Origin: an uncultured Alphaproteobacteria bacterium
Lineage (GTDB): Bacteria; Pseudomonadota; Alphaproteobacteria; RF32; CAG-239
Assembly (NCBI GenBank): GCA_934276635.1
Contig: CAKQTH010000003.1
Location: 3,063 to 67,062, forward strand
Direction: 5' to 3'
DNA length: 64,000 nt
Part shown: positions 1-64,000 of the stretch, in pieces
Numbering within the stretch: position 1 is the stretch's first letter
How the letters are laid out: the number at the start of each line of letters is the position of its first letter
Translations under genes and position numbers: made by a program
Notes under the pieces: model-generated
Told to the model about the DNA's origin: nothing
The model's database searches: none
The model's input: only the letters and a program-made list of their open reading frames with translations

Positions 1-1468
<1,468 letters not shown>

Positions 1469-1479
1469 TCAACTCCTTA

Positions 1480-4400
1480 TTATTCTTCGTTCAACATTTC
1501 AACATTCAGGCACAAAGACTTAATTTCTTTAACCAAAACATTGAATGATTCCGGAATTCCGGCTTCAAATGCATCATCACCGCGAACAATTGCTTCATAA
1601 ACTTTGGTTCTTCCGTTTACATCATCAGACTTAACGGTGAGCATTTCCTGCAAGGTATAGGCTGCGCCGTATGCCTGCAATGCCCAAACTTCCATTTCAC
1701 CGAATCTTTGTCCGCCGAATTGAGCTTTACCACCAAGCGGCTGCTGTGTAACCAGAGAATAAGATCCGACCGAACGAGCGTGCATCTTATCATCAACCAT
1801 GTGGTGCAGCTTAATCATATAAATGATACCGACTGTAACTTTACGGTCAAACTTTTCACCTGTACGGCCGTCATACAAATCTATCTGACCAGATGTCGGC
1901 AAGCCTGCCAGGGTCAGCATTCTGTTGATGTCGTCTCCGTTGGCTCCGTCAAATACCGGAGTTGCCATCGGAATACCGTTTTTCAGGTTGGAAATCATTT
2001 CCATTTTTTCATCTTCGTTCAATACGGCAATTTGCTTGTCATACTGCTTGTCACCGTAAATTGTGCGAAGTTGTGCGTTCAATTCATCAATGGTCTTTTC
2101 ACCTTTTTTGTATTGTTCGCAAAGTTCGTTTAACTGTTTTCCGAGTTCTTTTGCTGCCCAGCCGAGGTGGGTTTCCAAAATTTGTCCCACATTCATACGA
2201 GAAGGCACACCGAGCGGGTTCAAAACGATATCAACCGGCGTTCCGTCTTCGGTATACGGCATATCCTGCAGCGGCAGAACTCTTGAAATTGTACCTTTGT
2301 TACCATGGCGGCCGGCGATTTTATCACCGGTTTGAATCTTGCGCTTGCTGGCAATGAAAACTTTAACCATTTTCAAAACGCCCGGCAGCAAATCATCACC
2401 GCGTTGAACTTTTTCAACCTTATCGGCAAAGTGCTTTTGAATCTTTTCAAGACGAGCATCAAAAGCTGCGCCGAATTCTTCGATTCTGGCCATCAATTCT
2501 TCATCTTTGACCACAATCTTGCGCCACTGAGCCGACGGAACATTGTCCAAATCTTCGGCGGTAATAGCCTTTTTCTTTGAAAGTCCCTTCGGAGCATCAA
2601 CAACTTCTTGTCCGACAAGCATTGCTTTCAATCTTGCATTGAAGTTTCTGCGAACGATAGAAATTTCGTCATCGCGGTCTTTTGCCAATGCGGAAATTTC
2701 TTCCTGTTCGATTGCCAGCGCGCGTTCGTCTTTTTCAACGCCGCGACGAGAGAACACATGAACATCGACAACAATACCTTCAATACCCGGCTGAACTCTG
2801 AGCGATGTATCGCGAACATCAGATGCTTTTTCGCCAAAGATTGCGCGGAGCAGTTTTTCTTCTGGAGTAACCGGAGATTCACCTTTCGGAGTAACCTTTC
2901 CGACCAAAATATCGCCGGCCTTAACTTCTGCACCGATATAAACAATACCGGCCTCGTCAAGGTTGCGCAAAGCTTCTTCGCCGACATTCGGAATATCGCG
3001 GGTGATTTCTTCTTGTCCGAGTTTGGTATCGCGAGCCATAACTTCAAATTCTTCAATATGCAAAGAAGTCAAAACATCATCGCGGGATACGCGTTCGGAC
3101 AACAAAATCGCATCTTCGTAGTTCAAACCGTTCCAAGGCATAAATGCAACCAGCATATTTCTGCCGAGCGCCAATTCGCCCATCTCGGTACAAGCACCAT
3201 CGGCAATGATATCGCCGGCCTTAATTTTGTCGCCAACTTTTACCAGCGGAACTTGATTAAGGCAGGTATTCTGGTTAGAACGGCGGAATTTGTGCAGCTT
3301 ATAGATTTCAACACCGACATCGTTTGCTTTTTCGTCCTGAGAACGAATAACGATACGATTTGCATCAACCGCGTCAACAATACCGTCATATTTTGCAACC
3401 AATGTTGCGCCGGAATCTTTTGCCACGGTCGCTTCCATACCTGTTCCGACAAGCGGAGCCTCGTTGCGCAGCAACGGAACTGCTTGTCTCTGCATGTTTG
3501 CGCCCATCAATGCACGGTTAGCATCGTCGTTTTCCAAGAACGGAATTAAAGCCGTTGCCACAGAAACGAGCTGTTGCGGCGCCACATCGATGTAGCTGAT
3601 TTCTTCCGGTCTTGCAAACTCAAATTCACCGGCTTTACGGCAGGCGATAAGGTCATGAGCGAATGTACCGTCGTCATTGACTTTTGCGTTTGCTTCCGCA
3701 ATTTTATATTTTCCTTCTTCATCGGCCGAAAGATATACAACTTCAGAGGTAACTTTGCCGTCTACAACTTTGCGGTACGGGCATTCAATAAAGCCGTATT
3801 TGTTGATGCGGGCATAGGTTGCCAAAGAGTTAATCAAACCAATGTTCGGTCCTTCAGGAGTTTCAATCGGGCAGATACGGCCATAGTGAGTCGGGTGTAC
3901 ATCTCGAACCTCAAATCCGGCTCTGTCACGGCTCAAACCGCCCGGGCCCAATGCAGACAAACGACGCTTGTGAGAAATTTCGCAAAGCGGGTTGTCCTGA
4001 TCCATAAATTGAGACAGCTGAGAAGATCCGAAAAACTCTCTGATAACTGAGGCAATCGGTTTAGCATTAATCAAATCCTGCGGTTTTACATTTGCCAAAA
4101 CTTCAGAGCTCATCTTTTCGCGTGTGGCTCTTTCCATACGAATCAAACCCATACGATATTGATTTTCCATCAATTCACCGACGCTGCGAACACGACGATT
4201 GCCCAAGTGGTCAATATCATCAACTTCACCTTTGCCGTCGCGGATTTCAACCAATCTCTTTACAATACGCAAAATATCGTCTTTGCGCAATGTGCGGTAT
4301 GTATCCGGAGCATCGTCAAACGAAATATCCAACGCGTTGTTCATTTTTACGCGGCCGACAGCAGACAAGTCATATCTGTCCTCTTCAAAGAACAAGCCTT

Positions 4401-5640
4401 TGAACAGCTGGTGGGCAGCCTCGTATGTCGCCGGTTCTCCCGGACGCATAACGCGATAAATATCAAACAAAGCTTCTTCGCGGTTGCTGTTTTTATCAAC
4501 AGCCAAAGTGTTGCGGATATACGGGCCTACATTTACACCATCAATATACAAAGTGTCGATTTCTTTAACCTTTGCGGCAACAAGTTTGTCAAGCAGTTCT
4601 TCATTGATTTCGGCACCTGCTTCAGCCAAAACTTCGCCGGTTTTCGCAACAACAATATCTTTTGCCAAGAATTTGCCATAAAGGTTTTCTTTGGCAACCA
4701 GATAATATTCCAAACCGTCTTCAGCCAATTTTCTGGCTGTTCTCGGAGTCAGCTTTCTGCCTTTTTCAAGAACGGTTTCGCCGTTTGCGGCATTAACCAG
4801 ATCAAAGTCAAACTTAACGCCTTTCATTCTTTCTGGAACAAACTTAACTTTCCAGTTCTTTTTGTCGGCAACATAGCTTTCGGTTTCATAGAAATAAGCA
4901 AGAATTTCTTCTTTGCTCATACCCTTGATTTCCATCGGGTCGATAGACTTGCCTTCTTTTTTCAGTTCGGTAATCTTTTTCATTGTTTCGTCAGAATACA
5001 ACGCATAAAGCATTGAGCTGAGCGGAATCTTTCTTCTGCGGTCGATACGAGCGTACAGAATATCTTTTGCATCAAACTCAAAATCGAGCCACGAGCCACG
5101 ATACGGAATTACGCGGGCAGAGAACAAATATTTTCCCGACGATACGGTTTTGCCGCCGTCATGATCAAAAAAGATACCTGGAGAACGGTGCATCTGAGAA
5201 ACGACAACGCGCTCGGTACCATTAAAAATAAATGTTCCGTTTTCGGTCATGAGCGGAATATCGCCCATATAAACATCTTGTTCCTTAATGTCGTGAACAG
5301 ACTTGGCTCCCGTTGCCTCGTCAATATCCCAAACAATAAGACGCAATGTCGCGCGAACAGATGCGGCATATGTCATATCGCGTTTGAGACATTCATCAAC
5401 ATCATATTTCGGCTCCTCGAGTTCGTATTTCACAAAATCGAGTTCACCTGTTTCTGAAAAATCCTTAATCGGAAAAATATCTTGAAAAACTTTTTCAAGC
5501 CCGAATTCGCTTTCTTTGTTATTGATAAAAGCGTCATACGAAGCCGTTTGGACTTCAATCAGGCTCGGCATATCAGCAACGGGCTCGATTCGTCCGAAGT
5601 TTTTTCTTACACGTTTTTTGCTCGTATAAGATTCTTTCAT
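1480..5640 (-). CDS. rpoB: DNA-directed RNA polymerase beta subunit (1386 aa)
   Basis: Track ORF is 1480..5700. I prefer ATG at 5640 ([39 protein letters not shown]), a typical proteobacterial beta N-terminus. Conserved blocks are present throughout, e.g. [17 protein letters not shown] and [26 protein letters not shown]. Confidence 0.98.
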
Positions 5641-5732
5641 TGTTTTTATCCCTTTATGGTTAAAATCCTGCGACAATCCCGGCATAAAGCACCCCGTCAA
5701 CAGGAGGTTGATATATCAGCTAAATTAAAAGA

Positions 5733-5765
5733 CGCCAAACCGTAGGGAATCTGCCCCTCTTGGCG
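5733..5765 (-). terminator. Hairpin plus U-rich tail 93 nt upstream of the rpoB start; candidate terminator or attenuator in the rpoB leader
   Basis: Minus strand reads UUUUUUU-CGCCAAG-AGGG-gcagauu-CCCU-acgg-UUUGGCG-UCUUUUAAUUUA. The outer stem CGCCAA/TTGGCG is at 5733-5738 and 5760-5765. By analogy with the known rplL-rpoB attenuator of E. coli; not verified. Confidence 0.35.
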
Positions 5766-6112
5766 AAAAAAATCAGAATAATTGCATGCAATTGTTACTA
5801 TTGTAACCGAATTCAGCGCGAATGTACTACATTTTTTTTAATTTGACAAGTAAAAAAGCATAGAAAAATTGACTATAAAACCGATATTTTCGACCTGTTT
5901 TTTGCGACTTTTTAAAGACGGATTTTGCATGTTTTTCCCGATTCGTTTTGCACAAAATAGGGATAAAGTCATTTTTGCAACCATTGCGGCCATACAGCGG
6001 TTCCGATTGCCGACAAATCGCCGCTTTTGAGCACGGAAAAAGAGGATCGACATTTTCGACCCCCTTTAATCTTTATAAAGGAAAATGAAATTAAATAATT
6101 TCCTTAATCTTT

Positions 6113-6544
6113 TTATTTTTTGGCAGTTTTCTTGTATTCATCTGCCAAAGACTTCATCAATTCATTAAATTCATCTTCTCCGAGCTCTTCTTTGAGTTCA
6201 TTGATAGATCGTTCAACTTCGCTGACAAAGTTATCAGGATACGGAATTTCAGGAACATGCCTTACAGAGACATCATATGCGTTTGCAATTTCCTTTTTGG
6301 GACCAACTCGCTCAATTACCAAAACTTTTTCCGCTTTGTTCAATCTTTCGCGAATTTCAAGCAATATATTTGTCAAAAGAAAAGCTTTTTTGTTGTTGCG
6401 GGTCAGTATTGCACAGTTTTTACCGTCATACATCAGGTCTGCACTGACTATCATTCCCTCATCGATATCTAAAGCGATGCCGAGTTCATTATCTTTGGTT
6501 ACAAAAAACTCAAAATCATCAACCCAAATTTTTTCTAAAGACAT
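6113..6544 (-). CDS. Hypothetical protein, 143 aa, soluble with an acidic C-terminal helix
   Basis: Clean track ORF (MSLEKIWVDDFEFFVTKDNELGIALD...). No family recognised by eye. It lies 40 nt downstream of the 103-aa membrane ORF on the same strand. Confidence 0.6.
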   Translation of the reverse strand: MSLEKIWVDDFEFFVTKDNELGIALDIDEGMIVSADLMYDGKNCAILTRNNKKAFLLTNILLEIRERLNKAEKVLVIERVGPKKEIANAYDVSVRHVPEIPYPDNFVSEVERSINELKEELGEDEFNELMKSLADEYKKTAKK

Positions 6545-6584
6545 ACATCTTCCCCTTTCCGTTTATACTGTTTAGCAGCAAGAC

Positions 6585-6896
6585 TTATCTCTCCGAGGCC
6601 TTTCTATCGCTAATTTTGTTACGAATAGTATCAATACCTGCAGCTGATGCACCAGCCAAAACCGGAACAGCAATTCCAAGACCTGTGATTACAGCACCCG
6701 CTGTCGGAGATACACTCATAGCTGTTGCGGTTATTGCTGTCATATAGCCCATAATTCCGCCCGTAGTCAATCCAACTGCATGATTTTTTGAAAACTCTCT
6801 CAATCTGTTACCGATTGACTGTCTTCCTGCGCTGAACTTTTCAGCCTGCCCATAAGCCTTGCCTGCGTCAGCTTTGCTTCTAATTGCTATTGTCAT
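6585..6896 (-). CDS. Hypothetical small membrane protein, 103 aa, Gly/Ala-rich (glycine-zipper-like) hydrophobic core
   Basis: Track ORF. The core is GLTTGGIMGYMTAITATAMSVSPTAGAVITGLGIAVPVLAGASAAG, with repeated small-xxx-small spacing. A candidate promoter lies upstream. Confidence 0.55.
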   Translation of the reverse strand: MTIAIRSKADAGKAYGQAEKFSAGRQSIGNRLREFSKNHAVGLTTGGIMGYMTAITATAMSVSPTAGAVITGLGIAVPVLAGASAAGIDTIRNKISDRKASER

Positions 6897-6965
6897 TGTT
6901 TTTCTCCTTTATAAATAAATATCGTTTATATGTTAAATATTAGTTACTTTACTAACTTTAATATC

Positions 6966-6994
6966 AATTTATCATTATTTTCTTTTTTTGTCAA
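6966..6994 (-). promoter_or_regulatory. Candidate sigma70-type promoter for the 103-aa/143-aa gene pair
   Basis: Minus strand reads TTGACA (6994..6989), 17-nt spacer, TAAATT (6971..6966), about 70 nt upstream of the ATG at 6896. The -35 is also half of an inverted repeat, TGTCAA-N7-TTGACA. Confidence 0.3.
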
Positions 6995-7121
6995 TATTTT
7001 TTTGACAGAATTCTTGACAAATTATAACTACTCACAATATCTATTTATTTCAAGTATACTTTTTTGCTTTTTAACAGATTTTATTTTTATTTGCAAGTTT
7101 TTTATACCTCGAAAAATCGGA

Positions 7122-7150
7122 TAAAAAAATATCCGCCGAATCCGACGGAT
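7122..7150 (-). terminator. Rho-independent terminator after the 63-aa membrane ORF
   Basis: Minus strand reads AUCCGUCG-gauu-CGGCGGAU (8 bp including one G-U pair) followed by a U7 run (plus-strand A7 at 7123-7129). It starts 17 nt after the stop at 7167. Confidence 0.5.
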
Positions 7151-7166
7151 ACAAAAAACTTTTCGC

Positions 7167-7358
7167 TCATTTCGGCAGTTGATCGCGACCGTCAAGATTT
7201 CCGATAACAATCAGCACCAAAGCCAGAAATGACAGCAAAGAAACCATGAAACCGAGAGAATTTGCGAATATAAACTCTATCACCAGACCGACGATAAAAG
7301 TCACAACCAGCAAAATTGCCTCAAGCCCCTTTTCTTCCATAAATTTTTTCATAGGCAT
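7167..7358 (-). CDS. Hypothetical small membrane protein, 63 aa, two hydrophobic helices
   Basis: Track ORF (…LEAILLVVTFIVGLVIEFIFANSLGFMVSLLSFLALVLIVIG…) bracketed by a candidate promoter and terminator. Confidence 0.45.
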   Translation of the reverse strand: MPMKKFMEEKGLEAILLVVTFIVGLVIEFIFANSLGFMVSLLSFLALVLIVIGNLDGRDQLPK

Positions 7359-7397
7359 AAAAATTTTAATTTGCAGAATAATTGGTTATCGGGTTTG

Positions 7398-7426
7398 TTT
7401 GTATCATTTTTCACTCGTTTTGTCAA
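7398..7426 (-). promoter_or_regulatory. Candidate sigma70-type promoter for the 63-aa ORF
   Basis: Minus strand reads TTGACA (7426..7421), 17-nt spacer, TACAAA (7403..7398), about 40 nt upstream of the ATG at 7358. Confidence 0.3.
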
Positions 7427-7878
7427 CATATTCGAGTGCGAATCGCAAAACCGCAAAATCTATTTGAAATAAAACATTATTCCGCACTTGTTCTCCGTAC
7501 TTGAGCAAACGCATATATCAGAAGAAATCGATATAATGGAAGAGGCTTTTATTTGCGCATATGTATAATATTTCGTTGCCGTCTTATCATTAAGCCCCAT
7601 AATTGCACCCATATTAGATGCGAAACCCTAATTTGCCATCACCAAAGCTACACAAGATTCTTTTGAAATGTTAAAAATACTTATATTAAAAACATCACAG
7701 CTGCTGGAAATGTTTATATTTCCTCCAAGCGCATGTTTTGGTGTGCAACCGCTGTTTGTGCAATCTTTTGCCATTTCTTCCTGATAAATCCCGAGATTAT
7801 ACGCCATTTTATGGTTAAACCTTTATAATTCCCCTGAAATGAAAATATCGTACGAACATTTGTCGCGACTGTGGATAC

Positions 7879-8026
7879 CTAATCAATCAGTTTGTTTGTC
7901 TTATACTTTGTCATATCTTTGGAATAATAGGCAATACCGGCAGCGGACAAAACTCCAACAATGACCAACACGCCGAGCATTTCAATCATCGAACTACCGC
8001 CCTGATTCGAAACATATTTTTTTCAT
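7879..8026 (-). pseudogene. Prepilin-like (type IV pilin / pseudopilin N-terminus) fragment, frameshifted at an A7 run
   Basis: My translation: ATG at 8026 gives MKKICFESGR-stop. The adjacent frame reads NQGGSSMIEMLGVLVIVGVLSAAGIAYYSKDMTKYKTNKLID-stop (stop at 7879-7881). Removing one A from the A7 run (plus-strand T7 at 8017-8023) fuses them into MKKYVSNQGG/SSMIEMLGVLVIVGVLSAAGIA, i.e. a basic leader, Gly, Glu at +5 and a hydrophobic helix. At 48 aa it is far too short for a functional pilin. Confidence 0.35.
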
Positions 8027-8088
8027 CTTATTAATCCTGATAAAATATAACCTGAGCGCACCCCCCTTGGCAATTATCAAGGATTTTC

Positions 8089-8482
8089 TCCGATTCGCGA
8101 CACATCTCTTTCCTTTTGATTCATCTTAATTTCACATCAATTCCGCCACGCAAATCCGATTCGCGACACCTATCCGCCGATTCGTTTTAGCAAATTGCTC
8201 AGAGCTCGCCTTCCCGATTCGCCCGACAAGCAAACCTTATGCACTTCTATTCTCCATAGCTTATCCAAACCCGATTCGTTTTTCCTCACACACACGATTC
8301 GCCCTCACAAAACCAATTCGCCCCATTAGCCCGATTCGTCCCGCGCCTCTATCGATTCGCTCCAGTTTCAAAAATTCACTCCTCAACACAACAAACCAGC
8401 CAGCTTTCGCAACGCAAACCGCCACTATTCTCCTGTTTTCCGCCACAATTGCCATTTATTCCCCGCCAACTTCCCCGATTCG
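8089..8482 (+). repeat. Same-orientation array of the 8-mer CCGATTCG: 7 exact copies plus 3 one-mismatch copies in ~400 bp of non-coding DNA
   Basis: Exact copies start at 8090, 8156, 8177, 8214, 8271, 8331 and 8475. Variants are at 8294 (aCGATTCG), 8313 (CCaATTCG) and 8352 (tCGATTCG). The 15-mer TCCGATTCGCGACAC is perfectly repeated at 8089-8103 and 8155-8169. The extended form CCGATTCGTTTT occurs at 8177, 8271, 8475 and also at 5938. Confidence 0.85.
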
Positions 8483-8560
8483 TTTTTTCTCCGCTCGCCA
8501 CTATTTTGCCACAAAAAAAGAGTGCCAATTAACAGCACTCTTTTTCCGATTCTTCATTTT

Positions 8561-9571
8561 TTAGAAGTGTTCATCACAACGACGAATCAAGTCTTCTATA
8601 TTCTCAGGCGGCCAACCCGGAACATCCATTCCGAGGTGAATACCCATCTTTGTCAATACTTCTTTGATTTCGTTCAAAGATTTACGACCAAAGTTCGGCG
8701 TGCGGAGCATTTCTGCTTCTGTCTTCTGTACCAAATCACCGATATAGATGATGTTGTCATTCTTCAGGCAGTTTGCAGAACGAACCGAAAGTTCAAGCTC
8801 TTCAACCTTCTTCAACAAATTACGATTGAACGGAAGCTCTTCTTTCTCCGATTCGCTCTCGCTCTCCGGCTCATCAAAGTTGATGAACGGTTTGAGCTGA
8901 TCTTGCAGAATACGGGCAGAATAAGCAACCGCATCTTCCGGTGTGATAACGCCGTTGGTTTCAACAACCAAAGTCAGCTTATCATAGTCCGTAATTTGTC
9001 CGACACGGGTATTTTCAACCTTGTATGAAACTTTCTTTACCGGAGAATAAATTGCGTCTACGGCAATCAGTCCGATAGGAGCATCAGCTGCCTTGTTCTG
9101 ATATGCCGGAACATAACCTTTTCCGGTGTTAACGGTCATTTCGATATTGATGCTTGCGCCGGCGTCAAGATTGCAGATTACCAATTCAGGATTCTTAATC
9201 TCAACATCGTGTCCGGTATCAATCATTCCGGCTGTAACGGTGCAAGGACCGGTAGCTTTCAAAGTCATGGTTTTTGTGCCTTCGTTATGAACGGCGACTG
9301 CCAGACATTTGATATTCAGAACGATATCCGTAACATCTTCACGAACGCCGGAGATTGTAGAAAACTCGTGCAAAACTCCGTCGATTTTGATAGCCGTAAC
9401 CGCACCGCCCTGCAGCGATGAAAGCAACACTCTTCTCAAAGCATTACCCAAGGTTAAGCCAAATCCTCTTTCAAGGGGTTCAACCACTATTTTGGCTCTG
9501 TTTTTGCCTTCGCCCGAAACAACTTCCAAATTAGTCGGTTTAATAAGTTCTTGCCAATTTTTTTGAATCAC
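8561..9571 (-). CDS. rpoA: DNA-directed RNA polymerase alpha subunit
   Basis: 336 aa. [17 protein letters not shown]… and the C-terminal domain …[23 protein letters not shown]… are classic alpha-subunit motifs. Follows rpsK as expected. Confidence 0.97.
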
Positions 9572-9671
9572 CGGTATATCCTCTTAAGTTTTTTGTAGTG
9601 CATATGCATATTTTAAAAGTGTCGCGGCAACGAAACCATCGGCCGATAGTTTCGCTGCCATATAAATCTGA

Positions 9672-10061
9672 TTAGACGCGGCGTCTCTTCTTCAAGCGGC
9701 ATCCGTTGTGCGGAACCGGTGTTACATCGCGAATCGATGTAATTGTGAAGCCGACTACCTGCAATGCTCTGATAGCAGATTCTCTTCCGGAACCCGGACC
9801 TTTAACTTCAACCTCGAGGGTTTTCATTCCGTTTTCCTGAGCTTTTTTACCTGCTTCTTCAGCAGCAACCTGTGCTGCATACGGAGTAGACTTTCTTGAG
9901 CCTTTGAAGCCTTGCGCACCGGCTGTCGACCAAGAAACCGTATTTCCCTGAGCATCAGTGATTGTTACTCTTGTGTTGTTGAAAGAAGAATCCACATGGG
10001 CTACACCCGCCGTGATATTCTTTTTCTCTTTTTTCTTAACGCGTTGTACTGCTTTTGCCAT
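9672..10061 (-). CDS. rpsK: 30S ribosomal protein S11
   Basis: 129 aa, …[22 protein letters not shown]…[13 protein letters not shown]; conserved operon position. Confidence 0.97.
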
Positions 10062-10077
10062 TTGGTGCTACCTCTTA

Positions 10078-10446
10078 CTATTTCTTCTTATTCGCAACGG
10101 TCTTGCGTTTACCTTTACGGGTTCTGGCATTTTGTTTTGTACTCTGACCACGAACAGGCAGACCTTTACGATGTCTTAAACCTCTGTAACATCCAAGATC
10201 CATAAGTCTTTTGATGTTTACGCCAACTTCACGACGAAGTTCACCTTCAACGAGGTATTCCTTGTCGATTACTTCACGAATTTTTGCGACTTCTTCATCG
10301 CTCAACTGATGAACGCGGCGATTGAGGTCAACTCCAGATTTTGCACAAATATCTTGAGCAGTTTTTCTCCCGATACCAAAAATATATGTCAAAGCGACTT
10401 CTATTCTTTTGGCTGTCGGAATATTTACACCAGCTATACGAGCCAA
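10078..10446 (-). CDS. rpsM: 30S ribosomal protein S13
   Basis: 122 aa, [26 protein letters not shown]…; conserved operon position. Confidence 0.97.
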
Positions 10447-10584
10447 ATTAACTCTCCATTTCTATAAATTAGTTATTACATTCAAAAAATTGATCACCAT
10501 TTTTCAAAATTAAGCCGGATTATATGCTAATATTTCTTTTAGTCAACTATTTCTTTTAAAGAAATTCGTTTTTTTCATAAAAAC

Positions 10585-11268
10585 TTAATCTTTTATCTCA
10601 ATTCCCAAAACATTATCAATTTTTTTGCTCACGGCCTCAATCGTCCCCGTCCCGTCAACGCATCTGAGCAATCCCTGCTTTTCAAAATAAGGAATCGTCG
10701 GATATGTCAACGAACGATAGTTAATCAAACGATTTTGCACCGTTGTGCGATTGTCATCCTGTCTGCGCGAAAACTCTGTCCCGCCGCACTTATCGCAGAC
10801 ACCGTAAACCTTCGGCTTATGAAACTTGTCATGATAGCCCTCGCCGCAGCGCATACAGGTATATCTGCCGAGAATTCTCTCCATGATAATCTCGTCGGGA
10901 ACCTGTATCTCTATTACGGCCGTCAATTTGACATTTTTTTCTTTGAGCATCTCATCAAGATATTGAGCCTGCGGCAATGTACGCGGAAATCCGTCCAAAA
11001 TAAAGCCTTTTTCGCAGTCTTTTTGTGCGATTCGCGATTTTATCATCGATATAATCATCTCATCTGACACAAAATTTCCGCCAGCCAGCAATTCTCCGAT
11101 TTTTTTCCCGAGTTCGCTGCCGCTTTGCGCTTCCGCCCTGAGCATCTCTCCGGTGGAAAGATGGGGAATATGCACCTTGTTGCTGAGAATACGAGCCTGC
11201 GTGCCCTTACCGCACCCGGGAGCACCCGTAAAAACCACAAACAGACCCGCATTCTTATTCATTTTCAA
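10585..11268 (-). CDS. adk: Adenylate kinase with a Cys4 lid
   Basis: P-loop GAPGCGKGTQ; lid CMRCGEGYH…CDKCGG. Its position between secY and rpsM is the arrangement I know from alphaproteobacteria. The true start may be the second ATG at 11262. Confidence 0.93.
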   Translation of the reverse strand: MKMNKNAGLFVVFTGAPGCGKGTQARILSNKVHIPHLSTGEMLRAEAQSGSELGKKIGELLAGGNFVSDEMIISMIKSRIAQKDCEKGFILDGFPRTLPQAQYLDEMLKEKNVKLTAVIEIQVPDEIIMERILGRYTCMRCGEGYHDKFHKPKVYGVCDKCGGTEFSRRQDDNRTTVQNRLINYRSLTYPTIPYFEKQGLLRCVDGTGTIEAVSKKIDNVLGIEIKD

Positions 11269-11277
11269 TCCTCCGCC

Positions 11278-12627
11278 TTATTTTCTCTTTTTATTCACCA
11301 ATGCGGCTTTTTTCAAGAGGCCTTCATATTGATAAGCAATAAGGTGTGACTGAATCTGGCTTACAAAATCCATTGTTACCTGAACAACGATGAGCAGTGT
11401 CGTTCCGCCCAAAACAAACGGAATAGACAGTTTGTAAATCAAAATTTCAGGCAAAATACACAATGCAACCAAATATATTGCGCCAATAACGGTCAATCTG
11501 GTGATTACATAATCCAAATATTCCGCCGTATTTTTACCCGGACGGATACCCGCAATAAAACCACCGTGTTTTTTCAGATTTTCTGCAGTTTCTTCCGGAT
11601 TGAAAACAACCGCAGTATAGAAAAACGCAAAAAACGCAATCAAAAACGCATACAGGCAGAGATACAGCGGCTGGCCGTGTCCGAGCCACATACTTATGGT
11701 CTGAACCCAGGACGGGCCGTTTTCAGCCGACATATTTGCAATCGTAATCGGCAACAACAAAAGCGATGATGCAAAAATCGGAGGAATAACGCCGGTCGGG
11801 TTAATCTTGAGCGGCAAATGCGAACTTTCCGCAGAAGTAATGCGCATACCGATCTGACGCTTCGGATACTGAATTGTAATCTTTCTGGCTGCTCTTTCTA
11901 CCAAAACAATGATATAAATCAAAGCCAATACCATAAATACCAACGATGCCAACACAATCGGAGACAATGTTCCGACTCGTCCCAACTCAAAAGTATGGAG
12001 CAAAGCAGCCGGAATATTGGCAATAATACCAACCGTGATTATCAGCGACGAGCCGTTGCCGACACCGCGCGATGTAATCTGGTCGCCGAGCCAAACGATA
12101 AACATTGTACCGCCGACAAGCGAAACAATCGTTGTAAATTTGAACACAAAACCCGGGGTTACAACCGCAGACATACCGGCAGAACCGGTCAAGCCTTCAA
12201 GACCGACGGCAATTCCGTATCCCTGAATGATTGTAATCAAAACCGTCAACATTTTTGTGTAGTGAACCATTTTGCGATGACCGGCCTCACCTTCTTTTTT
12301 CAGTGCTCCGAGCGACGGAATTACGGATTGTCCGAGTTGCAAAATGATTGATGCCGAAATATATGGCATAATGTTTAGGGCAAAAATGGTCATACGCTCA
12401 AGCGCACCGCCTGAAAACATATTAAACATTCCCAAGATTCCGCTTGAATTGCGCGAAAAGATATCCGCCAAAATATGCGGATCAATCCCCGGCAGCGGAA
12501 TAAATGTGCCAAGGCGAAAAACTATCAGAGCCAAGACCGTAAACCACAGTCTTTTCTTCAATTCATCGGCCTTGCTGAAAGACGACACATCAATATTTGC
12601 CGCCATTTTTTCTGCTAAAGATACCAT
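11278..12627 (-). CDS. secY: Preprotein translocase subunit SecY
   Basis: 449 aa polytopic membrane protein following rplO; typical SecY N-terminus (…ELKKRLWFTVLALIVFRLGTFIPLPGID…). Confidence 0.96.
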   Translation of the reverse strand: MVSLAEKMAANIDVSSFSKADELKKRLWFTVLALIVFRLGTFIPLPGIDPHILADIFSRNSSGILGMFNMFSGGALERMTIFALNIMPYISASIILQLGQSVIPSLGALKKEGEAGHRKMVHYTKMLTVLITIIQGYGIAVGLEGLTGSAGMSAVVTPGFVFKFTTIVSLVGGTMFIVWLGDQITSRGVGNGSSLIITVGIIANIPAALLHTFELGRVGTLSPIVLASLVFMVLALIYIIVLVERAARKITIQYPKRQIGMRITSAESSHLPLKINPTGVIPPIFASSLLLLPITIANMSAENGPSWVQTISMWLGHGQPLYLCLYAFLIAFFAFFYTAVVFNPEETAENLKKHGGFIAGIRPGKNTAEYLDYVITRLTVIGAIYLVALCILPEILIYKLSIPFVLGGTTLLIVVQVTMDFVSQIQSHLIAYQYEGLLKKAALVNKKRK

Positions 12628-12707
12628 ATTTTCATTCCCTGTTTATATTAAAAAAGGACAGAATGAGTTGGCACACAGGCACAATCACTCCGTCCATAAA
12701 AATTTAT

Positions 12708-13163
12708 TTAAGCTACGATATTTACTTTACCGCCTGCTTTTTCAACAGCCGCAACAGCTGCTTTAGAAGCAGAGTTTACAGAAATCGTAATGCTTGAAGT
12801 TACTGCACCGCGTGCGAGCAGACGAACGCCGTCCAACTTCTTGCTGACAAGACCTGTTTCCAAAAGTTTTGCAACATCGATTGAAGCAGCATCAAGCTTG
12901 CCGGCATCAACAGCCTTCTGGATTGTGTCCAGATTTACAACAGCATAGTGCAAAGCAAAATGATTCTTAAATCCATGCTTCGGCAATCTGCGGTAAATAG
13001 GCATCTGACCGCCTTCAAAACCTTTGATTGCAACACCGGAACGAGCCTTCTGACCCTTTTGACCACGGCTTGAAGTTTTACCTTTGCCGCTACCGATACC
13101 GCGACCAACACGGGTTCTTGCCTGTCTGGCGCCTTCATTATCTCTTAATTCATTAAGTTTCAT
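12708..13163 (-). CDS. rplO: 50S ribosomal protein L15
   Basis: 151 aa, [43 protein letters not shown]. Confidence 0.96.
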
Positions 13164-13271
13164 TATCTTTATTCCTTAACTTATCTTATTACTCTACAAA
13201 CAAAAGTCGTTCTTAAGAACTTGTCGGAGAGGGCTGCCGCCGTTTAAGGCTGCGCGCCCTTCCTCAAAGCT

Positions 13272-13454
13272 CTATTCTTCAACTTTTACCAGATGAGCAA
13301 CTTTCTTAATCATACCTCTGACCGAAGGAGTATCGTTCAAAACAGACACTCTGCCCATTTTGTTAAGACCTAAGCCGATCAATGTGGCTCTTTGGTCTTT
13401 CGGACGACCGATAGGGCTGGCAATTTGAGTAACTTTAATTGTCTTGTTTGCCAT
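13272..13454 (-). CDS. rpmD: 50S ribosomal protein L30
   Basis: 60 aa, …[29 protein letters not shown]…; operon position. Confidence 0.93.
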
Positions 13455-13456
13455 TT

Positions 13457-14023
13457 TTATGCCTCCTCAGCTGAAAGTTTGACATTAGAAGTGTTCTCAC
13501 GGCGGGAAACGATGTCGCCAACTTTTTTGCCGCGTTTTGCTGCAACCATTCTCGGAGAATTAATTGCCTGCAATGCTGCAAAAGTTGCCTTAATCATATT
13601 ATACGGGTTGTTAGAGCCCAAAGATTTTGCAACAACATCTTGAACGCCCAAAACTTCAAACACTGCACGCATCGGGCCGCCAGCAATAACACCGGTACCG
13701 GCAGGAGCTGTTCTCAGAACAACTTTTCCTGCGCCGAAACGACCTTCAACATCGTGGTGCAAAGTTCTGCCCTCGCGCAGAGGAATGCGAACCATATTCT
13801 TCTTTGCTTCGTTCGTAGCTTTTACGATAGCGTCCGGGACTTCGGTAGCTTTGCCTGAACCGTATCCTACGCGGCCTTTCTGGTCACCTACGACAACGAT
13901 TGCGGCAAAAGACATTGTGCGTCCGCCTTTAACGGTTTTTGCTACGCGGTTAACGAATACCAGTTTTTCAACCAGTTCTTCTTTCTTTTCTGCTTTATTG
14001 CGATTATCTACAGCTTGTGCCAT
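13457..14023 (-). CDS. rpsE: 30S ribosomal protein S5
   Basis: 188 aa, …[26 protein letters not shown]…. Confidence 0.96.
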
Positions 14024-14034
14024 TTCATAAACTC

Positions 14035-14397
14035 CTAGAATTTCAATCCGGCTTCACGAGCTGCTTCAGCCAAAGCTTTTACGCGTCCGTGATAAATATA
14101 TCCGCCGCGATCAAAGACAACTTCTTTAACGCCTGACTTGAGGGCTCTTTCTGCCACAATTTTACCAATGAAGCTTGCAGCCTCAACCGTAGATGCTTTC
14201 TTAACATTATCTCTTACTTCTTTATCCAATGTAGAAGCAGAAACAACTGTACAGCCTTTTGCATCGTCAATAACTTGCGCATAGATATGCTGGCTGCTGC
14301 GGAACACAGACAATCTCATTTTGCCGTTTGCAGCTGCTTTTAATGCTGTTCTAACGCGCGCTTTTCTTTTTTCGAACAATTTCTTTGGTGTATTCAT
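14035..14397 (-). CDS. rplR: 50S ribosomal protein L18
   Basis: 120 aa, …[18 protein letters not shown]…[27 protein letters not shown]. Confidence 0.96.
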
Positions 14398-14409
14398 CAG
14401 AACTATTCC

Positions 14410-14949
14410 TTATTTCTTTTTGCCTTCTTTACGACGGATGTATTCGCCGACATACTTCACACCTTTACCTTTATACGGTTCAGGTTTTCTGTATTTACGA
14501 ACTTCTGCCGCAATCTGGCCAACCAATTGTTTATCAACACCAGAAATATTGATTTGCGTAGGTGTTTCGCAAGCAATCTTAATTCCTTCCGGAGCCTCAA
14601 AAATTACATCATGAGAAAATCCCAAAGAAAGTACGAGTTTGCGAGTCCCTTCAACGCGTGCCTTATATCCGACACCAACCAACTCTAACTGTTTGCTAAA
14701 GCCCTGGCTAACTCCCTTAACGATAGAGTTAATCTGAGCTCTTGTTGTTCCCCACAAAGCGCGAGCCTGTTTGCTCTCAGAAATCGGGGTAACAACTACT
14801 TTGTTGTCTTCCAACTTTGTCGCAATATGACTGTCGTCAAATGTAAAGCTCAACTCACCGAGTTTGCCTTTTGCGCGTACAACATTGTTTTCAATGCTGA
14901 CCGTTACATCAGAAGGAACAATTACAGGATATTTTCCAACTCTTGACAT
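14410..14949 (-). CDS. rplF: 50S ribosomal protein L6
   Basis: 179 aa, MSRVGKYPVIVPSDVTV…; operon position. Confidence 0.96.
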   Translation of the reverse strand: MSRVGKYPVIVPSDVTVSIENNVVRAKGKLGELSFTFDDSHIATKLEDNKVVVTPISESKQARALWGTTRAQINSIVKGVSQGFSKQLELVGVGYKARVEGTRKLVLSLGFSHDVIFEAPEGIKIACETPTQINISGVDKQLVGQIAAEVRKYRKPEPYKGKGVKYVGEYIRRKEGKKK

Positions 14950-14961
14950 TGTATTTCCTCC

Positions 14962-15360
14962 TTAGAACACTTGACACAATACTTCACCGCCGACATTTGC
15001 GGAACGGGCTTCGTGGTCGCTCATAACACCGCGCGGTGTAGAGATAATCGAAATACCCAATCCGTTATATACTCTCGGCAAATCGCGTACATTTGAATAT
15101 ACACGACGACCCGGAGTCGAAACGCGGTAAATTTCTGTTATTACGGCAGTACCTTCATGGTACTTCAATTTAATCAGAAGTTCATCAACTCCCGGCTTAA
15201 CATTGCGTTTTTCATATCCGGCAATGTAGCCTTCTCTTTTGAGAACTTCGAGTACATTTTCACGCAAGCGAGATGCAGGTGATACAACATCACTCTTCTT
15301 CGCTCTTTGTGCGTTTCTAATGCGTGTGAGCATATCGCCCAAAGGATCTGACATAGACAT
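14962..15360 (-). CDS. rpsH: 30S ribosomal protein S8
   Basis: 132 aa, [20 protein letters not shown]…. Confidence 0.96.
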
Positions 15361-15372
15361 GATCTTAATCTC

Positions 15373-15678
15373 CTACCAGCTTGATTTTACCAATCCCGGA
15401 ATCTCGCCGAAGCTAGCCATCTTTCTCAACTCTACACGAGCCAAGCCGAATTTCCGGTAAACACCACGCGAACGACCCGTAACCTTACAACGGTTTCTTA
15501 CTCTAACCTTTGAAGAGTTACGCGGCAATTCAGCCAATTTTAAACTTGCCAAGAATCTTTCTTCAGGAGCAACTGATTTATCCTTAACAATGTTAGAGAG
15601 TTTCTGACGGCGATTAGCATACTTCTCAACCATCTTTGCTCTTTTCAAGTTTCTATATACTGAACTTGTTTTTGCCAT
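15373..15678 (-). CDS. rpsN: 30S ribosomal protein S14 (long, 101-aa form)
   Basis: …RVRNRCKVTGRSRGVYRKFGLARVELRKMASFGEIPGLVKSSW. Confidence 0.96.
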   Translation of the reverse strand: MAKTSSVYRNLKRAKMVEKYANRRQKLSNIVKDKSVAPEERFLASLKLAELPRNSSKVRVRNRCKVTGRSRGVYRKFGLARVELRKMASFGEIPGLVKSSW

Positions 15679-15692
15679 AGTAAAATCTCCGC

Positions 15693-16232
15693 CTATTTCT
15701 TATAAGGTAAATTAAAACCGGTCAGAAGAAGTTTTGCTTCTTCATCAGATTTTGCCGTTGTACAAATAACAACATCAAGACCTCTGACATCTTCTACTTT
15801 TTCATAGTTAATTTCAGGGAAAATGATTTGTTCCTTAATTCCGAAAGCGAAGTTTCCTTTGCCGTCAAAATTTTTGCCGGTAATACCGTGGAAGTCTCTG
15901 ATTCTCGGCAATGCCATATTAACAAGGCGCTCCAAAAATTCATACATTCTGTCCGAACGCAAAGTTACCTTTGCGCCAATCGGCATACCTTCTCTGAGCT
16001 TAAAGGTAGCAATGGATTTTCTTGCTTTTGTAGCAACCGGCTTCTGGCCTGCAATCAAAGCGAGCTCTTCCAATGCGTTGTTCAGCTTCTTTTTGTCTGT
16101 AACAGCGTCGCCGACGCCCATGTTCAAGACAATTTTAGTCAACTTAGGAATCTCGTGTGGGTTGGTGTAACCGAATTTTTCCACCAGAGCTTTCTTAATG
16201 ACTTCATTATACAATTTTTCAAAATTTGTCAT
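15693..16232 (-). CDS. rplE: 50S ribosomal protein L5
   Basis: 179 aa, …[16 protein letters not shown]…; operon position. Confidence 0.96.
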
Positions 16233-16249
16233 AAGTATTTCCTCTTATC

Positions 16250-16564
16250 TTAATCGATTACTTCACCGGATTTACGAGCCACGCGTACCTTTTTGCCGTC
16301 TTTAACGGTGTAGCCGACTTTAGAAGGTTTGCCTTCTGCGGTCATAACAGCTACTTTGCTGACTGCAATCGGAGCTTCTTTTGTAATAATGCCGCCTGCA
16401 TTTGCCTGTGACGGTTTGGTATGTCTTTTAACCAAATTTACGCCACGAACAACAACTTTGCTTTCTTTCGGCATAGCTTTTATTACTTCACCTTTTTTAC
16501 CTTTGTCGTCGCCTGACAACACGATAACCTGGTCGCCCTTTTTAATTTTCATTTTAAGGTTCAT
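16250..16564 (-). CDS. rplX: 50S ribosomal protein L24
   Basis: 104 aa, …[22 protein letters not shown]…. Confidence 0.95.
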
Positions 16565-16932
16565 TACAATACCTCCGGTGCTAACGAAATGATTTTCATA
16601 AATTTCTTCGCACGCAATTCTCTGGTAACAGGGCCGAAAATACGAGTACCGATTGGTTCTCCGTCCTTGTTAATCAGAACTGCGGCATTGCTGTCAAAAC
16701 GAATCACCGATCCGTCTTTTCTTCTGATGTCGCTTGCTGTACGAACGATAACTGCTTTATGGACATCGCCCTTCTTAACACGACCTTTAGGCATTGCGTC
16801 TTTAATCGAGACTACAATAACATCACCTACGGAAGCATGCATTCTCTTGGAACCTCCAAGAACTTTAATGCACTGCACCTGACGTGCTCCTGAATTATCT
16901 GCAACATCCAGGTTGGTTTGCATCTGTATCAT
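16564..16932 (-). CDS. rplN: 50S ribosomal protein L14
   Basis: 122 aa, [28 protein letters not shown]…. Confidence 0.97.
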
Positions 16933-16950
16933 TTTTCAATTCCTTCTTTT

Positions 16951-17187
16951 CTAGGCATTATCTGTCAATACAGTCCAACATTTTGTCTTTGAATAAGGTT
17001 TTGATTCAATAATCGAAACTTTATCGCCGACTTTGAACTGGTTGTTTTCATCGTGAGCGGCAAACTTTTTGCTCTTTTTCACGATTTTGTTGTAAACAGG
17101 GTGTTTAACCTGACGCTCTACGCTGACTACGACGGTTTTGTCCTGTTTATCACTAACTACAACACCTTGAAGAATTCTTTTAGGCAT
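16951..17187 (-). CDS. rpsQ: 30S ribosomal protein S17
   Basis: 78 aa, [34 protein letters not shown]…. Confidence 0.95.
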
Positions 17188-17197
17188 ATCTTTTCTC

Positions 17198-17395
17198 CTA
17201 ACTATTCTTCTTACGCTCTGTTATAAGCGTATTGATTTTTGCGATTTCACGACGAACTTTTCTGACGCTCGCGGTGTTTTGCAACTGGCCAGTAGACTTT
17301 TGAACTCTCAAATTGAACTGTTCTTTTTTGTCTTCTACCAATTTGCTTTCAAGCTCATCTAAGCTCATAGCGCGCAAATCTTTTGTTTTTACCAT
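17198..17395 (-). CDS. rpmC: 50S ribosomal protein L29
   Basis: 65 aa, …[26 protein letters not shown]…; operon position. Confidence 0.93.
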
Positions 17396-17823
17396 TATGC
17401 TTCTCCCTTATCAGAATTCAAGCGTTTTACAAACTTGGTCTTAATCGGAAGCTTTGCTGCTCCGAGAGCCAGTGCTGAACGAGCCAGTTCTTCATCGATA
17501 CCTTCGAGTTCGAACATAATACGGCCCGGCTTAACTCTTGCGCACCAGTATTCAACAGAGCCTTTACCTTTACCCATACGGACTTCGGCAGGTTTGTCTG
17601 ATACCGGAACATCAGGGAATATTCTAATCCAGATCTGACCGATTCTTTTCATCTCACGGGTAATCGCGCGACGAGCAGCCTCGATTTGACGAGCTGTAAT
17701 ACGATCAGGTGTAAGAGCCTTCAATCCGTAAGAACCGAAGCTCAATTCCGAACCGCCCTTAGCCAAACCGTGAATACGGCCTTTATGCTGTTTGCGGAAC
17801 TTTAAACGTTTTGGACTTAACAT
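17395..17823 (-). CDS. rplP: 50S ribosomal protein L16
   Basis: 142 aa, [19 protein letters not shown]…. Confidence 0.97.
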
Positions 17824-17837
17824 CTTCTCTTATTCCT

Positions 17838-18506
17838 TTATTTCTGCGCAGCCAACTTTTTGTCTTGTGCCATCGGATCATGAGCCATAATATCGCCCTT
17901 ATAAATCCATACTTTAACACCACAAGCACCATAAGTTGTGTGAGCGGTTGATGTTGCATAGTCAATATCTGCACGCAATGTGTGCAACGGAACTCTGCCT
18001 TCACGATAATATTCGGTTCTGGCAATTTCTGCTCCGCCCAAACGACCGCTGCAGCATACCTTAATGCCTTCTGCACCCAAACGGAGAGCAGACTGCATAA
18101 CTCTCTTCATTGCGCGGCGGAATGCAACACGGCGTTCCAACTGCTGCGCAACACTGTCGGCAACCAACTGTGCATCAAGTTCAGGTTTTCTGACTTCAAG
18201 AATATTAAGCTGAACTTCAGAAGAAGTCAACTTTTGAATATCTTTTCTCAAAAATTCGATATCCTGACCTTTTTTGCCGATTACAACACCCGGTCTTGCA
18301 GAGTGAATTGTAACTCTGGCTTTTTTTGCAGGGCGTTCGATAACAATCTTGCTAACACCGGCCTGCGCCAACTTTTCTTTCAAAAATTGTTTAATTTTCA
18401 AATCTTCGTGCAGATAATCCGTAAACTTGTCATCAGCATACCAGCGGGAGTCCCAAGTGCGGTTTACACCCAAACGAAGGCTTGTAGGATTTACTTTCTG
18501 TCCCAT
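17838..18506 (-). CDS. rpsC: 30S ribosomal protein S3
   Basis: 222 aa, [24 protein letters not shown]…. Confidence 0.97.
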
Positions 18507-18509
18507 TTC

Positions 18510-18863
18510 TTACTCCTCACGCTCTGCTACTATGACAGTAAGGTTTGAAAACGGTTTCAAAACTCTGGCGCTTCTGCCGCGGCCGCGAGCGTGTACGCGT
18601 TTCATAACCATACCTTTACCGACATATGCTTCACGAACATATAATTTATCAATATTCAATTGATGATTGTTCTCAGCGTTTGCAATTGCTGACTGCAAAA
18701 CACCCAAAGCAACCTTTGCGATTCTCTTCTTCGAAAAAGTGAGTTCTGCAACTGCTTTTTCTACTCCCAACCCTCTGATTGTCTGAGCAACCAGATTGAG
18801 TTTGCGCGGAGAAGTGCGAATCGAGTGGCAAATTGCCTTTACTGCTTTATTTTCTGCCATCAT
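18510..18863 (-). CDS. rplV: 50S ribosomal protein L22
   Basis: 117 aa, …[17 protein letters not shown]…; operon position. Confidence 0.95.
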
Positions 18864-19141
18864 TAACCTCTCTTTGCTTTCTTGTCAGATGCGTGACCGT
18901 AAAATGTACGTGTCGGAGCAAATTCGCCGAACTTATGGCCGACCATATCCTCGGTAACCAATACCGGAATAAACTTGTGGCCGTTGTGCACGCCGAATGT
19001 CAGTCCGACAAACTGCGGCAGCATAGTAGAACGACGAGACCAGATTTTAATCACTTCATTACGGCTAGAAGCTCTAGCTTTCTCGGCTTTTTTCAGAAGA
19101 TAGCCATCCACAAAAGGGCCTTTCCATACGGAACGAGTCAT
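18863..19141 (-). CDS. rpsS: 30S ribosomal protein S19
   Basis: 92 aa, [18 protein letters not shown]…[13 protein letters not shown]. Confidence 0.97.
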
Positions 19142-19153
19142 TAGCTTTTCTCC

Positions 19154-19990
19154 TTATTGTTTTTTGTTTTCATGACGAGATCTCATAATAAAGCGATCTG
19201 TCTTCTTGTTAGAACGAGTCTTAGCACCCTTAGTCGGTTTACCCCAAGGAGTTACCGGATGACGACCGCCCGAAGTACGACCTTCACCACCACCATGCGG
19301 GTGATCAACTGGGTTCATGGCAACACCGCGCGATACCGGACGGATACCCATCCAACGCGAACGACCTGCCTTACCAAGCGATTTATTTTGATTGTCCGGA
19401 TTAGAAACGGCACCGACAGTTGCCAAGCATTCTTCGCGAACGATTCTCAGTTCGCCCGAATTTAATTTCAACTGTGCATAGCCGGCATCTTTACCTACAA
19501 CCTGAGCATAACATCCGGCAGAACGAACCAACTGGCCGCCTTTGCCCGATTTGAGCTCAACATTGTGCACGATTGTTCCGACCGGCATATTTTTGAGAGG
19601 CATAGCATTACCCGGCTTAATATCAGCTTTTTCGGCAGATATAATCTTGTCACCGGCTTTCAATCTTTGCGGTGCCAGGATATAAGCCTTTTGACCGTCT
19701 TCATAACTAATTAAAGCGATGAAAGATGTACGGTTCGGGTCATATTCAATTCTCTCAACCGTTGCTTCGCAATCAAATTTATTGCGTTTAAAGTCGATGA
19801 TACGATATTTGCGTTTGTGTCCGCCACCGATTCTACGACTTGTAACATGTCCAAAATTATCACGCCCACCGGTCTTTGTAAGACCTTTTGTCAGTGTTTT
19901 TTCCGGTGCTCCTTTATAGAGCTCTGATCTGTCAACGATAATCAGCTGACGAAGTCCCGGAGATGTGGGCTTATATGTTTTCAAAGCCAT
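19154..19990 (-). CDS. rplB: 50S ribosomal protein L2
   Basis: 278 aa, …[26 protein letters not shown]…. Confidence 0.97.
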
Positions 19991-19993
19991 TTT

Positions 19994-20314
19994 CTAAATC
20001 CCTGTTGTTACATCAATATTTTGACCTTCGGCAAGAGTTACAAGAGCTTTCTTGTAATCAGAGCGTTCACCGAGATATCCCTTGAAACGCTTTGTTTTGC
20101 CAAACTGACGAATTGTATTCACCTTAGTTACTTTTACATTAAAGATTGTCTCAACGGCAACCTTAACTTCATCTTTTGTAGCGCAAAGCGGTACCATAAA
20201 TACAACTTTGCCTGCTTCAGAAGAAAGCATAGATTTTTCGGTGATTACTGGGCGAACTAATGTATCATACATTTTAGCAGTTGCATTGTTTGCTGTTTTT
20301 TTAGATTTTACCAT
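19994..20314 (-). CDS. rplW: 50S ribosomal protein L23
   Basis: 106 aa, …[21 protein letters not shown]…; operon position. Confidence 0.94.
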
Positions 20315-20931
20315 TGTAATCTCTCCTCCAAGCAGCTTACTGCCTCTTTAGTCAACACTAATTTGTCTTTTCTTAAAATGTCATATACATTGGCACCGAT
20401 TGTCGGCAATACATCAACGCCTTCAATGTTGCGGGTTGCCAATGCGAAGTTTGCATCAACTTCCTTGCCATCAATAAACAAGCAGTTTTTCAATCCGCAA
20501 ACATTCAGTTTTGCAAGCAAATCCTTAGTTTTCGGAGCAGAAAGCTTTGCTTCGTCAATGATAACAAGATTTCCCTCTTTCGCTTTTGCGGAAAGAGCTG
20601 TTTTCAAACCGAGTTTTCTAAACTTTTTGGTCAATTCATGCGAATGATCACGAACAACCGGACCGAATACTACGCCGCCTTTTCTGAACTGAGTACCTTT
20701 TCTGGAACCCTGACGAGCATTGCCCGAACCTTTTTGCTTGAACGGTTTTGCCGGAGTCAAAGCAACATCGGAACGGCCTTTGGTCTGATGGTTGCCGGTC
20801 TGCAGTCTGGCCAACTGCCAGTTTACAACACGGTGCAAAATATCAGCGCGAACTTCCAATCCGAAAATCGAATCGTTCAGCTCAATTGTGCCGACATTTT
20901 TGTTATCTAAATTTAAGATGTCCTGTTTCAT
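20308..20931 (-). CDS. rplD: 50S ribosomal protein L4
   Basis: 207 aa, …[30 protein letters not shown]…. Confidence 0.96.
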
Positions 20932-20950
20932 AATTTTTTCCTTCTATCGA

Positions 20951-21679
20951 TTATGCATTCTCAGCCGGAGCTGCTTCTTCGGCTTTAACTGCCACAGGTT
21001 CATCAACTTTCTTCAATCCTGCTGGCATCGGAAGCTCAACAGATGAAGTTTTCTTAATAGCATCGGTGATGCGAACCCAAGAGTTTTCACTACCCGGAAC
21101 ACCGCCCTTAACCATAACAAGACCCTTGTCAGCATCAACGGCAACAACCTTAAGATTTTGAACGGTAACGCGTTCATCACCCATATGTCCGGCCATCTTT
21201 TTGCCCTTAAATACTTTACCTGGATCCTGTCTCTGACCGGTAGAACCGTGAGCACGGTGAGAAATAGATACACCGTGAGATGCTTCCAAACCGGCAAAGT
21301 TGTGGCGCTTCATAACACCGGCAAAACCTTTACCGATTGAAGTTCCGCAAACATCAACATACTGTCCGACAACAAAGTGATCCGCAGACAACTCATTGCC
21401 GACAGAAAGCAGGCAATCTTCAGAAACTCTGAATTCTGCCAATTTTTTCTTAGGTTCAACATTAGCTTTGGCAAAATGTCCCTTCAAAGGTTTGGACACA
21501 TTTTTGGCCTTAACGGCTCCCGTTCCGAGTTGAACGGCTGTATATCCATCTCTTTCAAGAGTCTTAACATCTACAACACTAAGACCATCTACTTTCAAAA
21601 CAGTAACCGGAACATGTGTTCCGTCTGCTTCAAAAATGCGAGACATCCCAAGCTTTTTTGCGATTAGACCCGTACGCAT
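20951..21679 (-). CDS. rplC: 50S ribosomal protein L3
   Basis: 242 aa, [28 protein letters not shown]…. Confidence 0.96.
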
Positions 21680-21734
21680 TATTATTTTTCCTTTTCAATT
21701 GGTTGACAATGTCTTTCAACTGCCAACATTGTTT

Positions 21735-22046
21735 TTACAATTTGATCTCTACATTAACTCCGGCAGCCAAATCAAGCTTCATCAAAGCATCAACGGTCTG
21801 CGGTGTAGGATCGACTATATCCAAAAGTCTTTTGTGAGTCCTGATTTCGAACTGTTCGCGAGACTTTTTATCAACATGAGGAGAACGGTTTACCGTAAAC
21901 TTCTCAATTTTTGTGGGAAGAGGAATCGGCCCTCTTACATTTGCCCCTGTTCTTTTGGCTGTGTGAACAATCTCTTTTGTAGACAAATCGAGAAGTCTGT
22001 GGTCAAAAGCCTTGAGGCGAATTCTTATGTTTTGTGTATCCATCAT
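21735..22046 (-). CDS. rpsJ: 30S ribosomal protein S10
   Basis: 103 aa, …[21 protein letters not shown]…; first gene of the S10 block. Confidence 0.97.
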
Positions 22047-22353
22047 TTTAAATACTTTTCCCTATAACTAAACGGCAAAATACCTGTTATGGAACTCGCC
22101 ATTTACAATGTTAAATTCAATAAACCGATGAAAATTCAAAGGCTTACAATATGTTTATATTTTCAACACTAGAGAGTTTTCACCCTCTAAAACCAATATT
22201 GTGAGCCTCTTGTAACATATTTAGAGCCTCATTGCAAGCAAAAAATTCAAAAAAAATCATATTTTTTTCGACTCTATTTTTTTGTTTTTTATAAAGATTT
22301 TCTGCCCCTTTAATTTTTGTGTTTTTACTCATATATATCAGCCGTGAGGCAAT

Positions 22354-23256
22354 ATGTTATGGATTATAAACGGACTGATTTACGGCTTTTTTACAGCCCT
22401 TTATACCCTGTTTAACCAGCATTACAGGCTAAACGGCTATATTCTCGGCATCTGGCGGGGATTCGGCATCTGCTTGGTATGTCTTCCGGCGGTATTTTTT
22501 GCTCGGCCGCAAAGCAATGCCTATTATTGGATTTTGCTTATTGCTCAAGGACTTATGATAGGCATATACGATTCCAGACTGTTTTTTGCCTCGGCCGAAT
22601 ACGGTGCGGGAGCAACCTCTCGTTTTATGTCGATTGTGGCGCTTGTAACCACATTTATCTGGTGGCTGATAACCCCAGACGAATTTTTGCAGCTGCTCAA
22701 CAACGGCACGGTTTTTATAACCCTGCTCCTTGCGCTGTTCGGCTTTTCTTTTTGCTATTGGCAGATGGTTCAATCTCAGATTTCGCGGCGGATTGCGGTT
22801 TATGTACTGCCGGCGGTGTTTGCGCTTGCCGGAATGAGCATCATAACCAAAGCGATTGCTATGCACTCAAACAGCGTCTGGACGGCTTTGGCTTATTATC
22901 TGACCGTTTCAACCTTTATCAGCGGCACCTATAACGTAGCAATGTTTATTAAAACAGAAAAACCGTCGTTTGCCAAATTTTTCAAGCGTGTTTTTGCACC
23001 AAAAGTAATCAAAAGCGGATTTTATCTGGTTAGTTTCAGCTTGATGCTGATTACATCAAAAACACTGGCTCTGAGGGTTGCTCCGAATCCGGGATATGTG
23101 GTGGCTTTGCTGCTGGTTGCTCCGATTTTTGTTTTTGCGCTCAATCAATCGCACAAAATTCCGGACAACATCTCCGTCCGCGAAGGATTCGCAATGATAT
23201 TTTTTCTGGCGCTTCTGATGGTTCTCGTAAACGGAAAATTCGGCATTACCGATTAG
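22354..23256 (+). CDS. Polytopic inner-membrane protein, about 10 hydrophobic helices (DMT/EamA-like permease is my guess)
   Basis: 300 aa. I count ten hydrophobic segments of ~20 aa separated by short polar or basic loops. Family assignment not verified. Confidence 0.6.
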   Translation: MLWIINGLIYGFFTALYTLFNQHYRLNGYILGIWRGFGICLVCLPAVFFARPQSNAYYWILLIAQGLMIGIYDSRLFFASAEYGAGATSRFMSIVALVTTFIWWLITPDEFLQLLNNGTVFITLLLALFGFSFCYWQMVQSQISRRIAVYVLPAVFALAGMSIITKAIAMHSNSVWTALAYYLTVSTFISGTYNVAMFIKTEKPSFAKFFKRVFAPKVIKSGFYLVSFSLMLITSKTLALRVAPNPGYVVALLLVAPIFVFALNQSHKIPDNISVREGFAMIFFLALLMVLVNGKFGITD

Positions 23257-24337
23257 GGCACAAATGTTCGGTCAAATAGTTCAAAATCAAAAATCCCTGC
23301 GGAGTCGCGCGCAAAAATTCTTTGTCATCAATCAGCAGATTTTCTTTTGCTGCCTGCTCCCAAAAATCCCGATTAATAAAATCATCGAATTTTATGCCGC
23401 AAATTTGAAAAAACTTTTGCTTATCAATTCCTTGCGTCAGGCGAATCCCCATAATCAGCAACTCTTCTGCGCGTTCAAAAGGCGTAAGCTCATATATCTG
23501 TCGATGATGCTCCGTTGCCCGCAACCCGATTCTCCCGTGCGCCGATTTTCCGATACCGATATAATCATCTCCCTGCCAATACAAAAGATTATGTTTTGAT
23601 TCAAAACCTTTTTTCGCATAGTTCGAAACTTCGTATTTTTCATATCCGAAATTGCGCAAAAAGTTTTCGGTATAAAGGTATAACCGCGCCGCATCGTCAT
23701 CATTCATCGGAGCGATTCCTTTTTTTTGAAAAACCGTGCCGTCTTCTATCGTCAACTGATAAAGCGAAATATGTTTAAGGCCGATTTGCGCGGCATACTC
23801 AAGCTCTGACCGCCATTTTTCGGCCGTCTGATGCGGCAACGCATACATCAAATCTGCCGAATGATTGTCAAAAACGCTCAAAACTTCGTCCAGAGCCTGT
23901 TTTGCCTGAGCCGCCGTATGCGTGCGGCCCAAAAAGCGCAGCTCGTCATCATCAAACGACTGCACTCCGAGCGACAAACGATTAATACCGGCGTTTTTCA
24001 AATCCGCAAACAGATTCGGCCTGTCAGTATTCGGATTCGCCTCAAGCGATATTTCAGGACTTTTCACAACGGAAAACTTTTTTGCAATATGGCTCAACAG
24101 CTTTTCAATCAGTTCCGGCCGGATAAGCGATGGAGTCCCGCCGCCGAAAAATACCGACACGATTTTTTCATCGCCGACAAAGCTGTGATAAAAATCCAAA
24201 TCAGCAATATATGAATCGATAATTTCTTCTTGCGGAATATTTTTTGCGATTTCTTTATAAAAATCGCAATACGGGCATTTGCTTTTGCAATACGGCCAAT
24301 GAAAATATATGCCGGCTTTTTTCATATTTTCCGCCAT
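23246..24337 (-). CDS. hemW: Radical-SAM HemN-family protein, HemW-size (363 aa)
   Basis: N-terminal YFHWPYCKSKCPYCDF gives the CxxxCxxC radical-SAM cluster motif; …FFGGGTPSL… is also present. The length fits HemW rather than HemN. Confidence 0.85.
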   Translation of the reverse strand: MAENMKKAGIYFHWPYCKSKCPYCDFYKEIAKNIPQEEIIDSYIADLDFYHSFVGDEKIVSVFFGGGTPSLIRPELIEKLLSHIAKKFSVVKSPEISLEANPNTDRPNLFADLKNAGINRLSLGVQSFDDDELRFLGRTHTAAQAKQALDEVLSVFDNHSADLMYALPHQTAEKWRSELEYAAQIGLKHISLYQLTIEDGTVFQKKGIAPMNDDDAARLYLYTENFLRNFGYEKYEVSNYAKKGFESKHNLLYWQGDDYIGIGKSAHGRIGLRATEHHRQIYELTPFERAEELLIMGIRLTQGIDKQKFFQICGIKFDDFINRDFWEQAAKENLLIDDKEFLRATPQGFLILNYLTEHLCPNR

Positions 24338-24349
24338 ATTTTGCTCTTT

Positions 24350-25174
24350 CTAAATGTTGTTTGCAAGCTGCAGATATTGTTGCGGAGACACATCTTCCGC
24401 CCTGAGCTCAGGAGAAATTTTGAGTTTTTCAAGTATTCCTGTTATGTTAGGAATTGATTTTAAGCTTTGGCGAATCATTTTTCGGCGCTGCCCGAATGCC
24501 AGTTTTGTAATATTTTCCACTTTTGAAAGCTCTTCCGGCGATGGTTGTTCTTCTTTTGGCAAAAACAGCAAAACGGTTGACCAGATTTTCGGCGCCGGAA
24601 CAAAACAATTCGGATTGATATCAAACAATTTTATGACCTGCGTCGTCAACTGCGCCAACACCGACAACCTGCCGTATTCTTTGCTGCCGGTTTCCGCCAT
24701 AATCCTTTGCGCAACTTCTTTTTGAAACATCAGCGTAAGACTCTGATATTCTTTTGCATTTTGCAGCCATCCGGTCAACAGCGGCACAGAGATATTATAT
24801 GGAAGATTGCTGATAATACAACGCGGCGCCGGAACAATTTTTGCAACATTTTGCTCCATCGCATCGCCGTGTATAATTTCAAACGAAAACGAATATTCCT
24901 CTTTGAGCTCACGCATAATCTCTATGCATCGCTCATCGGCCTCAATCACGGTAAGAGACTTCGGAAAATGTTGCAAAACCGCACGCGTCAAGCCTCCGGG
25001 TCCCGGACCGATTTCGACCGCATTACAATCGGAAAAATCTGATTTTTTTTGTTTTTCAAGGCTCTCGCGAACAATTTTGTCGGTAATATTCATATCGAGC
25101 AAAAAATTCTGCCCGAGCGATTTTTTTGCCATAAGCCCGTATTTTTCAACCGTTTCACGCAGTCCCGAAAGCAT
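24350..25174 (-). CDS. rsmA: 16S rRNA (adenine1518/1519-N6) dimethyltransferase
   Basis: 274 aa, …KKSLGQNFLLD…EIGPGPGGLT…SNLPYNIS…; lies downstream of the surA-like gene. Confidence 0.94.
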   Translation of the reverse strand: MLSGLRETVEKYGLMAKKSLGQNFLLDMNITDKIVRESLEKQKKSDFSDCNAVEIGPGPGGLTRAVLQHFPKSLTVIEADERCIEIMRELKEEYSFSFEIIHGDAMEQNVAKIVPAPRCIISNLPYNISVPLLTGWLQNAKEYQSLTLMFQKEVAQRIMAETGSKEYGRLSVLAQLTTQVIKLFDINPNCFVPAPKIWSTVLLFLPKEEQPSPEELSKVENITKLAFGQRRKMIRQSLKSIPNITGILEKLKISPELRAEDVSPQQYLQLANNI

Positions 25175-25178
25175 TGCC

Positions 25179-26222
25179 TCAACCTCTTATTTCAATAATC
25201 GCGCGGTTGCGGATATCCTGCATCAGGCGGTTTACATATTCGTCCGTCTTTTTGTTCTGCAAATATTTTCCGACTTCCTGATCTGACGGAACTTTTGCAT
25301 TGTCCTTTTGCGGGTTATATTTTGCCATCAGCTTTATAATATAATATTTATCGCCGATTCTGACCGCGTCGGATACCGCGCCGTCTTTCATTTTTTCAAG
25401 CTGTTTGACAAGTTTTTCATTAAGCGTTTCTTTATTGACCCAGCCGAGATTTCCGCCTCGTCCAGCAGATGCGCTTCCCGAAAATTGCATTGCATAGAGT
25501 TCAAACCGCGGATCTTCTCGCAAAACCGCCACCAAATCTTCTATACTGCGGGCATTTTTGACCGGAATCACAATTTCTGAAATCATATATCGACTTTTTT
25601 GCAAATCCTGTTCAATATCTTTCTTTTCCTGCTTAATTTCAGCGGGCGTAACCTGAGCATATGCGCCGGCTTTTTTGGATATCAGTTTTTGCCATGCCGC
25701 ATCTGCCTCAATTTTTGTTTTCAGACTGCTGATATTCACCCCGTCAAGCGCCAACACCTGCTCAAGTTTTTCAAGCGGAATTTTGTTGCTTTTGGCAAAA
25801 GCGGCCAATGACGCCTGAATTTCTTTTTCGGGTATGGTAATTCCGTTTTTGCGCGCTTCCACAATTTTGAGTTTTTCATCAATCAGCGACTGCATAACCC
25901 GCTGCATAATCATATCCTTTGTTTTTGCGTTATACAAAATTCCGGTATTTACAACAAACATATTGACCGAACTTTGCAAATCGTTGCTTGAAATTATATC
26001 GCCGTTGACCAACGCCACAATTTTATATTTTCCGCCGAAAAGTTTTACGGGTTTCGGGCGCTGCGGTTCCTGCGGCACGGGCTCGCTTGCCTGCGCAATC
26101 TGCGGCGCGGGCTGTTGCGGCTGCATCGCATCAATCTCCGACTGTCTGAAAACAACCGACTGCGCAAACGCGACAGAGGCAAAACAAATATACGCAGACA
26201 TCATCAACAAAAATTTTTTCAT
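25179..26222 (-). CDS. surA: SurA-like periplasmic chaperone / parvulin-type PPIase
   Basis: 347 aa with signal peptide MKKFLLMMSAYICFASVAFA, a SurA-type N-domain, and a parvulin segment (…SASAGRGGNLGWVNKETL…). Located between lptD and rsmA. Confidence 0.8.
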   Translation of the reverse strand: MKKFLLMMSAYICFASVAFAQSVVFRQSEIDAMQPQQPAPQIAQASEPVPQEPQRPKPVKLFGGKYKIVALVNGDIISSNDLQSSVNMFVVNTGILYNAKTKDMIMQRVMQSLIDEKLKIVEARKNGITIPEKEIQASLAAFAKSNKIPLEKLEQVLALDGVNISSLKTKIEADAAWQKLISKKAGAYAQVTPAEIKQEKKDIEQDLQKSRYMISEIVIPVKNARSIEDLVAVLREDPRFELYAMQFSGSASAGRGGNLGWVNKETLNEKLVKQLEKMKDGAVSDAVRIGDKYYIIKLMAKYNPQKDNAKVPSDQEVGKYLQNKKTDEYVNRLMQDIRNRAIIEIRG

Positions 26223-26234
26223 CTCAAAATTCTC

Positions 26235-28502
26235 CTATGCTCCAAAACCGCCCAAGGTTTTCAAATAAAAAGTAAAGCCGAATTCATATCCGTTGTCAAG
26301 ACTCGGGTCGCTGGAATTATAGCGGCTGATTTTCCCGATAAGTTTCAGGCACTCGTCTTCATAAATCAAACTTCCGCCATGCTCAAGCGAACCGCCGTCT
26401 TTCGTCAGATCCTGACGGTTAAACAAAGTCACGCTCCAATCTTTTGTGAGTTGCGAAGAAACAGCGGTATAGAGCTCTTGTCGTTCGTCTATATTTTCCG
26501 AATAATGAGCATTATCCCTCAAATATATGTATGAAATATAAAAGTTTAAGATATCGGAACCGATTTTTGCGCCCAATTCGCTGTATCTGACCGAAAGATT
26601 GTCCTTATCCAGCCTAAAACGATAGTTAAAATCAAGATATTCGCTCGGCGCGGCATAAATTCGGCCGACATAATCCGTCAGATTTCCTTTTTCGTTAATC
26701 TGTGAGGTAAAACTTTCTGTCCTGTTAAAACGATAGCTTTGCGCAATAAATGCAGATGTGCGGCCTGTATATTCACCATATGAGCTCCAGTTAAAACCAT
26801 AGCTGATGCGGCTGCCGGTATCGTTTCGGTCATATCCGGAATATCTGTCCAAATCCAAAATGTTCGTATCATCAAGGTCTACATCCTGGCTGTCTTCATT
26901 CGGAATTTTTCTGTCTTTGTTGCCGCCGTTCGGAGCCAGCACCGCGACGATAACCGGTTCTAAAATCTGGCGCGATGTTTCGGAGGCGCGAATCAGCGGA
27001 TATTTCCATTCCACGCCCAACTGCGGAAAAATTCTGTAAGTTTCGCCGGTAAATTCTTCATTTTGGGTATTTTTATAGCTGTTGACATAATACAAATCAG
27101 ATTTTACGGACGCCACAAATTTATACTTTTCGCCAATCGGGCTGGTATATGGCAAAACCCACGAATTTATCATTGTCGCGCGCTGCGTACTTTGAGAATC
27201 TTCATGATAAATCGAGGCAAAATCAAATGTGTTTTTGAAATACGAGCCGATAGAAGACGAATCGCTGATATTTTCATATGTCATAAGCGGAAGAACCAGA
27301 GGTTTGTTGCTGTCCTGACGCAAATATTCATTACGGTCGTTTTCTCTGAGGTTGTAACTGATAAGCGTGTAATAATAAGCGCTTATTGCCGCATAATCCC
27401 GATTGTCATACCCCTGCAGATTTACATTTGATATCAGCCACGCATCATCTTTTTGCGCCAGCGACAATTCTTTCAAATATAAATCATCAGAAACATAGTT
27501 TATATCCGCGTCGGCCACCCAAAAATCCGTCAATTCATAACGGCCTTTAGCAAAAATATTTCCTCTGTGCTCCTTGCGGTCAGACGCCGTATCGTTAAGG
27601 TACGACCCCGTAAAATCAATTTCTCCGGAATAAGTATATGCCTCATATCTTCCGCCGATTATCGGATTTTTACCGGTTGACAATATTGGGTTAAATGTAA
27701 AATTTTGATGATCGGAAACATCAAAAAAATACGGAGTTTCAAGCGTTGCTCCCAAATAAGAGTTGCTTCCGATTGTTGGAGATAAAAAGCCGGAACGGCG
27801 CTTTACCGACGGATCAGGGTGCGACAAAAACGGCGTATAAAGAACCGGAATATTTTTTACCTTCAAAACCGCATCATTATAGTTTATGTTTTGGCTTTCG
27901 GCATCGTGTTTGACTTTGCGGGCATTAATCTGCCAAAGCGGGTGCTTTCCTTCGCAAAAATCGCACGGAGTATACATTGCGTCTTCAACCACTTTGTCAT
28001 TGTTTTGGCGTTTGCGGAATGACTTTGCAAAAACCTTTGTGCCGTCAACCATTTCCACCTTGATTTTTTCCATAAACGCACGACTCATGTGATCGGAAAG
28101 CTCGACATTGTCGGCATATACCACATTGCCACCTTCTTCACTCAAGCGAACATTCCCGACCGCCGAAATGCTGTCGTTTTTCTGATTATAAATCACCTTG
28201 TCGGCATTAAGCTTCATTGTCGAATACAAAATCTCGACATTTCCGGACGCGGTAACCGTGCCGTTTTTGTTGTCGCTTTCCATTGTATCGGCGCTGAAAT
28301 CTATGTCATCAGTATCATCCTTCGGCCCCGAAACAATTTGCGTAATATTCTGCGACGGATTGACTTCGGCAAACGGAGACGCGTTTTCTTTTTTTCGCGG
28401 TTCGCCGGCAACTTTTTCTCTGGCCGCAACCGCTCCTGAAACTATTCCCAGAACAAGCGTCAGCAACAAAAATATTTTTGCGATACTTTTATGCATCTTC
28501 AA
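26235..28502 (-). CDS. lptD: LPS-assembly outer-membrane protein LptD
   Basis: 755 aa with a signal peptide, an OstA-like N-domain (…FSADTMESDNKNGTVTASGNVEILYSTMKLNADKVIY…) and a large aromatic-rich beta-barrel region. Context is lptG-lptD-surA. Confidence 0.9.
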   Translation of the reverse strand: MKMHKSIAKIFLLLTLVLGIVSGAVAAREKVAGEPRKKENASPFAEVNPSQNITQIVSGPKDDTDDIDFSADTMESDNKNGTVTASGNVEILYSTMKLNADKVIYNQKNDSISAVGNVRLSEEGGNVVYADNVELSDHMSRAFMEKIKVEMVDGTKVFAKSFRKRQNNDKVVEDAMYTPCDFCEGKHPLWQINARKVKHDAESQNINYNDAVLKVKNIPVLYTPFLSHPDPSVKRRSGFLSPTIGSNSYLGATLETPYFFDVSDHQNFTFNPILSTGKNPIIGGRYEAYTYSGEIDFTGSYLNDTASDRKEHRGNIFAKGRYELTDFWVADADINYVSDDLYLKELSLAQKDDAWLISNVNLQGYDNRDYAAISAYYYTLISYNLRENDRNEYLRQDSNKPLVLPLMTYENISDSSSIGSYFKNTFDFASIYHEDSQSTQRATMINSWVLPYTSPIGEKYKFVASVKSDLYYVNSYKNTQNEEFTGETYRIFPQLGVEWKYPLIRASETSRQILEPVIVAVLAPNGGNKDRKIPNEDSQDVDLDDTNILDLDRYSGYDRNDTGSRISYGFNWSSYGEYTGRTSAFIAQSYRFNRTESFTSQINEKGNLTDYVGRIYAAPSEYLDFNYRFRLDKDNLSVRYSELGAKIGSDILNFYISYIYLRDNAHYSENIDERQELYTAVSSQLTKDWSVTLFNRQDLTKDGGSLEHGGSLIYEDECLKLIGKISRYNSSDPSLDNGYEFGFTFYLKTLGGFGA

Positions 28503-29643
28503 ATCCCCGATATTTTTTTCTGAAAAACCGCAGGTTCGGATTATAAAACAACAGCATATAAAAGCATACGAACAGCGGGAACAAACAATTAAGATACATC
28601 AGCGGCAAAAAATATAACGATGATTGCGTCAAATTTGAAAATGCCAAATCGCCGGCCTGAATCGCAATCATTGCCGCCACAGATCCGAGCACGATTTTTG
28701 TTTGTCCTCTGCGGTTAAAATTCCCGACCAAAAGCCCCGTGCAACCCAAAAGAGAAAGGACCAGAGCATATATCGGGCTCAAAATACGCTTATTCCCTTC
28801 AACGATATATCTGCGGATTTCCACCTCGCTGAGCGACGCGTCATCTTTTGCGTTCAGCAACTCGAACAAGGTTTTTGAGCGCGCACCGGCTTCTTTTTTC
28901 TGCTTTTGTTCAAAGTTGCCGATTTCCACCGAATATCTCTCAAAAGAAAGCGATGAAAAACTGTAATCCTTGGTGTTAACCTCTTGCCGCGAGCCTTTCA
29001 CCAAAATAATTCTCGGACCAGCATCGGAATAGATTATGCGGCCTCTTTCGGCGGAAAACGTAACCTTTGTGCCTACTTTGCGCTCATCGTTAACCAAAAT
29101 TCCGCTAACCGAACCATCGTCTTCGTGCCCGCTGATAAACACCGTCAGATTCGGCTGAACCTGTGTAAATTCACCTTCTTTAAGTAGCAAATGAGTTGCA
29201 TCGTTTTTCACCTGCCACTGCAGCTCGTTCAGCTTTCTTTCTGCGGCAAAAACCACATAGTTATTTACATAAAAGCAAAAACAGGTCAAAAACAACCCGA
29301 CATAAATCGCAGGTTTGGCATTTTGCAGAGGACCGATTCCGGCCGCCTGAATCACTGGGATCTCTCTGTCCATAACCATTCGGTTATAAACAAACAACGA
29401 TGCGGTAAACAACGCAATCGGCGCAAGAATGATAAAAAGCCTCGGCATCAGCATTGATGTCATTTCAATAAACAAAAACAGCGGCAATCCTTTGCTCGTC
29501 ACCATTCCCATAAAACGAAGCGATTGCGTAAGCCACAAAATCGACAGCAATGAAAAAACAACCAACAGAAATCCGACCAAAATCTGTTTTGATATATATT
29601 TGTTCAATATTTTCATACGGCGGATTATAACAAAAGATTCCAA
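28489..29643 (-). CDS. lptG: LptF/LptG-family LPS export permease (position suggests LptG)
   Basis: 384 aa with YjgP/YjgQ-like topology: three TM helices, a periplasmic beta-rich insert, then three more TM helices. Overlaps the lptD start by 14 nt. The more likely start is ATG at 29613 (MKILNKYISKQIL…). Confidence 0.8.
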   Translation of the reverse strand: MESFVIIRRMKILNKYISKQILVGFLLVVFSLLSILWLTQSLRFMGMVTSKGLPLFLFIEMTSMLMPRLFIILAPIALFTASLFVYNRMVMDREIPVIQAAGIGPLQNAKPAIYVGLFLTCFCFYVNNYVVFAAERKLNELQWQVKNDATHLLLKEGEFTQVQPNLTVFISGHEDDGSVSGILVNDERKVGTKVTFSAERGRIIYSDAGPRIILVKGSRQEVNTKDYSFSSLSFERYSVEIGNFEQKQKKEAGARSKTLFELLNAKDDASLSEVEIRRYIVEGNKRILSPIYALVLSLLGCTGLLVGNFNRRGQTKIVLGSVAAMIAIQAGDLAFSNLTQSSLYFLPLMYLNCLFPLFVCFYMLLFYNPNLRFFRKKYRGFEDA

Positions 29644-29708
29644 TAAAAAAACTAATATTTTAGAATAACCACAAAATATTAGCTTTTTTATCGAAAATTT
29701 CGGCGATA

Positions 29709-30287
29709 TCAGAGTTCAATCTGCGGCTTTTTGGTAACAACGACCATCGCTTCACGCAAAATTCTGTCGCCTATCATATATCCGGTCTGCAATTCGGCAA
29801 CAACTGTGCCGTTTTCTTTTTCGTTATCTTCAACTTCTTGAACCACGCGGTGAAAATTCGGATTAAAAACGGTGTTCATCGCGTCCATTTTTTTGATGCC
29901 GAATTTTTCAAAAACTTTAGTAAGCTCATTTTGCGTCAGCTTAATTCCCTCGAGTAAACCACTGGCATTTTGTGCGCCGTTTTGCGCCGCATCAATTGCG
30001 CGCTGCAGATTGTCGGCAACTCCGAGCAAATCTTTTGCAAATGACGATATCGCATATTTATTGTTCTTTTCTATTTCGGCAGCGCATCTTTTTTTGAGGT
30101 TTTCCATATCGGCAAGCGCACGCAAAAAATCGTCTTTCAGTTTGTCGCGTTCTTCCTGCAAAGTCTCAATCATATTTTGTGCTTCAGCATGTTCATCGAG
30201 AACATTTTTTTCCGCAAAATTTTCTTCTTCAAAATTTTCCACAGAATTTTCTTCCGGCATTTCGTGTTTTTTATAATCTTTTTTCAT
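29709..30287 (-). CDS. grpE: Nucleotide exchange factor GrpE
   Basis: 192 aa, …LRALADMENLKKR…, …FNPNFHRVVQEV…GYMIGDRILREAMVVV. Confidence 0.94.
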   Translation of the reverse strand: MKKDYKKHEMPEENSVENFEEENFAEKNVLDEHAEAQNMIETLQEERDKLKDDFLRALADMENLKKRCAAEIEKNNKYAISSFAKDLLGVADNLQRAIDAAQNGAQNASGLLEGIKLTQNELTKVFEKFGIKKMDAMNTVFNPNFHRVVQEVEDNEKENGTVVAELQTGYMIGDRILREAMVVVTKKPQIEL

Positions 30288-30437
30288 TTTCCGCCCTTTA
30301 ATTTATATACAAAAGTCTTATATCAAAGAAGTTAGTTACAAAAAACCACAAAGTCAAGAGTTTCAAAAATTTTGTTGTATTTTATGTGTCATTGTGCTAC
30401 ATTATGCGACAATTACTTTGTAGATTAAGAGGAAAAA

Positions 30438-32474
30438 ATGACCAGAACATATATCAATAACGAAAAACCCGCATCTTTTTTGCCGAATGACTTTAACAAA
30501 AAGAAATTTGCGGTATCTTATTCTCCGGTCAGCAACCCTTATCTCAAAGACATTCAAAACTCAGCCCGAAAAACCTGTTTAGGCAAAAGAGAATGGCCGC
30601 AGATTGACACCATTTCAACCTGGATGGTAACCGCCGAAACCGCAACTTTTATGAAGTGGGGCGGATTGGGCATGGTCGCCTCCGAGTTGGCCGAATCGTT
30701 CAACTGCTGTTTTGGCAAAGACGGGCACTCGTGCACAGTTGTAACCCCGCTGTATTTGGGCAACACCGGAAAGAAAAAAACATCTTTTGAAAATGATATA
30801 TATTTCGGCGCTGAAAACAAACAAATACCGCTTCAAAAAATCTGTCGGTTGTCGGTTCCGTTTATGAACGAGCATCAAAAGCTTGTCGGGCACAATACCG
30901 ATGTTTTTTGCGGAAATTTCAACGGAGTTGATTATATCTTTTTGAGCAACAACCGCTTTTTTTCGATAAATCCGCACAAAGACAATCCGCCGGCTCAAGA
31001 CGGCTGCTATGTGTTAAACGAATTTAATATCAACGAAGTTGAAAGATTTGCATTCTTTTCAAAGGCTGTATACTGCTTGCTTGAAAAAATCTGCAAAAGA
31101 GGAATAAAAGGCCTCAAAAAACCGAACTCGGTTATTGCTAACGATTGGCACAGCGGTGCGCTCTCCGGCCTTACAAAATATTTTACCGCCGCAAAATTGA
31201 TGCAAAATCAGATAGAAAAGCCTTTGGCCGATGAACTGCACAATATGCCGATTATTCATATTGCGCATCATTTAGGCTATCAGGGCTGGGATTATGAGAA
31301 CACCGCAAAAATCCTTAATTCGTTGTATGAAGGTTTGGCTTCCGTTGTGTTCAAAAATGCCAAAACCACCAAAAACAACAATCCGCGGACGCAAAATACC
31401 CTTATCGTCCACGACTGTTACAATCAGGCTTCCTGCAATTTCAATCTTGCCGACCGCGTGGTTACGGTTTCCAAAAACTATTTGGAAGAAACATCAAAAG
31501 AAAAATGTTTCGGCTATGATTTTCGCGATATTCTTAAGATTAGAAAAGACCATCGCAACTTTTTCGGCATTGTAAACGGATATGAAAAAAATTTGATTTC
31601 GCCGAACAAAGATAAAATCAATCACTTGAACGAATATTTTAAAGACTTTGATTTCAGGGTTTTTGACGACAATTCTTTATATAACAAACTGCATAACAAA
31701 CAAGAATTTATCAGGCTCCTCTCAAAGCTGGCATCTGATGAAAAATATAAGGAACAGACCATTCCGTTGGTCGACATCTACAAATTTGACGACATTTTCG
31801 GCTCAATCAAAAACTTTAAGAAAACGCCGATAATCTGCGCAACCAGCCGATTGGTTGAACAAAAAGGCTATGACATCGCAACTCAGGCAATTATCAACCT
31901 GATAAAAGAGCACGCCGACCTGCATAAAGAATATCCGATTGTGGTAATGGGCGGCGCCGGAAACAAGCACTGCTTTGAAACTCTCGGAAGGTTGAAAGAT
32001 ACCATTGCTCAGTCTTATCCCGAGATTGCAAAACGCATCTTTGTCTTTTGCGGATATAAAGACGAGTTTGCTTATGCAATCCAACTAGCGTCCGACTTTT
32101 ATATGATGCCATCAAAATTTGAGCCGTGCGGGCTTACACAGATGGAGGCCATGGCAAAAGGCGCTCTTCCGATTGCAATGTCCACCGGCGGCTTAGTTGA
32201 TACTATTGACGACGGGATTGACGGGTTTCGCACCAAAGTATTTTTCACCGACAACAACACAAAAGTATACGGCGACAATCGCAGTGCAAAAAGGCTTGAA
32301 AACAACACCAACGCCTATGCCGAAACCATATGGCGCGCGCTCTGCCTGTTTTATTCAAAACCGCAAAAGCTCAAAGTTATGACTCAAAACGCAATGCGCA
32401 AAGATTTCAGTTGGAAAATCGAAAAAGGCTCGATTTATAAATATTTCAACCTGCTGAAAACCGGACATTTATAA
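30438..32474 (+). CDS. Glycogen/starch-synthase-like GT5 glycosyltransferase, unusually long (678 aa)
   Basis: The N-terminal motif …ETATFMKWGGLGMVASEL… corresponds to KxGGLxDV. The C-terminal PSKFEPCGLTQMEAMAKGALPIAMSTGGLVDTI matches the GlgA PSRFEPCGL…GGL motif. Confidence 0.8.
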   Translation: MTRTYINNEKPASFLPNDFNKKKFAVSYSPVSNPYLKDIQNSARKTCLGKREWPQIDTISTWMVTAETATFMKWGGLGMVASELAESFNCCFGKDGHSCTVVTPLYLGNTGKKKTSFENDIYFGAENKQIPLQKICRLSVPFMNEHQKLVGHNTDVFCGNFNGVDYIFLSNNRFFSINPHKDNPPAQDGCYVLNEFNINEVERFAFFSKAVYCLLEKICKRGIKGLKKPNSVIANDWHSGALSGLTKYFTAAKLMQNQIEKPLADELHNMPIIHIAHHLGYQGWDYENTAKILNSLYEGLASVVFKNAKTTKNNNPRTQNTLIVHDCYNQASCNFNLADRVVTVSKNYLEETSKEKCFGYDFRDILKIRKDHRNFFGIVNGYEKNLISPNKDKINHLNEYFKDFDFRVFDDNSLYNKLHNKQEFIRLLSKLASDEKYKEQTIPLVDIYKFDDIFGSIKNFKKTPIICATSRLVEQKGYDIATQAIINLIKEHADLHKEYPIVVMGGAGNKHCFETLGRLKDTIAQSYPEIAKRIFVFCGYKDEFAYAIQLASDFYMMPSKFEPCGLTQMEAMAKGALPIAMSTGGLVDTIDDGIDGFRTKVFFTDNNTKVYGDNRSAKRLENNTNAYAETIWRALCLFYSKPQKLKVMTQNAMRKDFSWKIEKGSIYKYFNLLKTGHL

Positions 32475-33113
32475 ACATTTGTCTTTACTGTTGCAAAATT
32501 TTGCTATCGGACATTGCCCGCACAGCGGATTTTTTGCTTTGCAAATATATCTTCCGAACAGAACCAGCCAATGATTCAGATTTTTGTGAAACTCCGGCGG
32601 AATTTTTTTGCTTAAATCTTTTTCCACCTCAAACGGAGTTTTGCCATCGGAGAATTCCAACCGATGCGCAACTCTGAATACATGTGTATCAACCGCAATC
32701 GTCGGCTGACCAGACCACACATTCAGCACCACATTTGCCGTTTTGCGGCCGACACCCGGCAAATTTTCAAGCTCTTCCCGAACCGGCGGTACTTCACCTC
32801 CGAACTTTTCCTGCAAATCCGCCGACAAACGCATAATGTTTTTTGCCTTATTGTTATAAAGCCCGATGGTTTTGATATAATTTTTAAGTTTTTCTTCGCC
32901 GAGAGCCAACATTTTTTGCGGAGTATCCGCCGCGGCAAACAGAGCTTTCGTTGCTTTGTTCACACCTTTGTCGGTCGACTGCGCCGAAAGCAAAACCGCA
33001 ACCAGCAAAGTATACGCATTAGAAAACTCCAACTCACATTTCGGGTCGGGATTTTGCTCTCTGAAAATTTCCATAATTTGAGAAATTCTTCTGTTTTCGC
33101 CGATTTTGCTCAT
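32469..33113 (-). CDS. nth: Endonuclease III
   Basis: 214 aa with HhH-GPD (…LPGVGRKTANVVLN…) and a C-terminal 4Fe-4S loop, CKAKNPLCGQCPIAKFC. Confidence 0.94.
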   Translation of the reverse strand: MSKIGENRRISQIMEIFREQNPDPKCELEFSNAYTLLVAVLLSAQSTDKGVNKATKALFAAADTPQKMLALGEEKLKNYIKTIGLYNNKAKNIMRLSADLQEKFGGEVPPVREELENLPGVGRKTANVVLNVWSGQPTIAVDTHVFRVAHRLEFSDGKTPFEVEKDLSKKIPPEFHKNLNHWLVLFGRYICKAKNPLCGQCPIAKFCNSKDKCL

Positions 33114-33114
33114 T

Positions 33115-34188
33115 TTATGCTTTTACTCCGGCGCCGATTGCTTTCGGGGCGTTTTCGTCCAGAGGCCAGCGCGGACGCGGCTTAAAATCCAAACCATTGG
33201 TATATCCGGCGCGGAATCTTTCCAGCCCTGCCCAGGCAATCATAACGCCGTTATCCGTGCAAAAACGAATCGGTGGAGCCGAAAATTCCAGCCCGTGATT
33301 GTTTGCAAGCTCTTCCAATCTTGAACGCAGATATTGGTTTGCGGCAACACCTCCCGAAACAACAACATCTTTTCCTTCAGGATATTTTTGCTTAAAATAT
33401 TTTATTGCTTTTTCAAGCTTTTTTATCAGACAATCGGTGACTGCGGTTTGGAATGAAGCGCAAATATCGGCAATATCCTGCTGCGGAATTATCGCATGTT
33501 CAACCTCGCCGTTGTCGGAATAAAGTTCTATAATTTTGCGAACCGCAGTTTTAAGGCCGGAAAACGACAAATTATAATCCGGCGAATAAATCAGAGGACG
33601 AGGCAAAACAAACCTGTCGGCATTTCCTACCGCCGCCATTTTCTCAATTAACGGCCCTCCCGGATACCCGAGACCGAGCATTTTTGCAACCTTGTCAAAC
33701 GCCTCTCCTGCCGCATCGTCAATCGTGGTACCCAAACGCTCGTATTGTCCGACGCCTTTAACTATCAAAATTTGGCAATGTCCGCCGGAAGTCAGCAAAA
33801 GCAGATACGGAAACTCCACATCGTTAGAAACTCTGGCACAAAGCGCGTGTCCTTCCAGATGATTTACCGCGACAAATGGTTTGTTCAGCGCAAGGGCGAG
33901 CGACTTTGCCGCCATAACTCCGACTACAACACCGCCGATTAATCCTGGACCGGAAGCGGCTGCGATTGCGTCCAAATCCTGAAGTTTTACACCGGATTTT
34001 TGCATACAATGTTCAATAATCTCGTCGATATGTTCCAAATGTGCACGGGCGGCAATTTCCGGCACGACGCCGCCGTATTGCTTATGTTCTTCTTGCGAAA
34101 GAAGAGCCTGACCCAAAATTTCTCTTTTCTCGTTTATGACTGCCGCAGCCGTTTCATCACAGCTGCTTTCAATGCCTAAAATTAACAT
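33115..34188 (-). CDS. tsaD: tRNA N6-adenosine threonylcarbamoyltransferase TsaD
   Basis: 357 aa, MLILGIESSCDETAAAV…, …HLEGHAL…, …VVSGGVAANQYLR…. Confidence 0.95.
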   Translation of the reverse strand: MLILGIESSCDETAAAVINEKREILGQALLSQEEHKQYGGVVPEIAARAHLEHIDEIIEHCMQKSGVKLQDLDAIAAASGPGLIGGVVVGVMAAKSLALALNKPFVAVNHLEGHALCARVSNDVEFPYLLLLTSGGHCQILIVKGVGQYERLGTTIDDAAGEAFDKVAKMLGLGYPGGPLIEKMAAVGNADRFVLPRPLIYSPDYNLSFSGLKTAVRKIIELYSDNGEVEHAIIPQQDIADICASFQTAVTDCLIKKLEKAIKYFKQKYPEGKDVVVSGGVAANQYLRSRLEELANNHGLEFSAPPIRFCTDNGVMIAWAGLERFRAGYTNGLDFKPRPRWPLDENAPKAIGAGVKA

Positions 34189-34284
34189 TTTTATTTCTTT
34201 CCAAATAAGCTATTGAAGTTTTCTGCAAAATATATACACTATAAAAAAAATATTGCCAACTTAATTTTATATGAGGAATGCAAA

Positions 34285-35301
34285 ATGATGAAACCTGTTG
34301 AGAAAAAAAATCCGCAACCGCAAAAAATTAAATCAAAAAAGATATTTTTGGAATTTGTTTTAATCGGCTTTGTGCTTGCGATTGCATATGGAGTATGGCA
34401 GAATTTTGAACAAATAAAAAATTCTTTTAAAACCGAAAAAGCGGCAGAAACTCCGCAAATTGACATTGCCGCAGAGTTAAACGGCAAAGCCGCAAAAACG
34501 GATATTTATGCTTTGCAGCAAAAAATCGGTGATTTGCAGGCCGCGCTCGGGATCGTCGCAATCAAAAATTCTCAGGCGGTCGATACCACAATTCTTGAAG
34601 AAAAAATTTCGTCCCTCGGAACGCTCATTAACTCGGTCATCAACGGAAAGGCCGATGCCAACTCGGTTTTAGGGCTTTCCGCTCGCACGGACAAACTAGC
34701 CGCCGAAGTAGACAGATTGTCACGCATAAACAACGAGGGGGCTTTGATTTTGACCGCGGTTATGATGATAAAAGAAAACGCGCTTGAAGGCAAAGATTTT
34801 TCTTACGGAGCAGAAATTTTGAGCGAACTCGGCGGTAACAATCCGAAAATAAGCACCGAAATAAACACTATCCGCGAGCTTTCCGGCTCTGAGATTTTGA
34901 GCGACAAACAGCTTTCAGCAGACTTTGCCTCAATTTATAAAAATCTAACAACAAAATCGGCAGAAAAACAAATTGAACAAAGCTGGCAGGACAGAATTAA
35001 CTCAAAGCTTAATCAGATTATTTCCGTAAAGAAAATCAACGACAAAGGCGAACAGATTTCAGAAAACGAGCAGGATAAATTTTTTGCGACATTGCGTGCT
35101 TTAAACGAAAAAAACAACATCAAGGCTCTGGCCGCACTGCTGAAAAACTCCGATAACGAATATATCCGCTCAAACGATGAAATTTCCGTTTGGATAAAAA
35201 ATGTTGAAAACAAAACAGAATTTTCGGACGCGGTCAACAAAATCAGCAACTATTGTCTAATGCTGATTCGTCTTAACAGTTTGGGACTGAAAAACAACTG
35301 A
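34285..35301 (+). CDS. N-terminally anchored coiled-coil membrane protein, HemX / alphaproteobacterial Mic60-like (338 aa)
   Basis: The track ORF starts at a TTG at 34213. I prefer ATG at 34285 (GAGGA 7 nt upstream): MMKPVEKKNPQPQKIKSKKIFLEFVLIGFVLAIAYGVW. The protein has one TM helix, a long helical region and a conserved-looking C-terminus (…FFATLRALNEKNNIKALAALLKNSD…ISVWIKNVENKTEFSDAV…). It is divergent from tsaD, the neighbourhood where the hemC-hemD-hemX/mic60 cluster sits in alphaproteobacteria. Confidence 0.55.
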   Translation: MMKPVEKKNPQPQKIKSKKIFLEFVLIGFVLAIAYGVWQNFEQIKNSFKTEKAAETPQIDIAAELNGKAAKTDIYALQQKIGDLQAALGIVAIKNSQAVDTTILEEKISSLGTLINSVINGKADANSVLGLSARTDKLAAEVDRLSRINNEGALILTAVMMIKENALEGKDFSYGAEILSELGGNNPKISTEINTIRELSGSEILSDKQLSADFASIYKNLTTKSAEKQIEQSWQDRINSKLNQIISVKKINDKGEQISENEQDKFFATLRALNEKNNIKALAALLKNSDNEYIRSNDEISVWIKNVENKTEFSDAVNKISNYCLMLIRLNSLGLKNN

Positions 35302-36692
35302 TGAACAAAGCGGAAATTTTTGAACATTGGAACAAGCTGCTTGCCGAGGCAGAAAAGTTTTTGCCTAATCTTTCGCATATTCAAAATGCGGCGTCCTGCT
35401 TTAATGCCAACATAGACGCCATAATTCAGCTTTCGGGAGAGGCGCTTGCCGAGGCAATAAGAAACTGCCCTGATTTTGACCTCAAAGAATCCAAAAGCAA
35501 CTATCGCAAAGCCGACACCTTATGCGAGGTTTTATCCGGGCTGCTTAAATGTTTTGCCGAAGGGATTGCCGAGGAGAGAACAACCAAAAACGGACAAATA
35601 TGCGTATCATTGCAAAAAATGTTTCCGCCGCAAAAATTTCAAATGGGCGGACAAGGCGGAATTATCGCCAATCTTTTGTCTTTGTGCGGCATCAAAAATG
35701 TTGCGGTTCACACAAACTCTCTGCCAAAACTTCAGGCTGAACAATTCTTAAACAAAGATAACCTGCTAGCCTTTGACGAGCTCGGAAATCCTACTCCTGC
35801 ATATCGCACCATGCGGCAAAACGACACGCCGCTGGTTCATCTGATTTTTGAGTTCAAAAAAGGCGACAGCGCGCATATCGGAGGCAAAGTTTTCACTTGT
35901 CCGAAGTCCAATCGTTTTATTGTCAGCTGCGATGAAAAAAATCAAAATATGATTGTCGATGATGCGTTTGTCAAATATCTGAACACTGTTCATCAGGATT
36001 ATATTTTTCTTTCCGGCTTTCATATGCTTGATGAAAAAAACGCAGGCACCGTCATTCCAAAAATGAAAAATCTGTTATTAAATTTGAAAAACGACGCACA
36101 AAAAAACAGCATTTTTCATCTGGAAATTGCATCTACTCCGTCGGACAAAGCCAGAAAAATGACTCTTGATGAAATCGGAACAATCGTTGATTCCATCGGG
36201 CTCAATGAGCGTGAAGCCTGCGACATCATAAATGTTCTTTATCCGGATATTGACCTCAAACCGAATGCGGTTGATATGTTCAGGGCAATATCTCTGATAA
36301 AAAAGTACACAAATATTTCCCGAATCGAACTTCATATGCTCGGGCTTTTTATGACCATGCAAAACAAAAATATCAGCATCAGCCCGCAAAAAGCCAAAGA
36401 CGGAATGTTGCTCGCCGCCAGAATCGGCAGCAGCCGCGCCGTCCTCGGCGATTTGAAAGAAGAAAAAGACCTGTTGTCGTCTCAAAATTTTGAAATATCG
36501 GAAATCGGGTATTCAGAATTGAAAAATTTATCAGAATATCTGCAAAGCGAAAATCTTTTGACCTATGGAATTTTCTGCGGTGGTGATTTTGACTTGATAG
36601 CCGTTCCGACAATGCTCGAAAAAAAGCCGAAAAGCCTCGTTGGAATGGGCGACACCATCTCATCAATATCACTACTCGGAACACACCTATAA
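35301..36692 (+). CDS. ADP-dependent sugar kinase family protein (ADP-glucokinase / ADP-phosphofructokinase-like), 463 aa
   Basis: Three family motifs occur in the expected order: NANIDAI near the N-terminus, MGGQGGIIANLL (the GG-x-x-x-x-AN segment), and C-terminal VGMGDTISS (the catalytic GxGD). The start codon overlaps the upstream stop (TGATG at 35299-35303). Confidence 0.75.
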   Translation: MNKAEIFEHWNKLLAEAEKFLPNLSHIQNAASCFNANIDAIIQLSGEALAEAIRNCPDFDLKESKSNYRKADTLCEVLSGLLKCFAEGIAEERTTKNGQICVSLQKMFPPQKFQMGGQGGIIANLLSLCGIKNVAVHTNSLPKLQAEQFLNKDNLLAFDELGNPTPAYRTMRQNDTPLVHLIFEFKKGDSAHIGGKVFTCPKSNRFIVSCDEKNQNMIVDDAFVKYLNTVHQDYIFLSGFHMLDEKNAGTVIPKMKNLLLNLKNDAQKNSIFHLEIASTPSDKARKMTLDEIGTIVDSIGLNEREACDIINVLYPDIDLKPNAVDMFRAISLIKKYTNISRIELHMLGLFMTMQNKNISISPQKAKDGMLLAARIGSSRAVLGDLKEEKDLLSSQNFEISEIGYSELKNLSEYLQSENLLTYGIFCGGDFDLIAVPTMLEKKPKSLVGMGDTISSISLLGTHL

Positions 36693-36694
36693 AA

Positions 36695-37663
36695 CTAAGT
36701 AACTTCGGTAATGGCACGCAGGTTGCCGTCGCGGTTGATTTGCACGACTCTCAATTTGTGATGCATTTCCTCAATCGTTCTCTTTCTGTCAATCGTCGGA
36801 TATGTATGCAAAATACGATCGGTAAACGCCTTGTACGCAGCCTCGGAACTTTCGGCGTGGATTGTGGCTAAACAGTTATCGTGGCCTGATCCCATAAGCT
36901 CCCAAATTGCACCTGCGTTTGATGTTGAAATCTCGCCTCCGATAATTGCATCAGGCGTAAAACGAACCACAAGGTCGATGATTTTGCTGTAATCCATTTG
37001 GTTGGTTTGTTCGGTACGAGACAAAACTAAATGCACACGATTGGGGTGCGGAACCAAAAGCTCGCGTGTATCTTCAATCGTCAAAATGCGCTTATTGATA
37101 TTGATAATTTTCAAAAGGTTGTTCAAAAAGGTTGTTTTACCGGTAGAAGTTGCACCTGAAACCAAAATATGATCGCCTCGTTTTAAACTTAAAATAAGCC
37201 TTTCGTACGGATCTTCCGGATCGGCAATCTGTTTCAACGGATTAATCTTGTGCAATGCCTGCCCCTGCGCCAAACCATAATCCTGCAATCCGAATGCAAC
37301 ATCATCGCTGTGAATACGAATTGTAAGCGCGATACCGCCGGTAACATCTTCCTGATCATACATCACATTTCGGCCGGCAATGGCAGAAAAACGGTGTTCA
37401 CCCGGGATTGTGGCGTATACCACCGGCGAGCCCTGTATCGGGTCAAACGGAAGTTCGTATGTGTTTGCCACAATATAAAGCAAGTCAGTCAGATATTCTT
37501 TGGAGAGCTTTTCATCATTGTAGGCAACCCACGGATACGCTCTTTTTCCGCGCAGGCGCAACCATATCTGTCCGCCGTGATTTATCGCAACTTCCTCGAT
37601 ATTGTCCTGATTATACCAATATGCCAACGGCCTTAAAACTGATTCCAATACTGCAAAGCTCAT
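36695..37663 (-). CDS. virB11: Type IV secretion ATPase VirB11
   Basis: 322 aa with Walker A GATSTGKTT, Asp box RILTIEDTRE, Walker B PDAIIGGE and His box GHDNCLATIHA. Last gene of the T4SS operon. Confidence 0.93.
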   Translation of the reverse strand: MSFAVLESVLRPLAYWYNQDNIEEVAINHGGQIWLRLRGKRAYPWVAYNDEKLSKEYLTDLLYIVANTYELPFDPIQGSPVVYATIPGEHRFSAIAGRNVMYDQEDVTGGIALTIRIHSDDVAFGLQDYGLAQGQALHKINPLKQIADPEDPYERLILSLKRGDHILVSGATSTGKTTFLNNLLKIININKRILTIEDTRELLVPHPNRVHLVLSRTEQTNQMDYSKIIDLVVRFTPDAIIGGEISTSNAGAIWELMGSGHDNCLATIHAESSEAAYKAFTDRILHTYPTIDRKRTIEEMHHKLRVVQINRDGNLRAITEVT

Positions 37664-37675
37664 ATTTTCTTCCTT

Positions 37676-40600
37676 TTAGAATAATTGGGGAACTCCACCG
37701 TCTCCTGAAGACTGATCGTCAGAATAGGTTGTGTTTCCGGTATCATACGACGGCGGCGGGGGCGGAGGTGTGCCGATTGGACTTGTGGTAACCGGAGGAA
37801 TGGTTGTCGGAGAAGACGATCTTGCTTTTGACGAGTTATCTTCAAGCAACGGTATTGACTTTTGCGCCTGAACGCCGTCAACCGAACCTTCTTCATATAC
37901 GACTTTTCCTGCCGCGTCTCCGCCGCCTCCGGATACGCCGTTAATATTTATACCCTTATCGTTTGCTGTTCTTTCTGCCTGAGTTTTATCGTCATCAATA
38001 AGGATTTTAGGCTTTTGATTTTTAGCCGTTGCTTCAGCCGCATTATCGATTGTGCGCAACCACAAATCCACATTCGGATATACAATAATTCTGGTACCCG
38101 CTGGGACATAGGTCAACGGTTTAATATCCATCGCATCTTGCATAATCTGGTTAAATACCTGCTTCATACTGTCTTGAAAATCTTCACGCGAATCATTCAT
38201 TGCCTGCTGTCGCGAACTTTCAACCCCGTCGGTTCCCGACTCGTCTGTCGCAAACATCATGGATATGGCACTGGTAAGAGTGGTCGTAATAATCGGTGCA
38301 GAATATTTTTTAAGCAACTGCTTATCAAGATATCCGAGCGCTCCGCCGCGGCCCTGCGCATCTCCGGTAATTCCCTGAAGCTTAAAGGTAGAGCCGTCCG
38401 GACGAATAAGTCTGTCCCATGTAATCTGAACTTTTGCAGAGTTAGACATCTGCTCTTCTCCCGCGGTCAATCCGCCGAGCGTTCCGATAAATCTGCTGCC
38501 CGCCGGAATCAACACATTGCGGCCTTCTTCGGCATACACATTTCTTTCAACAAACGCGGTAACCGGAGTCGGGTTGCTGCTATCAATCGAGCGCGCCAAT
38601 ACTGCCGGAATCGGCTTATCGGCCAGAATCATCTCGCTCATATCAACACGCCAGCTTGAAATATTCTTTTCGATGCCCAAATCAGTCCAGTCTTTTTGTT
38701 TGCCGTCAAATGTGCTTGCGTCTATACCTGTGCTGATTTTGCGCACCGACATCGCCTGACGACGCTCATTTTGAGCCGCAGAGAGCGCGGCAGCGCGTTG
38801 GGCGTTATATCTTTCACCCGGACCGTATCCGCCGCCGGGTCCCAAATTTCCGACGCCGGTTCCGGTACCATAAGCTCCTCCGTCACCGAAAGTTCCGGCC
38901 GGAACAAATATATCCTGCCCTTTCGGACGCTTGACTTCTTCGATACCGATAAGGTTTCCGTCGTTATCAATAATCAGTCCGTCCGGCATCTTTTTTCCGA
39001 TAAGAGAGCCGTCTCTGCTGACAACATCGCCGTTATCCATAATATTTCCGAGATAATCACCGTCCGGTGTCAACGCAATCCCGATAACACGGCGGCTGAA
39101 TCCGCTGACTTCTTTTTCATCATCCTGCTGATTTGATTCGTTTGCGCCGATATTGACAGTCGTGCTCGGCTTTTTTGCTTTCGGCGAATAATATTGCAGC
39201 AAATACGGAACTCCGACGACTTTTCCGTCAGAAGATTTAACCTTGCCGTCTTGCGCAAGAGTACCGATTAAGACATTGTCGGTATTATACAATTTTCCGG
39301 AGATTCCGAGCTCGCCGACCGAAATTCCGTTTGCACCGCGAACCCAATAATCTCGATTTATTCTTCCGATTAATTTGTCTTTTTCGTTGAGCAAAAAGCC
39401 CTGATCAATCGTGCCTAATACATTTTTGGAAAAACTTCTGACTTTGCCGTCTTTTTCAATATATCCGATTGCTTTCCAACTGTCGTCATAAACATAAAGG
39501 TCATATGCGGCATAGCCGATTTTTTCTCTTTTATCAACAACATAACCTTCATAATCAACTCGTCCAACATCTTCATTTTTGTTGTTGATTACCCTGCCGC
39601 TTTCCAGAACGCGTCCCAAGAAAGCATTGTTGTTGTCAAAAGCATAGCGATAGCGGAACAAGCGGCCAATGACATCTCCTTCCGGCGATACCACGGTTTC
39701 ATCAAGCGAAACTCTGCCGATAACTTTGCTGTCATCATCAACCACCGAACCATCAAAAACGCTGCGGCCGATAATTTTTCCGGAAAAGTCCATTACCGGG
39801 CGATAACGAAGGGACGATGCAATCATCTTTCCGTCATCATCTTTCAGATATCCGCGGATATCCACACACCCGAGCTTAGTATTGTTCAAACTGAACGCAA
39901 AGCCGCTGACCGACGGAGTTGCGAAAATCGCATTTTTATTATCTGTCAGCAAATTGGGCAAAACTCTGTATCCGGCGACGGCTCCGCCTTCCGAAACGAC
40001 CTGTCCGTTTTGCAATATATTGCCGACTACCGAATTTTTATAGTTTCTGACATCTCCGCGCGGAGTCACAACACCCAAAAATGTGCATTTTTCATCAACA
40101 ACCACGCCCGGTTCCAAAAGCTCGCCCTGAACGGCGCCGGTTGCGTCTATCATCACGCCACCATCCGAAATTTTTCCGATAATGCTTTTTTCTTTATCAA
40201 AAACAGAGCCTGTTTCTTCAACATATCCGACAAACGATCCGTTTGAGGCAATGACCATATCGGCCGAAAACGCATTACCGATTTTCGGAGAAATCGTATT
40301 TGTTATATTTTCATCGGAGGCCGATACCGACATATCCGGCAGAATTTTTGCAACGGCTTTTTGCGCGGAATTCAGCACAAGATTGTTTTCGGAAATTGCG
40401 CCGAGAATATCTCCGCTGCGGTTGATAACATATTGTGCATTAATGTTTTTTCCACGAATCTGCTTTCCGTCAATATTGGCATATCCGTATTGCAGCACAT
40501 CGGCAATTTTTGCGTATTTGTCGTTCAAAACTTCGGCATTCGGCGAAATATATCCGAATACGGAACCGGACAAATCATACGCCGCGCCGAGAGGAATTGC

Positions 40601-41905
40601 CGAACCGGAAATTATTCCGTCAGAGCCGTAAACATATCCGAACGGCGATACAAAGTTGCGGTCAAGCCCTTTGATATATTCCGAAATTCCGTTCATTCCG
40701 ATTGCGCGGTTGTTTTTATCGACAATCAGCTGCTCGTAAGCCGTTGCGCCGACAATCTCTCCGACATTATTAAACACTTTGTTTCCGCTGATGCGTCCCA
40801 TTGCCGAGCCGTCAAGAGAGATAACCGCTCCGCCTTTGGTCGCATGAGCAATAAGTCTGGCTCGATAATCAAACACCGGTCCGGAGTTGATAACTTTTCC
40901 GGCAATCTGCCCTGCGGAATTAAGCATATTACCGCGGGCGGAAACCGCTCCTATAATTTCTTTTGCTTTGGCGATTTTTCCTTCCGGCATAAGTCTTCCG
41001 ACATAATTTCCCTGCAAATCGGATATTGTGGCGGCAATATCAACAAAAAATCCGATAACTTCCTGCTGTTCATTCACAATTCTATCATCAAAGCGCATAT
41101 GCCCGACAACCGCATTGTCCTTAACCACATCGCCATTATAGCTTACAAAACCGAGATATTGTCCGTTGTCGGATATTGCATAACCGTTTTTAACGATACG
41201 ACCGATGATTTTTCCTTCTTCATTATAGGCGTATCCGTTTGCATGAATGCTTCCAATAATATTTGAATCAAAGTCCGTAACTTTACCGCCGAGCGCCACG
41301 CTGCCGATAAATTGTCCGTTTTGCGAAATTACCATTTTTGAAGAAATAAGCTTTCCGTCAACAACATAGCTGTCGCCGTTTCGTTTGTAGGCATATCCGT
41401 CTGCCGAAACAAAACCGATAACTTTTCCTTCCAGATTTGTATAATTTCCGTCACCGGTCAAGCGCCCTATTGTTTTGCCTTCATCGGAATATACCAACCC
41501 AGGGAACAAAACCGCACCGATAATGTCATATTTGTCATCAATGGCAAGACCGCTCGGCAAAACTCTGCCGGCAGATTTGCCAGAAGACAGGCGCACCGAA
41601 CCGTCATTATTAACTTTTCCGAGCATTTTGTTGTCATTTCCGATAACAATACCTTGCGGAATAACGCCGCCGATAAGCTCGCCTTTTTCATTTATAATAA
41701 AGCTGTCCGCGTTTACATTGCCAATAAGTTCATTATCAAAGCTGACGACTTTTCCGTCCGGAATAACTTTTCCGAGCAGGTCGCCGTTAAAATCAATAGC
41801 CGTAATTTCCTGCGCCGATGCATTTGACATTGCGGCAAAAGGCAGCACCAAGGCCGTCAGGGCAATTATTTTTATGTTTTTTATTATCTTACTTATGGCA
41901 ACCAC
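37676..41905 (-). CDS. virB10: Giant VirB10-like protein (1409 aa): Sec signal peptide, ~950 aa of short repeats, Gly-rich linker, TrbI/VirB10 core, Pro-rich C-terminal tail
   Basis: GTG start at 41905 with GGAGGA 8 nt upstream. The signal peptide is MVAISKIIKNIKIIALTALVLPFAAMSNASA/QE. The VirB10 core lies at about 38055-38670 (…SSWRVDMSEMILADKPIPAVLARSIDS…VLIPAGSRFIGTLG…ITWDRLIRPDGSTFKLQGITGDAQGRGGALGYLDKQ…YVPAGTRIIVYPNVDLWL). The tail is …TTIPPVTTSPIGTPPPPPPSYD…. Confidence 0.88.
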   Translation of the reverse strand: MVAISKIIKNIKIIALTALVLPFAAMSNASAQEITAIDFNGDLLGKVIPDGKVVSFDNELIGNVNADSFIINEKGELIGGVIPQGIVIGNDNKMLGKVNNDGSVRLSSGKSAGRVLPSGLAIDDKYDIIGAVLFPGLVYSDEGKTIGRLTGDGNYTNLEGKVIGFVSADGYAYKRNGDSYVVDGKLISSKMVISQNGQFIGSVALGGKVTDFDSNIIGSIHANGYAYNEEGKIIGRIVKNGYAISDNGQYLGFVSYNGDVVKDNAVVGHMRFDDRIVNEQQEVIGFFVDIAATISDLQGNYVGRLMPEGKIAKAKEIIGAVSARGNMLNSAGQIAGKVINSGPVFDYRARLIAHATKGGAVISLDGSAMGRISGNKVFNNVGEIVGATAYEQLIVDKNNRAIGMNGISEYIKGLDRNFVSPFGYVYGSDGIISGSAIPLGAAYDLSGSVFGYISPNAEVLNDKYAKIADVLQYGYANIDGKQIRGKNINAQYVINRSGDILGAISENNLVLNSAQKAVAKILPDMSVSASDENITNTISPKIGNAFSADMVIASNGSFVGYVEETGSVFDKEKSIIGKISDGGVMIDATGAVQGELLEPGVVVDEKCTFLGVVTPRGDVRNYKNSVVGNILQNGQVVSEGGAVAGYRVLPNLLTDNKNAIFATPSVSGFAFSLNNTKLGCVDIRGYLKDDDGKMIASSLRYRPVMDFSGKIIGRSVFDGSVVDDDSKVIGRVSLDETVVSPEGDVIGRLFRYRYAFDNNNAFLGRVLESGRVINNKNEDVGRVDYEGYVVDKREKIGYAAYDLYVYDDSWKAIGYIEKDGKVRSFSKNVLGTIDQGFLLNEKDKLIGRINRDYWVRGANGISVGELGISGKLYNTDNVLIGTLAQDGKVKSSDGKVVGVPYLLQYYSPKAKKPSTTVNIGANESNQQDDEKEVSGFSRRVIGIALTPDGDYLGNIMDNGDVVSRDGSLIGKKMPDGLIIDNDGNLIGIEEVKRPKGQDIFVPAGTFGDGGAYGTGTGVGNLGPGGGYGPGERYNAQRAAALSAAQNERRQAMSVRKISTGIDASTFDGKQKDWTDLGIEKNISSWRVDMSEMILADKPIPAVLARSIDSSNPTPVTAFVERNVYAEEGRNVLIPAGSRFIGTLGGLTAGEEQMSNSAKVQITWDRLIRPDGSTFKLQGITGDAQGRGGALGYLDKQLLKKYSAPIITTTLTSAISMMFATDESGTDGVESSRQQAMNDSREDFQDSMKQVFNQIMQDAMDIKPLTYVPAGTRIIVYPNVDLWLRTIDNAAEATAKNQKPKILIDDDKTQAERTANDKGININGVSGGGGDAAGKVVYEEGSVDGVQAQKSIPLLEDNSSKARSSSPTTIPPVTTSPIGTPPPPPPSYDTGNTTYSDDQSSGDGGVPQLF
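38945..41790 (-). repeat. Coding array of degenerate ~15-20-aa repeats (h-x-x-D-G-x-V-h-D-x-x-G-x-h-I-G-x-h) in the VirB10-like protein
   Basis: Visible in the translation, e.g. DGKVVSFDNELIGNVNADSFIINEKGELIGGVIPQGIVIGNDNKMLGKVNNDGSV…. The array ends at …PDGLIIDNDGNLIGIEEVKRPKG. Confidence 0.85.
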
Positions 41906-41907
41906 TG

Positions 41908-44900
41908 TTAGTTCCTCCGATTTTGCGCAACTTCCTGCAGAGCATAGCCGGCAACTTTCTTATCTAAATCTACAAACGAACCATTATTTTTGATATATCC
42001 GATATCTTTTCCGTCAACCGAAACAACGCGGCCGGATGCATTGACTCTTCCGAGATATGTGCCGTCATTGCTCAAAACGCTGGCGCCGATTTTATATATC
42101 GCACCCAAAATATCATTTTGATTATCTATGACATATCCGCCGGAGAGCACTCTTCCGATTGTATCTCCGTTTTCGGAAACAACCGTACCGTCATATTTTA
42201 CAAAACCGACTACCTTATCTTTTTGGTCAATAACAATATCTCCGTCCAAAACCTCGCCGATAAGTTTTCCATATGAGTTAACCGCTTTGCCGTCGGAAAG
42301 CATTTTTCCAATAACAATTCCGGTCTTGTCGGCAATTTCTCCGTTCGGCAAAACCATTCCGATCAAATTTCCCGAAAAATCAACCACCGGCCCGCGTTTC
42401 AAAAGACTGAGGTTTTTGTCGGTCGAACCGCCCGGAAGAACGGCCGTAATATTTTCGCCGTTAAGGCTGACAACATTTCCGAGCGCATTAATATAACCTT
42501 TTGCATCACCGAATACATCTATTGCAACGCCTTCGGCCACAACATCTCCGACCAGTTTGCCTTCTTTATTCAGAACTTTTCCGTCCGCAGTCGCAACGCC
42601 TTGAACTTCTCCGTCCAAATCTGCGATATCGCCGTCTTCAACCACATATCCGAAATAAGAACCGTCATATCCGATTGCCGCGCCTGAAACAACCATTGCA
42701 CCTTTCATATTTCCCTTATTGTCAAAATATGTTCCTTTGGCATCAACATAACCGAGCTGTTCGCCGAAACGGCTGATAACTCTTCCGTCATAAATAACTT
42801 TTCCGATTTTTTTGCCCGAAAAATCTATAACGGAATTAAACGGCAGATTAACCCCAATTATATCTCCGTAAAAACTCTTGCCGTCGCCGAACATCTTGCC
42901 GATGGATTTTCCGGCCGCATCATAAACATTGCCATCAAAAAACAGAGTTCCGATATATTGTCCTTTGGCGTTGATAATCGGGTTATGCTCCGGCAACGCC
43001 ACACCGACAACTTTGTTGTCTTTGTCTATAATCATATTGTTCATTGCCAGATGCATACCTTCTTTGCCTTTGACCGGAACTTCACCTCGGTCGTTTACAA
43101 AATTCAGAAAATTGCCTTTCAAATCAAACGCATATTTGCTGTTCAAAATTTTGCCGATATGCCGCCCGTTCTGGTCTATAATATCTCCCGAAACTCCGAC
43201 GCAGCCGACCGGAAGCATTGCCGGCGAAACCACAACGCCGTTGTCGTTTACATATCCGATATATTCTCCGTTATAGCTGAAACCGGCACCGTGTTCAACG
43301 ACTCTTCCTACTAAATCGCCGTTTTCGTTCAAAACACCACCGTCCGGATTTAAGCAACCGACATAATTTCCGGCGTCGCTTTTTACAATACCATCAGTTC
43401 CTGCTTTTCCGAGATAATTGCAGCGGCTGTCATAAACACGCCCTGTTTTCAGCGGTTGTCCGACATAGCGGTTCTGTTCGTCCAAAATCACGCCGTCAGG
43501 AATAACTCTGTATGGAAGTTCTTCTTTTCCGGCAATGACTTTTCCGCTTTTTTCAAGGTATCCTATGCGTCTGCAGCCCCAGCCGATAACCATTCCTCCG
43601 GCAACGCCTCTGCCTATAACTTTGCTGCCGGCCGGATTTTTAATAAGCGTATTCGGCAAAAGCCTACCGACAACCTCACCTTTTTCGTTTTTGACATCTC
43701 CGTTGTTGGCAACCTCGCCCAAAATACTTCCGTCCGGAGCTACCGGAATCAGGTTTGTATTAACCAAAGCGCCTATTTTTCTGCGCTGTCCGGCAACACC
43801 GATAACATTGCCGTTCGCATCAACGATTCTTCCGTCAGCCGTAACTTTTCCAACAACATTACCGTCTTTGTCAACCACCGTTCCGTCTGGCATAACGCGC
43901 CCGATGACATTTCCGTTTTCATCAAATGCAAGCTGACTTTCATCGCCAACTTTACCGATAACATTTCCGTCTTTATCAACAATCGTGCCGTCTTCGTTAA
44001 CTTTGCCGACTATGTTGCCGTTAAAATCAACAACATTGCCGTTTTCATCGACATAGCCGATTAAATTGCCATCTTTATCATAGGCGCCGCGTCTTTTTAC
44101 CGGTTCTACCGGTGTATATATATTGCCGTTTTCGTCAACATAGCCTACAATATTTCCGTTTTCATCAACAATTGAGCCATCAGGCATAACAACGCCGAGA
44201 TAATTCCCGTTCTCGTCAGTCGCGATTTTTCCGGCTTTGGCAACTCGGCCGATGACATTGCCGTCAAAATCAACCACCGTTCCGTCCTCATTAAGTTTTC
44301 CGATAACATTGCCGTCTTTGTCAACCACCGTTCCGTCCGGCATAACACGGCCGATAATATTTCCGTTTTCGTCATACACAAATCCGGTATCTACCGCTTT
44401 GCCGATGACATTGCCGTCTTTGTCAACCACCGTTCCATCCGGCATAACCTTTCCGATAACATTGCCGTCTTTGTCAACCACTGTTCCGTCAGGCATAACC
44501 TTTCCGATGACATTACCGAATTCGTCATACACAAGCTTTTCGTTATCCGCAACACCGATAATATTGCCGTCTTTATCAACAACCATACCGGCAGAATTTA
44601 CACGGCCGATAATATTTCCGTTTTCGTCGCGGACATAACCGTCATCATCGATATATCCAATGACTTCTCCGTTCGGTCCGATTGCAACACGGGATTTATC
44701 TATTGTGGCTTTTTTGCTTTCTGCCGCCGGAGCTTCGCAAAAATTGCAGTCTTCTTTGCGGATTGCGCGGCCGTATACCGGAACTTTTGAGGCTTTGGCG
44801 TTCGCATCGCTGACATTTGTTTCTCTCCACGATATCACAAAGTTATTCTGCACATTTCCGGCCACAATCGGCGCCCATTTTATGGTAATATGGCATGTCT

Positions 44901-45342
44901 GGTCGCCTCTGAGTTCTTGATTGGAGCATCTTTCTTCATAAACAAATCCGTCCGCCGGAGGGTCAGCCAAATTTACCGCCACAATTCGTATCGCGGTTTT
45001 TCCGTTGGTGCCGATAGTCAAAACATTGTCTGCAGTCGTACCGAGCACAACCTGCCCCATTTCAACCGGATCCGGCGTGGTCGTAATCGGAATTTCGCCT
45101 TCTTCAACATCGGAAAATTCTATATTGTCGGTCAGAACATTCCCCGTATCAAGATTTAGAGCATCATCATTGGCCGTAAATACCGGCTCTTCAAAGGTCT
45201 CTTCCACCGTATTGCTTTGAATAAGCAAAAATACGCCTAAAAAGAAAACCACCATAGAGACTATTCCGACAATCAGAATAATTCTGTTGGTTTTCTTTAT
45301 ATAGGTCTCAGAATGTGTAAGTCTTTGTTCTTCTTTACTCAT
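41908..45342 (-). CDS. N-terminally membrane-anchored repeat protein (1144 aa) built from the same repeat as the VirB10-like protein
   Basis: The track ORF starts at 45363. ATG at 45342 forms an ATGA overlap with the virB9 stop. MSKEEQRLTHSETYIKKTNRIILIVGIVSMVVFFLGVFLLI gives a cytoplasmic tail plus one TM helix. A ~150-aa Cys-containing beta-type domain follows, then ~920 aa of repeats, e.g. VMPDGTVVDKDGNVIGKVMPDGTVVDKDGNVIGK. Confidence 0.85.
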   Translation of the reverse strand: MSKEEQRLTHSETYIKKTNRIILIVGIVSMVVFFLGVFLLIQSNTVEETFEEPVFTANDDALNLDTGNVLTDNIEFSDVEEGEIPITTTPDPVEMGQVVLGTTADNVLTIGTNGKTAIRIVAVNLADPPADGFVYEERCSNQELRGDQTCHITIKWAPIVAGNVQNNFVISWRETNVSDANAKASKVPVYGRAIRKEDCNFCEAPAAESKKATIDKSRVAIGPNGEVIGYIDDDGYVRDENGNIIGRVNSAGMVVDKDGNIIGVADNEKLVYDEFGNVIGKVMPDGTVVDKDGNVIGKVMPDGTVVDKDGNVIGKAVDTGFVYDENGNIIGRVMPDGTVVDKDGNVIGKLNEDGTVVDFDGNVIGRVAKAGKIATDENGNYLGVVMPDGSIVDENGNIVGYVDENGNIYTPVEPVKRRGAYDKDGNLIGYVDENGNVVDFNGNIVGKVNEDGTIVDKDGNVIGKVGDESQLAFDENGNVIGRVMPDGTVVDKDGNVVGKVTADGRIVDANGNVIGVAGQRRKIGALVNTNLIPVAPDGSILGEVANNGDVKNEKGEVVGRLLPNTLIKNPAGSKVIGRGVAGGMVIGWGCRRIGYLEKSGKVIAGKEELPYRVIPDGVILDEQNRYVGQPLKTGRVYDSRCNYLGKAGTDGIVKSDAGNYVGCLNPDGGVLNENGDLVGRVVEHGAGFSYNGEYIGYVNDNGVVVSPAMLPVGCVGVSGDIIDQNGRHIGKILNSKYAFDLKGNFLNFVNDRGEVPVKGKEGMHLAMNNMIIDKDNKVVGVALPEHNPIINAKGQYIGTLFFDGNVYDAAGKSIGKMFGDGKSFYGDIIGVNLPFNSVIDFSGKKIGKVIYDGRVISRFGEQLGYVDAKGTYFDNKGNMKGAMVVSGAAIGYDGSYFGYVVEDGDIADLDGEVQGVATADGKVLNKEGKLVGDVVAEGVAIDVFGDAKGYINALGNVVSLNGENITAVLPGGSTDKNLSLLKRGPVVDFSGNLIGMVLPNGEIADKTGIVIGKMLSDGKAVNSYGKLIGEVLDGDIVIDQKDKVVGFVKYDGTVVSENGDTIGRVLSGGYVIDNQNDILGAIYKIGASVLSNDGTYLGRVNASGRVVSVDGKDIGYIKNNGSFVDLDKKVAGYALQEVAQNRRN
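43850..44560 (-). repeat. Near-identical 51-bp (17-codon) DNA repeats inside the 1144-aa gene
   Basis: The units at 44411-44461 and 44462-44512 differ at 4 of 51 positions. Further copies of ATTGCCGTCTTTGTCAACCACCGTTCCGTC(C/T)GGCATAAC start at about 44308 and 43858. Confidence 0.85.
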
Positions 45343-46976
45343 TGTATCCTTACTACGCTGCAAAATACGCCGTTACGCCCAAGCTGGCTGCAAACTTTGT
45401 CGCCAGCGTCCAAACTTTTTACCGGCCCGACTCTCAAATGAAACAGCTCTTTGCCTTGTCCATCGGCCGGGGCATCAACCGAATAAAACGGCTGATATTC
45501 ACCCAGAACTCCGGAATATTTATCCGACAAATCACTCCAAAGCGTTTCCAAATTCGTTACATTTGCATCTGTGCCGAGTTCAATCGAAATATTTGAGCCG
45601 GAAGCATCAGACAAACCTGAGCCGTAACGATATCCGCTATACGGATTTTGTCCACCGACCGCGCCATAAGCGCCGCCTTGACCAAATCCTTGTCCCTGAC
45701 CTTGTTCGGCACCCCGATTCCAGCCGTATTGTCCTTTCTGTCCGCCCGCATAATCAGCATTATCTCTGACCGGCAATCTTCCGTTCATTGCGTCTTCATA
45801 GCTGATTGAATTTCCGCCGCTGGCATAAGAGTTAACTCCGTTTCCATAAGAGGCTTCTCCACCCTGAGACGAGCCGCCGTATGCTCCGCCGTTGCCGGAA
45901 CCGGAACCGTCTTGTCCGTCAGGCATTTTCGGGCCGACATCCCAGCCGTGTTCCTGATATGTCGGAGAAAATTCGAGCCCCTGATCGTCGGAACGACGCA
46001 ACTTCAGGCAAACAATTCTTTTGCCGTTGCGCAAAACCATATCGCCGATACCCTCAACGATAATCAGTCTGTTGTTAGGACCTTTTGTTCTGAATCCGAC
46101 CGGAGTTTCAATTTTTTCAACAATCAGAGTTACAATCGGGCGCTGTGTCATTGTCAGCGATTTTTCGCCCAAATCAATATATGTGAAAATATCGTCACGC
46201 CATACTCTTTCCGGTGCAATAACCACATCGTCCGGATTCGGCACATAAACTTCTATATCAAAACGGAATTTTGACGGATCCATCGGGATACTCTGAAGCC
46301 AGTCATCTTGTAAAAATCTTTTTGTAAAGCGAGAATCTACCGAGAACGGATTTCCGTTGTTGCTGCTTGCGTTTACATGTCCGCCGCTCTTTATCGGAAC
46401 GCCGCCGGAAGCCTTAGATTTTCCGTTTCCGTCAATAACTTCGATATCAATAATTGAGTTTGTCAGTCTTTCGGTATTAACCCCTTCGCTCTTTACATAG
46501 AACACATATTTATTTCCGCTGCGGCCAAAAACGATAATATTTGTATCAACGCCGACATTGGCGCCTTTCTTCGGATATAGCAACAAGGTATTCGGGCCGG
46601 AAATTTGTCCGTCAAAAGTAGCGCTATCGCCGATATAGATGTCTTCTACCATTTCCCATTCCGGAAAATTGACCAAAGTCATCATACCTTCGCGCAGGCG
46701 CATCGGCAACACCAAATCAGGCGTCCAATAATATTTTGAATAAGCAGGTTTGCTTTGTCCTTCACCCAAATTTTGCAGAGGATCAAGCCACGCGCTTTGA
46801 ATCATGCCCAAAGAGTTGAACCCGGCATATCCCATATCCATCGGGGTATATTGTCCGGTGCTTTGGTCGGCGTTTTGATCAAGGCTTCCGGTAGAAACCT
46901 GTGCCCTTACATTGCCCGTTGCAAACAGAGCAACTGCCAAAATCAAAAATATTTTCCTAAACTGACAAACCATCAT
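45339..46976 (-). CDS. virB9: VirB9-like outer-membrane core protein with Gly/Ser/Gln-rich linker and C-terminal SPOR-like domain (545 aa)
   Basis: Signal peptide [25 protein letters not shown]. VirB9/CagX-type N-domain (…MTLVNFPEWEMVEDIYIGDSATFDGQ…NKYVFYVKSEG…) and C-domain (…IAPERVWRDDIFTYIDLGEK…RLIIVEGIGDMVLRNGKRIVCLKL). The final 85 aa are …LFHLRVGPVKSLDAGDKVCSQLGRNGVFCSVVRIQ. Confidence 0.88.
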   Translation of the reverse strand: MMVCQFRKIFLILAVALFATGNVRAQVSTGSLDQNADQSTGQYTPMDMGYAGFNSLGMIQSAWLDPLQNLGEGQSKPAYSKYYWTPDLVLPMRLREGMMTLVNFPEWEMVEDIYIGDSATFDGQISGPNTLLLYPKKGANVGVDTNIIVFGRSGNKYVFYVKSEGVNTERLTNSIIDIEVIDGNGKSKASGGVPIKSGGHVNASSNNGNPFSVDSRFTKRFLQDDWLQSIPMDPSKFRFDIEVYVPNPDDVVIAPERVWRDDIFTYIDLGEKSLTMTQRPIVTLIVEKIETPVGFRTKGPNNRLIIVEGIGDMVLRNGKRIVCLKLRRSDDQGLEFSPTYQEHGWDVGPKMPDGQDGSGSGNGGAYGGSSQGGEASYGNGVNSYASGGNSISYEDAMNGRLPVRDNADYAGGQKGQYGWNRGAEQGQGQGFGQGGAYGAVGGQNPYSGYRYGSGLSDASGSNISIELGTDANVTNLETLWSDLSDKYSGVLGEYQPFYSVDAPADGQGKELFHLRVGPVKSLDAGDKVCSQLGRNGVFCSVVRIQ

Positions 46977-46987
46977 TTTGTTACCTT

Positions 46988-47740
46988 TTATTGTACTTTA
47001 TTATGCATTAGAGAATATCTTACAACTGTAAATCCTACCGGATTTTTCATTCTTTCGCCATATTTTACGGTTTTTTCGCGATATACAATCCGCAAAGAGG
47101 CTGTCCAATAATTTATCTCCGGAGCGGCAGAGTTCGGATACATATCCTGCGTTTCATACTCAACCTGCCACAATCCGCTGTCAAGTTCGTTAACCGTCAG
47201 AATTCTGACCATACGAATAATGCCCTTTGTTTGAATAATTTTGAGCGCGCGTTTGGCTGTTTTTTCCAAAAAATCAGCATACACGCCGGAAGACGACATC
47301 TCTTGAATCATTCCACCGGGCATCCAACGCGCTTCCATTTCCTGTAAATCAGAATCAAAAGAGCTGCGGTTCAGCACATATTCGCGCACAAACGCTTCCG
47401 TAATGGATTTTCTGTCTTCCATTTTTCCGTTAATCGGAACAATGTTATAAACTTGTTCATCTTTGCTTTGAAAAGTCAACAAAAACGGTTCAACACGATA
47501 AAGCGGAATAAGCTGCATAATCGCAATCAGCAAAACAAGATTGCAACAAAGGCTTATTGCGGTCACAACCGCAAAGGCTCTGGCAGTCCACAGATATCTT
47601 TTTTCGCTGGCATTAACCAAAACCGCATCTTCACTGGCCTTAACTCTTTTACGCGGAGCAGACGAAGGGCGTTGAGCAGTCGGTCTTCCGTTGCCTATCA
47701 ATCGTGTGTTAACACCGTTATTGTTAAAATTTTCTGCCAT
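46988..47740 (-). CDS. virB8: VirB8-like protein, copy adjacent to virB9 (250 aa)
   Basis: Bitopic: basic N-tail, TM helix (…AFAVVTAISLCCNLVLLIAIMQLI…), then a periplasmic domain ending …YWTASLRIVYREKTVKYGERMKNPVGFTVVRYSL, the typical VirB8 C-terminus. Confidence 0.88.
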   Translation of the reverse strand: MAENFNNNGVNTRLIGNGRPTAQRPSSAPRKRVKASEDAVLVNASEKRYLWTARAFAVVTAISLCCNLVLLIAIMQLIPLYRVEPFLLTFQSKDEQVYNIVPINGKMEDRKSITEAFVREYVLNRSSFDSDLQEMEARWMPGGMIQEMSSSGVYADFLEKTAKRALKIIQTKGIIRMVRILTVNELDSGLWQVEYETQDMYPNSAAPEINYWTASLRIVYREKTVKYGERMKNPVGFTVVRYSLMHNKVQ

Positions 47741-47756
47741 ACACTTGTCCTAAAAA

Positions 47757-47945
47757 CTATAATGTTTCAACAAACCAATCAGGAAGAGAATTTATAAGCT
47801 CTACCTGCATACAAGCGCACGGAGAAAGTTTAAGTTCGTTAAGCGCACGGCCAACGCCTACCGGTTCGCTTTCATAATATGAACCGAAAAGCGAACAAGA
47901 AGTCAAACCAAGCACCAGAACTAAAAGAAATACCTTCTTAAACAT
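47757..47945 (-). CDS. virB7: VirB7-like small lipoprotein (62 aa)
   Basis: I start it at ATG 47945: MFKKVFLLVLVLGLTSC, a lipobox with Cys. Its small size and position between the two virB8 genes match the rvh layout. No sequence-family check was possible. Confidence 0.6.
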   Translation of the reverse strand: MFKKVFLLVLVLGLTSCSLFGSYYESEPVGVGRALNELKLSPCACMQVELINSLPDWFVETL

Positions 47946-48092
47946 CTTGATGTTCCTATATAAAATATGTCCAGACAATATTCAGTTTAGACCTTTTTTT
48001 TTAAAAGTCTAACCCGAAGCCGATAAATCCCCAACTTATCAACAGCTTGAAGCTTATACCGAAAATATTAATATATGATAAATTTTATAAAA

Positions 48093-48842
48093 TTATAGGA
48101 CTTCGACCTCGGTTTGCGAATATCTGACCACCGTAAAGCCCAACGGGTTAAACAATCTGACGCTCATAAGCTCGCGGCCACGAATAAAATATGCGGTCAT
48201 AGAAGCTGTCCAATACTTTGTTTTCAAAGGAATTTCTCCGGTCCTAAGGTCTCTGGCCTGAGGATTCAACTCATAAGTCTTAAAGTCGATTTTCCAAACC
48301 GGAGAATTTTCTCCGCCCTGCTTTCCGACCGATATAATTTCAACCTCGCGAGAAGCTCCGGAATCTCTGACGGACTGCCATTCCGCTTTTCTTTGCTTGT
48401 CAAACTCATCAAAAACATTCTGCATCGACAAAAAGTGAACCCAGCCGCCTGCAAACCATCTGATTTGCATCTCTCTTTCATCGTTAATCAGCGAGTTGCG
48501 TATAATCACATATTGCTTTACAAAAATTTCCATCAGCTGCTTTTTAGAGGCCATATTATACTCTATCGGCTCGTGGCGCACAAGCCCGTCGGTCGCATCC
48601 TGTTTAACAATCAAAAACGGTTCGACTTCAACCCTAGGCGCCATTCGAAACAGCACCAAAGAGGCAGCCATAAACACAATAAGAGAAACGGAAGCAAACA
48701 AAATGAGCAAACGAGCCAACCACTTATAATAATTTTCTTTCAAAGTGGAAAGCCGGCCGTCAACTTCGGTCGCATACGCGCGCTGCGGCTCAGAATTTTT
48801 GTTTTCATTCGTAATTGCTAAAATTTTTGTTCCGTCATTCAT
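48093..48842 (-). CDS. virB8: VirB8-like protein, second paralog (249 aa)
   Basis: Same architecture as the other copy (TM helix …LLILFASVSLIVFMAASLVLF…; C-terminus …YWTASMTAYFIRGRELMSVRLFNPLGFTVVRYSQ). Confidence 0.88.
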   Translation of the reverse strand: MNDGTKILAITNENKNSEPQRAYATEVDGRLSTLKENYYKWLARLLILFASVSLIVFMAASLVLFRMAPRVEVEPFLIVKQDATDGLVRHEPIEYNMASKKQLMEIFVKQYVIIRNSLINDEREMQIRWFAGGWVHFLSMQNVFDEFDKQRKAEWQSVRDSGASREVEIISVGKQGGENSPVWKIDFKTYELNPQARDLRTGEIPLKTKYWTASMTAYFIRGRELMSVRLFNPLGFTVVRYSQTEVEVL

Positions 48843-48851
48843 CTCTTATCC

Positions 48852-51800
48852 TCAATCTACGGCATAATTTGCACAATACGGCTGAACTCCGCCCTTCATC
48901 TCATTGGCAAAGGCTTCTTCCTCTTGCTTTTTATATTCTTCGCTGGCTTTGCGGTTTACCTGCTCGGATATAACTTTTTGAGCAAAATCTGCCGAATTTC
49001 CGTCCGTATCTTCACCGACAACCACCACTTCTTCATTGTCTTTTACCAAAGCGGCATACATTCCTTTGAGCTTTTTGAATTTTTCTTTCAAATACTCGTT
49101 GTTTTCTTCCTGCATTCCGCTCAAAGAAGAATATGCTGTTTTCAGGTTTTTATTCTTGATGGATTCCATCGCCTGCGCAACCTGATTATAATCGGCGTCT
49201 ATTGCCAAATCCAAATCCGGTTTCGGAGAAAATCCGGCTTTTTTCAGCGATTCAATAAGGCTTTCTCTTAAAGCATCGACCTCTTCTTTGAGTTCTTCCT
49301 GCGCCTGCAATGTCGTCTGTTCGTTTTCGGCCAAAGTCAAAAAGTCTCCGAATTGGTTGCGGTTGAGCTGCGCACGATATTTTATAGCCATACTGTTGCT
49401 AGTCTTTTTGCTTTCAGTTGCGTCTCCGCCGTCCTCGTCCTTATCGATTTTATAAAAAGTATCTTTCGCACCTTTTGTAATCATAATAAAGCTCTTGCCG
49501 AGCTGTTTCGATGCCGAGAACAACAAGCCCATCTCGCTGCCTCTTTCTTTCGAACTGCTATAAGCATATCCTCTGTCCGCGAATATTTTATCATTAAAAT
49601 CAACATCTCCCTGAGCTTTGGCATATACCTTATCCGAAACCGTGTCCTGAACGCCTCCGCCCGGTTTCATAGGCGACGGCTTTGTTTGACTCAAATATAT
49701 TTCCTGACAATTCGGAATTTTTTCAAAGCTTTGTTTCGGCGCTCTGCGGCTCAAAATATATCCGTTTTTAGTTACTGCCGTTGTCGCCGGTATTTTGATA
49801 TCAACATAATAGTCGCCCATTTTGCACGGATAAATTCCGCTGCGGAAAAATTCTATATTTTTCTTATCATCTCTCGGGCTTCCCAATCCTTCGGTTCCGT
49901 TTTCCGTCGAAAACAAATTGTAGCTTTCTTCCACATACGAGTGCAAATCAAGCATTCTTTGCCAAATTTCCGGCATATTTGATACACTCTTCAAAATTGC
50001 GTCTTTGGTAACTTTTTTGCCGGTATAAGTATTTTTGTCATCATAACCATAACTTTTCGGCATATTTACATAGTCATCAACATCAAAATATATAATCTCG
50101 CGCATCGGCGGCAGATATTCCTGCGCGGCAACACGCGGAGCCTTAAAGTCTCGCGCCACTGGATACGCCCCGACGAAAAAGTCGGTATCGGCATTCAAAC
50201 AAACATTGTTTTCACAAACCTTATCCATCACATATTTTTGCAGAATTGATTTTGCAAGACTAATCATTCTATCCGTCCGATATCCCTTTGTTATTAAAGA
50301 TGTCAAAATAGAGGTTTGCGGATTTTTCAGTTCATCAATAAGTTCCTTATGAATCTTCATAAGTTCTTTGTGTCCGGCCGGAGTATAGATATAGTTATCG
50401 TCCTTTTTGCGCAATGCTTTAATTTTTTCTTCTGCACAAATTATTCTGTCTTTTGCATAATCCAAAACTCCGTTCCATTTATGCGAAGAAAAATCGGCTT
50501 TCGCTGTGCAGCTTCCGGCAGACGGGGTTCCGACAATATCGTCCACAATACCGACAAATTTTAAGATATATTTGTTTCTGTCAACAGTGTTTGTGTATAT
50601 TTTTTTATACATCTTTGCCAAACCGCCGTTTTTGTTTCTGCTGTCGAGCGTATTATTTTTTTGTTTTTGGATTTCTCCGTCAGCTCCGCTATAATATTCT
50701 TCTATATAAAGAATTTTGGCATCGGTACAAGCGTAGCTTTCTACATTATTACATTCCTTTTGCTTTTCAAGGCTGCATTGGTCCAAACTTTTTTTGCAGG
50801 TGTCCGGATCATCATTAAGCTTTTTCTTGTTTGCGGCAATCTCATTTTCCAATGTGGTAATTTGCTGTTGCAAAACAGACATCTGCTTATTTGCAACCGT
50901 CAGCTGCGCGTTAGTCTTTTCCAAAGTACTTTGGCTTTGTGCTTTGGTTTCTTTTGCATATATAGCCTGTCCTGATTTTTTATCTTTGGAAATTTCCTGT
51001 CTTTTGGCCACAATTTCCAGATTGTTATCCATATCCGTGATTGTGCCTTCAGCCTCTTTTTTTGTATCTTTCAGGTTGTCAATCGTTGTCTGAAGCTCGT
51101 TCTTTTGCGTATACAGTTTTTCGAGCTGGGTTGTTATCGCTTTATTCTTATTTTCCAAAGATCTCCGCGCTGTTTCTCCGGTGTTTTTAACACCTTGAAT
51201 TAACTGGTTCTTAGCGCTTACCAATTCGGCTAATTTTTTGTTGGCAAAAAAGTTTGTCGTGTAATCATATTTTCGACCGTTCAGCTTAGTTTTAAACTCA
51301 CTGAAGGCAGATCTCGCTTTTTCTTTTTCCTTATCATTTTTGTCATCGTCTTCATCATATCTTGTTCTGGAAACAAGCTCCGACATCATATCAATTCCGG
51401 TTCCGGTCAGCGCTGTCAATGTCTTGCCGTCGTCGTTTTCGTCCATATCAAAAAACGGCCATACATCGTTCAGATACAATTTCATATTTTGATATTTTTT
51501 CTCAAGATATTGATCATAGAATTTTTTCTGGTCATTCCATATCGGAAACTTGCGTTTCGGCTTGCCCCAGCTTTGCGTTGTATATTGATCCTGCGCCAGC
51601 TTTTTGGCCACCGCCGCGCCAATAAGGAAATTAAACTTATCTTTCAGGTGTTCGTTCTTTTTTATCTGCTCCTGACGGCTCGGAGAACCGGCTCCGGCAA
51701 CCGAGCTTGAACCATCGGAATCTTCATCGCTGGAGTGCTTTTGTTTCAATTTTGCCTTAGAATTTTGCACCGTTGCATCAACATCTTCACCGGTGTCGTC

Positions 51801-53549
51801 TTCGGCATCAAAATCGCTCTTTTCCAAATCATCGGGAGAAATATCGTCGCTTTGCAGTGCTTTTGCGGTCTGAAACGCCTTATAAGCCCAGCCGGAGACA
51901 CCCTTTCTGCTTGCATAATCAGTCACATTTGCAGGCGCGGCGCCTCCGTACCAAACTTTCGCACCGCTCGGATAATATCGATCCAAATAATTTACGGCAC
52001 ATTTGTCCGAGGTCTTTACTTTTTCAACTGCCAGATTGTGTCTTTTAACCGCGCGCTGATAGCTGACGAAAGCCTCACGAAAACTCGGCAGCGATTGTTT
52101 CAAATTGTGTGCAGTCATTGATTTTCGCATAGTTTCGGCAACGGCTTCAAGCTCTTTTAATTTTCTGAATTCTTCCTCAGATCCGGTAAAGGCCGATTCG
52201 ATATCCGGCTTTTCGGCTGTTTCGTATGTCAGTGTTGAATTTGCCTTTACATCAAATTTATAATCGCCGAAAAACTCCTTGTCTTCCTGCTCAGTTTCGT
52301 CTTTTGTAACCATCTTGTTACTTGCTGTCGACGAGCTTGACAAAGCGGACTTTGTCTCGTTTTTCAAAAGCGTATTTGTTGCCGTCGGAATCGCCACCTT
52401 AGAAGACAATGCCGGAGATTGAGCCGAAACAGCTGCGGCAGCATTTGATCTTTGCAAAGCCGATGATGCCGATGTCATCGGAGATACCTCAACAGACTGT
52501 GTAACCTTGCGGAATGCCGGCTTGTCGGCAGAAAGTTTCTGCTGCGGCAATGCTTGCTTTGCATTTGCCGAATTCTTGATTTCAGTCGCCGGAGCCGCAG
52601 CTGTTGTCTTCATATCTGCCGCTTTTGCCTGAGTTGCAACAACATTTGCTGCCATAGCCTTATTTTGCGGTTTAAGCTCTGCCGCATATCCCATTGCAAA
52701 AGTTTTTGAATACGGCTCAGACTGAGCATATGTCGGCATTTTGAACAATTTTTCATCAAGCGCCGAGCTCTTCTTGGATTTCTTTCCTTTTCCGCCGCCT
52801 TCAACAAATTCGGCCGGTTCGACCATCTCGTCCAAAAACTTTGCGGCATAGTATTGTGTGCGCATAACCGACAATGTTTCCGCAAGCTTTAACAACTCGT
52901 CAATTGTGCCGTATGCATCGTACGAGGAAACCAAAGCAGCCACAATCTCTCCGTCGCCTTTCGATTCGCCCTCTTCACCGCTTGCCCCGCTTGCAGATGC
53001 GGCCATCTGGCTTTGCGTGTCGGCAAATGCCTCAACTTTGTCTTCCATTTCTTCAATCTGCATATCAAGCGCACGGACGCTGACATACAATTCTACAATA
53101 CTGTCCGTCACAAATTCGCGCGATTTTTTGCGATATGCGCTCTTGATATCCGAATCGGTGCTCGGATATGCCAAAAACAGCTGATGGATGACTTCTGCAA
53201 CCTTTTCCGGATCTTTTCGGTCTTCTTTGCTGAGCAATTTTGAGCGTTTTCCCATTGTTTTCATAGAAGACAGAGGTTTCGGCTTGCTTGATGTCCCGAC
53301 AAAGAAATTTGAATTAACAGAATTGGAAATCGCCTTTTTTGCCGCGGTATATTTATCTTTAATCGCCGTTTTGACTTTGTTGATTTTTGTTTTAACGCCC
53401 TGAATATTCGTCGACACATCTTTAACCACGGCACCGGCATCTGCAACAACGCCCTGTATTGCGGAAATAAAGTCAAGCGCCCGAGCATCTCCGGCGGAGA
53501 TATAAATTGCAAATATTGCGGAAATAACAATTTTTATGCATTTATTCAT
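48852..53549 (-). CDS. Giant secreted protein (1565 aa): signal peptide, Ala/Ser/Thr-rich region, long coiled coil, Cys-containing globular C-terminal half
   Basis: Signal peptide MNKCIKIVISAIFAIYISAGDARA. No internal hydrophobic helices, so it is not VirB6. GGAG lies upstream of the ATG. Gaps to both neighbours are 9-12 nt. Confidence 0.85.
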   Translation of the reverse strand: MNKCIKIVISAIFAIYISAGDARALDFISAIQGVVADAGAVVKDVSTNIQGVKTKINKVKTAIKDKYTAAKKAISNSVNSNFFVGTSSKPKPLSSMKTMGKRSKLLSKEDRKDPEKVAEVIHQLFLAYPSTDSDIKSAYRKKSREFVTDSIVELYVSVRALDMQIEEMEDKVEAFADTQSQMAASASGASGEEGESKGDGEIVAALVSSYDAYGTIDELLKLAETLSVMRTQYYAAKFLDEMVEPAEFVEGGGKGKKSKKSSALDEKLFKMPTYAQSEPYSKTFAMGYAAELKPQNKAMAANVVATQAKAADMKTTAAAPATEIKNSANAKQALPQQKLSADKPAFRKVTQSVEVSPMTSASSALQRSNAAAAVSAQSPALSSKVAIPTATNTLLKNETKSALSSSSTASNKMVTKDETEQEDKEFFGDYKFDVKANSTLTYETAEKPDIESAFTGSEEEFRKLKELEAVAETMRKSMTAHNLKQSLPSFREAFVSYQRAVKRHNLAVEKVKTSDKCAVNYLDRYYPSGAKVWYGGAAPANVTDYASRKGVSGWAYKAFQTAKALQSDDISPDDLEKSDFDAEDDTGEDVDATVQNSKAKLKQKHSSDEDSDGSSSVAGAGSPSRQEQIKKNEHLKDKFNFLIGAAVAKKLAQDQYTTQSWGKPKRKFPIWNDQKKFYDQYLEKKYQNMKLYLNDVWPFFDMDENDDGKTLTALTGTGIDMMSELVSRTRYDEDDDKNDKEKEKARSAFSEFKTKLNGRKYDYTTNFFANKKLAELVSAKNQLIQGVKNTGETARRSLENKNKAITTQLEKLYTQKNELQTTIDNLKDTKKEAEGTITDMDNNLEIVAKRQEISKDKKSGQAIYAKETKAQSQSTLEKTNAQLTVANKQMSVLQQQITTLENEIAANKKKLNDDPDTCKKSLDQCSLEKQKECNNVESYACTDAKILYIEEYYSGADGEIQKQKNNTLDSRNKNGGLAKMYKKIYTNTVDRNKYILKFVGIVDDIVGTPSAGSCTAKADFSSHKWNGVLDYAKDRIICAEEKIKALRKKDDNYIYTPAGHKELMKIHKELIDELKNPQTSILTSLITKGYRTDRMISLAKSILQKYVMDKVCENNVCLNADTDFFVGAYPVARDFKAPRVAAQEYLPPMREIIYFDVDDYVNMPKSYGYDDKNTYTGKKVTKDAILKSVSNMPEIWQRMLDLHSYVEESYNLFSTENGTEGLGSPRDDKKNIEFFRSGIYPCKMGDYYVDIKIPATTAVTKNGYILSRRAPKQSFEKIPNCQEIYLSQTKPSPMKPGGGVQDTVSDKVYAKAQGDVDFNDKIFADRGYAYSSSKERGSEMGLLFSASKQLGKSFIMITKGAKDTFYKIDKDEDGGDATESKKTSNSMAIKYRAQLNRNQFGDFLTLAENEQTTLQAQEELKEEVDALRESLIESLKKAGFSPKPDLDLAIDADYNQVAQAMESIKNKNLKTAYSSLSGMQEENNEYLKEKFKKLKGMYAALVKDNEEVVVVGEDTDGNSADFAQKVISEQVNRKASEEYKKQEEEAFANEMKGGVQPYCANYAVD

Positions 53550-53561
53550 CTTATTTCTCCT

Positions 53562-54890
53562 CTAGAATTGTTCGGATATTGACGATGCCGTATCTTTTGC
53601 GGAATCTATCCCGCTTTTTACATCCGATACCGCGTTTTTAACACCGCTCACACTGAGTTTTTTCTTGCTTTTCTTAATCCCTTGAGCATCTTTTTTCGTA
53701 AAGATGTAATCATCAAAGTTAAAGTTCTCTTTGTGCTGATATTCGTATGGCATATTAATCATGTCATTGGCGGTCATCATCTTTAAATCTGCCGACATCA
53801 ACTTGATATAATCAAGCAAAATATGCATAATCTGAACCCTGATGCCCGAAGTTTCAATCAACAACGCGCCGGTCTGGCTGTCTGTCTCTATAACGCTCTT
53901 TTTTAGCTCATCTAAAGTTTTTTCGTTGGATTCTATATTATTTTTAATGCGCAGCGCATCAATGTAAGCATTCAAGGTATCTTCACCGGCTGCTTTTTTA
54001 CGATTGTTGCTGATTTGCGAGAGCAAATCTCCGCCGACCGGATTTCCTTCCGCAATAAAGTTCTTTTCCGCAGCCTCGCCATATCCGCCGTCGCCGCCGC
54101 TGAGCATTCCTGCCAATTTATCAACCGCTTTGTTTCCGACATCTTTTCCTTTTGACAGTGCCTTCTGAGACAACTTTTCAACTTCTTGTTCCTTGAGCTT
54201 TATATCTTCTTTTGCAGTGCTTTTCTGCTGTTCAAAAGACTGATACTTCTCCGACCGCTCGATTGCTCCCTTTTCGCTCTCAAGCTCCGCAATAGAGGCA
54301 TTATTTTTTTCCATCTGAGCCTTACGGAATTCAGCGTCCTCATCTTCTCCCATTCTTGAAAGAGTATTGTTGTTGTCTTCAAGAACCTTAATTTGCGCGT
54401 CTATTCTTTGTTTTTCGGAAGAAACATAATCGCTCTGTTCTTTTTCAAGCTTGGTCAACGCATCTTTGGATTCTTTCAAAGTTGCCACAGCCTCGGCCTG
54501 CTTTTTCGCATCTTCAGCCTTATCTTTTGCATTTTTTGCATCACTGAGTGCTCCGCTTGCGGTATTTTTCGCATCGCTGACTACCTGTTTTGCATCATCA
54601 ACCGTCTTTTTTACATCGTCAATTTTTTCTTTTGTATTCTTATAAAATTCTTTGGCCTTTTTGATTTTTTCAGAAGATTCCATGGCTCCTTTTAGGCCTT
54701 TTTTTATGGTCTGATATTTTTCAGCAATCGGCTCAACAACTTTTTGCACATTTTCCGAAGCCTTTGTAACAAAGTCCGAAATTTTTCCGGCCGCACGCCC
54801 GAAATCGATATTAATCATCGCAGATGACGGGGTTGCAAAAACCATGCACACTAAAAACAAAACAGCAGCAATAACTCTCAGCTTTTTCAT
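53562..54890 (-). CDS. Secreted helix-rich, Lys/Glu-rich protein (442 aa)
   Basis: Signal peptide MKKLRVIAAVLFLVCMVFATPSSA with GAGGAGG upstream. A heptad-like charged sequence runs through most of its length. Confidence 0.85.
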   Translation of the reverse strand: MKKLRVIAAVLFLVCMVFATPSSAMINIDFGRAAGKISDFVTKASENVQKVVEPIAEKYQTIKKGLKGAMESSEKIKKAKEFYKNTKEKIDDVKKTVDDAKQVVSDAKNTASGALSDAKNAKDKAEDAKKQAEAVATLKESKDALTKLEKEQSDYVSSEKQRIDAQIKVLEDNNNTLSRMGEDEDAEFRKAQMEKNNASIAELESEKGAIERSEKYQSFEQQKSTAKEDIKLKEQEVEKLSQKALSKGKDVGNKAVDKLAGMLSGGDGGYGEAAEKNFIAEGNPVGGDLLSQISNNRKKAAGEDTLNAYIDALRIKNNIESNEKTLDELKKSVIETDSQTGALLIETSGIRVQIMHILLDYIKLMSADLKMMTANDMINMPYEYQHKENFNFDDYIFTKKDAQGIKKSKKKLSVSGVKNAVSDVKSGIDSAKDTASSISEQF

Positions 54891-54892
54891 TA

Positions 54893-55588
54893 TTATTCCT
54901 CCTCTTTGTCCTTAGAACCATATTTTTCGGAATCCGCGATTATATAAAAATTATATATTTGTGCTTCGGTTGAAACAATATAGTTCAATCGTCTGATAAT
55001 CGACCGAATACGCGGCCCCTGCGCATCAACCGCTTCTTTCATATTATTTATGGTTGCCGGTTTTGATTTGGCCTCTTCTTCGGCATCGTCCAAAAGCTCA
55101 TTGCGGCGCACAAATGCCGATGCATACATATTTGCGGCCATATTTCTTTTCAGCTCATTGAACATATCCATTTTTTCCTGATATTGCTCAGATGTAATAT
55201 CTTCCGGAAAAACATATTTTTCTTCCAAATTATTTTCAAAATCGTTGCTGTTTATGACAGACCCCAAACCTGACATAAGCTGTGTTCCGGCCGCTTTCGG
55301 ATCTTTTGCCAGCTCATAAGCGCTTTTACCCTTTTCGGCCAAATCTTTGCCTTTTTCATAGGCGCTTTTTCCTTTATCAATCCCTTCTTTGGCAATATCC
55401 GTAACAGCGGTAACCTGATTGATGTTTTCTTGCACGGTAGAAACGACTTCTTCTTTGAATGCCGAAGCTTTTTCCATATATCCTTCAACTTTTTCAACAA
55501 CAAAATTCAGCGAATCCGGCATTGGGATTTGCGCATTTGCCGAACCGGCCGCCAGAATCATCAAAAACGCAACAACATATTTATTCAT
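54893..55588 (-). CDS. Secreted helical protein (231 aa), VirB5-size
   Basis: I start it at ATG 55588 (AAGGAGG upstream), which overlaps the upstream stop by 8 nt. Signal peptide MNKYVVAFLMILAAGSANA/QIPMPDS…. Confidence 0.8.
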   Translation of the reverse strand: MNKYVVAFLMILAAGSANAQIPMPDSLNFVVEKVEGYMEKASAFKEEVVSTVQENINQVTAVTDIAKEGIDKGKSAYEKGKDLAEKGKSAYELAKDPKAAGTQLMSGLGSVINSNDFENNLEEKYVFPEDITSEQYQEKMDMFNELKRNMAANMYASAFVRRNELLDDAEEEAKSKPATINNMKEAVDAQGPRIRSIIRRLNYIVSTEAQIYNFYIIADSEKYGSKDKEEE

Positions 55589-56255
55589 TATTGCTTCCTC
55601 CTTCTTCGACCAGCTCTTTGATATATGAAGCATCATATGCCGACAAATATTTCAAAGCCTTATTCATAATTTCGGTTGACAATACTTTGTTCAAATGGCT
55701 GTTCAGCACAATTGCAAAATCATAATCCGCCTCAGCCAAAACCGCAATATCCTCACGAATATTGGCCGCGCCGTTTTCGTTTCCTTCTTCACCGCTTTTG
55801 TTGTCCGAAAGATTGATTCCGAGCATTGAGCCGGAACCGATATCACCGAGTGCGCCCAAAGCGGAATCGCTGTCTCCGTTTCCTTTTTCTTCAAATTCTT
55901 TAACTACGGTATCTTCAAAATTTGAGGCATAAATCCCTTCAGCAACCATTGTTTTCAAGGTTTCCAGCTTGCTTTGCGCCGCCATTTCCGTAAAAGTTTC
56001 GCCGACGCTCCTCGAGCTTTCCACCGTATCATTTCTGTCTTTAAGCAGCTTAGAGAGACACTCTTTTGTAGCCTTTGCCGCTTCATCGGTATCCTGCATC
56101 TTGATTTTGCAGCTTTCCGCCATAATTTTCGGAATTATATAATCACCGTTGGCGGCCATTCCGGTTGCAACATTTGATGCGCCGCTGATATCGGTGTCTG
56201 CGGCGCTTGCAGCTGCGGCAATCAGAAATGTCATTAAAAAAGCCGAATATTTCAT
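55581..56255 (-). CDS. Secreted helical protein (224 aa), VirB5-size, paralogous to the C-terminal part of the 476-aa protein
   Basis: Signal peptide MKYSAFLMTFLIAAAASA. GDYIIPKIMAESCKIKMQDTDEAAKATKECLSKLLKD aligns without gaps to GNIILPKSLAAYCEMTIDEVEKDTDRLEECLKKVLAK in the 476-aa protein, with 11 of 37 residues identical including both Cys. Confidence 0.8.
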   Translation of the reverse strand: MKYSAFLMTFLIAAAASAADTDISGASNVATGMAANGDYIIPKIMAESCKIKMQDTDEAAKATKECLSKLLKDRNDTVESSRSVGETFTEMAAQSKLETLKTMVAEGIYASNFEDTVVKEFEEKGNGDSDSALGALGDIGSGSMLGINLSDNKSGEEGNENGAANIREDIAVLAEADYDFAIVLNSHLNKVLSTEIMNKALKYLSAYDASYIKELVEEGGSNNE

Positions 56256-56276
56256 TGTATCTTTTCTCCTCGCCTT

Positions 56277-57707
56277 TTATTTTTCTTCAAAAACAAAATC
56301 TTCTATGCCGTCAAGCTCGTTATATCGGCCGTAAATCGTGCGCAGCCAAACATAATCGTTTGCAACTTTCGCCATTTCTATCGCCTGATGCGCCGAAACT
56401 GTCATACTACTGCGGACTTCCGTTGCCCCATCTGCGGCCTCCTGCAAATCGGCTATAACTTTTTCCTCATAGTTTGCCGCCTTATTTGCCGCTTTAACAA
56501 TCATACTCATCGCGCCGAAAGTGTTGTCTTTGCGAAACTCCAAAAGCTCATCGGTAGAAACGCCTGCTTCCGTGCTGCCGTCTTCGCTTTCCTTTGCCAA
56601 AACTTTTTTGAGGCATTCCTCAAGCCTGTCAGTATCTTTTTCCACTTCATCAATCGTCATCTCGCAATAAGCCGCCAAAGATTTCGGAAGAATAATATTT
56701 CCGTTGCCGGCGCGGCCGGTTTTAAGCTTTGACTGTTTTTCCGTGGTCTCGAGCAAGTCTGCCGACGCAATCACACTCTTTTGTTCGTAAAAAAAAATAT
56801 ATTCATCGGCGGAAGATTGTTTTTGCATTTTTCTGAACGCTTTTTTTTCGGACACCGGCGCCACCGATTTTACATTTGCTTTAGCATCGGAAAGAGCCGG
56901 ACTTTTAGCGACCGTGGCCCTATCCAAAGCTGCAGGTTTTGCCTCTTGTGCGGCTTTGAGCCCACCGGCGGCATCTGCTTTCGGCATAGCCTTAGGTTCT
57001 GAAATTGCTGAAACATTTTCTTTTTGCGCAGCCGGAGCTTTGAGCGTCTTATCGGCAGAAACCGGCGCTACCTGCATCACATTATTCGGTCTGTTTTTCA
57101 AAAACTTATTGCTTGCCGCCGGCTGAAGTTCTTCAACGGAATTGTCGCTTTCATCTTCTTCCTGCTCTACTTCTTCGGCAGTTGCTTCATCATCTTCCGG
57201 CGGGGTCAAAAGCTCATCGCCTTCCGCCAGATCATTTGCGCCGTAACTTTTTTCGGCAGAGCTGAACAGTGATTTATTTTCATCTTTATCCGCAAGAATA
57301 CCGGCTCTTTCCTGCGCCATTTTAACGCCGTCTTCCGTAGCATCTTTAAGAGCCTTTGCTTTTTCTACCTGAGCCTCGGCAAAACCTTTGTATTCTTCAT
57401 ATTGTTCTTTGTATTCCTCAGCCTGTTTTCTCATTTTTTCAACTTCGGCCATTTGATCTTTTGCCTCATTTGTAAATTTTGAAACCGTACTGACGGCATC
57501 ACCGATGCTGGAACTAACTTTTGCGACCGTTTTGGTTGTTTCCACAATAACTTTGCTCGACTTAATTTGCTCAATACCGCTCTTTATGGCCTGTACGATA
57601 GATGAAGTATCAAGCGTCGGAAGAGGAATAAACGCATAAGATTTCGGAGCAAAAAGTATTGTTGCCAAAACAACAACTGAACTGAAATATAAAGCGGTCT
57701 TCTTCAT
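56277..57707 (-). CDS. Secreted helical protein (476 aa) with a VirB5/TrbJ-like mature N-terminus
   Basis: I start it at ATG 57707 (GGGAGAA upstream). Signal peptide MKKTALYFSSVVVLATILFAPKSYA/FIPLPTLDTSSIVQAIKSGIEQIKSS. It has an acidic, Ala-rich middle region, and its C-terminal module is shared with the 224-aa protein. Confidence 0.8.
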   Translation of the reverse strand: MKKTALYFSSVVVLATILFAPKSYAFIPLPTLDTSSIVQAIKSGIEQIKSSKVIVETTKTVAKVSSSIGDAVSTVSKFTNEAKDQMAEVEKMRKQAEEYKEQYEEYKGFAEAQVEKAKALKDATEDGVKMAQERAGILADKDENKSLFSSAEKSYGANDLAEGDELLTPPEDDEATAEEVEQEEDESDNSVEELQPAASNKFLKNRPNNVMQVAPVSADKTLKAPAAQKENVSAISEPKAMPKADAAGGLKAAQEAKPAALDRATVAKSPALSDAKANVKSVAPVSEKKAFRKMQKQSSADEYIFFYEQKSVIASADLLETTEKQSKLKTGRAGNGNIILPKSLAAYCEMTIDEVEKDTDRLEECLKKVLAKESEDGSTEAGVSTDELLEFRKDNTFGAMSMIVKAANKAANYEEKVIADLQEAADGATEVRSSMTVSAHQAIEMAKVANDYVWLRTIYGRYNELDGIEDFVFEEK

Positions 57708-57784
57708 TTTGTTTCTCCCAAAAGCATCAGATGATAAATAATAACATACAAAATATCTTTGATAAAGATTTTTTTGCAAAATCG

Positions 57785-60214
57785 CTACAAATTTAAATAT
57801 TTTGTAACAAAGTTCTCTTCTCCGTATTCCTTAATCAGCTGTTCAACCAGCAAAACATTTTTTCGGCTGGAGTTGTAGAGCCTCAAATACGGTCCCAAAC
57901 CACCGAGGTTTACATCAAGAATCACGGATTCGCCGGTTGCCGGTCTTGAAAGCAAAATCGCATACGGAAAATCGCGATATGTCTTACCGAAAATAAAATC
58001 CATTTCGTTTTGCGTCAGATTCCAAGTCACATAATCTTCCAATCTGGCTTGCGGGTTGCGGAAGAATAAAACGGTCTGACATTGTCCGCGAATAACCTCG
58101 CCGACGCCGAGTTTGTCAATAACATTCGGCTGTTGAAATGCGCAAAGATATGACTGGCGTTTTTTACGGCCTTCTTGCAAACCGATAATAAAGTAATCTC
58201 TAAACATCGGGTGCTTAAGCATCGGCGCCGTTTCATCGATCATAATCAGAGACGGAACGCCGGTTTCGCCGGTTTCGCTTTGAATTCGGTGCATAATATA
58301 TGAAATAACCGCCGGAGCCAAGGTGTCGTCCTCAAAAATATGCGTAAAGTCAAATGCCATAAATCTTTTTGCCTTCAAGTCCAAACTATCGGTTTCGGCA
58401 TTAAAAATGTTTCCGTATTGATCCGGATTAACCCAGCGATACAATTCCCGTCTCATATTTCCGGTCGGTGAAAAACAGCTTTTATAAAGATTTTTCATAA
58501 CTCTTTCTTCCGGACGCAGATAGTCAAACGCGGTTGTAACCGCTCGCGCGATTTCCTTTTCGGACAATGCGTCGTCAACCATTGTGATAGACTTCATCCA
58601 GCGACGCAAAAATGCGCGGTTGTTCGGCGTATCTTCGGCATCAAACGGGTTAAGCGACACATTTTTTTCGTCGCCGTCAAACCCGATATACGCTCCGCCG
58701 ATTGAACGAGTAAAGATTTCAGCACCGCGGTGGCGGTCAAAGAAGAACACTTTCAAATCGCCGTGGCGCATCGCCTGTCCGGCCAAAAATGTAAGCAAAG
58801 TAGTTTTACCTTGTCCGGTAGGACCGATAATACAGCAGTGAGCAACGGCAGCTTCTTCGGCAGATACATGGAATTGGAACTGATAGGCTGAACCGGAAGT
58901 TGTTCTGAACACGCTGATTGCGCCCGGACCCCAGTCGGATTTCGAAAAACCTTCTGACGGTTTGTCAAAGCATATGGCCATTGCCACAACGCGGGACAAA
59001 TAGCGATATGTTCTCGGATATGTTTCATAAGTCGGAAACTGTGCAAAAAATGTTGCCTGAGCAACCCAGCCCTCACGAACCGGCGTCACACCGAACAAAC
59101 GGCAGATTCTCTGCACTTCACTTTCGGCAAAATCGATTTCTTCTTTGCTCGAACCTCTCAATATAATAGACATAGAATATTCGACCAGAGCCTGATAATC
59201 GGCGTCGCTGTCCTCAATTGAAGACAAAGCCTGCGCATATTGGCCGATAACCTCGTCCGAAAAGCTTGTAATGGTCGCCATTCTCTGTTGTTGCATCAAA
59301 AGCATACGCGCCTGAGCCTTAAAAATCGGCTTTACATTGTGCAAAAGCACCATTTCGCTGTCAATCGAAAGCAGCGAAACTATCATACTTTCGTCCATAT
59401 AATCGCCCGATGTTCTGATACCCATACAAATTTCGTACATTTCTTTATCGCCGGAGAAAAATCTGATAACTCCGTTTTCTCCGGTAAAATGAATATGATC
59501 AGCAGTCAAAAGCTCATTAAACGCGGCGCCTTCGGCTTTTCCGACCTTAGGTTCCGGATTGGAAAGCGGGCTGCAAAGCTTTGAAAAGATATACAGAGGG
59601 CTTTCGGTTGCCGGACTGTCAACCGTTTCATAAAGATTTTTCACTCCGTAATCGTTCAATGTCGCAAGTAGCGCCTGAGATGCATAGTTCAAGTCTTTTA
59701 AGGCATCTTTTCGGTCTTCAATAGACAAGATGATGTAGTGGCGGTTATGATAAATTCTATCCAGATTGGCATCCCAAGTTGCCGAAACTTCTTCCAAAAC
59801 CTTATTATTAAAGTCGCCACCGTCAACATTGTTCGGGATTCTTTCTCTGAGCGTAACAACGCGGCAGATAACCTGCAAATCCGACATACCGTCAATCCAA
59901 GATTTGCGGGCTTCCATCATTGAATAAATTTTTTCTTCGGTTGCAAACGACAAATCCGCACCTTCAACCTTAAACACGCGGGCAAATGCACCGTTTTTGC
60001 ACCTGATGGTGATTCCGTCCGACATCAGCCTGAAAAACGGCAAAAAGTCCGAAACGCGGGATTCTCTCGGCTGCGGCAACACCCAAGCTCCGAATCTTGT
60101 TGCCCACAAAACCGCAAAAGCAGATGCCGAAACAAATCCGATTACGGCAATCATAACCTCGAGGTTGGTTAACCCTTGTGTAAAAATACTGAAAAAATCA
60201 AAATTAGGGCTCAA
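57785..60214 (-). CDS. virB4: Type IV secretion ATPase VirB4
   Basis: 809 aa with Walker A IIGPTGQGKTT and Walker B …SLIMIDETAP…. Overlaps virB3 by 11 nt. Confidence 0.93.
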   Translation of the reverse strand: MSPNFDFFSIFTQGLTNLEVMIAVIGFVSASAFAVLWATRFGAWVLPQPRESRVSDFLPFFRLMSDGITIRCKNGAFARVFKVEGADLSFATEEKIYSMMEARKSWIDGMSDLQVICRVVTLRERIPNNVDGGDFNNKVLEEVSATWDANLDRIYHNRHYIILSIEDRKDALKDLNYASQALLATLNDYGVKNLYETVDSPATESPLYIFSKLCSPLSNPEPKVGKAEGAAFNELLTADHIHFTGENGVIRFFSGDKEMYEICMGIRTSGDYMDESMIVSLLSIDSEMVLLHNVKPIFKAQARMLLMQQQRMATITSFSDEVIGQYAQALSSIEDSDADYQALVEYSMSIILRGSSKEEIDFAESEVQRICRLFGVTPVREGWVAQATFFAQFPTYETYPRTYRYLSRVVAMAICFDKPSEGFSKSDWGPGAISVFRTTSGSAYQFQFHVSAEEAAVAHCCIIGPTGQGKTTLLTFLAGQAMRHGDLKVFFFDRHRGAEIFTRSIGGAYIGFDGDEKNVSLNPFDAEDTPNNRAFLRRWMKSITMVDDALSEKEIARAVTTAFDYLRPEERVMKNLYKSCFSPTGNMRRELYRWVNPDQYGNIFNAETDSLDLKAKRFMAFDFTHIFEDDTLAPAVISYIMHRIQSETGETGVPSLIMIDETAPMLKHPMFRDYFIIGLQEGRKKRQSYLCAFQQPNVIDKLGVGEVIRGQCQTVLFFRNPQARLEDYVTWNLTQNEMDFIFGKTYRDFPYAILLSRPATGESVILDVNLGGLGPYLRLYNSSRKNVLLVEQLIKEYGEENFVTKYLNL

Positions 60215-60494
60215 ATTTATTCCCCTTCTGTTTGTATAGGTTAGTAGATGTTTTGTTTGTTTGCCCGTAGGCCTGAATCATTGCGGAAAGGTGAGGCTCT
60301 TTGGTTCCGGCCATAATACACAGACAGTGGCCGAGCACGATTGTCACCATAAACATAAGCGGGTTTATATTAAACGCTCCGACGCAAATGAACATAAAAG
60401 GAAACTGCAGACCCAAATTCAACAAGGTCGGCAGGAAAGGCCCCCATAATATTTTCGGAGGATTTGCTACGGCTTTCAGTATCATTTCGTGCAT
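60204..60494 (-). CDS. virB3: VirB3-like small inner-membrane protein (96 aa)
   Basis: Two hydrophobic helices, the right size, and a position immediately upstream of and overlapping virB4. AGAGGG lies upstream of the ATG. Confidence 0.75.
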   Translation of the reverse strand: MHEMILKAVANPPKILWGPFLPTLLNLGLQFPFMFICVGAFNINPLMFMVTIVLGHCLCIMAGTKEPHLSAMIQAYGQTNKTSTNLYKQKGNKFEP

Positions 60495-60525
60495 CAGATA
60501 ACCCTCTTTTTCCCTTTATAGAAAA

Positions 60526-60553
60526 ATTTTACCATAATCTTTTATTTATGCAA
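60526..60553 (-). promoter_or_regulatory. Candidate sigma70-type promoter of the T4SS operon
   Basis: Minus strand reads TTGCAT (60553..60548), 16-nt spacer, TAAAAT (60531..60526), about 30 nt upstream of the virB3 ATG and immediately after the rbfA terminator. Confidence 0.35.
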
Positions 60554-60554
60554 T

Positions 60555-60600
60555 AAAAAAAACGGTATACCACAAGTTATAGTATACCGCTTATTTTTTT
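60555..60600 (-). terminator. Rho-independent (bidirectional-looking) terminator after rbfA
   Basis: Perfect 8-bp stem CGGTATAC (60563-60570) / GTATACCG (60582-60589) with an 11-nt loop, flanked by an A8 run on one side and a T-rich run on the other. On the minus strand the stem is followed by U8. Confidence 0.7.
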
Positions 60601-60615
60601 AATCAGAAGTTAATA

Positions 60616-61011
60616 TTATTCGGCAAAAGCGTCTTTTTTTGCCAAATCAGAGGCAACTTTCGGACTTCTGAGAAGTTTTTCGATTTTATCGACTTCTTCA
60701 AAGCTCGAATCTTCTTCAAAACGCAAATCTGGCGTATAGCGCAGCTGAAGGCTGCTTCCGATTTGTTTTTTGAACTGCCACGAGGCCTCGTTCAAAAGTT
60801 TTATAACCTCTTTGATATCTTTGCCGTTCAAGGTCATCACAAATGCGGTGGCATATTTCAAATCCGGAGAAACCTGAACCTGTGTAACCGTAATAAACGC
60901 CTCGCTCAGCTTTGGATCGCGGAGCTCGCCTTTTTCTATCATCCTGGCAATAACCTTTTTAATTTCTTGTCCGACTCGCAGTTGTCTCTGCGATTGTTCT
61001 TTAACTACCAT
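60616..61011 (-). CDS. rbfA: Ribosome-binding factor A
   Basis: 131 aa, …RQLRVGQEIKKVIARMIEKGELRDP…VTQVQVSPDLKYATAFV…; lies downstream of infB. Confidence 0.93.
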   Translation of the reverse strand: MVVKEQSQRQLRVGQEIKKVIARMIEKGELRDPKLSEAFITVTQVQVSPDLKYATAFVMTLNGKDIKEVIKLLNEASWQFKKQIGSSLQLRYTPDLRFEEDSSFEEVDKIEKLLRSPKVASDLAKKDAFAE

Positions 61012-61026
61012 ATTTTTATCCTTTTC

Positions 61027-63531
61027 TTACAGCTTTGCGGCAATTTCTTCAATTTCATAACATTCGATATAGTCGCCGACCTGAATATCGTTATAGTTTT
61101 CAAAGCTCATACCGCATTCATAACCGCTCTTGACTTCTTTCACATCGTCCTTAAAGCGCTTGAGCTGTCCGATATCGCCGTCATGAATAACCACATTGTC
61201 GCGCAGCAGTCTGATTTTTGCACCGCGTTTGACAAAGCCTTCGGTAACCATGCAGCCACCGACTTTGCCGACTCCGGTAATGTTGTATACCTGACGAATT
61301 TCGGCATAACCCAAAATCTTTTCTTTAAGCGTCGGAGAAAGCATTCCCTCAAGAGCTTTTTTCACATCGTCCGCAACATCATAGATAATCGAATAATATC
61401 TGATATCAACACCATCGCGGCGGGCCATATCTCTGGCCTGCGGATTTGCACGGACATTAAAGCCGATAATAAAGGCGTTTGATGCTTTTGCCAAAGAAAT
61501 ATCCGATTCGGAAATCGGGCCTACCGCAGAATGCAAAATCTGAACATTAACTTCATCGTTTGACATTTTTTGCAATGTGCCCTCAAGAGCCTCAACCGAG
61601 CCCTGAACATCGGCTTTGATGACAATCGGCAAGTGTTTGATTTCACCTGATTTAATTTTATCCAACATTTGTTCCATCGCCGATTTTGCAGATTTAACCA
61701 GTTTTGCATCGCGTTCTTTGCGGATTCTGTATCCGGCAACTTCACGCGCCTGATTCTCGTCTGCCACAATCACGAAATCGTCACCGGCGGACGGTGTTCC
61801 CTGCAAGCCCAAAACCTCTACCGGAGTAGCCGGTCCAGCCTCTAATATCTTGTGGCCGTGTTCATTAAACATTGCACGAACGCGTCCCCATTCCTTTCCT
61901 GCAATAAAGACATCGCCGATATGAAGAGTTCCATTCTGAACCAAAACGGTTGCGACCGAACCGCGGCCTTTTTCCATTTTGGCCTCAATAACCGTACCTT
62001 CCGCCTTGCGATTCGGGTTGGCTTTCAAATCCAAAATTTCGGCTTGCAGCAATATTGCCTCAACTAACTTATCGATATTAATGCGCTTTTTGGCCGAAAC
62101 TTCCGCGCTCAGACATTCTCCGCCCATTTCTTCAACGGCGATACCGTGCTGCAGCAAAGCGGTTTTAACCTTCATCGGATCCGCACCCGGAAGATCAATC
62201 TTGTTGATTGCAACCACAATCGGAACTTCTGCGGCCTGAGCATGGCGGATAGCCTCAATTGTTTGCGGCATAATACCATCGTTTGCGGCAACCACCAGCA
62301 CAACAATATCCGTAACTTTTGCACCGCGGGCGCGCATTTCCGAAAACGCCTCGTGTCCAGGAGTATCAATAAATGTAATCTTGTGGCCGCCTTCTACCGT
62401 AATCTGATATGCACCGATGTGCTGCGTAATACCACCGGCCTCGTGCGATGCCACATTCGTTTCGCGCAGCGCGTCAAGCAACGATGTTTTACCGTGGTCA
62501 ACATGGCCCATTACCGTAACAACCGGCGGGCGAGGCATCAAATCTTCCGGTTTGTCGACCGGTCCTGCAATACCCTCTTCAACATCGCTGTCGGCAACTC
62601 TCTTAAATTTGTGTCCGAACTCTTCAACGATAATCTGCGCAGTATCGGCATCAATCGGCTGATTTATAGTCGCCATAACGCCGAGAGACATCAACTTTTT
62701 GATTACATCTGCGCTCTTTTCGGCCATACGATTGGCAAGTTCCTGAACAGTGATAACTTCCGGAATAACAACTTCCTTAATGATTTTTTCCTGCGGCGCC
62801 TGCTGAACTGCCGGTTTCGGCTGTTTTTTCTTAAAGCGGCGGCGCGGAGCATATCCGTAATCATCGTCATCATCACCGTCGGAAATGTTATACAGATTAA
62901 CTTTTCCGCCGCGTCTCGGCTGCTCAAAACTTCTTTTCGTAACCTTTTTGCGTTCTTGCTCAAAAACATCTTCACGGCTTGAAGATTTGTTGGAAACTTC
63001 ATTCTTTTTGCGATTGCCGAACGAACGATTTTCATCATCATCGTCGTCATCATAATCGCGAGATTTCTTTTCTTTATATTTTACAGCCGGTTGCTTTTCT
63101 TCTGCCAGTTTTGAAGTATTTAGCTGCGGCGCGGCTTTTTTCTCCGCCGCCCGTTCCTCTTTTTTCTTTTCTTCCGCCTCTGCTTTTTCTGCTGCCTCTT
63201 TTGCGGCTTTTTCTTCTTGCAAACGCTCGGCGTCCTGCTTTTGTTTCGCAGCTTCTTCTTTTTGCTTTTGGCGGGCAGCCTCTTTCTCTTTTTCTTCCTG
63301 TTCGCGTTTTGCCTCATATTCCTTAGCTTCGGCAATCAGCTTCAACTTTGCAGCTGTTGCTTCATCAATTTTTGCGGCATGCTCCGTCGGCTGTGCGCCG
63401 ATAATGCGTTTTTTGCGCACTTCTACCTGCACAACCTTTCGGCCGTCAGAAACTGCCGGCTTGCCCAAATTTTTGAGGGTAAGGGTTGATTTTCCCGATA
63501 ATGTTAATTTTTTGCCTGCATTATCTGTCAT
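61027..63531 (-). CDS. infB: Translation initiation factor IF-2
   Basis: 834 aa with a Lys/Glu-rich N-terminus and a GTPase domain ([17 protein letters not shown]…DTPGHEAF…NKID). Confidence 0.97.
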
Positions 63532-63549
63532 GTACTTAATTTCTCCACT

Positions 63550-64000
63550 TTAACCTTTTAGATTTTCATCACGGAAAAACTTTTCCGCTTTTTGATATTC
63601 GGACAATGCCGATTTTGCCATTTTTCCCTTCAAAAAGGCGGCATGAACAGTGTTCACCCGATTTGTTGCCTTGTCCAATTCTTCAATTGTATAAAACGAG
63701 AACACCGGAACATTTTTGCATAGCGATGCGATTTTGTTTTTGCCGTCAGCGCCGGCATCAGACGCCTCAAGCACAAATTCAACATTGCCGCGCACCAACT
63801 GTTCGCGAACCTTTTCAAAGCCAAAAACCAAAGCTCCGGCCTTGCGTGCCAGATTTAAGAACTCCAGTCCTCGGTTATGCATCATATTTTCGACTATTTC
63901 GCATATTTTGTCCTCTCCGGCCAAATTTTTGCGAACAGCCTTAGAAAAAAGCTTTTTTTCAGACGCCGCTTGCAGCATAGCGCGAGAATTTGTGACATAA
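63550..64000 (-). CDS. YlxR/L7Ae-like RNA-binding protein of the nusA-infB operon, probably 5'-truncated by the window edge
   Basis: The track ORF is 63550..63978, but the frame stays open to position 64000 (…YVTNSRA before the ATG). The segment …ARKAGALVFGFEKVREQLVRGNVEFVLEASDAGADG… resembles the L7Ae-like half of the alphaproteobacterial DUF448-type protein found between nusA and infB. Confidence 0.6.
   Translation of the reverse strand, partial: YVTNSRAMLQAASEKKLFSKAVRKNLAGEDKICEIVENMMHNRGLEFLNLARKAGALVFGFEKVREQLVRGNVEFVLEASDAGADGKNKIASLCKNVPVFSFYTIEELDKATNRVNTVHAAFLKGKMAKSALSEYQKAEKFFRDENLKG

Follow-up and report, generated by a model that had tools for sequence, protein, structure and literature searches.

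The window, a stretch of 64,000 nucleotides from an uncultured alphaproteobacterium, carries an unbroken array of 14 closely spaced minus-strand genes at positions 36695-60494 (Table 1). All 14 open reading frames are intact. With the starts of public gene calls (476, 224, 231 and 442 aa for these genes of the variable block between virB4 and virB8a), the distances between neighbouring genes range from -11 to 21 nt, apart from two wider gaps: virB4 is separated from the 476-aa gene by 77 nt, and virB8a from virB7 by about 114-150 nt. The original prediction had described this tight packing with its two exceptions of 77 nt and about 115-150 nt correctly, and also the co-directional array, of which it counted fifteen genes; the ORF listing, like the prediction's own list, gives 14. 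As proposed, a terminator-like hairpin with a 15-bp stem (60592-60560), called by a consensus scan only, lies behind rbfA and putatively delimits the operon on the upstream side. The surroundings are chromosomal housekeeping genes. The ten largest open reading frames of 22-36.7 kb are of this type according to Pfam, and at 1-22 kb the size and layout of the ORFs suggest genes for ribosomal proteins and RNA polymerase. The observation is real: this is an intact, very unusual chromosomal vir-like type IV secretion system (T4SS) gene cluster in a single array. The identities given to VirB3, VirB4, VirB7, both VirB8, VirB9, VirB10 and VirB11 are all confirmed by Pfam, NCBIfam, BLASTP or the lipobox, and the order B8-B7-B8-B9-B10-B11 holds as well.

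Table 1. Genes of the array and the hairpin at its upstream side (window positions).
Feature	Position	Strand	Description	Evidence
Terminator-like hairpin	60560..60592	-	15-pair stem then T run, 3' of rbfA	
virB3	60204..60494	-	96 aa, two hydrophobic helices	BLASTP, hydropathy
virB4	57785..60214	-	ATPase, 809 aa	TIGR00929, CagE_TrbE_VirB
VirB5-like paralog 1	56277..57707	-	476 aa, family g1	g1 profile against Erythrobacter VirB5
Signal-peptide protein	55581..56255	-	224 aa, stand-alone C-terminal module of paralog 1	BLASTP
VirB5-like paralog	54893..55588	-	231 aa, family g2	g2 family profile
VirB5-like paralog	53562..54890	-	442 aa, family g3, coiled-coil middle	g3 profile
Giant protein	48852..53549	-	1565 aa, last of variable block	hhalign, AF2
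virB8a	48093..48842	-	249 aa, divergent VirB8 paralog	Pfam VirB8
virB7-like	47757..47978	-	lipoprotein, 62-73 aa, lipobox LTSC	lipobox, BLASTP
virB8b	46988..47740	-	250 aa, conservative VirB8 paralog	Pfam VirB8
virB9	45339..46976	-	545 aa, Gly/Gln-rich linker, C-terminal SPOR	CagX, SPOR
Bfl	41908..45342	-	1144 aa	Bflower_2, ASH, hydropathy
virB10	37676..41905	-	1409 aa	TrbI, Bflower_2
virB11	36695..37663	-	ATPase, 322 aa	TIGR02788, T2SSE

VirB4 (TIGR00929, E = 3e-111; CagE_TrbE_VirB, E = 2e-13) shares 78-83% identity with its counterparts in the top 80 of at least 249 related stretches and 38% with the VirB4 of a Microvirga plasmid; VirB11 (TIGR02788, E = 1e-40; T2SSE, E = 5e-22) is 76-92% identical in gut metagenome loci and 42% identical to plasmid VirB11s. 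The Pfam search gave zero matches for VirB3 and VirB7. With BLASTP, VirB3 matches the annotated VirB3 of the Microvirga plasmid pMVF16-3 (E = 5e-10), and its identity is 51-80% across 79 related loci. VirB7 matches small plasmid genes directly 5' of virB8 in Erythrobacter (E = 1e-11) and Microvirga (E = 6e-10); this place is the VirB7 position. The two VirB8 paralogs are recognized by Pfam (virB8a, E = 2e-13; virB8b, E = 3e-21) and are 28% and 34% identical to the Microvirga VirB8, respectively. virB8a was found in 68 related loci with 40-59% identity; virB8b has its closest PDB relatives (E = 2e-5) in 4MEI and 4KZ1, two entries titled 'VirB8 protein' that we take to be the Bartonella VirB8. 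VirB9 (CagX, E = 2e-11; 36% identity to the Erythrobacter VirB9) is indeed fused to a SPOR domain, as predicted (residues 465-543, 22.3 bits at a cutoff of 21). This tail is near-invariant among relatives, and there are weak indications that a SPOR-like tail may be common to the plasmid clade too.

The predicted giant repeat-bearing VirB10 and the second repeat protein are both recovered as beta-flower proteins. VirB10 starts with a cleavable-looking signal peptide, directly followed by 'AQEITAIDFNGDL', which is kept in relatives. The beta-flower repeats, about 56 hairpins, make up the first ~1000 residues (Bflower_2, E = 2e-52); a Gly-rich linker connects them to the TrbI domain (residues 1093-1283, E = 7e-37; 35% identity to plasmid VirB10s), behind which comes a Pro-rich tail. 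Bfl (Bflower_2, E = 6e-70; ASH, 27 bits) starts with a short cytoplasmic tail and a single transmembrane helix and continues with an ASH/Ig-like domain and about 54 hairpins of 17 aa each; its N-terminus 'MSKE.LTHSE.YIKKTNRIIL' is kept in relatives. Only 2 nt separate the two genes, whose proteins share the 17-aa repeat unit and have complementary architectures. The N-terminus of Bfl aligns collinearly with the N-termini of plasmid VirB10s in hhalign (34% probability, E = 4e-4), and an HMM of this N-terminus found no match in the plasmid VirB10s. Statistically weak as these data are, they suggest that a single beta-flower-filled VirB10 has been divided into Bfl and the 1409-aa protein.

All five proteins encoded between virB4 and virB8 carry an N-terminal signal peptide and lack an internal hydrophobic helix. 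The original prediction was right in these properties. It saw in them non-canonical, soluble-looking proteins in the VirB6 slot and stated that VirB5 is missing, which is probably wrong. The 476-aa protein has an 'IPxPTLD' motif behind its signal peptide; its middle is variable and of low complexity, and its C-terminus forms a VirB5-like module. The profile of its family, g1, matches with its N- and C-terminal parts the Erythrobacter plasmid VirB5, a member of PF07996 (E = 3.7e-7), and the g3 profile matches the same protein (E = 2.5e-10) and a Microvirga protein at the VirB5 position (E = 2e-5), again collinearly. In hhalign against the alignment of plasmid VirB5s, g1 reaches 70% and g3 52% probability. 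The g1 and g3 matches to the Erythrobacter VirB5 are collinear at both ends and were the sole matches among 508 control ORFs; they score 21-31 bits versus a maximum of 6.9 bits for shuffled decoys. In the reverse direction, an HMM of the plasmid VirB5s matches seven helical proteins of the lineage (E = 4e-6 to 4e-5). Pfam and NCBIfam make no direct VirB5 call on the five proteins, PDB profile searches with the VirB5-like proteins gave coiled-coil noise only, and direct hhalign comparison with VirB5 yields 5-10% for g2 and 5-14% for g2 and the giant protein together. The five proteins are interlinked at 86-97% (hhalign): g2 and g3 C-termini at 97%, g1 and g2 C-termini at 86%, and the N-terminus of the giant protein with g2 at 96% and with g1 at 92%. 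The 231-aa protein matches the g2 profile with E = 1.4e-45, a non-independent value since the protein is part of the profile; its all-helical AF2 model is of low confidence (pLDDT 40) and unusable. The 224-aa protein matches residues 350-451 of the 500-aa ORF containing the 476-aa protein (BLASTP, E = 2e-6) and the C-termini of g1 proteins in relatives. The g1 C-terminus aligns at 99.5% with family c4, of which the 224-aa protein may be a member; it shares a BLASTP match with one c4-sized protein. Judged by these profile comparisons, the five proteins form one superfamily remotely linked to bona fide PF07996 VirB5, and the supposed VirB6 slot is therefore probably an expanded VirB5 slot. In species pairs with 97-99% identical VirB4 the VirB5-like genes are only 67-75% identical and thus diverge about 10 times faster; this could also reflect low constraint on coiled coils instead of surface exposure.

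The giant protein is composed of a VirB5-like N-terminal module (residues ~1-280), a variable linker and a lineage-specific extension of ~1130 aa. Some relatives encode the N-terminal module separately, as gene c8 (hhalign 100%). Among 1.84 billion representatives the extension has 240 homologous clusters, and the best 150 of these are mostly 1200-1850 aa long, with some shorter and apparently partial ones. AF2 (pLDDT 75, pTM 0.73) predicts an alpha/beta domain and, besides helical bundles, a long coiled-coil hairpin. Foldseek found no match at E <= 1e-3 in PDB or BFVD; the helical part resembles ClyA-type tripartite pore-forming toxins (AhlB, SmhB, MakA) non-significantly (E ~0.2, probability 0.6-0.8).

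Hundreds of uncultured alphaproteobacterial species from the gut keep the cluster in their chromosomes. Our search of species-representative genomes recovered at least 249 stretches with the array, conserved gene by gene and beyond what chance would give, and about 50 metagenome loci retain B9-Bfl-B10-B11. The variable block comprises 3-7 genes, and its last gene has 1200-1654 aa in every scorable locus. In agreement with the prediction of an uncharacterised system, our literature search found no paper which describes or characterises the locus.

As claimed, VirB1, VirB2, VirB6, VirD4, a relaxase and an integrase were not found in the window (at 22-36.7 kb among the ten largest ORFs), and, in line with the view that the locus does not look like a conjugative element, no conjugation genes lie near it. 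We found no att-like boundary at the locus and no VirD4 or MobA/L homologs in the window or in 2.4 Mb of related loci (about 140 loci, +/-10 kb around VirB4 or VirB11). The missing VirB2 and VirB6 are, however, no trait of the system. In 68 of 80 related loci TrbC/VirB2 genes, in two to four paralogs, lie directly 5' of virB3, and relatives encode a VirB6-M23 peptidase fusion (M23+TrbL/VirB6) in a convergent cluster after virB11. Their absence here thus points to a rearrangement in this species. Searches for VirB2 and VirB6 in the source species did not find them, so that a working pilus is here assumed from the relatives.

The ancestry is clearly conjugative and lies in the canonical T4SS clade of alphaproteobacterial megaplasmids. 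Among annotated systems, those nearest to the locus are the canonical conjugative T4SSs carried by plasmids of Microvirga, Erythrobacter, Sphingosinicella and Paracaedimonas (identities: VirB4 30-38%, VirB11 36-42%, VirB9 30-36%, VirB10 30-35%). Their gene order is B2-B3-B4-B5-B6-B7-B8-B9-B10-B11-D4 plus a MobA/L relaxase, with virD4 following virB11 directly or two small genes later.

Our analysis moderately favours a domesticated, conjugation-derived T4SS which assembles a variable pilus or adhesion structure on the cell surface. In this reading, a P-type (VirB-like) T4SS descended from the megaplasmid clade, became domesticated and is now kept vertically on the chromosome, with the locus as its core operon. 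Coupling protein and relaxase would have lost their linkage to the operon, VirB8 would have been duplicated with the copies flanking VirB7, and VirB5 would have expanded into four to six signal-peptide paralogs, the last of which gained a fibrous and globular extension of ~1100-1300 aa. VirB10 may have gained about 110 beta-flower hairpins and been split into an inner-membrane-anchored N-terminal half (Bfl) and a Sec-exported C-terminal half with the TrbI outer-membrane domain, and VirB9 carries a peptidoglycan-binding SPOR tail. VirB4 and VirB11 could then power the assembly of a VirB2 pilus or stalk, with the pilin genes and the VirB6-M23 fusion presumably elsewhere in the genome of the source species. 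The Sec-exported VirB5-like paralogs would cap the structure at its tip and act there as exchangeable adhesin or contact modules exposed on the surface, and beta-flower arrays, SPOR tail and M23 domain could form an enlarged scaffold engaging peptidoglycan. Instead of transferring DNA, the machine would let the cell attach to or contact host mucus, cells of the host or other microbes.

Alternatively, the locus could encode an effector-translocating T4SS, bacteria-killing like the Xanthomonas X-T4SS or host-targeting like rvh or the Brucella VirB system, with coupling protein and effectors encoded elsewhere and the VirB5-like paralogs as structural tip variants or immunity/recognition factors. 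Both ATPases are intact, as is the complete outer-membrane core, and all of these parts are strongly conserved; since VirB2 and VirB6 appear already unlinked from the operon in the source species, VirD4 could likewise be encoded apart from it. Targets would be plentiful in a gut community, and rvh of basal free-living Rickettsiales has been proposed to kill congeners (PMC11077975). We nevertheless consider this unlikely: no VirD4 homolog turned up within +/-10 kb of VirB4 or VirB11 in the surveyed loci, virD4 stands close behind virB11 in the ancestral plasmid clade, no effector/immunity gene pairs were seen adjoining the locus, and the strongest lineage-specific innovation concerns Sec-exported, tip-type proteins.

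It is less probable still that the four to six signal-peptide proteins are the cargo of a two-step, VirD4-independent exporter of the Bordetella Ptl type, which would be exported by Sec, assemble in the periplasm and leave through the VirB7/9/10 channel as toxins or adhesins. All five proteins have a Sec signal peptide and no membrane anchor, no VirD4 is nearby, and the cargo genes would lie inside the operon, similar to the linkage of ptx and ptl in Bordetella; the resemblance to ClyA-type toxins would also fit. This resemblance is, however, non-significant, and VirB5, to which the proteins are related, is a structural pilus-tip subunit and Sec-dependent too. The several VirB2 pilin genes retained in relatives argue for a pilus. 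Most improbable appears a DNA uptake or release system, similar to ComB or to the gonococcal GGI, or the decaying remnant of an integrated conjugative element, now without function. The conjugative ancestry would fit, NCBIfam matches the VirB10 domain best to ComB10 (E = 5e-32), and to our knowledge ComB systems lack VirD4. But the ComB10 match reaches 111 bits at a cutoff of 300, barely above the VirB10 match, relaxase, integrase and att-like boundary are missing, and the intact reading frames together with the wide conservation of the array and of VirB4 argue against decay. ComB systems, as far as we know, have no VirB11 either, whereas the locus keeps a well-conserved one.

The original prediction took the array for two fused islands of the Rickettsiales vir homolog (rvh) system. 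This is not supported: the nearest annotated systems are the plasmid T4SSs, and several rvh hallmarks (multicopy VirB6 after B4, a second VirB9, the absence of VirB5 and VirD4 after B11) do not apply here. The likeness we propose is with the Trw system of Bartonella: the machine would likewise be a variable surface pilus or adhesion machine. Trw is without VirD4, has amplified its trwL (VirB2) and trwJ (VirB5) genes and mediates adhesion to erythrocytes.

The locus is a type IV secretion system (T4SS) by every core criterion and hence not a new kind of machine. It encodes the parts expected of a P-type (VirB-like, MPF-T) system, namely the VirB4 ATPase, the VirB7/VirB9/VirB10 outer-membrane core complex as well as VirB3, VirB8 and VirB11; the VirB6 channel subunit and the VirB2 pilin were found neither in the window nor in the 10 kb past its right edge. 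Domain searches identify VirB11 (T2SSE, E = 5e-22, Pfam; TIGR02788, E = 1e-40, NCBIfam), VirB10 (TrbI domain at residues 1093-1283, E = 7e-37, Pfam), VirB9 (CagX, E = 2e-11, Pfam), two copies of VirB8 (E = 3e-21 and 2e-13, Pfam) and VirB4 (TIGR00929, E = 3e-111; PF03135, E = 2e-13). At the C-terminus of VirB9 a SPOR domain narrowly passes the Pfam threshold (22.3 bits vs 21). The scores of VirB4, VirB8, VirB9, VirB10 and VirB11 are far under the NCBIfam equivalog cutoffs; the system is thus divergent. VirB3 and the VirB7-like lipoprotein have no Pfam match. VirB3 matches the annotated VirB3 of a related plasmid (BLASTP, E = 5e-10), and the lipoprotein, which carries the lipobox LTSC, matches a small plasmid gene just 5' of virB8, that is, at the VirB7 position (BLASTP, E = 1e-11).

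The long open reading frames of the array follow each other without a break. As start codons we used the public gene calls for identical proteins (476, 224, 231 and 442 aa). For the beta-flower repeat protein encoded between virB9 and virB10, here called Bfl, the start MSKE... was taken from the N-termini conserved in relatives, which gives 1144 aa. With these starts the spacing ranges from overlaps to 21 nt, apart from two wider gaps, one of 77 nt behind virB4 and one of about 114-150 nt that separates virB8a from virB7. The packing and gap sizes of the original prediction agree with this listing; its total of 15 genes has to be corrected to 14, the number given both by its own list and by our recount. 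A promoter scan returned sites that were no commoner than in shuffled sequence.

The array sits among housekeeping genes. The ten largest ORFs between 22 and 36.7 kb of the window are housekeeping genes by Pfam, and this region includes genes for a HemN-like protein, KsgA, SurA, LptD, LptF/G, glycogen synthase, TsaD and an ADP-dependent sugar kinase. To judge from the size and arrangement of the ORFs, the first 22 kb seem to contain genes for ribosomal proteins and RNA polymerase. A strong terminator-like hairpin lies 3' of rbfA. At the other end the kinase gene and virB11 converge so closely that there is no space for terminators between the two units. The 10 kb past the right edge, an extension via infB, contain no T4SS genes. 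The coordinates are collected in the table, together with two ORFs without Pfam match and a protein without Pfam family beyond the right edge, which we note as side observations.

Coordinates of the features discussed, in the window or in the other stretches named
Feature	Stretch	Position	Strand	Remarks
ORF without Pfam match (E <= 1e-5)	window	22354-23253	+	300 aa; amid annotated housekeeping genes
ORF without Pfam match (E <= 1e-5)	window	34213-35298	+	362 aa; amid annotated housekeeping genes
ADP-dependent sugar kinase gene	window	35301-36692	+	converges on virB11; stop codons 2 nt apart
virB11	window	36695-37663	-	
T4SS array	window	36695-60494	-	virB3, virB4, five signal-peptide proteins (476, 224, 231, 442, 1565 aa), virB8a, virB7, virB8b, virB9, Bfl, virB10, virB11
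Tandem DNA repeats inside the Bfl gene	window	44242-44636		51-nt and 153-nt repeats, 70-84% identical; encode near-identical hairpins, VMPDGTVVDKDGNVIGK three times
virB8a-virB7-virB8b	window	48842-46988	-	
776-aa protein	L152, window's own contig beyond the right edge	3351-5681	opposite	about 8 kb past the edge, in a region of SecE/NusG and housekeeping genes; devoid of Pfam family, signal peptide and transmembrane helix
VirB5 encoded right after virB4	L149, Erythrobacter plasmid	22496-23248		full-length PF07996 member
Hypothetical protein two genes after the VirB5-position gene	L148, Microvirga plasmid	23932-25215		428 aa
Protein with TrbC/VirB2-like segment	L046, related locus	5003-9547		upstream of virB3
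Protein with TrbC/VirB2-like segment	L003, related locus	6672-9506		upstream of virB3
Type IVb-pilus-like genes	L030, related locus	1697-8469	opposite	TcpQ, secretin, PilO accessory protein; adjoin the VirB2 genes
Convergent cluster downstream of virB11	L125, related locus	11003-20965		also in related loci L083, L116 and L124

The five proteins encoded between virB4 and virB8 each carry a signal peptide and no further hydrophobic helix. Pfam and NCBIfam return only coiled-coil noise for them, and neither the five nor 59 family members match the VirB5 family PF07996 (Pfam), even at E <= 1. We clustered 326 proteins of this variable block and derived family profiles, g1 from the family of the 476-aa protein, g2 from that of the 231-aa protein, g3 from that of the 442-aa protein and one from that of the giant 1565-aa protein. 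On the Erythrobacter plasmid the g1 and g3 profiles match the product of the gene right behind virB4, with E = 3.7e-7 and 2.5e-10, respectively, in two collinear pieces, one N-terminal and one C-terminal. This plasmid protein is a full-length member of PF07996 (30.3 bits vs a cutoff of 24.7). Following the signal peptide the g1 consensus reads AqiPTlDisaia and the Erythrobacter protein AGIPVIDPTAIA, so that the motif AqIPTlD pairs with AGIPVID of the Erythrobacter VirB5. The control set consisted of 508 ORFs, those of the remaining window and of three plasmid loci; in it the VirB5-position proteins were the sole matches, and 200 shuffles with the signal peptide kept reached at most 6.9 bits as compared to 21-31 bits for the real matches. 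Reciprocally, an HMM of the three plasmid VirB5-position proteins matches seven of the helical proteins of the lineage (E = 4e-6 to 4e-5) and, among the 508 control ORFs, nothing but its three source proteins and a second gene of the Microvirga plasmid.

The other families are connected with g1 and g3 by hhalign: g2 and g3 through their C-terminal parts (97%), g1 and g3 through their N-terminal parts (97%), g2 with the N-terminus of the giant (96%), g1 with the same region (92%), and g1 with g2 C-terminally (86%). The 224-aa protein corresponds to the C-terminal module of g1, encoded on its own (BLASTP, E = 2e-6). The VirB5 link of g2, the 224-aa protein and the giant runs via other families (hhalign 86-97%); compared directly to VirB5 with hhalign, g1 reaches 70% and g3 52%, and g2 as well as the giant lie at 5-14%. 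Alignments of g1 and g2 searched against the PDB return coiled-coil noise only, and the true Erythrobacter VirB5 likewise matches nothing there, so a PDB profile search is blind to VirB5. From a shallow alignment, AF2 models the 231-aa protein as all-helical with a pLDDT of 40, too low for comparing it with the three-helix bundle and globular appendage of VirB5; the searches for homologous proteins yield few sequences (6, 4 and 3), and low-complexity words swamp the matching. Judged from these sequence relationships, the five helical proteins are probably VirB5-derived paralogs. The earlier view that the locus lacks VirB5 and fills the VirB6 slot with soluble-looking helical proteins probably does not hold, as a PF07996 member is matched by g1 and g3 and the reciprocal HMM agrees.

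Two further observations concern this gene set. The 428-aa hypothetical protein of the Microvirga plasmid matches the VirB5 HMM with its C-terminal module (E = 2e-7), and by its sequence the VirB5 duplication may be older than the gut lineage. In the related loci L018, L022, L023, L028, L035 and L045, variants with a six-gene block, gene fission and fusion are seen in the VirB5-like set: the giant has about 1200-1250 aa and its N-terminal module is encoded separately, and the first gene is likewise split into two genes for proteins of about 310 and 340 aa.

The giant starts with a VirB5-like module of about 280 residues which in some relatives is encoded by a separate gene of 220-260 aa just upstream (family c8, hhalign 100%). 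For the remaining approximately 1130 residues there are 240 homologous clusters among 1.84 billion representatives, and the best 150 of these 240 are mostly 1200-1850 aa long, some being shorter and apparently partial. The AF2 model, computed from a 52-sequence alignment (pLDDT 75, pTM 0.73), consists of helical bundles, a two-helix hairpin (helices of roughly 90 and 55 residues), an alpha/beta domain at about residues 1165-1360 of the protein and a helical bundle at the C-terminus. Neither PDB nor BFVD yielded a Foldseek match to this model at E <= 1e-3. The top non-significant matches are SMC/JetC arms and subunits of ClyA-type pore-forming toxins; at E > 1e-3 we set a kinship to either aside as coiled-coil resemblance. 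We also rejected a huge VirB6 like Anaplasma VirB6-4 because the giant has no transmembrane helix past its signal peptide.

The VirB5-like proteins evolve rapidly. In species pairs whose VirB4 proteins are 97-99% identical, the giant is 75%, g3 71% and g2 67% identical; at a VirB4 identity of 92-95% these values drop to 58%, 56% and 50%. Protein divergence is thus roughly tenfold faster than in the motor. Parts that are exposed on the surface and diversify under pressure would behave in this way; relaxed constraint on coiled coils is another possible cause.

In Bfl and in the first approximately 1000 residues of VirB10 a 17-aa beta-hairpin with the beta-flower fold is repeated in arrays (Bflower_2, E = 6e-70 and 2e-52). 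This fold (PF21785) was first described without known function; its proteins have been given a cell-wall-binding annotation and are similar to lipid-binding Tubby domains (PMC10584680). Bfl begins with a conserved cytoplasmic tail of 25 residues (MSKE.LTHSE.YIKKTNRIIL) and one transmembrane helix, followed by an ASH/Ig-like domain with a Cys pair (27 bits) and about 54 hairpins. In VirB10 the signal peptide is followed by about 56 hairpins and, past a Gly-rich linker, by the TrbI domain. Relatives retain the motif AQEITAIDFNGDL directly after the signal peptide, a conservation that suggests cleavage of VirB10, presumably at ASA|QE. In contrast, the VirB10 proteins of the Erythrobacter and Microvirga plasmids are single proteins of 529 and 590 aa with cytoplasmic tail, transmembrane helix, Cys-pair domain, linker and TrbI domain; they are membrane-anchored and have no beta-flower repeats. 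The VirB10 of Paracaedimonas has 345 aa and a lipoprotein-like start.

The genes for Bfl and VirB10 are 2 nt apart and share a common repeat unit, and among species the proteins vary in length (Bfl 1102-1636 aa, VirB10 1397-1729 aa). With hhalign the N-terminus of Bfl aligns collinearly and weakly to the N-termini of the plasmid VirB10 proteins (34%, E = 4e-4); an HMM of the Bfl N-terminus gave no match to the plasmid VirB10 proteins. We give an even chance to the idea that a single repeat-expanded VirB10 was split into an inner-membrane half (Bfl) and an outer-membrane half (VirB10). By topology both beta-flower arrays should be periplasmic. Together with the SPOR domain of VirB9 and the M23 domain of VirB6 (see below), the arrays point to a remodelled periplasmic part which would engage peptidoglycan. 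As a separate observation, the tandem DNA repeats inside the Bfl gene are a possible recombination substrate for altering the repeat number.

VirB4 relatives were found in 249 stretches of the species-representative genome collection, and the best 80 of these 249, with 78-83% identity, were retained as loci. The genomes are nearly all titled uncultured Alphaproteobacteria or Proteobacteria and the isolate names are mostly gut or faecal; among them are CAG:495, Candidatus Scatocola and UMGS63, obtained from humans, chickens, rabbits and ruminants. NCBI places Ca. Scatocola in Rhodospirillales incertae sedis; in GTDB the order is presumably RF32. The window's own species is present in human gut metagenomes including those of the Hadza, on contigs of up to 128 kb. 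In the relatives B3-B4 is followed by the variable block and then by B8-B7-B8. The block comprises three to seven genes, mostly four or six, and its last gene codes for a product of 1200-1654 aa in every scorable locus. VirB9, the repeat protein, VirB10 and VirB11 are encoded in that order in about 50 metagenome loci. The surroundings vary; the relatives lack rbfA and infB upstream and the sugar-kinase gene downstream.

The relatives also supply the components that are missing in the window. Two to four TrbC/VirB2 genes lie upstream of virB3 in 68 of the 80 loci, in some immediately before virB3 as in L030, where the Pfam matches to TrbC have E values of 2e-10 and 7e-7, and in others 1-3 kb away (L046). 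Downstream of virB11 the relatives, including those whose VirB11 is 92% identical to that of the window, carry a convergent gene cluster. Several of its products belong to no family. It encodes an XRE-type regulator with two HTH_3 matches, a membrane protein (215 aa), a lipoprotein (444 aa), a protein of 179 aa, an acidic repeat protein of 693-1004 aa without family and further polytopic proteins. Among the latter is a polytopic protein of 757-1002 aa; the one example scanned, the 1002-aa protein of L125, combines Peptidase_M23 (E = 3e-11) with TrbL/VirB6 (E = 8e-7). Homologs of the relatives' VirB2 or downstream-cluster genes are found neither in the window nor in the 10 kb past its right edge. 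Since VirB2 and VirB6-M23 adjoin the locus in relatives, they are part of the system, and their absence in the window represents a rearrangement in this species; the lack of VirB2 and VirB6 that had originally been noted for the window is no trait of the system itself. From its sequence it is plausible that the M23 domain replaces the missing VirB1 lytic transglycosylase.

Some of these upstream regions are unusual. In several relatives, among them L046 and L003, signal-peptide proteins of 944-1514 aa contain in their central part a TrbC/VirB2-like segment that consists of two hydrophobic helices. They adjoin ordinary VirB2 paralogs of 110-150 aa and, judged by sequence, would represent giant pilin fusions. 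In L030 Type IVb-pilus-like genes adjoin the VirB2 genes on the opposite strand, and L001 and L003 have ORFs there that are like them in size and layout, the likeness being one of size and layout only. Two surface-filament systems may be linked in the lineage.

To trace the ancestry of the locus, VirB4 was compared by tblastn with 72,556 plasmids, of which megaplasmids match best. Identity is 38% to Microvirga sp. VF16 (pMVF16-3), 34.6% to a Sphingosinicella sp. plasmid, 34.5% to Erythrobacter aureus (YH-07 plasmid), 30% to plasmids of Ca. Paracaedimonas acanthamoebae and about 25% to the classical Agrobacterium and Rhizobium proteins. For each core part the most similar sequences found are those of alphaproteobacterial megaplasmid T4SSs (VirB4 30-38%, VirB11 36-42%, VirB9 30-36%, the TrbI part of VirB10 30-35%, VirB8 27-34%); counterparts of VirB7 and VirB3 are detectable and the core gene order is as in the window. 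The Erythrobacter and Microvirga plasmids carry canonical conjugative sets, MobA/L ... B2-B3-B4-B5-(B6)-B7-B8-B9-B10-B11-D4, with two small genes between B11 and D4 in Microvirga. The Paracaedimonas plasmid has an equal T4SS layout by homology, although its genes are annotated as hypothetical; the record is typed MOBQ, and the stretch read contains no VirD4 gene. The C-terminal tail of VirB9 has one weak match in the plasmid clade (E = 0.025), where Pfam reports no SPOR domain; as judged by sequence this tail may be common to the plasmid clade and the window. Because every core protein has a counterpart of 27-42% identity in the megaplasmid clade, we read the locus as a chromosomal derivative of that clade. 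It differs from the megaplasmid systems, which have one VirB8 and VirB2 right before VirB3, by its two VirB8 and the absence of VirB2 from the window. Whereas VirD4 follows VirB11 and a MobA/L relaxase is present on the Erythrobacter and Microvirga plasmids, these are absent or rearranged here, in a chromosomal housekeeping setting.

A fused Rickettsiales vir homolog (rvh) system had been proposed instead. The rvh system is characterized by duplicated VirB4, VirB8 and VirB9, VirB7 lying between the two VirB8 copies, by five polytopic VirB6 after B3-B4, by VirD4 after VirB11 and by the lack of VirB5 (PMC2653234, PMC11077975). Of these hallmarks the window shares the order virB8a-virB7-virB8b, followed by B9-B10-B11. 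Otherwise there is one VirB4 and one VirB9 at the locus, the genes after virB4 are VirB5-related and their products have no internal transmembrane helices, and virB11 abuts the convergent ADP-dependent kinase gene. Searched against the PDB by sequence, the VirB8 copies have no Rickettsia VirB8 structure among their matches; the best match is 4MEI, presumably the VirB8 of Bartonella. We therefore reject the fused-island part of the original prediction and retain its B8-B7-B8-B9-B10-B11 order, as the further rvh hallmarks are lacking at the locus and the nearest relatives found are the non-rickettsial, conjugative megaplasmid T4SSs. The rvh system and the locus are both chromosomal and kept across their lineage. 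VirB2 is multiplied in the rvh system of Anaplasmataceae, as it is here in the relatives.

What does the system do? By analogy to Bartonella Trw, we lean slightly towards a domesticated T4SS whose pilus or surface structure would bear a variable set of VirB5-derived tip proteins and serve adhesion or contact. Within this proposal we are rather confident of the identity statements and hold the function in adhesion or contact, which rests on analogy, tentatively. Alternatively, the machine could translocate effectors with the help of an unlinked VirD4. No homologs of the plasmid VirD4 or MobA/L relaxase were found in the window or in the related loci (about 140 loci, +/-10 kb around VirB4 or VirB11, 2.4 Mb in all), and we regard such a translocator as unlikely. 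The signal peptides of the operon-encoded proteins would suit a two-step exporter like Ptl of Bordetella with these proteins as its cargo. We consider this export quite improbable. DNA uptake or release, or a decaying ICE, is very improbable. The flanks are housekeeping genes, there is no tRNA gene in the window, and MobA/L and VirD4 are missing from the window and the 2.4 Mb of related loci.

For the domesticated T4SS we suggest the following architecture. The two halves of VirB10 would be re-joined in the periplasm by their beta-flower arrays, each with about 55 hairpins. At 14-fold symmetry, hundreds of beta-flower domains could thereby form a cage that engages peptidoglycan or lipid. The four to six fast-diversifying VirB5-derived proteins would form an interchangeable tip complex, one of them being a fibre of 1200-1850 aa with a globular head of unknown fold, and this complex might serve as the lineage's main contact device for host mucosa, partner or prey cells. 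That all of this applies jointly, a lineage-specific T4SS-derived surface organelle with a split VirB10 re-joined by beta-flower arrays and a VirB5-derived tip as main contact device, is doubtful.

In the literature on RF32, CAG-495 and CAG-239 with T4SS we found no published description of the system. Most of the genes that had been called non-canonical fall into known families; the combination is unusual, as had been claimed, and it is the combination that is novel: an apparently split VirB10 with beta-flower repeats, a VirB5-like gene family that includes a giant, VirB9-SPOR, VirB6-M23, VirB2 fusions and no nearby VirD4 or relaxase. This combination is conserved throughout a large uncultured lineage of medical relevance. 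The bacteria, which have never been cultured, are frequent in the guts of humans and animals (contigs of Hadza, Brazilian, rabbit, chicken and ruminant origin). The 24-kb machine is intact in at least 249 species and adjoins translation genes in the window; it is probably central to the lifestyle of these bacteria. If the joint proposal is true, a prevalent uncultured order of gut alphaproteobacteria has a surface organelle of its own with a design unseen in any studied T4SS. For the T4SS field the locus is instructive in several respects: VirB10 possibly works as two polypeptides, beta-flower domains are set in a defined machine, peptidoglycan handling is shifted to VirB9 (SPOR) and VirB6 (M23) instead of VirB1, and VirB5 has diversified into a family evolving about ten times faster than the motor.

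Several known systems share single aspects with the locus. CagY of H. pylori is a giant VirB10 with helical, Cys-containing repeats N-terminal to the VirB10 domain, and their number varies between strains. The window's VirB10 is likewise enlarged several-fold by repeats N-terminal to the TrbI/VirB10 domain and varies in length. Its repeats, however, are 17-aa beta-flower hairpins which also occur in a second, membrane-anchored protein, and it begins with a signal peptide. VirD4 is also absent from Bordetella Ptl, which has no VirB5 and carries unrelated toxin genes at its locus, and from H. pylori ComB, which is devoid of VirB11 and VirB5. As in the window there is no coupling protein at these loci and substrates or parts arrive by Sec, but neither has a repeat-bearing VirB10 or an expanded VirB5.

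Trw is one of three T4SSs of Bartonella (PMC4676284). Our comparison with Trw, the model for the proposed adhesion function, is one of gene content. Trw is derived from a conjugation system, has no linked coupling protein and has amplified near-identical trwL and trwJ-I-H cassettes, the VirB2 and VirB5 genes among them coding for surface parts that vary. The locus described here is likewise conjugation-derived, has no linked coupling protein and has multiplied VirB5 genes as well as, in the relatives only, VirB2 genes. In contrast to Trw, the VirB5-like paralogs of the window are ancient, with 20-30% identity, varied sizes and a giant fusion, and VirB6 and VirB7 were not amplified along with them. 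The gut lineage would offer a second, independent case of a repurposed conjugation system, by which it becomes directly testable which T4SS parts are dispensable or replaceable.

What the first reader, a model, noticed from the sequence alone, without database searches (positions are those of the whole stretch)
41908..45342. 1144-aa membrane-anchored protein made of the same repeat, inserted between virB9 and virB10: a possible split VirB10
The protein starts with a short charged cytoplasmic tail and a single TM helix (KKTNRIILIVGIVSMVVFFLGVFLLI), which is exactly the part the downstream VirB10 homolog lacks.

A ~150-aa domain with paired Cys follows (…ERCSNQELRGDQTCHITIKWAPIVAGNVQNNFVISW…), an Ig/ASH-like pattern by eye. 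After that come ~920 aa of the same DG-x-V-h-D-x-x-G-x-h-IG repeat found in the VirB10 homolog.

Its start is coupled to the virB9 stop (ATGA). Its stop is followed 2 nt later by the GTG of virB10, in a different frame and with its own Shine-Dalgarno sequence.

My inference is that the inner-membrane half and the outer-membrane half of a VirB10-like bridge have become two proteins. Each would carry a long repeat arm, and the arms might pair with each other or extend the periplasmic span. Alternatively, the gene is an independent repeat adhesin or scaffold recruited into the operon.
Basis: inference. Interest (0 to 1): 0.8.

Follow-up and report, generated by a model that had tools for sequence, protein, structure and literature searches.

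The report
VirB10 secretion bridge split in two
In a large group of uncultured gut Alphaproteobacteria, the one type IV secretion protein known to link the inner and outer membranes (VirB10) is encoded as two adjacent genes, each carrying about 900 residues of the recently described "beta-flower" repeat, so the link must either re-form without a covalent bond or be absent.

Summary
On the minus strand, a 1144-aa gene (41908-45342) sits between virB9 and a 1409-aa virB10 homolog. Its ATG overlaps the virB9 stop (ATGA), and its TAA lies 2 nt before the virB10 GTG.

The protein has a short tail, one transmembrane helix, an ASH/PapD-like Ig domain and about 54 units of a 17-residue beta-hairpin repeat (Pfam Bflower_2). 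The downstream protein has a cleavable-type signal peptide, the same repeat and a genuine VirB10/TrbI C-terminal domain.

The split-VirB10 reading is supported:
- Single-gene versions (tail-TM-Ig-repeats-TrbI; 1498-2201 aa) fill the same virB9-virB11 slot in other lineages.
- All 72 informative species-representative genomes of this clade carry the split, with the same junction.
- Split-type VirB10 domains form one clade (198/200 bootstraps).
- The junction DNA is identical in 10 independent assemblies, so it is not a sequencing error.

Whether the two repeat arms re-associate is still inference. The supporting evidence is translational coupling and conservation peaks at the C-terminus of the upstream protein and the mature N-terminus of the downstream one. 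Co-folding could not be run.

I rate this a new variant of a known kind. It also gives the beta-flower fold its first functional setting.

The parts
46988..47740 (-). virB8 paralog next to virB9 (a second paralog lies at 48093-48842)
   Evidence: Pfam VirB8, 76.8 bits
45339..46976 (-). virB9 homolog with a signal peptide, a Gly/Ser/Gln-rich linker and a C-terminal SPOR domain. Its TGA overlaps the ATG of the next gene.
   Evidence: Pfam CagX 44.4 bits and SPOR 22.3 bits; sequence
45347..45351 (-). Shine-Dalgarno AAGGA for the 1144-aa gene
   Evidence: Read from the sequence
41908..45342 (-). Gene A, the N-terminal half of a split VirB10 (1144 aa plus stop)
45283..45342 (-). A residues 1-20: conserved cytoplasmic tail (MSKE..LTHSE.Y.KKTNR)
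   Evidence: Conserved in split and fused relatives; basic residues precede the TM
45220..45282 (-). A residues 21-41: single transmembrane helix (inner-membrane anchor, N-in/C-out inferred)
   Evidence: Hydropathy 3.1 over 19 residues and a 21-residue uncharged run; uncharged run of 21-28 residues in all 73 orthologs; AF2 helix 11-41
44758..45093 (-). A residues 84-195: ASH/PapD-like Ig beta-sandwich with invariant Cys139/Cys150
   Evidence: AF2 strands 87-189; Foldseek hits to HYDIN and CEP192 ASH domains; Pfam ASH 22.9 bits, below cut-off; invariant columns
41941..44700 (-). A residues 215-1134: array of about 54 beta-hairpin units of 17 residues (beta-flower / YD-like). The length-variable canonical part includes a 153-nt higher-order repeat at 44242-44636.
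   Evidence: Pfam Bflower_2 232 bits; period 17; TRF; AF2 hairpins at pLDDT 80-92
41911..41967 (-). A residues 1126-1144: most conserved segment of the protein (...DLDKKVAGYALQEVAQNRRN). Candidate docking end.
   Evidence: Mean identity 0.88 across 73 species; same ending in orthologs
41913..41918 (-). GGAGGA Shine-Dalgarno for gene B, embedded in the Arg-Arg-Asn codons of gene A (translational coupling)
   Evidence: Sequence
37676..41905 (-). Gene B, the C-terminal half of the split VirB10 (1409 aa, GTG start 2 nt after the stop of A)
41813..41905 (-). B residues 1-31: Sec-type signal peptide, predicted cleavage at ASA|QE
   Evidence: 15-residue h-region containing Pro. In 68 orthologs position -1 is Ala in 65, -3 is a small residue, length is 25-35 aa and the sequence is unconserved (0.16), while the mature end QEITAIDFNGD is conserved.
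39212..41812 (-). B residues 32-898: beta-hairpin (beta-flower) array. The first ~200 mature residues are as conserved as the TrbI domain.
   Evidence: Pfam Bflower_2 176 bits; AF2 pLDDT above 90 and pTM 0.76; conservation profile
38057..38629 (-). B residues 1093-1283: VirB10/TrbI C-terminal beta-barrel domain (outer-membrane core complex)
   Evidence: Pfam TrbI 127.5 bits; ComB10 2bhv E 5.9e-21, plus X. citri VirB10, TrwE, CagY and TraF
36695..37663 (-). virB11-type ATPase, the next gene
   Evidence: Pfam T2SSE 78.6 bits

Best explanation
Genes A (41908-45342) and B (37676-41905) are the two halves of what was ancestrally one giant VirB10.

**What was split.** In this alphaproteobacterial lineage VirB10 had acquired an ASH-type Ig domain after its membrane anchor. 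Between that domain and the TrbI barrel it gained a long array of 17-residue beta-hairpin (beta-flower) repeats. In the common ancestor of a large clade of gut and rumen Alphaproteobacteria, the gene was broken inside the repeat array.

**What each half keeps.**
- The upstream product keeps the cytoplasmic tail, the inner-membrane helix, the Ig domain and about 54 repeat units.
- The downstream product gained a start codon 1-4 nt after the new stop, a Shine-Dalgarno inside the last codons of A, and a cleavable signal peptide.
- B is therefore exported by Sec and delivers its repeat arm and TrbI barrel to the outer-membrane core complex.

**Shown:** the domain architectures, the homology to fused relatives, the conservation and single origin of the split, and that it is not an artefact.

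**Inferred:** A is N-in/C-out. B is cleaved at ASA|QE. The two periplasmic arms re-associate non-covalently, most likely involving A's conserved C-terminal end and B's conserved first ~200 mature residues. This would rebuild the inner-to-outer-membrane connection that a canonical VirB10 makes as one chain.

My probabilities are about 0.9 for the split-VirB10 origin and about 0.5 for functional re-association of the arms.
For: **Fused relatives exist in the same position.**
- Fused single-gene forms with the same N-terminal module, repeats and TrbI sit at the same operon position.
- The N-terminal modules align with 17 invariant columns.
- A VirB10 with TM and a probable Ig domain but no repeats (P0285) sits in a canonical virB2-virB11-virD4 operon.

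**The two halves map onto the fused protein in order.**
- A residues 5-1132 align to residues 3-1056 of the 2201-aa fused protein.
- B residues 30-1328 align to residues 822-2108, so the order is roughly collinear.

**The split is conserved and arose once.**
- 72/72 informative GTDB species loci are split.
- A ends in ...EVAKNRRN, followed by a 1-4 nt spacer and a variable signal peptide ending AxA before the conserved QEITAIDFNGD.
- The relative reading frame varies among species.
- Split-type TrbI domains are monophyletic in 198/200 bootstraps.

**It is not an artefact.** The junction is identical in 10 independent assemblies.

**Evidence bearing on re-association.** Conservation peaks at A's last 19 residues (0.88) and at B's mature residues 26-225 (0.60-0.78), against 0.2-0.5 in the middle of B.

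**B is a genuine VirB10.** Its barrel is homologous to solved VirB10 structures.

**Background.** VirB10 is described as the only T4SS subunit that bridges the inner-membrane complex and the outer-membrane core complex (PMC12857230).
Against: - There is no direct evidence that A and B touch.
- Part of A's C-terminal conservation (the RRN codons) can be explained by the embedded Shine-Dalgarno rather than by a protein interface.
- Topology and signal-peptide cleavage rest on hydropathy and the -3/-1 rule, not on a dedicated predictor or an experiment.
- That the fused form is ancestral rests on outgroup logic. Deeper branching among the fused lineages is weakly supported (85/200).
- The A and B arrays also align with each other and overlap on the fused proteins. 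Tandem duplication followed by reciprocal loss therefore cannot be excluded as the route.
Confidence: 0.8

Rival explanations
1. The halves are functionally uncoupled. The origin is as above, but the two products no longer interact. B would be an outer-membrane-only VirB10. A would be an inner-membrane-tethered periplasmic scaffold or spacer, or a cell-wall-binding arm, with its own role. The machine would then lack a VirB10-type trans-envelope sensor.
For: - No interaction was shown here.
- virB9 here carries a peptidoglycan-binding SPOR domain, so wall attachment is a theme of this system.
- From general knowledge, outer-membrane core complexes can assemble from VirB10 C-terminal parts alone (pKM101 TraF; 3jqo appears).
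Against: - The two genes are strictly adjacent with a 1-4 nt coupled junction in 72/72 species.
- Conservation peaks lie exactly at the two new ends.
- A retains the conserved cytoplasmic tail shared with the fused VirB10s.
Confidence: 0.2
2. The origin was tandem duplication of the whole giant virB10 followed by reciprocal domain loss, rather than a simple break. Copy 1 lost TrbI. Copy 2 lost the tail, TM and Ig domain and gained a signal peptide.
For: - The A and B arrays align with each other over ~900 residues.
- Both overlap the same middle part of the fused proteins: P0040 residues 554-1200 and P0215 residues 822-1056.
- A plus B together hold more repeat residues (~1900) than any fused relative seen (roughly 900-1600, from lengths).
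Against: - The best alignments are collinear, with A first and then B, and only ~235 residues of overlap on P0215.
- Repeats cross-align anyway, so overlap is weak evidence.
- Array length varies by hundreds of residues among species through local expansion.
Confidence: 0.25
3. Artefact or pseudogene: a frameshift or nonsense error splits what is really one gene.
For: - A and B are separated by only 2 nt and share the same repeat.
- One related contig (L085) does carry a frameshifted copy of a fused gene.
Against: - The 81-nt junction is identical in 10 assemblies from different samples and assemblers.
- The same junction architecture occurs in 72 species at 54-68% protein identity.
- A well-formed signal peptide obeying the -3/-1 rule follows the stop in 68/68 cases where the mature motif is found.
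Confidence: 0.01
4. Programmed recoding (stop-codon read-through or frameshifting) produces a fused full-length VirB10 alongside the two separate products.
For: - The stop and the start are 1-4 nt apart.
- In 13 of 72 species the two ORFs are in the same frame.
Against: - The relative frame is 0, +1 or +2 in different species, so no single recoding event is conserved.
- A fusion would bury a signal peptide in the middle of a periplasmic chain.
- No slippery site or stimulatory structure was looked for or noticed.
Confidence: 0.03
5. A is an independent repeat adhesin or scaffold gene that was recruited into the operon and is unrelated in origin to VirB10.
For: - Beta-flower and YD-like repeats and ASH/choice-of-anchor-D Ig domains occur in many unrelated giant surface proteins.
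- The N-terminal-module profile hits thousands of multi-Ig proteins.
Against: - The whole N-terminal module (tail motif, TM, linker, Ig domain with the same Cys pair) is shared with proteins that end in TrbI and sit in the virB10 slot.
- A has a membrane anchor, not an export signal.
Confidence: 0.03

Closest known systems
Canonical VirB10 / TrbI / TraF / TrwE / ComB10 (Pfam PF03743)
   Same: - B has the complete C-terminal TrbI barrel domain, with ComB10 at E 5.9e-21.
- The A+B pair occupies the slot between virB9 and virB11.
- A has the short cytoplasmic tail and single TM helix expected at a VirB10 N-terminus.
   Different: - There are two polypeptides instead of one.
- The TrbI-bearing half has a signal peptide instead of an anchor.
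- About 1900 residues of beta-hairpin repeats and an Ig domain replace the short proline-rich linker.
Helicobacter pylori CagY
   Same: It is a VirB10 homolog enlarged to ~1900 residues by long internal repeat regions N-terminal to the VirB10 domain. CagY's barrel aligns to B (8cb2, 9vgf).
   Different: - CagY is one chain with its own membrane segment.
- From general knowledge, its repeats are alpha-helical and Cys-rich and are unrelated to beta-flower repeats.
- From general knowledge, CagY repeats recombine through long, near-identical DNA repeats. Here the DNA repeats are only 70-84% identical.
Legionella/Coxiella DotG (IcmE)
   Same: It is a VirB10 homolog with a long central repeat region between the membrane anchor and the C-terminal VirB10 domain, in an expanded T4SS (PMC12857230).
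   Different: - DotG is a single chain.
- From general knowledge, its repeats are pentapeptide repeats, not 17-residue hairpins.
- It belongs to the type IVB system.
Beta-flower proteins (Pfam PF21784/PF21785; Durairaj et al. 2023, PMC10584680)
   Same: Both arrays score far above the Pfam cut-off for Bflower_2, and the hairpin tips carry the [DN]xxG motif.
   Different: - The described beta-flowers are small, ~100-residue single domains of unknown function.
- Here there are ~54 and ~57 hairpins in tandem, inside secretion-machine subunits.
- Whether they close into discrete 5-fold flowers could not be checked.
Rhs / YD-repeat shells (T6SS Rhs, Tc toxins, teneurins)
   Same: - The hairpin sequence motif matches: Pfam RHS_repeat 56.5 bits and TIGR01643 64 bits.
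- Foldseek finds local similarity between B's array and Rhs cores (8qjc, E 1e-22).
   Different: - Global superposition fails, with TM 0.07-0.10.
- There is no DPxGL protease motif and no toxin domain.
Fused giant VirB10 of related uncultured bacteria (P0040, P0070/P0083, P0215)
   Same: They share the N-terminal module, the repeat family, the TrbI domain and the operon position.
   Different: They are one gene and one protein, with no internal stop or signal peptide. Identity to the window proteins is 26-31% over the long alignments and up to ~44% in the TrbI domain.

Membership tests
VirB10/TrbI (PF03743) | C-terminal TrbI/VirB10 beta-barrel domain | tested here: met
   - B: Pfam TrbI 127.5 bits (cut-off 35), profile positions 2-188 of 188.
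- B matches solved ComB10, VirB10, TrwE, CagY and TraF structures by sequence.
- A has no such domain.
VirB10/TrbI (PF03743) | N-terminal cytoplasmic tail plus a single inner-membrane helix on the same chain as the barrel | tested here: not met
   - The tail and TM are on A.
- B begins with a signal peptide obeying the -3/-1 rule in 68 orthologs.
- The feature is met only by A and B taken together.
VirB10/TrbI (PF03743) | Encoded between virB9 and virB11 in a virB-type operon | tested here: met
   The order is virB8-virB9-A-B-virB11 in the window and in 72 related loci. Fused relatives sit in the same slot.
VirB10/TrbI (PF03743) | Physically bridges the inner-membrane complex and the outer-membrane core complex | not testable with these tools
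   This requires interaction or imaging data.
Beta-flower (PF21785 Bflower_2) | Sequence match above the Pfam gathering score | tested here: met
   A scores 232.4 bits and B 176.3 bits against a cut-off of 38, with 8 matched stretches each.
Beta-flower (PF21785 Bflower_2) | Hairpins closing into shallow 5-fold barrels | tested here: inconclusive
   AF2 gives confident hairpins (pLDDT 80-95, pTM 0.68 and 0.76).
ASH / PapD-like Ig domain (PF15780) | Sequence match above the gathering score | tested here: not met
   - A: 22.9 bits against 27.
- Ortholog P0003: 26.7 bits against 27.
- NCBIfam choice-of-anchor D: 27.8 bits against 45.
ASH / PapD-like Ig domain (PF15780) | Ig-like beta-sandwich superimposable on solved ASH domains | tested here: met
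   Foldseek probability 1.0 for each hit. TM scores, normalised to the target, are 0.60 (HYDIN 2e6j), 0.58 (CEP192 6fvi) and 0.49 (OCRL1 3qbt).
Rhs/YD-repeat shell | Closed YD cocoon with a C-terminal DPxGL aspartyl protease and an encapsulated toxin | tested here: not met
   - The repeat motif matches.
- TM to Rhs cores is only 0.07-0.10.
- There is no DPxGL motif.
CagY-type recombining repeat VirB10 | Long, near-identical DNA repeats that allow in-frame recombination | tested here: not met
   The best tandem array (44242-44636, period 153 nt) is 79-84% matched, and no long exact repeats were found. Array length does vary among species.

The most novel reading that the evidence does not exclude
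The split turns VirB10 from a fixed covalent strut into a non-covalent, reversible coupling. An inner-membrane arm (A) and an outer-membrane arm (B), each a rigid rod or sheet of ~900 beta-flower residues present in many copies, would dock through A's C-terminal end and B's first two repeat modules. This could let the inner-membrane motor and the outer-membrane pore engage and disengage, or adjust to periplasm width. It would be the first known function for the beta-flower fold, and the first T4SS in which the trans-envelope energy sensor is a two-protein complex.
Probability: 0.35. Interest if true: 0.85.

Novelty: new variant of a known kind. Interest (0 to 1): 0.72.

Why it matters
VirB10 is described as the only type IV secretion subunit that physically connects the inner-membrane complex to the outer-membrane core. 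It is thought to relay ATP-dependent signals across the envelope (PMC12857230).

**A natural separation-of-function.** A split conserved across at least 72 species of gut- and rumen-associated Alphaproteobacteria shows that covalent continuity is dispensable. It makes one question testable: is the trans-envelope signal carried by chain continuity, or by contacts that two proteins can rebuild?

**A setting for the beta-flower fold.** This fold was described only from AlphaFold models in 2023 and has no known function. Here it sits in a defined machine and compartment: the periplasmic linker of VirB10, in arrays of ~900-1300 residues.

**A poorly known machine.** The finding flags a chromosomal T4SS that is widespread in little-studied human and animal gut bacteria. 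I found no paper on it in the library searched.

Tried and rejected
- **Co-folding.** I built 26 paired chimeras (last 200 residues of A, a Gly-Ser linker, then the first 215 mature residues of B) from window and locus sequences.
- **Model geometry.** Model coordinates are not exposed. I could not measure the length or shape of the arrays, or count closed flowers.
- **Length co-variation.** A and B lengths across 72 species give Spearman -0.42, p 3e-4. This is not corrected for phylogeny, so I do not use it as evidence for end-to-end docking.
- **Window-by-window mapping.** Mapping 120-residue windows of A and B onto the fused proteins was too noisy, because the repeats cross-match. Only the long HSPs were informative.
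- **Profile search with the N-terminal module.** The top of the list was filled by unrelated giant multi-Ig proteins. It did, however, yield the 2201-aa fused P0215.
- **Search with a fused protein's TrbI domain.** This returned mostly N-terminally truncated gene calls. Only P0285 was informative, and its Ig-domain match to the A module is weak (hhalign E 4.7e-4, probability 32%).
- **First bootstrap run.** It timed out and was redone with a faster distance.
- **Literature searches.** Searches for a split VirB10, for VirB10 with DUF3659, and for T4SS in RF32-type gut Alphaproteobacteria found nothing relevant.
- **Readings rejected.** Sequencing artefact, recoding and a recruited adhesin are rejected; the reasons are given under the rival explanations.

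Full report
**1. What is in the window**

The feature is on the minus strand. The gene order is:
- virB8 (48093-48842)
- virB8 (46988-47740)
- virB9 (45339-46976; Pfam CagX plus a C-terminal SPOR domain)
- gene A (41908-45342)
- gene B (37676-41905)
- virB11 (36695-37663)

virB4 lies further upstream at 57785-60214, and housekeeping genes (infB, rpoB, tsaD) flank the system, so this is a chromosomal T4SS.

The ATG of A (45342-45340) overlaps the virB9 TGA (ATGA) and is preceded by AAGGA. A ends with TAA at 41910-41908. After 'CA' comes the GTG of B at 41905-41903, in another frame. GGAGGA at 41913-41918 lies inside A's last Arg-Arg-Asn codons.

**2. Anatomy of A (1144 aa)**

- Residues 1-20 are a conserved charged tail.
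- Residues 21-41 are the only strongly hydrophobic segment, with mean hydropathy 3.1 and 21 uncharged residues. Basic residues precede it and acidic residues follow.
- AlphaFold2 with 33 aligned sequences gave mean pLDDT 80.4 and pTM 0.68. It models a helix at 11-41, a disordered linker at 42-83, a beta-sandwich at 87-189, and then uninterrupted beta-hairpins from 218 to 1134, ending in a short helix.

The sandwich falls just below the sequence thresholds. Pfam ASH scores 22.9 against 27, and NCBIfam choice-of-anchor D scores 27.8 against 45. Even so, the model matches solved ASH/PapD-like domains: HYDIN 2e6j at TM 0.60 and CEP192 6fvi at TM 0.58.

The repeat is Pfam Bflower_2 (232 bits), with overlapping DUF3659, Bflower and RHS/YD-repeat matches. 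Its period is 17 residues (51 nt), with consensus x-V-x-P-D-G-x-V-V-D-x-D-G-N-V-I-G. There are about 54 units, and a 153-nt higher-order repeat at 44242-44636 is 79-84% matched.

**3. Anatomy of B (1409 aa)**

- Residues 1-31 look like a Sec signal peptide: three Lys, a 15-residue h-region containing Pro, and ASA|QE.
- Residues 34-898 are the same 17-residue hairpin repeat (Bflower_2, 176 bits). The AF2 model has pLDDT above 90 in this region and pTM 0.76.
- A Gly/Pro-rich disordered linker follows.
- Residues 1093-1283 are a complete TrbI/VirB10 domain (127.5 bits). It is homologous by sequence to solved ComB10 (E 5.9e-21), X. citri VirB10, TrwE, CagY and TraF.

The A and B arrays align with each other over 879-982 residues at 26-27% identity, E about 1e-57. 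Foldseek with B's model finds only local similarity to Rhs/YD shells (E 1e-22 but TM 0.07-0.10). Neither protein has the Rhs DPxGL motif.

**4. Is the split real?**

B's exact sequence occurs on at least 22 contigs from different samples and assemblers. In 10 of 10 contigs examined, the 81 nt around the junction are identical to the window, and other gene callers also give A as 1144 aa.

A scan of one genome per GTDB species found 209 relatives of A's N-terminal module, and the best 80 loci were fetched. Eight of these are cut off by contig ends. All other 72 have A followed immediately by a separate TrbI-bearing gene.

In the 67 loci where the mature-end motif was found, the junction has the same parts throughout (the signal-peptide counts include the window, n = 68):
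- A ends in ...L-Q-E-V-A-K-N-R-R-N.
- 1-4 nt follow the stop.
- A TTG, GTG or ATG start comes next.
- A 25-35-residue, poorly conserved signal peptide follows, with Ala at -1 in 65 of 68 cases and a small residue at -3.
- The nearly invariant mature end (Q/I/E)-E-I-T-A-I-D-F-N-G-D comes last.

The relative reading frame of A and B is 0, +1 or +2 in different species, which argues against a conserved read-through or frameshift. Artefact and pseudogene readings are excluded.

**5. Is it a split VirB10?**

Yes, on comparative evidence. Other uncultured bacteria encode one protein with the same tail motif, TM helix, Ig-like domain (including the same Cys pair, Trp and Pro), beta-flower repeats and TrbI:
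- P0040 (1930 aa)
- P0070 and P0083 (about 1500 aa)
- P0215 (2201 aa)

These are documented. For P0040 and P0070, the gene sits exactly between virB9 and virB11.

A shorter relative, P0285 (563 aa), has a TM helix, a probable Ig domain (weak profile match, E 4.7e-4) and TrbI, but no repeats. It lies in a canonical virB2...virB11-virD4 operon. This gives a plausible series:
- TM-Ig-TrbI
- TM-Ig-repeats-TrbI
- TM-Ig-repeats || signal peptide-repeats-TrbI

On the 2201-aa fused protein, A aligns best to residues 3-1056 (449 bits) and B to residues 822-2108 (390 bits). The order is thus roughly collinear, with modest overlap.

In a neighbour-joining tree of the TrbI core, all split-type proteins form one clade free of fused proteins in 198 of 200 bootstraps, which indicates a single origin. 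Relationships among the fused lineages are not resolved (85/200).

That the fused form is ancestral follows from outgroup reasoning: all other known VirB10s are single chains with an N-terminal anchor. Whether the route was a simple break or a tandem duplication with reciprocal loss stays open.

**6. How it most likely works**

What is shown is the architecture and its conservation. The following steps are inferred:
- A inserts N-in/C-out in the inner membrane, and its Ig domain and repeat arm project into the periplasm.
- B is exported by Sec, cleaved at ASA|QE, and incorporated through its TrbI barrel into the VirB7/9/10 outer-membrane core, with its repeat arm hanging into the periplasm.
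- The two arms re-associate.

Three observations support re-association:
- The coupled stop-start junction, with the Shine-Dalgarno inside A's last codons, favours co-production of the two proteins.
- Across 73 species, A's last 19 residues are its most conserved segment (0.88).
- B's first ~200 mature residues are as conserved (0.60-0.78) as its TrbI domain, while the middle of B is at 0.2-0.5 and the signal peptide at 0.16.

There are caveats. The RRN codons are also constrained by the Shine-Dalgarno. Array geometry could not be inspected.

**7. Comparison with what is known**

Enlarged, repeat-bearing VirB10 homologs are known (CagY, DotG). Both are single chains with unrelated repeats.

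[quoted passage not shown] I found no report of a naturally split VirB10 or of this T4SS.

The beta-flower fold was described in 2023 from AlphaFold models of small proteins, without a function (PMC10584680). Here it forms arrays of about 900-1300 residues inside a secretion-machine subunit.

**8. Verdict**

- The proposed pairing of the arms is plausible but untested (about 0.5).
- This is a new variant of a known kind, of clear interest to T4SS structural biology and to annotation of the beta-flower fold.

Noticed in passing
window 45339-46976 (-): The virB9 homolog carries a ~100-residue Gly/Ser/Gln-rich low-complexity linker and a C-terminal SPOR (peptidoglycan-binding) domain (22.3 bits, cut-off 21). 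This is unusual for VirB9 and suggests the core complex is tied to the cell wall.
   Followed up: partly
window 48852-57779 (-): Five ORFs lie between virB4 and the first virB8 (500, 224, 247, 442 and 1565 aa). All start with signal-peptide-like N-termini and have no convincing family match. The 1565-aa protein gives only weak coiled-coil/SMC-like hits, and the 442-aa protein an alanine-zipper hit. No polytopic VirB6 and no VirD4 were found among the ORFs examined.
   Followed up: partly
window 41911-41919 (-): The conserved C-terminal Arg-Arg-Asn of A is encoded by CGG AGG AAC, which contains the GGAGGA Shine-Dalgarno of B. These codons are under dual constraint, which confounds reading the C-terminal conservation as a protein interface.
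   Followed up: yes
loci L004, L013, L040, L042-L044, L052, L057, L067-L069, L077, L081: In 13 of 72 species, A and B are in the same frame, with the start of B 3 nt after the stop of A. One substitution in the stop codon would re-fuse them, yet no member of the clade is fused.
   Followed up: partly
L085 7189-13721: One contig carries the fused-type gene broken into 276-aa and 1906-aa ORFs that overlap by 19 nt. An intact 2201-aa version (P0215) exists in a related sample. The break may be a frameshift error or strain-specific, and it lies at a different place from the conserved split.
   Followed up: partly
L083 8001-9692 (protein P0285): This 563-aa VirB10 has an N-terminal TM helix and a probable Ig-like domain but no beta-flower repeats. 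It lies in a canonical virB2-virB11-virD4 operon and may represent the pre-repeat state of this VirB10 lineage.
   Followed up: partly
72 related loci (A and B lengths): A ranges from 1068 to 1624 aa and B from 1360 to 1886 aa among species. The lengths are weakly negatively correlated (Spearman -0.42), not corrected for phylogeny. Length changes in A are concentrated in the canonical repeats around residues 476-525.
   Followed up: partly
window 35301-36692 (+): This ORF is a strong match to the ADP-dependent phosphofructokinase/glucokinase family (PF04587, 215.9 bits). To my knowledge, that family is mainly archaeal and eukaryotic.
   Followed up: no
window 37676-37720 (-) and orthologs: The extreme C-terminus of B (...VPQLF) is conserved as (V/I)P(Q/A)LF in the split-type proteins. 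Two fused lineages end similarly (PAPRLF, PAPELF), but P0070 and P0083 end in PPPPGY. The preceding ~100 residues are low-complexity and poorly conserved.
   Followed up: no

Follow-up and report, generated by a model that had tools for sequence, protein, structure and literature searches.

The Helicobacter Cag system contains the tandem genes for CagH, CagI and CagL, whose products have a common C-terminal motif, and CagL is regarded as the counterpart of VirB5; additional Cag components surrounding CagX/CagY provide a comparison for an enlarged machine. In the Rickettsiales rvh system, five VirB6 paralogues are encoded at the operon position that concerns us here. In R388 the tip of the stalk is a VirB5 pentamer whose N-terminus points outward, and CagL is a VirB5 homologue (PMC9259494). 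In Bacteroides conjugative elements, DUF4141 genes are flanked by traG (VirB4) and traJ (PMC10434189), and so occupy the VirB5 position.

The 64-kb window (the whole stretch of DNA that was analysed) holds a minus-strand operon in the order virB3-virB4-[476-224-231-442-1565]-virB8-virB7-virB8-virB9-X-virB10-virB11. We consider it reasonably likely that the first four proteins of the bracketed block are Sec-exported, alpha-helical, non-membrane subunits of a highly divergent VirB-type (type IVA) T4SS, built from two recombining modules, with their N-modules co-assembling at the tip. The operon is opened by a virB3-like gene (60204..60494, overlapping virB4 by 8-11 nt) for a 96-aa protein with two TM segments and a median identity of 68% (76 loci); because a Pfam search (E<=1) gave no match, this assignment rests on position, size and topology. 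The virB4 ATPase gene (57785..60214, 809 aa) matches Pfam CagE_TrbE_VirB (1.8e-13) and, under the curated cut-off, NCBIfam VirB4_CagE (2.8e-111), and its product shows 78-83% identity in 79 related loci. Behind the block, two virB8 paralogues (48093-48842 and 46988-47740; Pfam VirB8, 2.3e-13 and 2.8e-21) enclose a virB7-like gene for a 73-aa lipoprotein (47757-47978; weak LPAM_1 lipobox match). Pfam and NCBIfam matches identify the remaining genes, also on the minus strand, as virB9/CagX with a SPOR domain (45339-46976), a 1151-aa beta-flower/YD-repeat protein (X, 41908-45363), a 1409-aa VirB10 with a beta-flower extension (37676-41905) and virB11 (36695-37663). VirB2, VirB6 and VirD4 are encoded nowhere in the window, in agreement with the first-pass annotation, which had seen no VirB2 or VirB6 partner nearby.

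The block itself comprises, all on the minus strand, p476 (gene 56277..57707 in ORF 56277..57779, 476 aa from the ATG at 57707), p224 (55581..56255, 224 aa), p231 (gene 54893..55588 in ORF 54893..55636, 231 aa from the ATG at 55588), p442 (53562..54890, 442 aa) and, next after p442, p1565 (48852..53549, 1565 aa). Spacing is -8 to +21 nt within the block and 9 nt towards virB8. Independent gene calls on a conspecific contig gave 476/224/231/449/1579 aa, and dN/dS against the conspecific strain was 0.04-0.13 at a dS of about 0.19-0.22; the genes are therefore real and constrained. The operon layout next to rbfA/infB is shared by about 80 species of related gut MAGs, the order virB3-virB4-[2-5 signal-peptide genes + giant]-virB8 is kept in about 70 loci from different species, and the exported block always lies inside the T4SS operon, from virB4 to virB8, in every species compared. 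The tight operon and this synteny bear out the proposed linkage of the four exported helical proteins to the T4SS, which would be a chromosomal system vertically inherited among uncultured gut Alphaproteobacteria of one clade, whose records carry the names 'Proteobacteria bacterium CAG:495' and 'Ca. Scatocola'.

GGAG-type Shine-Dalgarno sequences precede all five starts, and p476, p224, p231 and p442 possess the Sec signal peptides quoted in the first-pass annotation. Its statement that no further hydrophobic helices follow also held, the N-terminal hydrophobic core being the sole segment with Kyte-Doolittle > 1.4 in each protein. Among 420 ORFs 3' of virB4 in 80 related loci, clear extra TM-like segments were confined to the VirB8 paralogues; four isolated borderline segments (KD 1.65-1.67) occur in three D-family giants and one C-family protein. 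The five genes between virB4 and virB8-virB7-virB8-virB9-virB10-virB11 would mirror the rvh order, which might suggest divergent VirB6 equivalents. However, the stretch from virB4 to virB8 encodes no polytopic protein, either in the window or across the 80 loci, and the proteins have a cleavable signal peptide only. Because the block proteins lack TM helices, VirB6 homology is refuted, and we give hardly any credence to VirB6 equivalents, which survive only as a positional analogy. We also count against a tip location that no VirB6 is encoded nearby to seat a VirB5-like pentamer.

The p476 family (family A) always provides the first gene after virB4 in the related loci. The protein consists of a signal peptide (aa 1-25), an N-module with the mature start FIPLPTLD and subsequent long helices (aa 26-138; 57294..57632, minus strand), a low-complexity, A/K/E/P/S-rich linker predicted to be disordered (aa 139-320; 56748..57293, minus strand) and a C-module. 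The AF2 model of the linker has a pLDDT of 29-55 and no secondary structure, and linker length differs between species, with orthologues of 443 to 807 aa. Of 62 family A orthologues, 50 (81%) carry a P-x-Phi-D motif after the signal peptide vs 1.5% background, in the form (I/W)P(T/V)ΦD; the motif was found in 81-88% of the members of A and A-short and in 0% of the B, P224, F168 and E379 families. Authentic VirB5/TrbJ N-termini from 23 plasmids read QIPVTD, GIPVFD, GIPVIDG and GIPVIDGTNLSQN. The VirB5-type mature start once claimed for both p476 and p231 thus stands for the former; the QIPMPD start of the latter is atypical of its family (motif in 0 of 46 B-family members).

In HHalign, the N-module scored 94.3% against VirB5/TrbJ with signal peptides kept, while control families reached 55-89%; the signal-peptide-free, anchored comparison gave 82.6% vs 3.2% for the reversed null and spans 58 columns, reaching past the motif, but part of this comparison is biased by anchoring on the motif itself, and the similarity rests on 20-85 aligned columns. 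The N-module further matches TraC 1r8i (E=4.7e-4), TrbJ NF010452 appears sub-threshold in 5 of 80 members and DUF4141 in 5 of 49 family A members, and all of these sub-threshold matches fall at the N-terminus. The resemblance is limited to the first ~20-60 mature residues, full-length p476-family profiles score 17% or less against VirB5/TrbJ, and the AF2 model of the N-module is of low confidence (pLDDT just 44-71). No block protein reached the Pfam or NCBIfam threshold for VirB5/TrbJ, and neither p476 nor p224, p231 or p442 gave a full-length VirB5 HMM or fold match. By position and N-terminus, p476 would be the VirB5 counterpart and looks like a remodelled VirB5/TrbJ tip protein; a start of (I/W)P-x-Phi-D straight after signal-peptide cleavage, followed by a long helix, would be the VirB5/TrbJ hallmark of the N-module.

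The C-module of p476 (aa 321-476; 56280..56747, minus strand) comprises a short hairpin with two cysteines, a helical bundle and an acidic tail, and is modelled by AF2 with a pLDDT of about 90; conservation of C348 and C365 is 90% or higher. A PDB sequence search with the module found no match, and Foldseek found none to TraC, TrwJ, CagL or others (best E 0.69). The AF2 model thus points to a folded helical domain, apparently clade-specific. p224 consists of a signal peptide and a stand-alone copy of this module, and roughly 20 of the 70 loci hold similar copies. In blastp it aligns to aa 326-427 of p476 with 28% identity over 103 aa (42 bits), both proteins containing IIPK..A..C-x15-ECL and A(S/A)N(F/Y)E(D/E)xV; the alignment had been described as gapless and has one single-residue gap per sequence. 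At family level, HHalign gave 99.4% vs 0.4% for the reversed-template null, and G32, C49 and C66 are conserved in the p224 alignment. p231, which matches the B family at 96.8%, has a signal peptide, an N-terminal helix, a remote C-module and an acidic tail. The A C-module scored 94.1% against B (88.1% when led by p231, null 0.5%) and B scored 98% against F168, with reversed nulls of 0.5% or less for A-P224, A-B and B-F168 alike. The AF2 model of p231, made without a deep alignment, is all-helical and unusable (pLDDT 41). Acidic tails track the C-module, with 26 of 46 B and 35 of 62 A members vs 3 of 91 VirB8 controls.

p442 (family C) has a signal peptide, an N-module related to that of p476, a central coiled coil and a conserved C-terminal domain; its full-length orthologues are about 25% identical (45 loci) and its database matches are of coiled-coil type only (SMC, Rad50, syntaxin). 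The anchored N-terminal A-C comparison gave 94.2% vs 1.4% for the null. The C-terminal likeness of p231 and p442 proposed earlier is marginal (B-C, 40% vs 1.2% null; A-C, 57% vs 11% null). p1565 (family D), the giant signal-peptide protein that ends the variable block, carries P-x-Phi-D in 37 of 71 family members vs 2.7% background, and A-D reached only 40%. Modules are therefore common to these proteins, as had been claimed, but in other pairings: by sequence comparison, p476, p224 and p231 (remotely) have the C-module in common, and p476 and p442 the N-module.

It is rather unlikely that all four proteins and p1565 are diversified VirB5 paralogues, a multi-copy array as among surface components of host-adapted T4SSs. 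The recurrence of the N-terminal motif in families A, C and D, the A-C score of 94% and the helical, signal-peptide-bearing nature of every protein fit such an array, as do the connections found by jackhmmer, a run prone to drift on signal peptides and coiled coils. Yet the N-module is wholly absent from p224 and the B family (0% motif), families C, D, B and P224 score 15% or less against VirB5 profiles once signal peptides are removed, the C-module has no VirB5-like fold match, the proteins with 442-1565 aa greatly exceed VirB5 (~230 aa) in length, and the pairwise relations are modular rather than whole-length. The block is best described, judging from its sequences, as a mosaic of two modules and not as four VirB5 copies. 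The observation of the first-pass annotation is thus confirmed and its interpretation partly supported: position and the N-terminus of p476 argue for VirB5 likeness, but the proposed comparison by HMM and structure with VirB5/TraC/TrbJ gave neither a threshold match nor a C-module fold match, against simple diversified copies.

We find it improbable that the proteins act in the periplasm as clade-specific coiled-coil scaffolds or spacers of an enlarged machine, like the extra Cag components, with other than VirB5 ancestry and a convergent motif serving, e.g., as a docking or processing signal. The 1409-aa VirB10, the 1151-aa beta-flower protein and the SPOR-tagged VirB9 suggest an expanded envelope-spanning complex, most database matches are to generic coiled-coil families, and VirB5 similarity is limited to a short N-terminal stretch. 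Nevertheless, motif, post-cleavage placement and gene position after virB4 all coincide with VirB5/TrbJ, the 58 columns of the anchored HHalign exceed the motif, and TrbJ and DUF4141 are among the sub-threshold matches that are not coiled coils. Secreted effectors or toxins merely co-transcribed with the T4SS, such as a ClyA-type multi-component alpha-pore-forming toxin, are very improbable. Tandem signal-peptide helical paralogues do recall tripartite alpha-PFT operons, MakE and Nhe L1 are matched weakly (E ~1e-3), and Foldseek lists AhlC, ClyA and SmhB (E ≥ 1, probability ≤ 0.28). But no member has a hydrophobic head or beta-tongue segment, these matches are mixed with generic helical noise (SMC, syntaxin), and the genes are fixed between virB4 and virB8 in every species. 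Since VirB5 itself superposes on ClyA (PMC9259494), the weak ClyA-type matches do not discriminate.

We return to T4SS subunits of two recombining modules. The N-module would be carried by p476, p442 and many p1565 orthologues. The C-module would comprise about 150 aa folded as a helical bundle, in most cases together with a two-cysteine hairpin and an acidic tail, and would be carried by p476, p224 (alone) and p231 (remotely). After export, the N-modules may co-assemble into a VirB5-like periplasmic stalk tip or a pilus/surface tip complex, while C-modules, linkers and coiled coils could face outward as a contact or adhesion part. We infer co-assembly at the tip from the shared modules, with localisation and interaction equally putative; the block proteins presumably function as stalk, tip or surface subunits. 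Outward display is proposed as the reason why divergence of the block far outpaces that of the motor and channel core. Interspecies identity is 80% for VirB4, 68% for VirB3 and 53-61% for VirB8, and falls to 20-30% for block proteins, with partial matches at 25-30%; inside 90% clusters, p476, p224 and p231 vary at 8.5-13.4% of their sites and VirB4 at 1.2%, and dN/dS of p476, p231 and p1565 is 3-10 times that of core genes. Because gene-wide dN/dS is well below 1, fast divergence may instead stem from weak constraint on sequence that is helical or of low complexity, and not from exposed-surface selection.

Among known systems, rvh is likewise a P-type T4SS encoded on the chromosome, with VirB7 between two VirB8 copies, several large genes from virB4 to virB8 and neither VirB2 nor VirB5 annotated in the operon, but the rvh block consists of polytopic VirB6 paralogues and the block here of soluble signal-peptide proteins. 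The 53-residue N-terminal model of DUF4141 (PF13605) from Bacteroides conjugative transposons matches family A members at positions 11-58, although under the gathering threshold (21.7 bits vs 30) and not in p476 itself. With Cag, the locus has in common tandem exported helical proteins, one of them VirB5-like, a common C-terminal element and a T4SS with an oversized VirB10; however, this element is a 150-aa domain here and a hexapeptide in CagH/CagI/CagL, the organisms are commensal gut Alphaproteobacteria, and PDB profile searches at E<=10 gave no Cag chain. Compared with VirB5/TrbJ (TraC of pKM101, TrwJ of R388, TrbJ of IncP), p476 is two to three times longer, contains a linker predicted to be disordered and a novel C-module with Cys residues, gives no full-length HMM or fold match and lacks a neighbouring gene for an eex lipoprotein or VirB6, which both come after VirB5 in nearly all plasmid loci compared. 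What p476 shares with these proteins is a Sec signal peptide, a helical nature, a gene right after virB4 and, in its family, an (I/W)P(T/V)ΦD start with a following helix that resembles QIPVTD and GIPVIDG.

The gene set downstream of virB4 is real and in part novel; in it the stalk and tip genes of a type IV secretion system (T4SS) take a new form that includes a clade-specific folded domain. On the minus strand, a virB3-like gene (60204-60494) and virB4 (57785-60214) are followed by five variable genes named by the length of their products in amino acids, p476 (56277-57707), p224 (55581-56255), p231 (54893-55588), p442 (53562-54890) and p1565 (48852-53549). The operon continues on the same strand with virB8 (48093-48842), a gene for a virB7-like lipoprotein of 73 aa, a second virB8, virB9/cagX (45339-46976), genes for an 1151-aa beta-flower/YD-repeat protein and a 1409-aa VirB10, and virB11 as its last gene. 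Gaps in the variable block measure -8 to +21 nt in the ORF listing, and the common strand, the tight spacing with virB3, virB4, virB8, virB9, virB10 and virB11 and the cross-species synteny place the five genes within a type IVA (VirB-like) operon. The T4SS as a whole is very divergent, since the family matches of all core components fall below the curated NCBIfam cut-off.

Some of these core components have unusual domains. The VirB9/CagX homologue of 545 aa contains a low-complexity stretch rich in G, S and Q and, at its C-terminus, a SPOR (peptidoglycan-binding) domain. In VirB10 some 1000 aa of beta-flower repeats come before the TrbI domain (aa 1093-1283), and the 1151-aa protein encoded ahead of VirB10 is composed of beta-flower, DUF3659 and YD-like repeats; the enlargement of these two proteins (37676-45363, minus strand) is unusual among VirB-type systems. 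Housekeeping genes surround the operon, with rbfA and infB upstream and an ADP-dependent sugar kinase gene and tsaD downstream. The kinase, an ADP-specific phosphofructokinase/glucokinase (PF04587, E 1e-63; 35301-36692, plus strand) whose gene adjoins virB11, would be surprising in an alphaproteobacterium, its family being mainly archaeal. In the window, and likewise in the conspecific contigs L091 and L092, the order nusA-infB-rbfA lies directly upstream of the T4SS operon, and this flank, together with the presence of the operon in about 80 species, argues for old vertical inheritance and not for a mobile element.

A genome scan with VirB4 returned 249 matching stretches, from which 80 loci were kept, each from a distinct GTDB representative genome. 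Their sources are uncultured Alphaproteobacteria of the gut or MAG bins with wrong labels (CAG:495, Ca. Scatocola and others), and VirB4 identity among them is 78-83%. About 70 loci with enough sequence share one layout, in which virB4 is followed by two to five ORFs with signal peptides, then by one giant ORF (1200-1650 aa) and then by virB8. By position and BLAST clustering we set families A (the first ORF after virB4, including p476), B (~230 aa, including p231), C (~420 aa, including p442) and D (the giant, including p1565), and lineage-specific extras comprise stand-alone p224-like proteins (P224), E379, F168 and A-short. Relative to the window, VirB4 has a median identity of 80%, VirB3 one of 68%, and VirB7 and VirB8 values of 53-61%; in the variable block the median drops to 25-30% over partial alignments. 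The four genes from p476 to p442 are syntenic members of the T4SS operon that evolve fast and are modular. In an exhaustive profile search, only 312 clusters among 1.84 billion representatives contained family A or the C-module, a helical domain of ~150 aa with two conserved cysteines; the family is restricted to the clade. A word-index homologue search, which is blind to relatives at 20-25% identity, gave at least one, at least four and at least five matches. No source giving a name to any of these proteins was found, nor any literature on RF32 and type IV secretion.

The four proteins p476, p224, p231 and p442 are exported and soluble. The first-pass annotation had described signal peptides and an absence of further hydrophobic helices, and both hold for all five variable genes, including p1565; in the four smaller proteins the Sec signal peptide is cleavable, as in VirB5/TrbJ. 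GGAG-type Shine-Dalgarno sites precede all five. Of the 420 ORFs that follow virB4 in the 80 loci, not one is polytopic, and TM-like segments among them are limited to the single anchors of VirB8 paralogues and a few isolated borderline stretches in D giants and one C protein. An identity as VirB6/TrbL, with at least five hydrophobic helices, is refuted for the four proteins by these data. In comparison with a conspecific contig, the five variable genes have a dS of ~0.19-0.22, and virB4 and infB one of ~0.15; dN/dS amounts to 0.12 for p476, 0.04 for p224, 0.08 for p231, 0.05 for p442 and 0.13 for p1565, against 0.01 for virB4 and 0.02-0.04 for virB8. The five are real genes under purifying selection that is relaxed relative to the core genes, and pairwise dN/dS of 0.04-0.13 to one conspecific strain rules out gene-wide positive selection. 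Each 90% cluster of p476, p224 and p231 comprises 14-16 protein variants, that of p442 only 3. Lengths differ within the species, with 442 aa in the window and 449 aa in L091/L092 for p442, and 1565, 1573, 1577 and 1579 aa among conspecific strains for p1565, which indicates indel or repeat polymorphism.

Relations among the proteins were assessed by HHalign on families stripped of their signal peptides, with reversed templates as null; a jackhmmer search that linked all proteins with all was rejected as signal-peptide and coiled-coil drift. The proposed relation of p224 to the C-terminal module of p476 is confirmed, both by plain BLAST (28% identity over 103 aa, the only link found by this method) and by HHalign of A with P224 (99.4%, null 0.4). 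The C-terminal module of A also matches B (94.1%, null 0.5; 88.1% with p231 as lead sequence), B matches F168 (98%) and C matches C2 (99.9%), while A against E379 (97.6%) does not exceed its null of 95.6%. The suggested C-terminal likeness of p231 and p442 is marginal (B against C, 40%), as is that of A and C at the C-terminus (57%). The N-terminal segments of A and C, free of signal peptides, align over 85 columns at 94.2% (reversed null 1.4%). Thus p476 carries both modules, p442 the N-module (a VirB5/TrbJ-like mature N-terminal segment), p224 the C-module alone and p231 a remote C-module. An acidic tail closes 35 of 62 proteins in A, 26 of 46 in B, 11 of 14 in F168 and 7 of 20 in P224, compared with 4 of 54 in C, 3 of 71 in D and 3 of 91 among VirB8 sequences, and supports the C-module grouping because this independent feature tracks the same families. 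The tail, usual in carriers of the C-module, is strongly acidic; examples from A, B, F168 and P224 in the window and L001-L080 are ...FVFEEK and ...GSKDKEEE, and the tail might act as a docking or recognition tag.

Similarity to VirB5 centres on p476, which is VirB5-like in its position and N-terminal segment. Its ORF directly follows virB4 in the window, as do its counterparts in ~70 loci, and p476 alone of the four occupies the VirB5/TrbJ position; in plasmid controls the VirB5/TrbJ gene likewise follows virB4 directly. In a comparison set of 23 annotated plasmid VirB5/TrbJ genes, mature N-termini include QIPVTDGASIAQQ, GIPVFDGT, GIPVIDGTNLSQNI and QVVVEDPGVLAN, and those of family A include QWPTLD, LIPTVD, MIPVIDGTSIANTI and LIPVTDPGTLAQTI, with FIPLPTLDTSSIVQAI in p476 itself; the p476 family thus has an IPV(T/F/I)D-type mature N-terminus followed by a long helix. 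The motif P-x-Phi-D closely follows the signal peptide in 50 of 62 members of A (81%), 88% of A-short, 52% of D and 17% of C, is absent (0%) from B, P224, F168 and E379, and has a background of 0.3-2.7% in the remainder of these proteins. In 59% of family C the motif takes the variant form ΦKΦD, and p442 itself has ΦKΦD/INID. The IPV-type start noted in the first-pass annotation is shared by most of the p476 family, but is individual to p231 and lacking in p224. In one sub-lineage (L076 3278-5744, L080 2893-6432 and L077 3246-6812) at least three consecutive proteins have VirB5-like N-termini (IPVTD, LIPVLD, GVPVSD, FVTTDV), which suggests that the N-module was duplicated or shuffled repeatedly.

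The N-terminus of A aligned with VirB5/TrbJ at 94.3% when signal peptides were kept, control families at 55-89% showing how much the signal peptide alone adds to this score. In anchored, signal-peptide-free comparisons A still reached 82.6% against a null of 3.2%, with D at 15%, C at 4% and B at 0.4%. The main rival explanation takes the proteins as clade-specific scaffolds of an enlarged machine whose N-terminal motif is convergent. Bearing on it, full-length HHalign against VirB5/TrbJ profiles of 10 and then 21 sequences aligned nothing past the first ~20 residues (A residues 12-30 on VirB5 residues 1-19, 16.6%), and all full-length values were at most 17%. PF07996 matched none of 137 family members, and none of them reached any VirB5 family threshold. 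When the four proteins and 137 orthologues were scanned with Pfam and NCBIfam, the outcome was coiled-coil noise apart from sub-threshold N-terminal hits to TrbJ NF010452 (in 5 of 80 members, with a best E of 1.2e-4) and DUF4141 (in 5 of 49 members), which agree with the N-terminal alignments. In Bacteroides conjugative elements, DUF4141 genes sit between traG (VirB4) and traJ (PMC10434189). A PDB profile match to TraC 1R8I (E 4.7e-4) is N-terminal, involves the coiled-coil part amid helical noise and carries little weight alone. The first-pass annotation is correct on the VirB5-likeness of p476 and on the sharing of modules, and wrong on uniform VirB5 paralogy and on the pairing of the modules.

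TraC 1R8I folds as a three-helix bundle with a globular appendage. An AF2 model of p476 built on an 80-sequence alignment comprises a helical part (aa 34-138) of low to moderate confidence (pLDDT 44-71), a disordered linker (aa 138-299) and the C-module (aa ~325-470; pLDDT about 90), predicted as a short hairpin with the two conserved cysteines, C348 and C365, followed by five helices. Foldseek of the C-module against the PDB gave a best E of 0.69 and no TraC, TrwJ or CagL, and its profile matched no PDB sequence. No Cag chain (CagL, CagI or CagH) was among the PDB profile matches at E<=10 for the alignments A1-A4. The p231 model (all-helical, pLDDT 41), made from two near-identical sequences, is unusable, and p442 gave coiled-coil-type matches only. 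A function as pore-forming toxins is a weak alternative: MakE/Nhe of the tripartite ClyA family of alpha-pore-forming toxins matched at E ~1e-3 amid SMC/syntaxin noise, the matches of the p442 family were judged generic on inspection, Foldseek to AhlC and ClyA gave E of 1 or more, and the proteins have no hydrophobic segment beyond the signal peptide, unlike these toxins with their hydrophobic or amphipathic head (beta-tongue). Some family-A orthologues of 787-807 aa, among them P0003 (L014 12513-14936) and P0002, contain a GAF domain (E 4e-10) inserted between linker and C-module; a fold that binds small molecules is unexpected in an exported protein of a T4SS.

The central T4SS stalk is formed by VirB5 and VirB6, pilus growth and substrate passage proceed through it, and VirB5 sits at the pilus tip as a pentamer mounted on a VirB6 pentamer. 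To our knowledge, no other T4SS parts are as poorly conserved or as poorly understood as VirB5 and VirB6. Neither VirB6 nor VirB2 nor VirD4 is encoded in cis in the 64-kb window, the first-pass annotation having already noted that VirB2 and VirB6 are not nearby; SecY, LptF/G and the product of one ORF that lacks annotation are its only multi-TM proteins. This sole unassigned polytopic ORF (22354-23256, plus strand; 300 aa, five predicted TM, no Pfam match) lies 14 kb from the T4SS operon. In a clade of gut commensal Alphaproteobacteria the motor is strongly conserved (VirB4 ~80%), and the stalk position is taken by exported helical proteins, a mosaic that diverges rapidly and in which only p476 kept a VirB5-type N-terminus. 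The clade offers a natural experiment on the indispensable part of VirB5, namely its N-terminal segment, and the two-cysteine C-module is a new folded domain which, in the loci examined, is seen only in this T4SS context. The mosaic proteins are candidates for the surface or contact role in an uncharacterised secretion system with a wide distribution in the gut microbiomes of humans and animals; the interest of the gene set is moderate, and would be high if VirB6 and VirB2 were truly absent genome-wide.

In R388, the N-termini of the VirB5 pentamer project from the stalk tip (PMC9259494). The N-modules of the mosaic may likewise provide incorporation into an axial or tip assembly, while C-modules, linkers and coiled coils would form its exposed, rapidly changing part. 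A further-reaching idea, which we regard as improbable, is that the whole VirB2/VirB5/VirB6 axis of pilin, tip and polytopic stalk base was replaced by the soluble modular helical families A, B and C and the giant D, which would jointly build a new stalk or filament and retain from VirB5 the N-terminal assembly segment alone, in a T4SS without VirB6. Should the genomes of the clade really lack VirB6, current models of T4SS architecture would need a new variant.
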